From Eimeria praecox (taxonomy: Eukaryota), in assembly GCA_963920595.1 (NCBI GenBank), contig OY986946.1:9052001-9116000 (forward strand): DNA of 64,000 bases, read 5' to 3'. Made by a program: the position numbers and the translations under genes. Shown one piece after another: positions 1 to 64,000 of this stretch. Position 1 is the first letter of the stretch; each line of letters begins with the position of its first letter. The notes under the pieces are model-generated. The model was not told where the DNA came from, made no database searches, and saw only the letters and a program-made list of their open reading frames with translations.

Positions 1-54
1 AACCTGGGTTTACACGGCCACAACGTGTTGTCCTAACCTCTAGACGATTCGGAC
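1..54 (-). tRNA. tRNA-His(GUG), 3' part cut off by the window edge
   Basis: Reverse complement matches nt 1-54 of the tRNA at 302-373. Confidence 0.9.
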
Positions 55-301
55 CAGTGGCCCACCAGCACAGCCCAAGCTGCGTGGCGCCACAAGCAAG
101 CAGTCCGCTGCGGCGAGTAGGGCCAGGCGTGGATTGCACACAGTAGACGGAGAGGGCTGTTGTACGGAGGCAAGCAGACGTGAGACGGTGTGTGTTGAAG
201 ACGCATTTGGCAACAGCATGCGTGCAAGGATGGGGTCCAACTGTACTCGGGAAGATAGCAAGGTGTCTGGAAGGCGTGTGTGGTGAGGGGTGTGACTGTT
301 G

Positions 302-373
302 GTCCGAATCGTCTAGAGGTTAGGACAACACGTTGTGGCCGTGTAAACCCAGGTTCAATTCCTGGTTCGGACA
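302..373 (+). tRNA. tRNA-His(GUG), intronless; first of 54 plus-strand copies
   Basis: Cloverleaf: acceptor GTCCGAA/TTCGGAC with discriminator A; D arm GTC..GAC; anticodon stem ACACG/CGTGT with loop TT-GTG-GC; T arm CCAGG-TTCAATT-CCTGG (B box). No encoded CCA. Confidence 0.97.
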
Positions 374-394
374 CATTGGCTCGAGGCGAAACCG

Positions 395-400
395 TTTTTT
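395..400 (+). terminator. Pol III oligo-T terminator (T6) of the plus-strand tRNA, repeated in every unit
   Basis: TTTTTT begins 22 nt after the discriminator and is conserved in both unit types although neighbouring bases vary. Confidence 0.8.
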
Positions 401-844
401 GCATTCCTCCTTGTCTCACTGGTGTGTGCAGTGTGGGCCAAACCACTGGCCGGTCCAGACCACTGCGCTCGACGTCAAGAGGTGCAGTCTTATGCAGACA
501 GGCGTCTCTGGCATTGTTTCTTTTGCACCGATTGTAATGGCGATAGGTTTGACGAGATTGTGCATTGGATTGGTTGTGATGGCTTTAGTGGAATTTGTGT
601 GAGGCTTAGAGGGGACAGCGGAGTTTTGTGTGCATGGCTTGCTGGTGCACTTGGGAGAGGGTAGTGGGGGGGCTTTGAAGAGGCGAAGAGTACCGAATCT
701 GCTTTATTTGCATGCTTTGTGTATGGGTATGTTTCACACATGTGTATAAGGTATGTATTGAGGGATGTGGGAATGCGTTTTAGTGTTAGTAGGTTTTAAG
801 TTGGTGTGGTAAGAGACAGAACGTTGCAGAGGGAGGGGGACAAG

Positions 845-916
845 TGTCCGAACCAGGAATTGAACCTGGGTTTACACGGCCACAACGTGTTGTCCTAACC
901 TCTAGACGATTCGGAC
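845..916 (-). tRNA. tRNA-His(GUG); first of 53 complete minus-strand copies
   Basis: Exact reverse complement of 302-373. Confidence 0.96.
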
Positions 917-3900
917 CAGTGGCCCACCAGCACAGCCCAAGCTGCGTGGCGCCACAAGCAAGCAGTCCGCTGCGGCGAGTAGGGCCAGGCGTGGATTGCA
1001 CACAGTAGACGGAGAGGGCTGTTGTACGGAGGCAAACAGACGTGAGACGGTGTGTGTTGAAGACGCATTTGGCAACAGCATGCGTGCAAGGATGGGGTCC
1101 AACTGTACTCGGGAAGATAGCAAGGTGTCTGGAAAACGTGGGTGGTGAGGGGTGTGACTGTTGGTCCGAATCGTCTAGAGGTTAGGACAACACGTTGTGG
1201 CCGTGTAAACCCAGGTTCAATTCCTGGTTCGGACACATTGGCGCGAGGCGAAACCGTTTTTTGCATTCCTCCTTGTCTCACTGGTGTGTGCAGTGTGGGC
1301 CAAACCACTGGCCGGTCCAGACCACTGCGCTCGATGTCAAGAGGTGCAGTCTTATGCAGACAGGCGTCTCTGGCATTGTTTCTTTTGCACCGATTGTAAT
1401 GGCGATAGGTTTGACGAGATTGTGCATTGGATTGGTTGTGATGGCTTTAGTGGAATTTGTGTGAGGCTTAGAGGGGACAGCGGAGTTTTGTGTGCATGGC
1501 TTGCTGGTGCACTTGGGAGAGGGTAGTGGGGGGGCTTTGAAGAGGCGAAGAGTACCGAATCTGCTTTATTTGCATGCTTTGTGTATGGGTATGTTTCACA
1601 CATGTGTATAAGGTATGTATTGAGGGATGTGGGAATGCGTTTTAGTGTTAGTAGGTTTTAAGTTGGTGTGGTAAGAGACAGAACGTTGCAGCGGGAGGGG
1701 GACAAGTGTCCGAACCAGGAATTGAACCTGGGTTTACACGGCCACAACGTGTTGTCCTAACCTCTAGACGATTCGGACCAGTGGCCCACCAGCACAGCCC
1801 AAGCTGCGTGGCGCCACAAGCAAGCAGTCCGCTGCGGCGAGTAGGGCCAGGCGTGGATTGCACACAGTAGACGGAGAGGGCTGTTGTACGGAGGCAAACA
1901 GACGTGAGACGGTGTGTGTTGAAGACGCATTTGGCAACAGCATGCGTGCAAGGATGGGGTCCAACTGTACTCGGGAAGATAGCAAGGTGTCTCGAAGGCG
2001 TGTGTGGTGAGGGGTGTGACTGTTGGTCCGAATCGTCTAGAGGTTAGGACAACACGTTGTGGCCGTGTAAACCCAGGTTCAATTCCTGGTTCGGACACAT
2101 TGGCGCGAGGCGAAACCGTTTTTTGCATTCCTCCTTGTCTCACTGGTGTGTGCAGTGTGGGCCAAACCACTGGCCGGTCCAGACCACTGCGCTCGACGTC
2201 AAGAGGTGCAGTCTTATGCAGACAGGCGTCTCTGGCATTGTTTCTTTTGCACCGATTGTAATGGCGATAGGTTTGACGAGATTGTGCATTGGATTGGTTG
2301 TGATGGCTTTAGTGGAATTTGTGTGAGGCTTAGAGGGGACAGCGGAGTTTTGTGTGCATGGCTTGCTGGTGCACTTGGGAGAGGGTAGTGGGGGGGCTTT
2401 GAAGAGGCGAAGAGTACCGAATCTGCTTTATTTGCATGCTTTGTGTATGGGTATGTTTCACACATGTGTATAAGGTATGTATTGAGGGATGTGGGAATGC
2501 GTTTTAGTGTTAGTAGGTTTTACGTTGGTGTGGTAAGAGACAGAACGTTGCAGAGGGAGGGGGACAAGTGTCCGAACCAGGAATTGAACCTGGGTTTACA
2601 CGGCCACAACGTGTTGTCCTAACCTCTAGACGATTCGGACCAGTGGCCCACCAGCACAGCCCAAGCTGCGTGGCGCCACAAGCAAGCAGTCCGCTGCGGC
2701 GAGTAGGACCAGGCGTGGATTGCACACAGTAGATCGAGAGGGCTGTTGTACGGAGGCAAGCAGACGTGAGACGGTGTGTGTTGAAGACGCACTTGCGGAC
2801 AGCATGCGTGCAAGGATGGGGTCCAACTGTACTCGGGAAGATGGCAAGGTGTCTGGAAAACGTGGGTGGTGAGGGGTGTGACTGTTGGTCCGAATCGTCT
2901 AGAGGTTAGGACAACACGTTGTGGCCGTGTAAACCCAGGTTCAATTCCTGGTTCGGACACATTGGCTCGAGGCGAAACCGTTTTTTGCATTCCTCCTTGT
3001 CTCACTGGTGTGTGCAGTGTGGGCCAAACCACTGGCCGGTCCAGACCACTGCGCTCGACGTCAAGAGGTGCAGTCTTATGCAGACAGGCGTCTCTGGCAT
3101 TGTTTCTTTTGCACCGATTGTAATGGCGATAGGTTTGACGAGATTGTGCATTGGATTGGTTGTGATGGCTTTAGTGGAATTTGTGTGAGGCTTAGAGGGG
3201 ACAGCGGAGTTTTGTGTGCATGGCTTGCTGGTGCACTTGGGAGAGGGTAGTGGGGGGGCTTTGAAGAGGCGAAGAGTACCGAATCTGCTTTATTTGCATG
3301 CTTTGTGTATGGGTATGTTTCACACATGTGTATAAGGTATGTATTGAGGGATGTGGGAATGCGTTTTAGTGTTAGTAGGTTTTAAGTTGGTGTGGTAAGA
3401 GACAGAACGTTGCAGCGGGAGGGGGACAAGTGTCCGAACCAGGAATTGAACCTGGGTTTACACGGCCACAACGTGTTGTCCTAACCTCTAGACGATTCGG
3501 ACCAGTGGCCCACCAGCACAGCCCAAGCTGCGTGGCGCCACAAGCAAGCAGTCCGCTGCGGCGAGTAGGGCCAGGCGTGGATTGCACACAGTAGACGGAG
3601 AGGGCTGTTGTACGGAGGCAAACAGACGTGAGACGGTGTGTGTTGAAGACGCATTTGGCAACAGCATGCGTGCAAGGATGGGGTCCAACTGTACTCGGGA
3701 AGATAGCAAGGTGTCTCGAAGGCGTGTGTGGTGAGGGGTGTGACTGTTGGTCCGAATCGTCTAGAGGTTAGGACAACACGTTGTGGCCGTGTAAACCCAG
3801 GTTCAATTCCTGGTTCGGACACATTGGCGCGAGGCGAAACCGTTTTTTGCATTCCTCCTTGTCTCACTGGTGTGTGCAGTGTGGGCCAAACCACTGGCCG

Positions 3901-6900
3901 GTCCAGACCACTGCGCTCGACGTCAAGAGGTGCAGTCTTATGCAGACAGGCGTCTCTGGCATTGTTTCTTTTGCACCGATTGTAATGGCGATAGGTTTGA
4001 CGAGATTGTGCATTGGATTGGTTGTGATGGCTTTAGTGGAATTTGTGTGAGGCTTAGAGGGGACAGCGGAGTTTTGTGTGCATGGCTTGCTGGTGCACTT
4101 GGGAGAGGGTAGTGGGGGGGCTTTGAAGAGGCGAAGAGTACCGAATCTGCTTTATTTGCATGCTTTGTGTATGGGTATGTTTCACACATGTGTATAAGGT
4201 ATGTATTGAGGGATGTGGGAATGCGTTTTAGTGTTAGTAGGTTTTACGTTGGTGTGGTAAGAGACAGAACGTTGCAGAGGGAGGGGGACAAGTGTCCGAA
4301 CCAGGAATTGAACCTGGGTTTACACGGCCACAACGTGTTGTCCTAACCTCTAGACGATTCGGACCAGTGGCCCACCAGCACAGCCCAAGCTGCGTGGCGC
4401 CACAAGCAAGCAGTCCGCTGCGGCGAGTAGGACCAGGCGTGGATTGCACACAGTAGATCGAGAGGGCTGTTGTACGGAGGCAAGCAGACGTGAGACGGTG
4501 TGTGTTGAAGACGCACTTGCGGACAGCATGCGTGCAAGGATGGGGTCCAACTGTACTCGGGAAGATGGCAAGGTGTCTGGAAAACGTGGGTGGTGAGGGG
4601 TGTGACTGTTGGTCCGAATCGTCTAGAGGTTAGGACAACACGTTGTGGCCGTGTAAACCCAGGTTCAATTCCTGGTTCGGACACATTGGCGCGAGGGGAA
4701 ACCGTTTTTTGCATTCCTCCTTGTCTCACTGGTGTGTGCAGTGTGGGCCAAACCACTGGCCGGTCCAGACCACTGCGCTCGACGTCAAGAGGTGCAGTCT
4801 TATGCAGACAGGCGTCTCTGGCATTGTTTCTTTTGCACCGATTGTAATGGCGATAGGTTTGACGAGATTGTGCATTGGATTGGTTGTGATGGCTTTAGTG
4901 GAATTTGTGTGAGGCTTAGAGGGGACAGCGGAGTTTTGTGTGCATGGCTTGCTGGTGCACTTGGGAGAGGGTAGTGGGGGGGCTTTGAAGAGGCGAAGAG
5001 TACCGAATCTGCTTTATTTGCATGCTTTGTGTATGGGTATGTTTCACACATGTGTATAAGGTATGTATTGAGGGATGTGGGAATGCGTTTTAGTGTTAGT
5101 AGGTTTTAAGTTGGTGTGGTAAGAGACAGAACGTTGCAGAGGGAGGGGGACAAGTGTCCGAACCAGGAATTGAACCTGGGTTTACACGGCCACAACGTGT
5201 TGTCCTAACCTCTAGACGATTCGGACCAGTGGCCCACCAGCACAGCCCAAGCTGCGTGGCGCCACAAGCAAGCAGTCCGCTGCGGCGAGTAGGGCCAGGC
5301 GTGGATTGCACACAGTAGACGGAGAGGGCTGTTGTACGGAGGCAAACAGACGTGAGACGGTGTGTGTTGAAGACGCATTTGGCAACAGCATGCGTGCAAG
5401 GATGGGGTCCAACTGTACTCGGGAAGATAGCAAGGTGTCTCGAAGGCGTGTGTGGTGAGGGGTGTGACTGTTGGTCCGAATCGTCTAGAGGTTAGGACAA
5501 CACGTTGTGGCCGTGTAAACCCAGGTTCAATTCCTGGTTCGGACACATTGGCGCGAGGCGAAACCGTTTTTTGCATTCCTCCTTGTCTCACTGGTGTGTG
5601 CAGTGTGGGCCAAACCACTGGCCGGTCCAGACCACTGCGCTCGACGTCAAGAGGTGCAGTCTTATGCAGACAGGCGTCTCTGGCATTGTTTCTTTTGCAC
5701 CGATTGTAATGGCGATAGGTTTGACGAGATTGTGCATTGGATTGGTTGTGATGGCTTTAGTGGAATTTGTGTGAGGCTTAGAGGGGACAGCGGAGTTTTG
5801 TGTGCATGGCTTGCTGGTGCACTTGGGAGAGGGTAGTGGGGGGGCTTTGAAGAGGCGAAGAGTACCGAATCTGCTTTATTTGCATGCTTTGTGTATGGGT
5901 ATGTTTCACACATGTGTATAAGGTATGTATTGAGGGATGTGGGAATGCGTTTTAGTGTTAGTAGGTTTTACGTTGGTGTGGTAAGAGACAGAACGTTGCA
6001 GAGGGAGGGGGACAAGTGTCCGAACCAGGAATTGAACCTGGGTTTACACGGCCACAACGTGTTGTCCTAACCTCTAGACGATTCGGACCAGTGGCCCACC
6101 AGCACAGCCCAAGCTGCGTGGCGCCACAAGCAAGCAGTCCGCTGCGGCGAGTAGGACCAGGCGTGGATTGCACACAGTAGATCGAGAGGGCTGTTGTACG
6201 GAGGCAAGCAGACGTGAGACGGTGTGTGTTGAAGACGCACTTGCGGACAGCATGCGTGCAAGGATGGGGTCCAACTGTACTCGGGAAGATGGCAAGGTGT
6301 CTGGAAAACGTGGGTGGTGAGGGGTGTGACTGTTGGTCCGAATCGTCTAGAGGTTAGGACAACACGTTGTGGCCGTGTAAACCCAGGTTCAATTCCTGGT
6401 TCGGACACATTGGCGCGAGGGGAAACCGTTTTTTGCATTCCTCCTTGTCTCACTGGTGTGTGCAGTGTGGGCCAAACCACTGGCCGGTCCAGACCACTGC
6501 GCTCGACGTCAAGAGGTGCAGTCTTATGCAGACAGGCGTCTCTGGCATTGTTTCTTTTGCACCGATTGTAATGGCGATAGGTTTGACGAGATTGTGCATT
6601 GGATTGGTTGTGATGGCTTTAGTGGAATTTGTGTGAGGCTTAGAGGGGACAGCGGAGTTTTGTGTGCATGGCTTGCTGGTGCACTTGGGAGAGGGTAGTG
6701 GGGGGGCTTTGAAGAGGCGAAGAGTACCGAATCTGCTTTATTTGCATGCTTTGTGTATGGGTATGTTTCACACATGTGTATAAGGTATGTATTGAGGGAT
6801 GTGGGAATGCGTTTTAGTGTTAGTAGGTTTTAAGTTGGTGTGGTAAGAGACAGAACGTTGCAGCGGGAGGGGGACAAGTGTCCGAACCAGGAATTGAACC

Positions 6901-9900
6901 TGGGTTTACACGGCCACAACGTGTTGTCCTAACCTCTAGACGATTCGGACCAGTGGCCCACCAGCACAGCCCAAGCTGCGTGGCGCCACAAGCAAGCAGT
7001 CCGCTGCGGCGAGTAGGGCCAGGCGTGGATTGCACACAGTAGACGGAGAGGGCTGTTGTACGGAGGCAAACAGACGTGAGACGGTGTGTGTTGAAGACGC
7101 ATTTGGCAACAGCATGCGTGCAAGGATGGGGTCCAACTGTACTCGGGAAGATAGCAAGGTGTCTCGAAGGCGTGTGTGGTGAGGGGTGTGACTGTTGGTC
7201 CGAATCGTCTAGAGGTTAGGACAACACGTTGTGGCCGTGTAAACCCAGGTTCAATTCCTGGTTCGGACACATTGGCGCGAGGCGAAACCGTTTTTTGCAT
7301 TCCTCCTTGTCTCACTGGTGTGTGCAGTGTGGGCCAAACCACTGGCCGGTCCAGACCACTGCGCTCGACGTCAAGAGGTGCAGTCTTATGCAGACAGGCG
7401 TCTCTGGCATTGTTTCTTTTGCACCGATTGTAATGGCGATAGGTTTGACGAGATTGTGCATTGGATTGGTTGTGATGGCTTTAGTGGAATTTGTGTGAGG
7501 CTTAGAGGGGACAGCGGAGTTTTGTGTGCATGGCTTGCTGGTGCACTTGGGAGAGGGTAGTGGGGGGGCTTTGAAGAGGCGAAGAGTACCGAATCTGCTT
7601 TATTTGCATGCTTTGTGTATGGGTATGTTTCACACATGTGTATAAGGTATGTATTGAGGGATGTGGGAATGCGTTTTAGTGTTAGTAGGTTTTACGTTGG
7701 TGTGGTAAGAGACAGAACGTTGCAGAGGGAGGGGGACAAGTGTCCGAACCAGGAATTGAACCTGGGTTTACACGGCCACAACGTGTTGTCCTAACCTCTA
7801 GACGATTCGGACCAGTGGCCCACCAGCACAGCCCAAGCTGCGTGGCGCCACAAGCAAGCAGTCCGCTGCGGCGAGTAGGACCAGGCGTGGATTGCACACA
7901 GTAGATCGAGAGGGCTGTTGTACGGAGGCAAGCAGACGTGAGACGGTGTGTGTTGAAGACGCACTTGCGGACAGCATGCGTGCAAGGATGGGGTCCAACT
8001 GTACTCGGGAAGATGGCAAGGTGTCTGGAAAACGTGGGTGGTGAGGGGTGTGACTGTTGGTCCGAATCGTCTAGAGGTTAGGACAACACGTTGTGGCCGT
8101 GTAAACCCAGGTTCAATTCCTGGTTCGGACACATTGGCGAGAGGGGAAACCGTTTTTTGCATTCCTCCTTGTCTCACTGGTGTGTGCAGTGTGGGCCAAA
8201 CCACTGGCCGGTCCAGACCACTGCGCTCGACGTCAAGAGGTGCAGTCTTATGCAGACAGGCGTCTCTGGCATTGTTTCTTTTGCACCGATTGTAATGGCG
8301 ATAGGTTTGACGAGATTGTGCATTGGATTGGTTGTGATGGCTTTAGTGGAAATTGTGTGAGGCTTAGAGGGGACAGCGGAGTTTTGTGTGCATGGCTTGC
8401 TGGTGCACTTGGGAGAGGGTAGTGGGGGGGCTTTGAAGAGGCGAAGAGTACCGAATCTGCTTTATTTGCATGCTTTGTGTATGGGTATGTTTCACACATG
8501 TGTATAAGGTATGTATTGAGGGATGTGGGAATGCGTTTTAGTGTTAGTAGGTTTTAAGTTGGTGTGGTAAGAGACAGAACGTTGCAGCGGGAGGGGGACA
8601 AGTGTCCGAACCAGGAATTGAACCTGGGTTTACACGGCCACAACGTGTTGTCCTAACCTCTAGACGATTCGGACCAGTGGCCCACCAGCACAGCCCAAGC
8701 TGCGTGGCGCCACAAGCAAGCAGTCCGCTGCGGCGAGTAGGGCCAGGCGTGGATTGCACACAGTAGACGGAGAGGGCTGTTGTACGGAGGCAAACAGACG
8801 TGAGACGGTGTGTGTTGAAGACGCATTTGGCAACAGCATGCGTGCAAGGATGGGGTCCAACTGTACTCGGGAAGATAGCAAGGTGTCTCGAAGGCGTGTG
8901 TGGTGAGGGGTGTGACTGTTGGTCCGAATCGTCTAGAGGTTAGGACAACACGTTGTGGCCGTGTAAACCCAGGTTCAATTCCTGGTTCGGACACATTGGC
9001 GCGAGGCGAAACCGTTTTTTGCATTCCTCCTTGTCTCACTGGTGTGTGCAGTGTGGGCCAAACCACTGGCCGGTCCAGACCACTGCGCTCGACGTCAAGA
9101 GGTGCAGTCTTATGCAGACAGGCGTCTCTGGCATTGTTTCTTTTGCACCGATTGTAATGGCGATAGGTTTGACGAGATTGTGCATTGGATTGGTTGTGAT
9201 GGCTTTAGTGGAATTTGTGTGAGGCTTAGAGGGGACAGCGGAGTTTTGTGTGCATGGCTTGCTGGTGCACTTGGGAGAGGGTAGTGGGGGGGCTTTGAAG
9301 AGGCGAAGAGTACCGAATCTGCTTTATTTGCATGCTTTGTGTATGGGTATGTTTCACACATGTGTATAAGGTATGTATTGAGGGATGTGGGAATGCGTTT
9401 TAGTGTTAGTAGGTTTTACGTTGGTGTGGTTAGAGACAGAACGTTGCAGAGGGAGGGGGACAAGTGTCCGAACCAGGAATTGAACCTGGGTTTACACGGC
9501 CACAACGTGTTGTCCTAACCTCTAGACGATTCGGACCAGTGGCCCACCAGCACAGCCCAAGCTGCGTGGCGCCACAAGCAAGCAGTCCGCTGCGGCGAGT
9601 AGGACCAGGCGTGGATTGCACACAGTAGATCGAGAGGGCTGTTGTACGGAGGCAAGCAGACGTGAGACGGTGTGTGTTGAAGACGCACTTGCGGACAGCA
9701 TGCGTGCAAGGATGGGGTCCAACTGTACTCGGGAAGATGGCAAGGTGTCTGGAAAACGTGGGTGGTGAGGGGTGTGACTGTTGGTCCGAATCGTCTAGAG
9801 GTTAGGACAACACGTTGTGGCCGTGTAAACCCAGGTTCAATTCCTGGTTCGGACACATTGGCGAGAGGCGAAACCGTTTTTTGCATCCCTCCTTGTCTCA

Positions 9901-12900
9901 CTGGTGTGTGCAGTGTGGGCCGAACCACTGGCCGGTCCAGACCACTGCGCTCGACGTCAAGAGGTGCAGTCTTATGCAGACAGGCGTCTCTGGCATTGTT
10001 TCTTTTGCACCGATTGTAATGGCGATAGGTTTGACGAGATTGTGCATTGGATTGGTTGTGATGGCTTTAGTGGAATTTGTGTGAGGCTTAGAGGGGACAG
10101 CGGAGTTTTGTGTGCATGGCTTGCTGGTGCACTTGGGAGAGGGTAGTGGGGGGGCTTTGAAGAGGCGAAGAGTACCGAATCTGCTTTATTTGCATGCTTT
10201 GTGTATGGGTATGTTTCACACATGTGTATAAGGTATGTATTGAGGGATGTGGGAATGCGTTTTAGTGTTAGAAGGTTTTAAGTTGATGTGGTAAGAGACA
10301 GAACGTTGCAGAGGGAGGGGGACAAGTGTCCGAACCAGGAATTGAACCTGGGTTTACACGGCCACAACGTGCTGTCCTAACCTCTAGACGATTCGGACCA
10401 GTGGCCCACCAGCACAGCCCCAGCTGCGTGGCGCCACAAGCAAGCAGTCCGCTGCGGCGAGTAGGGCCAGGCGTGGATTGCACACAGTAGACGGAGAGGG
10501 CTGTTGTACGGAGGCAAGCAGACGTGAGACGGTGTGTGTTGAAGACGCATTTGGCAACAGCATGCGTGCAAGGATGGGGTCCAACTGTACTCGGGAAGAT
10601 AGCAAGGTGTCTCGAAGGCGTGTGTGGTGAGGGGTGTGACTGTTGGTCCGAATCGTCTAGAGGTTAGGACAACACGTTGTGGCCGTGTAAACCCAGGTTC
10701 AATTCCTGGTTCGGACACATTGGCGCGAGGCGAAACCGTTTTTTGCATTCCTCCTTGTCTCACTGGTGTGTGCAGTGTGGGCCAAACCACTGGCCGGTCC
10801 AGACCACTGCGCTCGACGTCAAGAGGTGCAGTCTTATGCAGACAGGCGTCTCTGGCATTGTTTCTTTTGCACCGATTGTAATGGCGATAGGTTTGACGAG
10901 ATTGTGCATTGGATTGGTTGTGATGGCTTTAGTGGAATTTGTGTGAGGCTTAGAGGGGACAGCGGAGTTTTGTGTGCATGGCTTGCTGGTGCACTTGGGA
11001 GAGGGTAGTGGGGGGGCTTTGAAGAGGCGAAGAGTACCGAATCTGCTTTATTTGCATGCTTTGTGTATGGGTATGTTTCACACATGTGTATAAGGTATGT
11101 ATTGAGGGATGTGGGAATGCGTTTTAGTGTTAGTAGGTTTTACGTTGGTGTGGTTAGAGACAGAACGTTGCAGAGGGAGGGGGACAAGTGTCCGAACCAG
11201 GAATTGAACCTGGGTTTACACGGCCACAACGTGTTGTCCTAACCTCTAGACGATTCGGACCAGTGGCCCACCAGCACAGCCCAAGCTGCGTGGCGCCACA
11301 AGCAAGCAGTCCGCTGCGGCGAGTAGGGCCAGGCGTGGATTGCACACAGTAGACGGAGAGGGCTGTTGTACGGAGGCAAGCAGACGTGAGACGGTGTGTG
11401 TTGAAGACGCATTTGGCAACAGCATGCGTGCAAGGATGGGGTCCAACTGTACTCGGGAAGATAGCAAGGTGTCTCGAAGGCGTGTGTGGTGAGGGGTGTG
11501 ACTGTTGGTCCGAATCGTCTAGAGGTTAGGACAACACGTTGTGGCCGTGTAAACCCAGGTTCAATTCCTGGTTCGGACACATTGGCGCGAGGCGAAACCG
11601 TTTTTTGCATTCCTCCTTGTCTCACTGGTGTGTGCAGTGTGGGCCAAACCACTGGCCGGTCCAGACCACTGCGCTCGACGTCAAGAGGTGCAGTCTTATG
11701 CAGACAGGCGTCTCTGGCATTGTTTCTTTTGCACCGATTGTAATGGCGATAGGTTTGACGAGATTGTGCATTGGATTGGTTGTGATGGCTTTAGTGGAAT
11801 TTGTGTGAGGCTTAGAGGGGACAGCGGAGTTTTGTGTGCATGGCTTGCTGGTGCACTTGGGAGAGGGTAGTGGGGGGGCTTTGAAGAGGCGAAGAGTACC
11901 GAATCTGCTTTATTTGCATGCTTTGTGTATGGGTATGTTTCACACATGTGTATAAGGTATGTATTGAGGGATGTGGGAATGCGTTTTAGTGTTAGTAGGT
12001 TTTAAGTTGATGTGGTAAGAGACAGAACGTTGCAGAGGGAGGGGGACAAGTGTCCGAACCAGGAATTGAACCTGGGTTTACACGGCCACAACGTGCTGTC
12101 CTAACCTCTAGACGATTCGGACCAGTGGCCCACCAGCACAGCCCCAGCTGCGTGGCGCCACAAGCAAGCAGTCCGCTGCGGCGAGTAGGGCCAGGCGTGG
12201 ATTGCACACAGTAGACGGAGAGGGCTGTTGTACGGAGGCAAGCAGACGTGAGACGGTGTGTGTTGAAGACGCATTTGGCAACAGCATGCGTGCAAGGATG
12301 GGGTCCAACTGTACTCGGGAAGATAGCAAGGTGTCTCGAAGGCGTGTGTGGTGAGGGGTGTGACTGTTGGTCCGAATCGTCTAGAGGTTAGGACAACACG
12401 TTGTGGCCGTGTAAACCCAGGTTCAATTCCTGGTTCGGACACATTGGCGCGAGGCGAAACCGTTTTTTGCATTCCTCCTTGTCTCACTGGTGTGTGCAGT
12501 GTGGGCCAAACCACTGGCCGGTCCAGACCACTGCGCTCGACGTCAAGAGGTGCAGTCTTATGCAGACAGGCGTCTCTGGCATTGTTTCTTTTGCACCGAT
12601 TGTAATGGCGATAGGTTTGACGAGATTGTGCATTGGATTGGTTGTGATGGCTTTAGTGGAATTTGTGTGAGGCTTAGAGGGGACAGCGGAGTTTTGTGTG
12701 CATGGCTTGCTGGTGCACTTGGGAGAGGGTAGTGGGGGGGCTTTGAAGAGGCGAAGAGTACCGAATCTGCTTTATTTGCATGCTTTGTGTATGGGTATGT
12801 TTCACACATGTGTATAAGGTATGTATTGAGGGATGTGGGAATGCGTTTTAGTGTTAGTAGGTTTTACGTTGGTGTGGTAAGAGACAGAACGTTGCAGAGG

Positions 12901-15900
12901 GAGGGGGACAAGTGTCCGAACCAGGAATTGAACCTGGGTTTACACGGCCACAACGTGTTGTCCTAACCTCTAGACGATTCGGACCAGTGGCCCACCAGCA
13001 CAGCCCAAGCTGCGTGGCGCCACAAGCAAGCAGTCCGCTGCGGCGAGTAGGGCCAGGCGTGGATTGCACACAGTAGATCGAGAGGGCTGTTGTACGGAGG
13101 CAAGCAGACGTGAGACGGTGTGTGTTGAAGACGCACTTGGCAACAGCATGCGTGCAAGGATGGGGTCCAACTGTACTCGGGAAGATGGCAAGGTGTCTGG
13201 AAAACGTGTGTGGTGAGGGGTGTGACTGTTGGTCCGAATCGTCTAGAGGTTAGGACAACACGTTGTGGCCGTGTAAACCCAGGTTCAATTCCTGGTTCGG
13301 ACACATTGGCGCGAGGCGAAACCGTTTTTTGCATTCCTCCTTGTCTCACTGGTGTGTGCAGTGTGGGCCAAACCACTGGCCGGTCCAGACCACTGCGCTC
13401 GACGTCAAGAGGTGCAGTCTTATGCAGACAGGCGTCTCTGGCATTGTTTCTTTTGCACCGATTGTAATGGCGATAGGTTTGACGAGATTGTGCATTGGAT
13501 TGGTTGTGATGGCTTTAGTGGAAATTGTGTGAGGCTTAGAGGGGACAGCGGAGTTTTGTGTGCATGGCTTGCTGGTGCACTTGGGAGAGGGTAGTGGGGG
13601 GGCTTTGAAGAGGCGAAGAGTACCGAATCTGCTTTATTTGCATGCTTTGTGTATGGGTATGTTTCACACATGTGTATAAGGTATGTATTGAGGGATGTGG
13701 GAATGCGTTTTAGTGTTAGTAGGTTTTAAGTTGGTGTGGTAAGAGACAGAACGTTGCAGAGGGAGGGGGACAAGTGTCCGAACCAGGAATTGAACCTGGG
13801 TTTACACGGCCACAACGTGTTGTCCTAACCTCTAGACGATTCGGACCAGTGGCCCACCAGCACAGCCCAAGCTGCGTGGCGCCACAAGCAAGCAGTCCGC
13901 TGCGGCGAGTAGGGCCAGGCGTGGATTGCACACAGTAGACGGAGAGGGCTGTTGTACGGAGGCAAACAGACGTGAGACGGTGTGTGTTGAAGACGCATTT
14001 GGCAACAGCATGCGTGCAAGGATGGGGTCCAACTGTACTCGGGAAGATAGCAAGGTGTCTCGAAGGCGTGTGTGGTGAGGGGTGTGACTGTTGGTCCGAA
14101 TCGTCTAGAGGTTAGGACAACACGTTGTGGCCGTGTAAACCCAGGTTCAATTCCTGGTTCGGACACATTGGCGCGAGGCGAAACCGTTTTTTGCATTCCT
14201 CCTTGTCTCACTGGTGTGTGCAGTGTGGGCCAAACCACTGGCCGGTCCAGACCACTGCGCTCGACGTCAAGAGGTGCAGTCTTATGCAGACAGGCGTCTC
14301 TGGCATTGTTTCTTTTGCACCGATTGTAATGGCGATAGGTTTGACGAGATTGTGCATTGGATTGGTTGTGATGGCTTTAGTGGAATTTGTGTGAGGCTTA
14401 GAGGGGACAGCGGAGTTTTGTGTGCATGGCTTGCTGGTGCACTTGGGAGAGGGTAGTGGGGGGGCTTTGAAGAGGCGAAGAGTACCGAATCTGCTTTATT
14501 TGCATGCTTTGTGTATGGGTATGTTTCACACATGTGTATAAGGTATGTATTGAGGGATGTGGGAATGCGTTTTAGTGTTAGTAGGTTTTACGTTGGTGTG
14601 GTTAGAGACAGAACGTTGCAGAGGGAGGGGGACAAGTGTCCGAACCAGGAATTGAACCTGGGTTTACACGGCCACAACGTGTTGTCCTAACCTCTAGACG
14701 ATTCGAACCAGTGGCCCACCAGCACAGCCCAAGCTGCGTGGCGCCACAAGCAAGCAGTCCGCTGCGGCGAGTAGGGCCAGGCGTGGATTGCACACAGTAG
14801 ACGGAGAGGGCTGTTGTACGGAGGCAAGCAGACGTGAGACGGTGTGTGTTGAAGACGCATTTGGCAACAGCATGCGTGCAAGGATGGGGTCCAACTGTAC
14901 TCGGGAAGATAGCAAGGTGTCTGGAAGGCGTGTGTGGTGAGGGGTGTGACTGTTGGTCCGAATCGTCTAGAGGTTAGGACAACACGTTGTGGCCGTGTAA
15001 ACCCAGGTTCAATTCCTGGTTCGGACACATTGGCGCGAGGCGAAACCGTTTTTTGCATTCCTCCTTGTCTCACTGGTGTGTGCAGTGTGGGCCAAACCAC
15101 TGGCCGGTCCAGACCACTGCGCTCGACGTCAAGAGGTGCAGTCTTATGCAGACAGGCGTCTCTGGCATTGTTTCTTTTGCACCGATTGTAATGGCGATAG
15201 GTTTGACGAGATTGTGCATTGGATTGGTTGTGATGGCTTTAGTGGAATTTGTGTGAGGCTTAGAGGGGACAGCGGAGTTTTGTGTGCATGGCTTGCTGGT
15301 GCACTTGGGAGAGGGTAGTGGGGGGGCTTTGAAGAGGCGAAGAGTACCGAATCTGCTTTATTTGCATGCTTTGTGTATGGGTATGTTTCACACATGTGTA
15401 TAAGGTATGTATTGAGGGATGTGGGAATGCGTTTTAGTGTTAGTAGGTTTTACGTTGGTGTGGTAAGAGACAGAACGTTGCAGAGGGAGGGGGACAAGTG
15501 TCCGAACCAGGAATTGAACCTGGGTTTACACGGCCACAACGTGTTGTCCTAACCTCTAGACGATTCGGACCAGTGGCCCACCAGCACAGCCCAAGCTGCG
15601 TGGCGCCACAAGCAAGCAGTCCGCTGCGGCGAGTAGGGCCAGGCGTGGATTGCACACAGTAGACGGAGAGGGCTGTTGTACGGAGGCAAACAGACGTGAG
15701 ACGGTGTGTGTTGAAGACGCATTTGGCAACAGCATGCGTGCAAGGATGGGGTCCAACTGTACTCGGGAAGATAGCAAGGTGTCTGGAAGGCGTGTGTGGT
15801 GAGGGGTGTGACCGTTGGTCCGAATCGTCTAGAGGTTAGGACAACACGTTGTGGCCGTGTAAACCCAGGTTCAATTCCTGGTTCGGACACATTGGCGAGA

Positions 15901-18900
15901 GGGGAAACAGTTTTTTGCATTCCTCCTTGTCTCACTGGTGTGTGCAGTGTGGGCCCAACCACTGGCCGGTCCAGACCACTGCGCTCGACGTCAAGAGGTG
16001 CAGTCTTATGCAGACAGGCGTCTCTGGCATTGTTTCTTTTGCACCGATTGTAATGGCGATAGGTTTGACGAGATTGTGCATTGGATTGGTTGTGATGGCT
16101 TTAGTGGAAATTGTGTGAGGCTTAGAGGGGACAGCGGAGTTTTGTGTGCATGGCTTGCTGGTGCACTTGGGAGAGGGTAGTGGGGGGGCTTTGAAGAGGC
16201 GAAGAGTACCGAATCTGCTTTATTTGCATGCTTTGTGTATGGGTATGTTTCACACATGTGTATAAGGTATGTATTGAGGGATGTGGGAATGCGTTTTAGT
16301 GTTAGTAGGTTTTAAGTTGGTGTGGTAAGAGACAGAACGTTGCAGAGGGAGGGGGACAAGTGTCCGAACCAGGAATTGAACCTGGGTTTACACGGCCACA
16401 ACGTGCTGTCCTAACCTCTAGACGATTCGGACCAGTGGCCCACCAGCACAGCCCAAGCTGCGTGGCGCCACAAGCAAGCAGTCCGCTGCGGCGAGTAGGG
16501 CCAGGCGTGGATTGCACACAGTAGACGGAGAGGGTTGTTGTACGGAGGCAAGCAGACGTGAGACGGTGTGTGTTGAAGACGCACTTGGCAACAGCATGCG
16601 TGCAAGGATGGGGTCCAACTGTACTCGGGAAGATGGCAAGGTGTCTGGAAAACGTGTGTGGTGAGGGGTGTGACTGTTGGTCCGAATCGTCTAGAGGTTA
16701 GGACAACACGTTGTGGCCGTGTAAACCCAGGTTCAATTCCTGGTTCGGACACATTGGCGCGAGGCGAAACCGTTTTTTGCATTCCTCCTTGTCTCACTGG
16801 TGTGTGCAGTGTGGGCCAAACCACTGGCCGGTCCAGACCACTGCGCTCGACGTCAAGAGGTGCAGTCTTATGCAGACAGGCGTCTCTGGCATTGTTTCTT
16901 TTGCACCGATTGTAATGGCGATAGGTTTGACGAGATTGTGCATTGGATTGGTTGTGATGGCTTTAGTGGAATTTGTGTGAGGCTTAGAGGGGACAGCGGA
17001 GTTTTGTGTGCATGGCTTGCTGGTGCACTTGGGAGAGGGTAGTGGGGGGGCTTTGAAGAGGCGAAGAGTACCGAATCTGCTTTATTTGCATGCTTTGTGT
17101 ATGGGTATGTTTCACACATGTGTATAAGGTATGTATTGAGGGATGTGGGAATGCGTTTTAGTGTTAGTAGGTTTTAAGTTGGTGTGGTAAGAGACAGAAC
17201 GTTGCAGAGGGAGGGGGACAAGTGTCCGAACCAGGAATTGAACCTGGGTTTACACGGCCACAACGTGTTGTCCTAACCTCTAGACGATTCGGACCAGTGG
17301 CCCACCAGCACAGCCCAAGCTGCGTGGCGCCACAAGCAAGCAGTCCGCTGCGGCGAGTAGGGCCAGGCGTGGATTGCACACAGTAGACGGAGAGGGCTGT
17401 TGTACGGAGGCAAACAGACGTGAGACGGTGTGTGTTGAAGACGCATTTGGCAACAGCATGCGTGCAAGGATGGGGTCCAACTGTACTCGGGAAGATAGCA
17501 AGGTGTCTCGAAGGCGTGTGTGGTGAGGGGTGTGACTGTTGGTCCGAATCGTCTAGAGGTTAGGACAACACGTTGTGGCCGTGTAAACCCAGGTTCAATT
17601 CCTGGTTCGGACACATTGGCGCGAGGCGAAACCGTTTTTTGCATTCCTCCTTGTCTCACTGGTGTGTGCAGTGTGGGCCAAACCACTGGCCGGTCCAGAC
17701 CACTGCGCTCGACGTCAAGAGGTGCAGTCTTATGCAGACAGGCGTCTCTGGCATTGTTTCTTTTGCACCGATTGTAATGGCTATAGGTTTGACGAGATTG
17801 TGCATTGGATTGGTTGTGATGGCTTTAGTGGAATTTGTGTGAGGCTTAGAGGGGACAGCGGAGTTTTGTGTGCATGGCTTGCTGGTGCACTTGGGAGAGG
17901 GTAGTGGGGGGGCTTTGAAGAGGCGAAGAGTACCGAATCTGCTTTATTTGCATGCTTTGTGTATGGGTATGTTTCACACATGTGTATAAGGTATGTATTG
18001 AGGGATGTGGGAATGCGTTTTAGTGTTAGTAGGTTTTACGTTGGTGTGGTAAGAGACAGAACGTTGCAGAGGGAGGGGGACAAGTGTCCGAACCAGGAAT
18101 TGAACCTGGGTTTACACGGCCACAACGTGTTGTCCTAACCTCTAGACGATTCGGACCAGTGGCCCACCAGCACAGCCCAAGCTGCGTGGCGCCACAAGCA
18201 AGCAGTCCGCTGCGGCGAGTAGGGCCAGGCGTGGATTGCACACAGTAGACGGAGAGGGCTGTTGTACGGAGGCAAACAGACGTGAGACGGTGTGTGTTGA
18301 AGACGCATTTGGCAACAGCATGCGTGCAAGGATGGGGTCCAACTGTACTCGGGAAGATAGCAAGGTGTCTGGAAGGCGTGTGTGGTGAGGGGTGTGACTG
18401 TTGGTCCGAATCGTCTAGAGGTTAGGACAACACGTTGTGGCCGTGTAAACCCAGGTTCAATTCCTGGTTCGGACACATTGGCGAGAGGGGAAACCGTTTT
18501 TTGCATTCCTCCTTGTCTCACTGGTGTGTGCAGTGTGGGCCAAACCACTGGCCGGTCCAGACCACTGCGCTCGACGTCAAGAGGTGCAGTCTTATGCAGA
18601 CAGGCGTCTCTGGCATTGTTTCTTTTGCACCGATTGTAATGGCGATAGGTTTGACAAGATTGTGCATTGGATTGGTTGTGATGGCTTTAGTGGAATTTGT
18701 GTGAGGCTTAGAGGGGACAGCGGAGTTTTGTGTGCATGGCTTGCTGGTGCACTTGGGAGAGGGTAGTGGGGGGGCTTTGAAGAGGCGAAGAGTACCGAAT
18801 CTGCTTTATTTGCATGCTTTGTGTATGGGTATGTTTCACACATGTGTATAAGGTATGTATTGAGGGATGTGGGAATGCGTTTTAGTGTTAGTAGGTTTTA

Positions 18901-21900
18901 AGTTGGTGTGGTAAGAGACAGAACGTTGCAGAGGGAGGGGGACAAGTGTCCGAACCAGGAATTGAACCTGGGTTTACACGGCCACAACGTGTTGTCCTAA
19001 CCTCTAGACGATTCGGACCAGTGGCCCACCAGCACAGCCCAAGCTGCGTGGCGCCACAAGCAAGCAGTCCGCTGCGGCGAGTAGGGCCAGGCGTGGATTG
19101 CACACAGTAGACGGAGAGGGCTGTTGTACGGAGGCAAACAGACGTGAGACGGTGTGTGTTGAAGACGCATTTGGCAACAGCATGCGTGCAAGGATGGGGT
19201 CCAACTGTACTCGGGAAGATAGCAAGGTGTCTCGAAGGCGTGTGTGGTGAGGGGTGTGACCGTTGGTCCGAATCGTCTAGAGGTTAGGACAACACGTTGT
19301 GGCCGTGTAAACCCAGGTTCAATTCCTGGTTCGGACACATTGGCGAGAGGGGAAACAGTTTTTTGCATTCCTCCTTGTCTCACTGGTGTGTGCAGTGTGG
19401 GCCGAACCACTGGCCGGTCCAGACCACTGCGCTCGACGTCAAGAGGTGCAGTCTTATGCAGACAGGCGTCTCTGGCATTGTTTCTTTTGCACCGATTGTA
19501 ATGGCGATAGGTTTGACGAGATTGTGCATTGGATTGGTTGTGATGGCTTTAGTGGAATTTGTGTGAGGCTTAGAGGGGACAGCGGAGTTTTGTGTGCATG
19601 GCTTGCTGGTGCACTTGGGAGAGGGTAGTGGGGGGGCTTTGAAGAGGCGAAGAGTACCGAATCTGCTTTATTTGCATGCTTTGTGTATGGGTATGTTTCA
19701 CACATGTGTATAAGGTATGTATTGAGGGATGTGGGAATGCGTTTTAGTGTTAGTAGGTTTTAAGTTGGTGTGGTAAGAGACAGAACGTTGCAGAGGGAGG
19801 GGGACAAGTGTCCGAACCAGGAATTGAACCTGGGTTTACACGGCCACAACGTGTTGTCCTAACCTCTAGACGATTCGAACCAGTGGCCCACCAGCACAGC
19901 CCAAGCTGCGTGGCGCCACAAGCAAGCAGTCCGCTGCGGCGAGTAGGGCCAGGCGTGGATTGCACACAGTAGATCGAGAGGGCTGTTGTACGGAGGCAAG
20001 CAGACGTGAGACGGTGTGTGTTGAAGACGCACTTGCGGACAGCATGCGTGCAAGGATGGGGTCCAACTGTACTCGGGAAGATGGCAAGGTGTCTGGAAAA
20101 CGTGTGTGGTGAGGGGTGTGACTGTTGGTCCGAATCGTCTAGAGGTTAGGACAACACGTTGTGGCCGTGTAAACCCAGGTTCAATTCCTGGTTCGGACAC
20201 ATTGGCGCGAGGCGAAACCGTTTTTTGCATTCCTCCTTGTCTCACTGGTGTGTGCAGTGTGGGCCAAACCACTGGCCGGTCCAGACCACTGCGCTCGACG
20301 TCAAGAGGTGCAGTCTTATGCAGACAGGCGTCTCTGGCATTGTTTCTTTTGCACCGATTGTAATGGCGATAGGTTTGACGAGATTGTGCATTGGATTGGT
20401 TGTGATGGCTTTAGTGGAATTTGTGTGAGGCTTAGAGGGGACAGCGGAGTTTTGTGTGCATGGCTTGCTGGTGCACTTGGGAGAGGGTAGTGGGGGGGCT
20501 TTGAAGAGGCGAAGAGTACCGAATCTGCTTTATTTGCATGCTTTGTGTATGGGTATGTTTCACACATGTGTATAAGGTATGTATTGAGGGATGTGGGAAT
20601 GCGTTTTAGTGTTAGTAGGTTTTAAGTTGGTGTGGTAAGAGACAGAACGTTGCAGAGGGAGGGGGACAAGTGTCCGAACCAGGAATTGAACCTGGGTTTA
20701 CACGGCCACAACGTGTTGTCCTAACCTCTAGACGATTCGAACCAGTGGCCCACCAGCACAGCCCAAGCTGCGTGGCGCCACAAGCAAGCAGTCCGCTGCG
20801 GCGAGTAGGGCCAGGCGTGGATTGCACACAGTAGATCGAGAGGGCTGTTGTACGGAGGCAAACAGACGTGAGACGGTGTGTGTTGAAGACGCATTTGGCA
20901 ACAGCATGCGTGCAAGGATGGGGTCCAACTGTACTCGGGAAGATAGCAAGGTGTCTGGAAGGCGTGTGTGGTGAGGGGTGTGACCGTTGGTCCGAATCGT
21001 CTAGAGGTTAGGACAACACGTTGTGGCCGTGTAAACCCAGGTTCAATTCCTGGTTCGGACACATTGGCGAGAGGGGAAACAGTTTTTTGCATTCCTCCTT
21101 GTCTCACTGGTGTGTGCAGTGTGGGCCAAACCACTGGCCGGTCCAGACCACTGCGCTCGACGTCAAGAGGTGCAGTCTTATGCAGACAGGCGTCTCTGGC
21201 ATTGTTTCTTTTGCACCGATTGTAATGGCGATAGGTTTGACGAGATTGTGCATTGGATTGGTTGTGATGGCTTTAGTGGAATTTGTGTGAGGCTTAGAGG
21301 GGAGAGCGGAGTTTTGTGTGCATGGCTTGCTGGTGCACTTGGGAGAGGGTAGTGGGGGGGCTTTGAAGAGGCGAAGAGTACCGAATCTGCTTTATTTGCA
21401 TGCTTTGTGTATGGGTATGTTTCACACATGTGTATAAGGTATGTATTGAGGGATGTGGGAATGCGTTTTAGTGTTAGTAGGTTTTAAGTTGGTGTGGTAA
21501 GAGACAGAACGTTGCAGAGGGAGGGGGACAAGTGTCCGAACCAGGAATTGAACCTGGGTTTACACGGCCACAACGTGCTGTCCTAACCTCTAGACGATTC
21601 GGACCAGTGGCCCACCAGCACAGCCCAAGCTGCGTGGCGCCACAAGCAAGCAGTCCGCTGCGGCGAGTAGGGCCAGGCGTGGATTGCACACAGTAGACGG
21701 AGAGGGCTGTTGTACGGAGGCAAACAGACGTGAGACGGTGTGTGTTGAAGACGCATTTGGCAACAGCATGCGTGCAAGGATGGGGTCCAACTGTACTCGG
21801 GAAGATAGCAAGGTGTCTGGAAGGCGTGTGTGGTGAGGGGTGTGACCGTTGGTCCGAATCGTCTAGAGGTTAGGACAACACGTTGTGGCCGTGTAAACCC

Positions 21901-24900
21901 AGGTTCAATTCCTGGTTCGGACACATTGGCGAGAGGGGAAACAGTTTTTTGCATTCCTCCTTGTCTCACTGGTGTGTGCAGTGTGGGCCCAACCACTGGC
22001 CGGTCCAGACCACTGCGCTCGACGTCAAGAGGTGCAGTCTTATGCAGACAGGCGTCTCTGGCATTGTTTCTTTTGCACCGATTGTAATGGCGATAGGTTT
22101 GACGAGATTGTGCATTGGATTGGTTGTGATGGCTTTAGTGGAATTTGTGTGAGGCTTAGAGGGGACAGCGGAGTTTTGTGTGCATGGCTTGCTGGTGCAC
22201 TTGGGAGAGGGTAGTGGGGGGGCTTTGAAGAGGCGAAGAGTACCGAATCTGCTTTATTTGCATGCTTTGTGTATGGGTATGTTTCACACATGTGTATAAG
22301 GTATGTATTGAGGGATGTGGGAATGCGTTTTAGTGTTAGTAGGTTTTAAGTTGGTGTGGTAAGAGACAGAACGTTGCAGAGGGAGGGGGACAAGTGTCCG
22401 AACCAGGAATTGAACCTGGGTTTACACGGCCACAACGTGTTGTCCTAACCTCTAGACGATTCGAACCAGTGGCCCACCAGCACAGCCCAAGCTGCGTGGC
22501 GCCACAAGCAAGCAGTCCGCTGCGGCGAGTAGGGCCAGGCGTGGATTGCACACAGTAGATCGAGAGGGCTGTTGTACGGAGGCAAACAGACGTGAGACGG
22601 TGTGTGTTGAAGACGCATTTGGCAACAGCATGCGTGCAAGGATGGGGTCCAACTGTACTCGGGAAGATAGCAAGGTGTCTGGAAGGCGTGTGTGGTGAGG
22701 GGTGTGACCGTTGGTCCGAATCGTCTAGAGGTTAGGACAACACGTTGTGGCCGTGTAAACCCAGGTTCAATTCCTGGTTCGGACACATTGGCGAGAGGGG
22801 AAACAGTTTTTTGCATTCCTCCTTGTCTCACTGGTGTGTGCAGTGTGGGCCAAACCACTGGCCGGTCCAGACCACTGCGCTCGACGTCAAGAGGTGCAGT
22901 CTTATGCAGACAGGCGTCTCTGGCATTGTTTCTTTTGCACCGATTGTAATGGCGATAGGTTTGACGAGATTGTGCATTGGATTGGTTGTGATGGCTTTAG
23001 TGGAATTTGTGTGAGGCTTAGAGGGGAGAGCGGAGTTTTGTGTGCATGGCTTGCTGGTGCACTTGGGAGAGGGTAGTGGGGGGGCTTTGAAGAGGCGAAG
23101 AGTACCGAATCTGCTTTATTTGCATGCTTTGTGTATGGGTATGTTTCACACATGTGTATAAGGTATGTATTGAGGGATGTGGGAATGCGTTTTAGTGTTA
23201 GTAGGTTTTAAGTTGGTGTGGTAAGAGACAGAACGTTGCAGAGGGAGGGGGACAAGTGTCCGAACCAGGAATTGAACCTGGGTTTACACGGCCACAACGT
23301 GCTGTCCTAACCTCTAGACGATTCGGACCAGTGGCCCACCAGCACAGCCCAAGCTGCGTGGCGCCACAAGCAAGCAGTCCGCTGCGGCGAGTAGGGCCAG
23401 GCGTGGATTGCACACAGTAGACGGAGAGGGCTGTTGTACGGAGGCAAACAGACGTGAGACGGTGTGTGTTGAAGACGCATTTGGCAACAGCATGCGTGCA
23501 AGGATGGGGTCCAACTGTACTCGGGAAGATAGCAAGGTGTCTGGAAGGCGTGTGTGGTGAGGGGTGTGACCGTTGGTCCGAATCGTCTAGAGGTTAGGAC
23601 AACACGTTGTGGCCGTGTAAACCCAGGTTCAATTCCTGGTTCGGACACATTGGCGAGAGGGGAAACAGTTTTTTGCATTCCTCCTTGTCTCACTGGTGTG
23701 TGCAGTGTGGGCCCAACCACTGGCCGGTCCAGACCACTGCGCTCGACGTCAAGAGGTGCAGTCTTATGCAGACAGGCGTCTCTGGCATTGTTTCTTTTGC
23801 ACCGATTGTAATGGCGATAGGTTTGACGAGATTGTGCATTGGATTGGTTGTGATGGCTTTAGTGGAAATTGTGTGAGGCTTAGAGGGGACAGCGGAGTTT
23901 TGTGTGCATGGCTTGCTGGTGCACTTGGGAGAGGGTAGTGGGGGGGCTTTGAAGAGGCGAAGAGTACCGAATCTGCTTTATTTGCATGCTTTGTGTATGG
24001 GTATGTTTCACACATGTGTATAAGGTATGTATTGAGGGATGTGGGAATGCGTTTTAGTGTTAGTAGGTTTTAAGTTGGTGTGGTAAGAGACAGAACGTTG
24101 CAGAGGGAGGGGGACAAGTGTCCGAACCAGGAATTGAACCTGGGTTTACACGGCCACAACGTGTTGTCCTAACCTCTAGACGATTCGGACCAGTGGCCCA
24201 CCAGCACAGCCCAAGCTGCGTGGCGCCACAAGCAAGCAGTCCGCTGCGGCGAGTAGGGCCAGGCGTGGATTGCACACAGTAGACGGAGAGGGCTGTTGTA
24301 CGGAGGCAAACAGACGTGAGACGGTGTGTGTTGAAGACGCATTTGGCAACAGCATGCGTGCAAGGATGGGGTCCAACTGTACTCGGGAAGATAGCAAGGT
24401 GTCTGGAAGGCGTGTGTGGTGAGGGGTGTGACCGTTGGTCCGAATCGTCTAGAGGTTAGGACAACACGTTGTGGCCGTGTAAACCCAGGTTCAATTCCTG
24501 GTTCGGACACATTGGCGCGAGGCGAAACCGTTTTTTGCATTCCTCCTTGTCTCACTGGTGTGTGCAGTGTGGGCCAAACCACTGGCCGGTCCAGACCACT
24601 GCGCTCGACGTCAAGAGGTGCAGTCTTATGCAGACAGGCGTCTCTGGCATTGTTTCTTTTGCACCGATTGTAATGGCGATAGGTTTGACGAGATTGTGCA
24701 TTGGATTGGTTGTGATGGCTTTAGTGGAATTTGTGTGAGGCTTAGAGGGGACAGCGGAGTTTTGTGTGCATGGCTTGCTGGTGCACTTGGGAGAGGGTAG
24801 TGGGGGGGCTTTGAAGAGGCGAAGAGTACCGAATCTGCTTTATTTGCATGCTTTGTGTATGGGTATGTTTCACACATGTGTATAAGGTATGTATTGAGGG

Positions 24901-27900
24901 ATGTGGGAATGCGTTTTAGTGTTAGTAGGTTTTAAGTTGGTGTGGTAAGAGACAGAACGTTGCAGAGGGAGGGGGACAAGTGTCCGAACCAGGAATTGAA
25001 CCTGGGTTTACACGGCCACAACGTGTTGTCCTAGCCTCTAGACGATTCGGACCAGTGGCCCACCAGCACAGCCCAAGCTGCGTGGCGCCACAAGCAAGCA
25101 GTCCGCTGCGGCGAGTAGGGCCAGGCGTGGATTGCACACAGTAGACGGAGAGGGCTGTTGTACGGAGGCAAACAGACGTGAGACGGTGTGTGTTGAAGAC
25201 GCATTTGGCAACAGCATGCGTGCAAGGATGGGGTCCAACTGTACTCGGGAAGATGGCAAGGTGTCTGGAAGGCGTGTGTGGTGAGGGGTGTGACCGTTGG
25301 TCCGAATCGTCTAGAGGTTAGGACAACACGTTGTGGCCGTGTAAACCCAGGTTCAATTCCTGGTTCGGACACATTGGCGCGAGGCGAAACCGTTTTTTGC
25401 ATTCCTCCTTGTCTCACTGGTGTGTGCAGTGTGGGCCCAACCACTGGCCGGTCCAGACCACTGCGCTCGACGTCAAGAGGTGCAGTCTTATGCAGACAGG
25501 CGTCTCTGGCATTGTTTCTTTTGCACCGATTGTAATGGCGATAGGTTTGACGAGATTGTGCATTGGATTGGTTGTGATGGCTTTAGTGGAATTTGTGTGA
25601 GGCTTAGAGGGGACAGCGGAGTTTTGTGTGCATGGCTTGCTGGTGCACTTGGGAGAGGGTAGTGGGGGGGCTTTGAAGAGGCGAAGAGTACCGAATCTGC
25701 TTTATTTGCATGCTTTGTGTATGGGTATGTTTCACACATGTGTATAGGGTATGTATTGAGGGATGTGGGAATGCGTTTTAGTGTTAGTAGGTTTTAAGTT
25801 GGTGTGGTAAGAGACAGGACGTTGCAGAGGGAGGGGGACAAGTGTCCGAACCAGGAATTGAACCTGGGTTTACACGGCCACAACGTGTTGTCCTAACCTC
25901 TAGACGATTCGGACCAGTGGCCCACCAGCACAGCCCAAGCTGCGTGGCGCCACAAGCAAGCAGTCCGCTGCGGCGAGTAGGGCCAGGCGTGGATTGCACA
26001 CAGTAGACGGAGAGGGCTGTTGTACGGAGGCAAGCAGACGTGAGACGGTGTGTGTTGAAGACGCATTTGGCAACAGCATGCGTGCAAGGATGGGGTCCAA
26101 CTGTACTCGGGAAGATAGCAAGGTGTCTGGAAGGCGTGTGTGGTGAGGGGTGTGACCGTTGGTCCGAATCGTCTAGAGGTTAGGACAACACGTTGTGGCC
26201 GTGTAAACCCAGGTTCAATTCCTGGTTCGGACACATTGGCGCGAGGCGAAACCGTTTTTTGCATTCCTCCTTGTCTCACTGGTGTGTGCAGTGTGGGCCA
26301 AACCACTGGCCGGTCCAGACCACTGCGCTCGACGTCAAGAGGTGCAGTCTTATGCAGACAGGCGGCTCTGGCATTGTTTCTTTTGCACCGATTGTAATGG
26401 CGATAGGTTTGACGAGATTGTGCATTGGATTGGTTGTGATGGCTTTAGTGGAATTTGTGTGAGGCTTAGAGGGGACAGCGGAGTTTTGTGTGCATGGCTA
26501 GGTGGTGCACTTGGGAGAGGGTAGCGGGGGTGGTTTGATGAGGCAACGAGTACCGAATCTTCTTTATTTGCATGCGTTGTGTATGGGTATGTTTCACACG
26601 TGTGTGTAGGGTATGTATTGAGGGATGTGGCAATGAGTTGTAATGTTAGTAGGTTTTGAGTTGGTGTGGTAAGAGACAGAACGTTGCAAAGGGAGGGGGA
26701 CAAGTGTCCGAACCAGGAATTGAACCTGGGTTTACACGGCCACAACGTGTTGTCCTAACCTCTAGACGATTCGGACCAGTGGTCCACAAGCACAGCTCGG
26801 CGTGTCGTGCGTGGCGGCAAACACAAACAGCCAGCAGAGGCGAGTAGGGTCAGGCGTGGATTGCACACAGTAGATCGAGAGGGCTGTTGTACGGAGGTAA
26901 GCAGGCGTGAGGCGGGGTGTGTTGAACACGCATTTGGCAACAGCATGCGTGCAAGGATGGGGTCCAACTGTACTCGGGAAGATAGCAAGGTGTCTGGAGG
27001 GCGTGGGTGGTGAGGGGTGTGACTGTTGGTCCGAATCGTCTAGAGGTTAGGACAACACGTTGTGGCCGTGTAAACCCAGGTTCGATTCCTGGTTCGGACA
27101 CATTGGCGCGAGGCAAAACGGTTTTTTGCATTCCTCCTTGCCTCGCTAGTGTGCGCAATGTGGGCCAAACGAGTCGCCTGTCCAGACCACTACGCTCGAC
27201 GTCAAGAAGTGCAGTCTTATGCAGGCAGGCGTCTCTGGCATTGTTTCTTTTGCACCGATTGTAATGGCGATAGGTTTGACGAGATTGTGCATTGGATTGG
27301 TTGTGATGGCTTTAGTGGAATTTGTGTGAGGCTTAGAGGGGACAGCGGAGCTTTGTGTGCATGGCTAGGTGGTGCACTTGGGAGAGGGTAGCGGGGGTGG
27401 TTTGATGAGGCAACGAGTACCGAATCTTCTTTATTTGCATGCGTTGTGTATGGGTATGTTTCACACGTGTGTGTAGGGTATGTATTGAGGGATGTGGCAA
27501 TGAGTTGTAATGTTAGTAGGTTTTGAGTTGGTGTGGTAAGAGACTGAACGTTGCAAAGGGAGGGGGACAAGTGTCCGAACCAGGAATTGAACCTGGGTTT
27601 ACACGGCCACAACGTGTTGTCCTAACCTCTAGACGATTCGGACCAGTGGTCCACAAGCACAGCTCGGCGTGTCGTGCGTGGCGCCAAACACAAACAGCCA
27701 GCAGAGGCGAGTAGGGTCAGGCGTGGATTGCACACAGTAAGTTCAAAGAGCCGTTGCAAACAGGGCAGCAGAGATGACCCATGCTGTGTTAACGGCGCAT
27801 TTGGCAACAGGATGCGTGCAAGGATAGGGTCCAACTGTACTCGGGAAGATAGCAAGGTGTCTGGAGGGCGTGGGTGGTGAGGGGTGTGACTGTTGGTCCG

Positions 27901-30900
27901 AATCGTCTAGAGGTTAGGACAACACGTTGTGGCCGTGTAAACCCAGGTTCGATTCCTGGTTCGGACACATTGGCGCGAGGCAAAACGGTTTTTTGCATTC
28001 CTCCTTGCCTCGCTAGTGTGCGCAATGTGGGCCAAACGAGTCGCCTGTCCAGACCACTACGCTCGACGTCAAGAAGTGCAGTCTTATGCAGGCAGGCGGC
28101 TCTGGCATTGTTTCTTTTGCACCGATTGTAATGGCGATAGGTTTGACGAGATTGTGCATTGGATTGGTTGTGATGGCTTTAGTGGAATTTGTGTGAGGCT
28201 TAGAGGGGACAGCGGAGTTTTGTGTGCATGGCTAGGTGGTGCACTTGGGAGAGGGTAGCGGGGGTGGTTTGATGAGGCAACGAGTACCGAATCTTCTTTA
28301 TTTGCATGCGTTGTGTATGGGTATGTTTCACACGTGTGTGTAGGGTATGTATTGAGGGATGTGGCAATGAGTTGTAATGTTAGTAGGTTTTGAGTTGGTG
28401 TGGTAAGAGACTGAACGTTGCAAAGGGAGGGGGACAAGTGTCCGAACCAGGAATTGAACCTGGGTTTACACGGCCACAACGTGTTGTCCTAACCTCTAGA
28501 CGATTCGGACCAGTGGTCCACAAGCACAGCTCGGCGTGTCATGCGTGGCGCCAAACACAAACAGCCAGCAGAGGCGAGTAGGGTCAGGCGTGGATTGCAC
28601 ACAGTACGTTCAAAGAGCCGTTGCAAGCAGGGCAGCAGAGATGACACATGCTGTGTTAACGGCGCATTTGGCAACAGGATGCGTGCAAGGATAGGGTCCA
28701 ACTGTACTCGGGAAGATAGCAAGGTGTCTGGAGGGCGTGGGTGGTGAGGGGTGTGACTGTTGGTCCGAATCGTCTAGAGGTTAGGACAACACGTTGTGGC
28801 CGTGTAAACCCAGGTTCAATTCCTGGTTCGGACACATTGGCGCGAGGCAAAACGGTTTTTTGCATTCCTCCTTGCCTCGCTAGTGTGCGCAATGTGGGCC
28901 AAACGAGTCGCCTGTCCAGACCACTACGCTCGACGTCAAGAAGTGCAGTCTTATGCAGGCAGGCGGCTCTGGCATTGTTTCTTTTGCACCGATTGTAATG
29001 GCGATAGGTTTGACGAGATTGTGCATTGGATTGGTTGTGATGGCTTTAGTGGAATTTGTGTGAGGCTTAGAGGGGACAGCGGAGTTTTGTGTGCATGGCT
29101 AGGTGGTGCACTTGGGAGAGGGTAGCGGGGGTGGTTTGATGAGGCAACGAGTACCGAATCTTCTTTATTTGCATGCGTTGTGTATGGGTATGTTTCACAC
29201 GTGTGTGTAGGGTATGTATTGAGGGATGTGGCAATGAGTTGTAATGTTAGTAGGTTTTGAGTTGGTGTGGTAAGAGACTGAACGTTGCAAAGGGAGGGGG
29301 ACAAGTGTCCGAACCAGGAATTGAACCTGGGTTTACACGGCCACAACGTGTTGTCCTAACCTCTAGACGATTCGGACCAGTGGTCCACAAGCACAGCTCG
29401 GCGTGTCGTGCGTGGCGCCAAACACAAACAGCCAGCAGAGGCGAGTAGGGCCAGGCGTGGATTGCACACAGTAAGTTCAAAGAGCCGTTGCAAGCAGGGC
29501 AGCAGAGATGACACATGCTGTGTTAACGGCGCATTTGGCAACAGGATGCGTGCAAGGATAGGGTCCAACTGTACTCGGGAAGATAGCAAGGTGTCTGGAG
29601 GGCGTGGGTGGTGAGGGGTGTGACTGTTGGTCCGAATCGTCTAGAGGTTAGGACAACACGTTGTGGCCGTGTAAACCCAGGTTCAATTCCTGGTTCGGAC
29701 ACATTGGCGAGAGGGGAAACCGTTTTTTGCATTCCTCCTTGTCTCACTGGTGTGTGCAGTGTGGGCCAAACCACTGGCCGGTCCAGACCACTGCGCTCGA
29801 CGTCAAGAGGTGCAGTCTTATGCAGACAGGCGTCTCTGGCATTGTTTCTTTTGCACCGATTGTAATGGCGATAGGTTTGACGAGATTGTGCATTGGATTG
29901 GTTGTGATGGCTTTAGTGGAATTTGTGTGAGGCTTAGAGGGGACAGCGGAGTTTTGTGTGCATGGCTAGGTGGTGCACTTGGGAGAGGGTAGCGGGGGTG
30001 GTTTGATGAGGCAACGAGTACCGAATCTTCTTTATTTGCATGCGTTGTGTATGGGTATGTTTCACACGTGTGTGTAGGGTATGTATTGAGGGATGTGGCA
30101 ATGAGTTGTAATGTTAGTAGGTTTTGAGTTGGTGTGGTAAGAGACTGAACGTTGCAAAGGGAGGGGGACAAGTGTCCGAACCAGGAATTGAACCTGGGTT
30201 TACACGGCCACAACGTGTTGTCCTAACCTCTAGACGATTCGGACCAGTGGTCCACAAGCACAGCTCGGCGTGTCGTGCGTGGCGCCAAACACAAACAGCC
30301 AGCAGAGGCGAGTAGGGTCAGGCGTGGATTGCACACAGTAAGTTCAAAGAGCCGTTGCAAACAGGGCAGCAGAGATGACCCATGCTGTGTTAACGGCGCA
30401 TTTGGCAACAGGATGCGTGCAAGGATAGGGTCCAACTGTACTCGGGAAGATAGCAAGGTGTCTGGAGGGCGTGGGTGGTGAGGGGTGTGACTGTTGGTCC
30501 GAATCGTCTAGAGGTTAGGACAACACGTTGTGGCCGTGTAAACCCAGGTTCGATTCCTGGTTCGGACACATTGGCGCGAGGCAAAACGGTTTTTTGCATT
30601 CCTCCTTGCCTCGCTAGTGTGCGCAATGTGGGCCAAACGAGTCGCCTGTCCAGACCACTACGCTCGACGTCAAGAAGTGCAGTCTTATGCAGGCAGGCGG
30701 CTCTGGCATTGTTTCTTTTGCACCGATTGTAATGGCGATAGGTTTGACGAGATTGTGCATTGGATTGGTTGTGATGGCTTTAGTGGAATTTGTGTGAGGC
30801 TTAGAGGGGACAGCGGAGCTTTGTGTGCATGGCTAGGTGGTGCACTTGGGAGAGGGTAGCGGGGGTGGTTTGATGAGGCAACGAGTACCGAATCTTCTTT

Positions 30901-33900
30901 ATTTGCATGCGTTGTGTATGGGTATGTTTCACACGTGTGTGTAGGGTATGTATTGAGGGATGTGGCAATGAGTTGTAATGTTAGTAGGTTTTGAGTTGGT
31001 GTGGTAAGAGACTGAACGTTGCAAAGGGAGGGGGACAAGTGTCCGAACCAGGAATTGAACCTGGGTTTACACGGCCACAACGTGTTGTCCTAACCTCTAG
31101 ACGATTCGGACCAGTGGTCCACAAGCACAGCTCGGCGTGTCGTGCGTGGCGCCAAACACAAACAGCCAGCAGAGGCGAGTAGGGTCAGGCGTGGATTGCA
31201 CACAGTAAGTTCAAAGAGCCGTTGCAAGCAGGGCAGCAGAGATGACACATGCTGTGTTAACGGCGCATTTGGCAACAGGATGCGTGCAAGGATAGGGTCC
31301 AACTGTACTCGGGAAGATAGCAAGGTGTCTGGAGGGCGTGGGTGGTGAGGGGTGTGACTGTTGGTCCGAATCGTCTAGAGGTTAGGACAACACGTTGTGG
31401 CCGTGTAAACCCAGGTTCGATTCCTGGTTCGGACACATTGGCGCGAGGCAAAACGGTTTTTTGCATTCCTCCTTGCCTCGCTAGTGTGCGCAATGTGGGC
31501 CAAACGAGTCGCCTGTCCAGACCACTACGCTCGACGTCAAGAAGTGCAGTCTTATGCAGGCAGGCGGCTCTGGCATTGTTTCTTTTGCACCGATTGTAAT
31601 GGCGATAGGTTTGACGAGATTGTGCATTGGATTGGTTGTGATGGCTTTAGTGGAATTTGTGTGAGGCTTAGAGGGGACAGCGGAGTTTTGTGTGCATGGC
31701 TAGGTGGTGCACTTGGGAGAGGGTAGCGGGGGTGGTTTGATGAGGCAACGAGTACCGAATCTTCTTTATTTGCATGCGTTGTGTATGGGTATGTTTCACA
31801 CGTGTGTGTAGGGTATGTATTGAGGGATGTGGCAATGAGTTGTAATGTTAGTAGGTTTTGAGTTGGTGTGGTAAGAGACAGAACGTTGCAAAGGGAGGGG
31901 GACAAGTGTCCGAACCAGGAATTGAACCTGGGTTTACACGGCCACAACGTGTTGTCCTAACCTCTAGACGATTCGGACCAGTGGTCCACAAGCACAGCTC
32001 GGCGTGTCATGCGTGGCGCCAAACACAAACAGCCAGCAGAGGCGAGTAGGGTCAGGCGTGGATTGCACACAGTACGTTCAAAGAGCCGTTGCAAGCAGGG
32101 CAGCAGAGATGACACATGCTGTGTTAACGGCGCATTTGGCAACAGGATGCGTGCAAGGATAGGGTCCAACTGTACTCGGGAAGATAGCAAGGTGTCTGGA
32201 GGGCGTGGGTGGTGAGGGGTGTGACTGTTGGTCCGAATCGTCTAGAGGTTAGGACAACACGTTGTGGCCGTGTAAACCCAGGTTCAATTCCTGGTTCGGA
32301 CACATTGGCGCGAGGCAAAACGGTTTTTTGCATTCCTCCTTGCCTCGCTAGTGTGCGCAATGTGGGCCAAACCAGTCGCCTGTCCAGACCACTACGCTCG
32401 ACGTCAAGAAGTGCAGTCTTATGCAGGCAGGCGGCTCTGGCATTGTTTCTTTTGCACCGATTGTAATGGCGATAGGTTTGACGAGATTGTGCATTGGATT
32501 GGTTGTGATGGCTTTAGTGGAATTTGTGTGAGGCTTAGAGGGGACAGCGGAGTTTTGTGTGCATGGCTAGGTGGTGCACTTGGGAGAGGGTAGCGGGGGT
32601 GGTTTGATGAGGCAACGAGTACCGAATCTTCTTTATTTGCATGCGTTGTGTATGGGTATGTTTCACACGTGTGTGTAGGGTATGTATTGAGGGATGTGGC
32701 AATGAGTTGTAATGTTAGTAGGTTTTGAGTTGGTGTGGTAAGAGACTGAACGTTGCAAAGGGAGGGGGACAAGTGTCCGAACCAGGAATTGAACCTGGGT
32801 TTACACGGCCACAACGTGTTGTCCTAACCTCTAGACGATTCGGACCAGTGGTCCACAAGCACAGCTCGGCGTGTCGTGCGTGGCGCCAAACACAAACAGC
32901 CAGCAGAGGCGAGTAGGGCCAGGCGTGGATTGCACACAGTAAGTTCAAAGAGCCGTTGCAAGCAGGGCAGCAGAGATGACACATGCTGTGTTAACGGCGC
33001 ATTTGGCAACAGGATGCGTGCAAGGATAGGGTCCAACTGTACTCGGGAAGATAGCAAGGTGTCTGGAGGGCGTGGGTGGTGAGGGGTGTGACTGTTGGTC
33101 CGAATCGTCTAGAGGTTAGGACAACACGTTGTGGCCGTGTAAACCCAGGTTCAATTCCTGGTTCGGACACATTGGCGAGAGGGGAAACCGTTTTTTGCCT
33201 TCCTCCTTGTCTCACTGGTGTGTGCAGTGTGGGCCAAACCACTGGCCGGTCCAGACCACTGCGCTCGACGTCAAGAGGTGCAGTCTTATGCAGACAGGCG
33301 TCTCTGGCATTGTTTCTTTTGCACCGATTGTAATGGCGATAGGTTTGACGAGATTGTGCATTGGATTGGTTGTGATGGCTTTAGTGGAATTTGTGTGAGG
33401 CTTAGAGGGGACAGCGGAGTTTTGTGTGCATGGCTAGGTGGTGCACTTGGGAGAGGGTAGCGGGGGTGGTTTGATGAGGCAACGAGTACCGAATCTTCTT
33501 TATTTGCATGCGTTGTGTATGGGTATGTTTCACACGTGTGTGTAGGGTATGTATTGAGGGATGTGGCAATGAGTTGTAATGTTAGTAGGTTTTGAGTTGG
33601 TGTGGTAAGAGACTGAACGTTGCAAAGGGAGGGGGACAAGTGTCCGAACCAGGAATTGAACCTGGGTTTACACGGCCACAACGTGTTGTCCTAACCTCTA
33701 GACGATTCGGACCAGTGGTCCACAAGCACAGCTCGGCGTGTCGTGCGTGGCGCCAAACACAAACAGCCAGCAGAGGCGAGTAGGGTCAGGCGTGGATTGC
33801 ACACAGTAAGTTCAAAGAGCCGTTGCAAACAGGGCAGCAGAGATGACCCATGCTGTGTTAACGGCGCATTTGGCAACAGGATGCGTGCAAGGATAGGGTC

Positions 33901-36900
33901 CAACTGTACTCGGGAAGATAGCAAGGTGTCTGGAGGGCGTGGGTGGTGAGGGGTGTGACTGTTGGTCCGAATCGTCTAGAGGTTAGGACAACACGTTGTG
34001 GCCGTGTAAACCCAGGTTCGATTCCTGGTTCGGACACATTGGCGCGAGGCAAAACGGTTTTTTGCATTCCTCCTTGCCTCGCTAGTGTGCGCAATGTGGG
34101 CCAAACGAGTCGCCTGTCCAGACCACTACGCTCGACGTCAAGAAGTGCAGTCTTATGCAGGCAGGCGGCTCTGGCATTGTTTCTTTTGCACCGATTGTAA
34201 TGGCGATAGGTTTGACGAGATTGTGCATTGGATTGGTTGTGATGGCTTTAGTGGAATTTGTGTGAGGCTTAGAGGGGACAGCGGAGCTTTGTGTGCATGG
34301 CTAGGTGGTGCACTTGGGAGAGGGTAGCGGGGGTGGTTTGATGAGGCAACGAGTACCGAATCTTCTTTATTTGCATGCGTTGTGTATGGGTATGTTTCAC
34401 ACGTGTGTGTAGGGTATGTATTGAGGGATGTGGCAATGAGTTGTAATGTTAGTAGGTTTTGAGTTGGTGTGGTAAGAGACTGAACGTTGCAAAGGGAGGG
34501 GGACAAGTGTCCGAACCAGGAATTGAACCTGGGTTTACACGGCCACAACGTGTTGTCCTAACCTCTAGACGATTCGGACCAGTGGTCCACAAGCACAGCT
34601 CGGCGTGTCGTGCGTGGCGCCAAACACAAACAGCCAGCAGAGGCGAGTAGGGTCAGGCGTGGATTGCACACAGTAAGTTCAAAGAGCCGTTGCAAGCAGG
34701 GCAGCAGAGATGACACATGCTGTGTTAACGGCGCATTTGGCAACAGGATGCGTGCAAGGATAGGGTCCAACTGTACTCGGGAAGATAGCAAGGTGTCTGG
34801 AGGGCGTGGGTGGTGAGGGGTGTGACTGTTGGTCCGAATCGTCTAGAGGTTAGGACAACACGTTGTGGCCGTGTAAACCCAGGTTCGATTCCTGGTTCGG
34901 ACACATTGGCGCGAGGCAAAACGGTTTTTTGCATTCCTCCTTGCCTCGCTAGTGTGCGCAATGTGGGCCAAACGAGTCGCCTGTCCAGACCACTACGCTC
35001 GACGTCAAGAAGTGCAGTCTTATGCAGGCAGGCGGCTCTGGCATTGTTTCTTTTGCACCGATTGTAATGGCGATAGGTTTGACGAGATTGTGCATTGGAT
35101 TGGTTGTGATGGCTTTAGTGGAATTTGTGTGAGGCTTAGAGGGGACAGCGGAGTTTTGTGTGCATGGCTAGGTGGTGCACTTGGGAGAGGGTAGCGGGGG
35201 TGGTTTGATGAGGCAACGAGTACCGAATCTTCTTTATTTGCATGCGTTGTGTATGGGTATGTTTCACACGTGTGTGTAGGGTATGTATTGAGGGATGTGG
35301 CAATGAGTTGTAATGTTAGTAGGTTTTGAGTTGGTGTGGTAAGAGACTGAACGTTGCAAAGGGAGGGGGACAAGTGTCCGAACCAGGAATTGAACCTGGG
35401 TTTACACGGCCACAACGTGTTGTCCTAACCTCTAGACGATTCGGACCAGTGGTCCACAAGCACAGCTCGGCGTGTCATGCGTGGCGCCAAACACAAACAG
35501 CCAGCAGAGGCGAGTAGGGTCAGGCGTGGATTGCACACAGTACGTTCAAAGAGCCGTTGCAAGCAGGGCAGCAGAGATGACACATGCTGTGTTAACGGCG
35601 CATTTGGCAACAGGATGCGTGCAAGGATAGGGTCCAACTGTACTCGGGAAGATAGCAAGGTGTCTGGAGGGCGTGGGTGGTGAGGGGTGTGACTGTTGGT
35701 CCGAATCGTCTAGAGGTTAGGACAACACGTTGTGGCCGTGTAAACCCAGGTTCAATTCCTGGTTCGGACACATTGGCGCGAGGCAAAACGGTTTTTTGCA
35801 TTCCTCCTTGCCTCGCTAGTGTGCGCAATGTGGGCCAAACCAGTCGCCTGTCCAGACCACTACGCTCGACGTCAAGAAGTGCAGTCTTATGCAGGCAGGC
35901 GGCTCTGGCATTGTTTCTTTTGCACCGATTGTAATGGCGATAGGTTTGACGAGATTGTGCATTGGATTGGTTGTGATGGCTTTAGTGGAATTTGTGTGAG
36001 GCTTAGAGGGGACAGCGGAGTTTTGTGTGCATGGCTAGGTGGTGCACTTGGGAGAGGGTAGCGGGGGTGGTTTGATGAGGCAACGAGTACCGAATCTTCT
36101 TTATTTGCATGCGTTGTGTATGGGTATGTTTCACACGTGTGTGTAGGGTATGTATTGAGGGATGTGGCAATGAGTTGTAATGTTAGTAGGTTTTGAGTTG
36201 GTGTGGTAAGAGACTGAACGTTGCAAAGGGAGGGGGACAAGTGTCCGAACCAGGAATTGAACCTGGGTTTACACGGCCACAACGTGTTGTCCTAACCTCT
36301 AGACGATTCGGACCAGTGGTCCACAAGCACAGCTCGGCGTGTCGTGCGTGGCGCCAAACACAAACAGCCAGCAGAGGCGAGTAGGGCCAGGCGTGGATTG
36401 CACACAGTAAGTTCAAAGAGCCGTTGCAAGCAGGGCAGCAGAGATGACACATGCTGTGTTAACGGCGCATTTGGCAACAGGATGCGTGCAAGGATAGGGT
36501 CCAACTGTACTCGGGAAGATAGCAAGGTGTCTGGAGGGCGTGGGTGGTGAGGGGTGTGACTGTTGGTCCGAATCGTCTAGAGGTTAGGACAACACGTTGT
36601 GGCCGTGTAAACCCAGGTTCAATTCCTGGTTCGGACACATTGGCGAGAGGGGAAACCGTTTTTTGCCTTCCTCCTTGTCTCACTGGTGTGTGCAGTGTGG
36701 GCCAAACCACTGGCCGGTCCAGACCACTGCGCTCGACGTCAAGAGGTGCAGTCTTATGCAGACAGGCGTCTCTGGCATTGTTTCTTTTGCACCGATTGTA
36801 ATGGCGATAGGTTTGACGAGATTGTGCATTGGATTGGTTGTGATGGCTTTAGTGGAATTTGTGTGAGGCTTAGAGGGGACAGCGGAGTTTTGTGTGCATG

Positions 36901-39900
36901 GCTAGGTGGTGCACTTGGGAGAGGGTAGCGGGGGTGGTTTGATGAGGCAACGAGTACCGAATCTTCTTTATTTGCATGCGTTGTGTATGGGTATGTTTCA
37001 CACGTGTGTGTAGGGTATGTATTGAGGGATGTGGCAATGAGTTGTAATGTTAGTAGGTTTTGAGTTGGTGTGGTAAGAGACTGAACGTTGCAAAGGGAGG
37101 GGGACAAGTGTCCGAACCAGGAATTGAACCTGGGTTTACACGGCCACAACGTGTTGTCCTAACCTCTAGACGATTCGGACCAGTGGTCCACAAGCACAGC
37201 TCGGCGTGTCGTGCGTGGCGCCAAACACAAACAGCCAGCAGAGGCGAGTAGGGTCAGGCGTGGATTGCACACAGTAAGTTCAAAGAGCCGTTGCAAACAG
37301 GGCAGCAGAGATGACCCATGCTGTGTTAACGGCGCATTTGGCAACAGGATGCGTGCAAGGATAGGGTCCAACTGTACTCGGGAAGATAGCAAGGTGTCTG
37401 GAGGGCGTGGGTGGTGAGGGGTGTGACTGTTGGTCCGAATCGTCTAGAGGTTAGGACAACACGTTGTGGCCGTGTAAACCCAGGTTCAATTCCTGGTTCG
37501 GACACATTGGCGCGAGGCAAAACGGTTTTTTGCATTCCTCCTTGCCTCGCTAGTGTGCGCAATGTGGGCCAAACGAGTCGCCTGTCCAGACCACTACGCT
37601 CGACGTCAAGAAGTGCAGTCTTATGCAGGCAGGCGGCTCTGGCATTGTTTCTTTTGCACCGATTGTAATGGCGATAGGTTTGACGAGATTGTGCATTGGA
37701 TTGGTTGTGATGGCTTTAGTGGAATTTGTGTGAGGCTTAGAGGGGACAGCGGAGTTTTGTGTGCATGGCTAGGTGGTGCACTTGGGAGAGGGTAGCGGGG
37801 GTGGTTTGATGAGGCAACGAGTACCGAATCTTCTTTATTTGCATGCGTTGTGTATGGGTATGTTTCACACGTGTGTGTAGGGTATGTATTGAGGGATGTG
37901 GCAATGAGTTGTAATGTTAGTAGGTTTTGAGTTGGTGTGGTAAGAGACTGAACGTTGCAAAGGGAGGGGGACAAGTGTCCGAACCAGGAATTGAACCTGG
38001 GTTTACACGGCCACAACGTGTTGTCCTAACCTCTAGACGATTCGGACCAGTGGTCCACAAGCACAGCTCGGCGTGTCGTGCGTGGCGCCAAACACAAACA
38101 GCCAGCAGAGGCGAGTAGGGTCAGGCGTGGATTGCACACAGTAAGTTCAAAGAGCCGTTGCAAGCAGGGCAGCAGAGATGACACATGCTGTGTTAACGGC
38201 GCATTTGGCAACAGGATGCGTGCAAGGATAGGGTCCAACTGTACTCGGGAAGATAGCAAGGTGTCTGGAGGGCGTGGGTGGTGAGGGGTGTGACTGTTGG
38301 TCCGAATCGTCTAGAGGTTAGGACAACACGTTGTGGCCGTGTAAACCCAGGTTCAATTCCTGGTTCGGACACATTGGCGAGAGGGGAAACCGTTTTTTGC
38401 CTTCCTCCTTGTCTCACTGGTGTGTGCAGTGTGGGCCAAACCACTGGCCGGTCCAGACCACTGCGCTCGACGTCAAGAGGTGCAGTCTTATGCAGACAGG
38501 CGTCTCTGGCATTGTTTCTTTTGCACCGATTGTAATGGCGATAGGTTTGACGAGATTGTGCATTGGATTGGTTGTGATGGCTTTAGTGGAATTTGTGTGA
38601 GGCTTAGAGGGGACAGCGGAGTTTTGTGTGCATGGCTAGGTGGTGCACTTGGGAGAGGGTAGCGGGGGTGGTTTGATGAGGCAACGAGTACCGAATCTTC
38701 TTTATTTGCATGCGTTGTGTATGGGTATGTTTCACACGTGTGTGTAGGGTATGTATTGAGGGATGTGGCAATGAGTTGTAATGTTAGTAGGTTTTGAGTT
38801 GGTGTGGTAAGAGACTGAACGTTGCAAAGGGAGGGGGACAAGTGTCCGAACCAGGAATTGAACCTGGGTTTACACGGCCACAACGTGTTGTCCTAACCTC
38901 TAGACGATTCGGACCAGTGGTCCACAAGCACAGCTCGGCGTGTCGTGCGTGGCGCCAAACACAAACAGCCAGCAGAGGCGAGTAGGGTCAGGCGTGGATT
39001 GCACACAGTAAGTTCAAAGAGCCGTTGCAAACAGGGCAGCAGAGATGACCCATGCTGTGTTAACGGCGCATTTGGCAACAGGATGCGTGCAAGGATAGGG
39101 TCCAACTGTACTCGGGAAGATAGCAAGGTGTCTGGAGGGCGTGGGTGGTGAGGGGTGTGACTGTTGGTCCGAATCGTCTAGAGGTTAGGACAACACGTTG
39201 TGGCCGTGTAAACCCAGGTTCAATTCCTGGTTCGGACACATTGGCGCGAGGCAAAACGGTTTTTTGCATTCCTCCTTGCCTCGCTAGTGTGCGCAATGTG
39301 GGCCAAACGAGTCGCCTGTCCAGACCACTACGCTCGACGTCAAGAAGTGCAGTCTTATGCAGGCAGGCGGCTCTGGCATTGTTTCTTTTGCACCGATTGT
39401 AATGGCGATAGGTTTGACGAGATTGTGCATTGGATTGGTTGTGATGGCTTTAGTGGAATTTGTGTGAGGCTTAGAGGGGACAGCGGAGTTTTGTGTGCAT
39501 GGCTAGGTGGTGCACTTGGGAGAGGGTAGCGGGGGTGGTTTGATGAGGCAACGAGTACCGAATCTTCTTTATTTGCATGCGTTGTGTATGGGTATGTTTC
39601 ACACGTGTGTGTAGGGTATGTATTGAGGGATGTGGCAATGAGTTGTAATGTTAGTAGGTTTTGAGTTGGTGTGGTAAGAGACTGAACGTTGCAAAGGGAG
39701 GGGGACAAGTGTCCGAACCAGGAATTGAACCTGGGTTTACACGGCCACAACGTGTTGTCCTAACCTCTAGACGATTCGGACCAGTGGTCCACAAGCACAG
39801 CTCGGCGTGTCGTGCGTGGCGCCAAACACAAACAGCCAGCAGAGGCGAGTAGGGTCAGGCGTGGATTGCACACAGTAAGTTCAAAGAGCCGTTGCAAGCA

Positions 39901-42900
39901 GGGCAGCAGAGATGACACATGCTGTGTTAACGGCGCATTTGGCAACAGGATGCGTGCAAGGATAGGGTCCAACTGTACTCGGGAAGATAGCAAGGTGTCT
40001 GGAGGGCGTGGGTGGTGAGGGGTGTGACTGTTGGTCCGAATCGTCTAGAGGTTAGGACAACACGTTGTGGCCGTGTAAACCCAGGTTCGATTCCTGGTTC
40101 GGACACATTGGCGCGAGGCAAAACGGTTTTTTGCATTCCTCCTTGCCTCGCTAGTGTGCGCAATGTGGGCCAAACGAGTCGCCTGTCCAGACCACTACGC
40201 TCGACGTCAAGAAGTGCAGTCTTATGCAGGCAGGCGGCTCTGGCATTGTTTCTTTTGCACCGATTGTAATGGCGATAGGTTTGACGAGATTGTGCATTGG
40301 ATTGGTTGTGATGGCTTTAGTGGAATTTGTGTGAGGCTTAGAGGGGACAGCGGAGTTTTGTGTGCATGGCTAGGTGGTGCACTTGGGAGAGGGTAGCGGG
40401 GGTGGTTTGATGAGGCAACGAGTACCGAATCTTCTTTATTTGCATGCGTTGTGTATGGGTATGTTTCACACGTGTGTGTAGGGTATGTATTGAGGGATGT
40501 GGCAATGAGTTGTAATGTTAGTAGGTTTTGAGTTGGTGTGGTAAGAGACTGAACGTTGCAAAGGGAGGGGGACAAGTGTCCGAACCAGGAATTGAACCTG
40601 GGTTTACACGGCCACAACGTGTTGTCCTAACCTCTAGACGATTCGGACCAGTGGTCCACAAGCACAGCTCGGCGTGTCGTGCGTGGCGCCAAACACAAAC
40701 AGCCAGCAGAGGCGAGTAGGGTCAGGCGTGGATTGCACACAGTAAGTTCAAAGAGCCGTTGCAAACAGGGCAGCAGAGATGACCCATGCTGTGTTAACGG
40801 CGCATTTGGCAACAGGATGCGTGCAAGGATAGGGTCCAACTGTACTCGGGAAGATAGCAAGGTGTCTGGAGGGCGTGGGTGGTGAGGGGTGTGACTGTTG
40901 GTCCGAATCGTCTAGAGGTTAGGACAACACGTTGTGGCCGTGTAAACCCAGGTTCGATTCCTGGTTCGGACACATTGGCGCGAGGCAAAACGGTTTTTTG
41001 CATTCCTCCTTGCCTCGCTAGTGTGCGCAATGTGGGCCAAACGAGTCGCCTGTCCAGACCACTACGCTCGACGTCAAGAAGTGCAGTCTTATGCAGGCAG
41101 GCGGCTCTGGCATTGTTTCTTTTGCACCGATTGTAATGGCGATAGGTTTGACGAGATTGTGCATTGGATTGGTTGTGATGGCTTTAGTGGAATTTGTGTG
41201 AGGCTTAGAGGGGACAGCGGAGTTTTGTGTGCATGGCTAGGTGGTGCACTTGGGAGAGGGTAGCGGGGGTGGTTTGATGAGGCAACGAGTACCGAATCTT
41301 CTTTATTTGCATGCGTTGTGTATGGGTATGTTTCACACGTGTGTGTAGGGTATGTATTGAGGGATGTGGCAATGAGTTGTAATGTTAGTAGGTTTTGAGT
41401 TGGTGTGGTAAGAGACTGAACGTTGCAAAGGGAGGGGGACAAGTGTCCGAACCAGGAATTGAACCTGGGTTTACACGGCCACAACGTGTTGTCCTAACCT
41501 CTAGACGATTCGGACCAGTGGTCCACAAGCACAGCTCGGCGTGTCGTGCGTGGCGCCAAACACAAACAGCCAGCAGAGGCGAGTAGGGTCAGGCGTGGAT
41601 TGCACACAGTAAGTTCAAAGAGCCGTTGCAAGCAGGGCAGCAGAGATGACACATGCTGTGTTAACGGCGCATTTGGCAACAGGATGCGTGCAAGGATAGG
41701 GTCCAACTGTACTCGGGAAGATAGCAAGGTGTCTGGAGGGCGTGGGTGGTGAGGGGTGTGACTGTTGGTCCGAATCGTCTAGAGGTTAGGACAACACGTT
41801 GTGGCCGTGTAAACCCAGGTTCGATTCCTGGTTCGGACACATTGGCGCGAGGCAAAACGGTTTTTTGCATTCCTCCTTGCCTCGCTAGTGTGCGCAATGT
41901 GGGCCAAACGAGTCGCCTGTCCAGACCACTACGCTCGACGTCAAGAAGTGCAGTCTTATGCAGGCAGGCGGCTCTGGCATTGTTTCTTTTGCACCGATTG
42001 TAATGGCGATAGGTTTGACGAGATTGTGCATTGGATTGGTTGTGATGGCTTTAGTGGAATTTGTGTGAGGCTTAGAGGGGACAGCGGAGTTTTGTGTGCA
42101 TGGCTAGGTGGTGCACTTGGGAGAGGGTAGCGGGGGTGGTTTGATGAGGCAACGAGTACCGAATCTTCTTTATTTGCATGCGTTGTGTATGGGTATGTTT
42201 CACACGTGTGTGTAGGGTATGTATTGAGGGATGTGGCAATGAGTTGTAATGTTAGTAGGTTTTGAGTTGGTGTGGTAAGAGACTGAACGTTGCAAAGGGA
42301 GGGGGACAAGTGTCCGAACCAGGAATTGAACCTGGGTTTACACGGCCACAACGTGTTGTCCTAACCTCTAGACGATTCGGACCAGTGGTCCACAAGCACA
42401 GCTCGGCGTGTCGTGCGTGGCGCCAAACACAAACAGCCAGCAGAGGCGAGTAGGGTCAGGCGTGGATTGCACACAGTAAGTTCAAAGAGCCGTTGCAAGC
42501 AGGGCAGCAGAGATGACACATGCTGTGTTAACGGCGCATTTGGCAACAGGATGCGTGCAAGGATAGGGTCCAACTGTACTCGGGAAGATAGCAAGGTGTC
42601 TGGAGGGCGTGGGTGGTGAGGGGTGTGACTGTTGGTCCGAATCGTCTAGAGGTTAGGACAACACGTTGTGGCCGTGTAAACCCAGGTTCGATTCCTGGTT
42701 CGGACACATTGGCGCGAGGCAAAACGGTTTTTTGCATTCCTCCTTGCCTCGCTAGTGTGCGCAATGTGAGCCAAACGAGTCGCCTGTCCAGACCACTACG
42801 CTCGACGTCAAGAAGTGCAGTCTTATGCAGGCAGGCGGCTCTGGCATTGTTTCTTTTGCACCGATTGTAATGGCGATAGGTTTGACGAGATTGTGCATTG

Positions 42901-45778
42901 GATTGGTTGTGATGGCTTTAGTGGAATTTGTGTGAGGCTTAGAGGGGACAGCGGAGTTTTGTGTGCATGGCTAGGTGGTGCACTTGGGAGAGGGTAGCGG
43001 GGGTGGTTTGATGAGGCAACGAGTACCGAATCTTCTTTATTTGCATGCGTTGTGTATGGGTATGTTTCACACGTGTGTGTAGGGTATGTATTGAGGGATG
43101 TGGCAATGAGTTGTAATGTTAGTAGGTTTTGAGTTGGTGTGGTAAGAGACTGAACGTTGCAAAGGGAGGGGGACAAGTGTCCGAACCAGGAATTGAACCT
43201 GGGTTTACACGGCCACAACGTGTTGTCCTAACCTCTAGACGATTCGGACCAGTGGTCCACAAGCACAGCTCGGCGTGTCGTGCGTGGCGCCAAACACAAA
43301 CAGCCAGCAGAGGCGAGTAGGGTCAGGCGTGGATTGCACACAGTAAGTTCAAAGAGCCGTTGCAAGCAGGGCAGCAGAGATGACACATGCTGTGTTAACG
43401 GCGCATTTGGCAACAGGATGCGTGCAAGGATAGGGTCCAACTGTACTCGGGAAGATAGCAAGGTGTCTGGAGGGCGTGGGTGGTGAGGGATGTGACTGTT
43501 GGTCCGAATCGTCTAGAGGTTAGGACAACACGTTGTGGCCGTGTAAACCCAGGTTCGATTCCTGGTTCGGACACATTGGCGCGAGGCAAAACGGTTTTTT
43601 GCATTCCTCCTTGCCTCGCTAGTGTGCGCAATGTGGGCCAAACGAGTCGCCTGTCCAGACCACTACGCTCGACGTCAAGAAGTGCAGTCTTATGCAGGCA
43701 GGCGGCTCTGGCATTGTTTCTTTTGCACCGATTGTAATGGCGATAGGTTTGACGAGATTGTGCATTGGATTGGTTGTGATGGCTTTAGTGGAATTTGTGT
43801 GAGGCTTAGAGGGGACAGCGGAGTTTTGTGTGCATGGCTAGGTGGTGCACTTGGGAGAGGGTAGCGGGGGTGGTTTGATGAGGCAACGAGTACCGAATCT
43901 TCTTTATTTGCATGCGTTGTGTATGGGTATGTTTCACACGTGTGTGTAGGGTATGTATTGAGGGATGTGGCAATGAGTTGTAATGTTAGTAGGTTTTGAG
44001 TTGGTGTGGTAAGAGACTGAACGTTGCAAAGGGAGGGGGACAAGTGTCCGAACCAGGAATTGAACCTGGGTTTACACGGCCACAACGTGTTGTCCTAACC
44101 TCTAGACGATTCGGACCAGTGGTCCACAAGCACAGCTCGGCGTGTCGTGCGTGGCGCCAAACACAAACAGCCAGCAGAGGCGAGTAGGGTCAGGCGTGGA
44201 TTGCACACAGTAGATCGAGAGGGCTGTTGTACGGAGGTAAGCAGGCGTGAGGCGGGGTGTGTTGAAGACGCATTTGGCAACAGGATGCGTGCAAGGATGG
44301 GGTCCAACTGTACTCGGGAAGATAGCAAGGTGTCTGGAGGGCGTGGGTGGTGAGGGGTGTGACTGTTGGTCCGAATCGTCTAGAGGTTAGGACAACACGT
44401 TGTGGCCGTGTAAACCCAGGTTCGATTCCTGGTTCGGACACATTGGCGCGAGGCAAAACGGTTTTTTGCATTCCTCCTTGCCTCGCTAGTGTGCGCAATG
44501 TGGGCCAAACCAGTCGCCTGTCCAGACCACTACGCTCGACGTCAAGAAGCGCAGTCTTATGCAGGCAGGCGGCTCTGGCATTGTTTCTTTTGCACCGATT
44601 GTAATGGCGATAGGTTTGACGAGATTGTGCATTGGATTGGTTGTGATGGCTTTAGTGGAATTTGTGTGAGGCTTAGAGGGGACAGCGGAGTTTTGTGTGC
44701 ATGGCTAGGTGGTGCACTTGGGAGAGGGTAGCGGGGGTGGTTTGATGAGGCAACGAGTACCGAATCTTCTTTATTTGCATGCGTTGTGTATGGGTATGTT
44801 TCACACGTGTGTGTAGGGTATGTATTGAGGGATGTGGCAATGAGTTGTAATGTTAGTAGGTTTTGAGTTGGTGTGGTAAGAGACTGAACGTTGCAAAGGG
44901 AGGGGAACAAGTGTCCGAACCAGGAATTGAACCTGGGTTTACACGGCCACAACGTGTTGTCCTAACCTCTAGACGATTCGGACCAGTGGTCCACAAGCAC
45001 AGCTCGGCGTGTCGTGCGTGGCGCCAAACACAAACAGCCAGCAGAGGCGAGTAGGGTCAGGCGTGGATTGCACACAGTAGATCGAGAGGGCCGTTGTACG
45101 GAGGTAAGCAGGCGTGAGGCGGGGTGTGTTGAAGACGCATTTGGCAACAGCATGCGTGCAAGGATAGGGTCCAACTGTACTCGGGAAGATAGCAAGGTGT
45201 CTGGAGGGCGTGGGTGGTGAGGGGTGTGACTGTTGGTCCGAATCGTCTAGAGGTTAGGACAACACGTTGTGGCCGTGTAAACCCAGGTTCGATTCCTGGT
45301 TCGGACACATTGGCGCGAGGCAAAACGGTTTTTTGCATTCCTCCTTGCCTCGCTAGTGTGCGCAGTGTGGGCCAAACCAGTCGCCTGTCCAGACCACTAC
45401 GCTCGACGTCAAGAAGTGCAGTCTTATGCAGGCAGGCGGCTCTGGCATTGTTTCTTTTGCACCGATTGTAATGGCGATAGGTTTGACGAGATTGTGCATT
45501 GGATTGGTTGTGATGGCTTTAGTGGAATTTGTGTGAGGCTTAGAGGGGACAGCGGAGTTTTGTGTGCATGGCTAGGTGGTGCACTTGGGAGAGGGTAGCG
45601 GGGGTGGTTTGATGAGGCAACGAGTACCGAATCTTCTTTATTTGCATGCGTTGTGTATGGGTATGTTTCACACGTGTGTGTAGGGTATGTATTGAGGGAT
45701 GTGGCAATGAGTTGTAATGTTAGTAGGTTTTGAGTTGGTGTGGTAAGAGACTGAACGTTGCAAAGGGAGGGGGACAAG

Positions 45779-45850
45779 TGTCCGAACCAGGAATTGAACC
45801 TGGGTTTACACGGCCACAACGTGTTGTCCTAACCTCTAGACGATTCGGAC
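45779..45850 (-). tRNA. tRNA-His(GUG), last minus-strand copy
   Basis: Same 72-nt sequence, at 26705+867x22. Confidence 0.95.
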
Positions 45851-46102
45851 CAGTGGTCCACAAGCACAGCTCGGCGTGTCGTGCGTGGCGCCAAACACAA
45901 ACAGCCAGCAGAGGCGAGTAGGGTCAGGCGTGGATTGCACACAGTAGATCGAGAGGGCTGTTGTACGGAGGTAAGCAGGCGTGAGGCGGGGTGTGTTGAA
46001 GACGCATCTGGCAACAGCATGCGTGCAAGGATAGGGTCCAACTGCACTCGGGAAGATAGCAAGGTGTCTGGAGGGCGTGGGTGGTGAGGGGTGTGACTGT
46101 TG

Positions 46103-46174
46103 GTCCGAATCGTCTAGAGGTTAGGACAACACGTTGTGGCCGTGTAAACCCAGGTTCGATTCCTGGTTCGGACA
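46103..46174 (+). tRNA. tRNA-His(GUG), last plus-strand copy (T-loop variant TTCGATT)
   Basis: Same cloverleaf. The A-to-G T-loop change is common among plus-strand copies of the 867 block. Confidence 0.95.
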
Positions 46175-46719
46175 CATTGGCGCGAGGCAAAACGGTTTTT
46201 TGCATTCCTCCTTGCCTCGCTAGTGTGCGCAGTGTGGGCCAAACCAGTCGCCTGTCCAGACCACTACGCTCGACGTCAAGAAGTGCAGTCTTATGCAGAC
46301 AGGCGTCTCTGGCATTGTTTCTTTTGCACCGATTGTAATGGCGATAGGTTTGACGAGATTGTGCATTGGATTGGTTGTGATGGCTTTAGTGGAATTTGTG
46401 TGAGGCTTAGAGGGGACAGCGGAGTTTTGTGTGCATGGCTAGGTGGTGCACTTGGGAGAGGGTTGTTTTGGGGCTTTGAAGAGGCGAAGAGTACCGAATC
46501 TGCTTTATATGCTTGCGTTGTGTATGATTGTGGTTCACATGCGTTTGAAGGTTATGTATTGAGGGATGTGGCAATGCGTTTGAGTGTCAGTAGTTTTGAG
46601 TTATTAAAGATAGAGCAACAACAACAGCAACATTGGCAAGAGAGGCCGCTGCAGCAGACAGTGCTGACGCAACCCAGGGTGAAACACGGTTGCAGGGCCT
46701 GCTTTATGTGGTTTGCTGC

Positions 46720-48130
46720 CTAGCGCCCTCAACAGCCCCTGAAGCCACAACGCGCCGTTTGACCTCCTGAGAGCAATGCCTGCTGCCTCTAAGTGTAATT
46801 TGTACAATACGTGCTCCATTGGGTCCTTCAAGCAAACTATCATGGCAGCGCGGGCGCGTCATACGGCAGCCACTGCTTCCTCACTTCTCTATACCCTCGC
46901 TGCTCGTGTTAGTTGAAGCTGTCTAAACGTTCCTCCCTGCAGCCGCTGTCTCTTCAAGCTCTGTCGAGCAGCTGCTTCCTCCTCAACATATGCTGCTTAC
47001 AGCACCTTGGGGCTTTTCGAAGCAGAAACCATTATCAGTAGGTGCTGCTGCTTAGGGTCCCGCGAAAGCTCTTGCCTTATAGGAAAGATGGAAAAGGGTC
47101 TATATTGTTTCTGGAGCCGTGAAGCGACAGCGTTTTGCTGTATGACCCCTTCACGGCCTGCATATGGGGGGAGTTTCAACCTATTATTGATTGAAGTGTC
47201 CTAACATCGCTGGGAGCTATCAGCTCTCTCTAGCAATTACTTGATAAAAAACGGGGAAACCATGCATACAACCTGTTCCCTCAATGCGGCTCCTAGGTGG
47301 ATTCCGCACCTACTTCAAGCCAAACATGCTGCTGCTGTGGGAAGGCACCCCAAAGCGCAGCAGGTGTCGCTGAGGCCTGTTTCTAATGCTTCTGCTGCTG
47401 GCGCTCGAGGTCAAGAATACACAGCAAGGGAATGCAACGACGAGTTTCTGGATCCATCCAGGCCACTACATGCTCTTTGCCCAATCTGCCGTTCGACGGG
47501 ACGATAGCTCTAATTGTGCTGTCGCTGCAGCTGCTGCTGTTGCCTTGGTCCACCTCCTGTAGCCCAGCTACAGCAAAAATGCACAGCGTTGCCTTCAATA
47601 TTTTTGCACCAGGCCTCTGTTAAGCTGCAAATGAAGCACCCGCTCTCCCCCAGCTGCGGAGATGTGCGCTTTGGGGTATAGGAGGCCTGCGGCATTGAGC
47701 TTCCAGATGAAGATACACTGACCGATTCGTTGCACAAAGCCAACAGCGGCACACGTGCGTCACAGAACAACCTTCAGTGCACCTCCGGTTGGTGTTCAGC
47801 GTATGTTTGCGCTTGGGGCCGAAGCTTGCTCGGCAGGAAGAGCTGGCCCTTAAGGTGCACGCAGAACCCGAACCCGAATTAAAAGCGGCAGCAAAGGGAT
47901 GAATGCAAATGCGTGCATGCATGCAAACAAAAATAGGCATGCAAACAAGCATGCAGCAACTAGATATGTGCAAGCGCATTCGCTGAGAAAAAAAAAAGTG
48001 TGAACCTAGCAATTCGGTGGAAGCAACGAAGCAGCAACTGCATGCTCGTGAGGCATTCGCACATTCACCGAAGAGATGCGCGACAACTGCAGTAGCACGC
48101 ATAGCTGTGCTACTGCAGTTGTCGCGTGCA
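46720..48130 (-). pseudogene. Copy 1 of a decayed duplicated segment, probably once protein-coding; product unknown
   Basis: Collinear similarity to about 50950-52620, e.g. ttgcccaatctgccgt at both loci. Minus-strand peptide TIRAIVPSNGRLGKEHVVAWMDPETRRCIPLL. In-frame stops occur in adjacent aligned parts. Boundaries are approximate. Confidence 0.45.

Positions 48131-64000: not shown

What the first reader, a model, noticed from the sequence alone, without database searches (positions are those of the whole stretch)
1..46602. Satellite-like array of more than 100 tRNA-His genes in inverted pairs, about 9 kb from rDNA
There are 54 plus and 53 (+1 partial) minus copies of one tRNA across at least 46.6 kb, far more than His codon demand would plausibly need. 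Tandem tRNA arrays are known in Entamoeba, and tRNA genes serve as chromatin barriers at fission-yeast centromeres. I am not aware of a description of a single-isoacceptor inverted-pair array in coccidia. Possible roles include a TFIIIC/condensin platform, a centromere or boundary, nucleolar tethering, or a source of tRNA fragments (all inference).
Basis: partly seen in the sequence, partly recalled or inferred. Interest (0 to 1): 0.75.

Follow-up and report, generated by a model that had tools for sequence, protein, structure and literature searches.

The report
Giant histidine-tRNA gene array in Eimeria

Summary
Observation confirmed. The window holds 54 plus, 53 minus and one partial tRNA-His(GTG) genes in 862/867-bp units, ending 8.9 kb from an rDNA unit. 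It is not an assembly expansion: 42 of 53 units differ, two subfamilies show higher-order repeats and recombinants, and contigs of two studies cover the unit 44-88 times deeper than the single-copy flank (roughly 140-180 genes).

The whole tRNA is conserved in both orientations (1 difference in 144 nt between subfamilies, 10.7 expected), and variants never cross between orientations. This points to selection on the RNA, not only on a TFIIIC site.

All minus copies lack a nearby terminator; read-through would form a 73-bp hairpin.

The organism is Eimeria-like (inferred from a neighbouring retroelement). E. tenella has 326-345 tRNA genes and a tRNA cluster mentioned in passing, so arrays are not unique in the genus; I found no description of this one.

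Best reading: a gene-dosage array, possibly serving His-rich oocyst-wall proteins such as GAM22 (22% His). Expression is untested. The centromere and barrier ideas have no positive support. New variant of a known kind.

The parts
1..46600 (.). Tandem array of inverted tRNA-His(GTG) pairs; open at the left window edge
1..26360 (.). Subfamily A block (862-bp units; two-unit higher-order repeat in the first 11 units)
   Evidence: (mean differences at lag 1/2/3/4 = 15.4/2.2/14.8/2.9)
26365..46600 (.). Subfamily B block (867-bp units; four-unit higher-order repeat; A/B recombinant units at 29630, 33098, 36566, 38300 and in the last three complete units)
   Evidence: (lag 4 = 4.4 vs 9-13 at most other lags)
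302..373 (+). Example plus-strand tRNA-His gene (54 copies); G at -1
395..400 (+). T6 run 22 nt after the plus gene, the predicted Pol III terminator (54 of 54 copies)
374..844 (.). Tail-to-tail spacer, about 470 bp, 7.4% diverged between A and B
506..639 (.). 134-bp tract identical in the A and B consensus; unexplained (recombination tract or functional element)
   Evidence: no Rfam, Pfam or folding signal
845..916 (-). Example minus-strand tRNA-His gene (53 copies plus one partial); G at -1; no T4 within 450 nt and no T5 within 3 kb downstream
917..1163 (.). Head-to-head spacer, 247 bp (A) or 252 bp (B), 19.4% diverged between A and B
46601..52585 (.). Mostly single-copy DNA between array and rDNA; no Pfam hit above cut-off in the 6 long ORFs tested here
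55495..62135 (-). Neighbouring rDNA unit: 18S 60340-62135, 5.8S 59747-59900, 28S 55495-59312 (interrupted by a retroelement fragment)

Best explanation
This is a real tandem array of intact tRNA-His genes in inverted pairs, which likely spread by unequal crossing-over beside the rDNA and likely serves as a gene-dosage reservoir of histidine tRNA, most plausibly for the burst of His-rich oocyst-wall protein made in macrogametocytes. Shown: the array, its two subfamilies, higher-order repeats and recombinant units, high read depth, and conservation of the whole tRNA in both orientations. Inferred: unequal crossing-over as the amplifier; purifying selection on the RNA; Pol III transcription from the internal A/B boxes, with plus copies ending at T6 and minus copies released from a long trailer by 3' endonucleolytic processing. 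Conjectured: that oocyst-wall synthesis is the demand being met.
For: (1) Real high copy number. In run X2 (study P2) five flank contigs with 0-1 differences have depth 47-55; single unit contigs have 2288, 2614 and 2810, and the sum at 46266 is 4050 (44-78 fold). In X1 (study P1) the flank is 498-534 and 46266 is 45718 (about 88 fold). (2) Constraint on the RNA. The A and B consensus differ at 1 of 144 tRNA positions against 35 of 471 and 49 of 252 spacer positions; 10.7 are expected at the lower rate, Poisson P = 2.6e-4. Across 53 units, 4 of 144 tRNA columns vary against 124 of 723 spacer columns (Fisher p = 5.9e-7). (3) Conversion between the inverted copies is an unlikely cause: the plus variant (14 of 54) is in 0 of 53 minus copies, the three minus variants (5, 4 and 1 copies) are in 0 of 54 plus copies, and all 53 units align end to end with no flipped spacer. 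(4) All four variants keep the cloverleaf (B-box purine, two G-U wobbles, one D-loop base); weak evidence, since 22 of 42 stem transitions would keep a pair. [quoted passage not shown]
Against: All 53 minus copies lack a nearby terminator, odd for simple tRNA factories. A 134-bp spacer tract is as conserved between A and B as the genes, so A/B exchange alone can make long identical tracts, which weakens point 2. GAM22 is documented in E. tenella and E. necatrix, not in this organism. Other oocyst formers are annotated with only 144-174 tRNA genes in total, and E. falciformis has no contig with more than 10, though draft assemblies collapse arrays. P. falciparum has 72 tRNA genes in all yet makes very His-rich proteins (recalled). 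For Entamoeba arrays the authors think many copies are inactive (PMC2652664). The depth tool warns that summed contig depth is not a copy number, and X1/X3 may be the assembly's own sample.
Confidence: 0.45

Rival explanations
1. Near-neutral amplification: Eimeria tends to array tRNA genes in tandem, the pair was amplified in a recombination-prone region by the rDNA, and only the sequence of the gene is selected, not its number; most copies are silent.
For: E. tenella has 345 or 326 tRNA genes against 144-174 in relatives and a tRNA cluster on chromosome 6 with TGTTGC repeats between the genes (PMC9131526). The subfamilies and higher-order repeats look like ordinary satellite turnover. The B-type share differs between samples (about 24 vs 39 units, my estimate).
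Against: If most copies were silent, subfamilies 7-19% apart in their spacers should show damaged genes; 0 of 107 are damaged. Total size is similar in samples of two studies ten years apart.
Confidence: 0.27
2. Nuclear-architecture element: the dense A/B boxes bind TFIIIC and condensin and act as a barrier at the rDNA edge, a nucleolar tether or a centromere.
For: The array lies 8.9 kb from what looks like the last rDNA unit. Pol III genes cluster at the nucleolus, and tRNA genes recruit pericentric condensin in yeast (PMC1635290, PMC4210444; search listing and abstract starts only). A terminator is not needed for a DNA-level role.
Against: Acceptor stem, anticodon arm and G-1 are conserved, not only the boxes. 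E. tenella centromeres lie almost all in intergenic regions of 15-74 kb, with no tRNA arrays mentioned (PMC8515493). A barrier needs one or a few genes (recalled from yeasts), not over 100.
Confidence: 0.13
3. Small-RNA or antisense locus: terminator-less minus copies read through the spacer into the antisense of the plus gene, giving a 73-bp hairpin or antisense RNA that is diced or that silences the array; or the array feeds tRNA-His fragments.
For: 0 of 53 minus copies have a T4 within 450 nt; the 31 minus genes before 27 kb have none before the plus gene. The read-through RNA folds into a continuous tRNA-length stem (this follows from the geometry and is not independent evidence). tRNA halves occur in Toxoplasma, and His(GTG) is among the four main fragment sources in P. 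falciparum vesicles (PMC11764236).
Against: 18 of the 22 later minus genes meet a T4 at 454 nt, just before the plus gene. 3' processing would cut the tRNA off before the hairpin forms (inference). A hairpin would not need a perfect cloverleaf. An RNAi pathway in this organism was not shown.
Confidence: 0.12
4. Assembly artefact: a few copies expanded by the assembler.
For: No spanning long read was seen; the listed contigs are short.
Against: 42 distinct sequences among 53 units, structured variants and recombinants; 44-88 fold depth in runs of two studies.
Confidence: 0.03

Closest known systems
Entamoeba tRNA gene arrays (PMC2652664, passages read)
   Same: Long tandem arrays of units holding intact tRNA genes; conserved genes with fast-changing spacers; two variants of one array can coexist; function unresolved.
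   Different: Entamoeba arrays nearly all isotypes (25 arrays, 1-5 acceptor types per unit), has short tandem repeats in E. histolytica/E. dispar spacers, and may use the arrays as chromosome ends. Here one isotype occurs twice per unit in inverted orientation, with no spacer repeats, and the visible end is internal, next to rDNA.
tRNA cluster on E. tenella chromosome 6 (one sentence in PMC9131526)
   Same: Same genus (inferred); a cluster of tRNA genes with repeated spacer sequence; E. tenella has about twice the tRNA gene count of its relatives.
   Different: Isotype, size and orientation are not given in the passages or the supplement I searched. Its spacer carries TGTTGC repeats; Tandem Repeats Finder finds no short repeat in this array. 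Homology untested.
Silk-gland tRNA-Ala/Gly gene amplification in silk moths and spiders (recalled, no call)
   Same: Proposed logic: many copies of one tRNA gene serve mass synthesis of a compositionally biased structural protein.
   Different: There tissue-specific expression is shown; here it is not, and the inverted-pair layout is different.
Yeast tRNA-gene barriers and condensin sites (PMC1635290, PMC4210444; listing only)
   Same: tRNA genes near rDNA or heterochromatin.
   Different: One to a few mixed-isotype genes; binding shown experimentally there, untested here.
Genome-encoded G-1 in C. elegans tRNA-His genes (PMC4338351, passages read)
   Same: G at -1 opposite A73: 16 of 17 genes there, 107 of 107 here.
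   Different: C. elegans lacks Thg1; whether Eimeria does was not tested, so the G may be incidental.

Membership tests
Functional eukaryotic tRNA-His gene (Pol III type 2) | Intact cloverleaf, GTG anticodon, A73 | tested here: met
   107 of 107 called; only non-Watson-Crick stem pair is T13-G22; six variant forms by strand, all structure-keeping
Functional eukaryotic tRNA-His gene (Pol III type 2) | Internal A and B boxes | tested here: met
   Read from the sequences; the only B-box variant is A/G at the purine position (consensus recalled)
Functional eukaryotic tRNA-His gene (Pol III type 2) | Oligo-T terminator close downstream: plus copies | tested here: met
   T6 at +22 in 54 of 54
Functional eukaryotic tRNA-His gene (Pol III type 2) | Oligo-T terminator close downstream: minus copies | tested here: not met
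   No T4 within 450 nt and no T5 within 3 kb in 53 of 53
Functional eukaryotic tRNA-His gene (Pol III type 2) | Transcribed and charged | not testable with these tools
   Needs RNA or Pol III occupancy data
Entamoeba-type tRNA array | Tandem units carrying intact tRNA genes | tested here: met
Entamoeba-type tRNA array | Short tandem repeats between genes (E. histolytica/E. dispar only) | tested here: not met
   0 of 3 TRF rows fall in the array
Entamoeba-type tRNA array | Most isotypes of the genome arrayed | not testable with these tools
   No genome held
tRNA-derived satellite or SINE | Decayed or partial tRNA body, with tail or target duplication | tested here: not met
   Genes are far more conserved than spacers; the two orientations share only the gene plus 2 nt upstream and 1 nt downstream
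Coccidian centromere | CenH3 occupancy, Hi-C clustering, one per chromosome | not testable with these tools
   E. tenella centromeres are described as intergenic regions of 15-74 kb; size fits, content is not described as tRNA
tRNA-gene chromatin barrier | TFIIIC-dependent block to heterochromatin spread | not testable with these tools
   Only proximity to rDNA is shown

The most novel reading that the evidence does not exclude
A protist counterpart of silk-gland tRNA amplification: Eimeria keeps 140-180 tRNA-His genes beside the rDNA and switches them on for His-rich oocyst-wall synthesis, while read-through from the terminator-less minus copies makes antisense or hairpin RNA that holds the array silent at other stages.
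Probability: 0.12. Interest if true: 0.85.

Novelty: new variant of a known kind. Interest (0 to 1): 0.55.

Why it matters
One array would hold about as many tRNA genes as the whole annotated set of Toxoplasma, Cyclospora or E. falciformis (144-174), all for a rare amino acid. It offers a clean test of why some protists build tRNA arrays, a question left open for Entamoeba: with one isotype, dosage predicts a matching codon demand at a specific stage, and a structural role does not. If tied to oocyst-wall synthesis, it would reveal tRNA-level control of parasite transmission. The conserved terminator-less copies also raise a question about Pol III termination in Apicomplexa. In practice, the high-copy, fast-evolving spacers could be sensitive diagnostic or typing markers.

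Tried and rejected
No whole genome is held, so other isotypes, GAM22, Thg1 and RNAi genes could not be counted. No RNA holder was listed among the 3 runs; this says nothing about expression. A base-by-base depth profile over one whole unit was not obtained, so copy number rests on the 750 bp of unit. X3 (same sample as X1, fragmented flank contigs) was left out of the copy estimate. The tRNA core had 0 exact matches in metagenome contigs. Earlier scan notes held nothing relevant. Hidden ncRNA in the spacers: no credible Rfam hit at E up to 5 in 45200-55500; 20 folding windows had z between -1.2 and +1.6; no paired C/D boxes or telomere-template motif in the tail spacer. A PHD-like look of the unit's plus-strand frame gave no Pfam hit; 0 of 7 ORFs passed a cut-off. 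No strongly His-rich ORF in the flank (3 stop-to-stop frames at 11-13% His). The unit has no significant similarity to the rest of the window (best E 0.53). The primary GAM22 paper (PMC2238154) is not held. PMC11912684, PMC8092007 and PMC4199364 had nothing on nuclear tRNA arrays in the passages found; their supplements were not searched and may hold tRNA tables.
Full report
Observation. ARAGORN tRNA-His(GTG) genes, 54 plus and 53 minus, from 302 to 46175; a partial minus gene fills 1-55. Each unit reads: plus gene, about 470 bp tail-to-tail spacer, minus gene, 247 or 252 bp head-to-head spacer. The two orientations share only the 72-nt gene plus 2 nt upstream and 1 nt downstream. The last unit decays near 46464-46600; about 6 kb of mostly single-copy DNA follows, then rDNA spacer repeats and an rDNA unit on the minus strand, 28S ending at 55495.

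Organism. No genome is held. A 662-aa reverse transcriptase ORF at 53138-55126 has its 7 best hits, of 195, in named Eimeria species (E. maxima 92% identity over 52% of the query; others 49-76%), then 33-35% to a gregarine, oomycetes and unnamed proteins. CAG and TGCA repeats in the flank fit. I infer Eimeria; the species is not determined.

Is it real? Of 53 complete units 42 are distinct. Subfamily A (862 bp) and B (867 bp) differ at 85 of 867 columns and meet in one junction near 26360. There is a two-unit higher-order repeat in early A, a four-unit one in B, and several A/B recombinants. In run X2 (2013, study P2) five flank contigs with 0-1 differences have depth 47-55; single unit contigs have 2288, 2614 and 2810, and all contigs at 46266 sum to 4050. 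In X1 (2023, study P1) the flank is 498-534 and 46266 sums to 45718. The other letters listed there are the A-type alleles, so both subfamilies occur in both samples. My estimate is 70-90 units, or 140-180 genes, of which the window shows 54 units. The tool warns that summed contig depth is no copy number, so this is an order of magnitude; X1 may be the assembly's own sample, and X3 (same sample) was left out.

What is conserved. Between the A and B consensus the genes differ at 1 of 144 positions, the spacers at 35 of 471 and 49 of 252; at the lower rate 10.7 are expected (P = 2.6e-4). Across all units 4 of 144 gene columns vary against 124 of 723 (p = 5.9e-7). The four variants keep the structure, though about half of random stem transitions would (22 of 42). 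No variant is shared between orientations and no spacer is flipped, so conversion between inverted copies is an unlikely reason for their identity. I infer purifying selection on the whole RNA in both orientations. Against this, a 134-bp spacer tract is also identical between A and B, with no Rfam, Pfam or folding signal; A/B exchange can therefore make long identical tracts, or that tract has a function. All 107 genes have G at -1, as in 16 of 17 C. elegans tRNA-His genes (PMC4338351, passages); whether it is used here is untested.

The asymmetry. All 54 plus genes have T6 at +22. None of the 53 minus genes has a T4 within 450 nt or a T5 within 3 kb; 18 of the last 22 meet a T4 at 454 nt, back to back with the plus terminator, and the first 31 have none before the plus gene. 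A read-through RNA would end in the antisense of the plus gene and fold into a tRNA-length stem. Either minus transcripts are cut from a long trailer, or they use a non-canonical stop, or they give antisense RNA, or they are silent. Their conservation argues against the last.

Mechanism. Inferred history: an inverted second copy of a tRNA-His gene formed a pair; the pair was amplified and is homogenised by unequal crossing-over next to the rDNA; two spacer subfamilies diverged while the genes were held. Inferred function: dosage. [quoted passage not shown] That link is a conjecture (0.45 for the package). Near-neutral amplification is the main rival (0.27), then a nuclear-architecture role (0.13), an antisense or small-RNA role (0.12) and artefact (0.03).

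What is known. E. tenella is annotated with 345 tRNAs (PMC8515493, first of two parts of the text) or 326 (PMC10739835, passages), against 174 in T. gondii, 144 in C. cayetanensis (PMC4851813, passages) and 151 in E. falciformis (PMC4287421, passages). One sentence notes a tRNA cluster on E. tenella chromosome 6 with TGTTGC repeats between genes (PMC9131526, passages and a supplement search); the isotype was not given in what I saw. A repeat survey of 64 apicomplexan genomes found 23 repeat models made of intact tRNA genes, some with long conserved flanks, without describing them in the passages read (PMC9141347). Tandem tRNA arrays are well described in Entamoeba (PMC2652664, passages); a 74-genome survey found most adjacent tRNA pairs parallel (PMC2888827, passages). 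Seven searches found no description of a tRNA-His or inverted-pair array in coccidia; the library covers open-licence papers and bioRxiv only, and most supplements were not searched.

Verdict. A real, probably undescribed array; a new variant of a known kind. It works like a concertedly evolving multigene family of tRNA genes. It is not an Entamoeba-type array by descent as far as can be tested, and not a decayed tRNA satellite. Interest 0.55: surprising scale and layout, an unexplained terminator asymmetry and a cheap decisive test, set against no expression data and signs that tRNA clusters already occur in the genus.

Noticed in passing
window 52940-55030 (minus strand; ORF 53138-55126): 5'-truncated non-LTR retrotransposon of the R2 superfamily (RT and zinc-binding domains by Pfam; C-terminal endonuclease motif read by eye), inserted in rDNA spacer subrepeats that carry the motif TCTTAAGG (52847, 55229, 55320). 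Depth in X2 falls from 780-1050 at the 3' end to 167 further 5' (single copy 52), as expected for many truncated copies. 'LINE R2' elements in Eimeria are listed in PMC9141347, with no target site in the passages read.
   Followed up: partly
window about 56597-56948 (plus strand), inside the 28S gene: A second, diverged 3' fragment of the same element family (62% identity over 337 nt, 79% over 81 nt) interrupts the 28S at the region used by R2 (site recalled), but antisense to the rRNA. Both insertions suggest an rDNA-targeting element with reversed orientation. The spread of its distant hits (oomycetes, arthropods, sponge, turtle) recalls the U2-targeting Utopia/NeSL group (recalled, untested). 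It may deserve its own follow-up.
   Followed up: partly
window 55495-64000: This rDNA unit looks like the last of its array: interrupted 28S, then spacer repeats giving way to single-copy DNA. It is probably a non-functional edge copy (inference). Spacer subrepeats near 52583-52888 have very high depth (86708 vs 52 in X2).
   Followed up: partly
window 302-46175, base before each gene: G at position -1 in 107 of 107 tRNA-His genes although the upstream flanks of the two orientations are otherwise unrelated; possible Thg1-independent G-1 as in C. elegans.
   Followed up: partly
window 47333-48078 and 51898-52623; 46891-47049 and 51119-51271: Old, diverged duplications (65-68% identity) within the single-copy flank.
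   Followed up: no
window 1-46600: Strong, uniform G-over-C skew on the plus strand (0.26-0.33 per 2 kb) that stops at the array edge.
   Followed up: no
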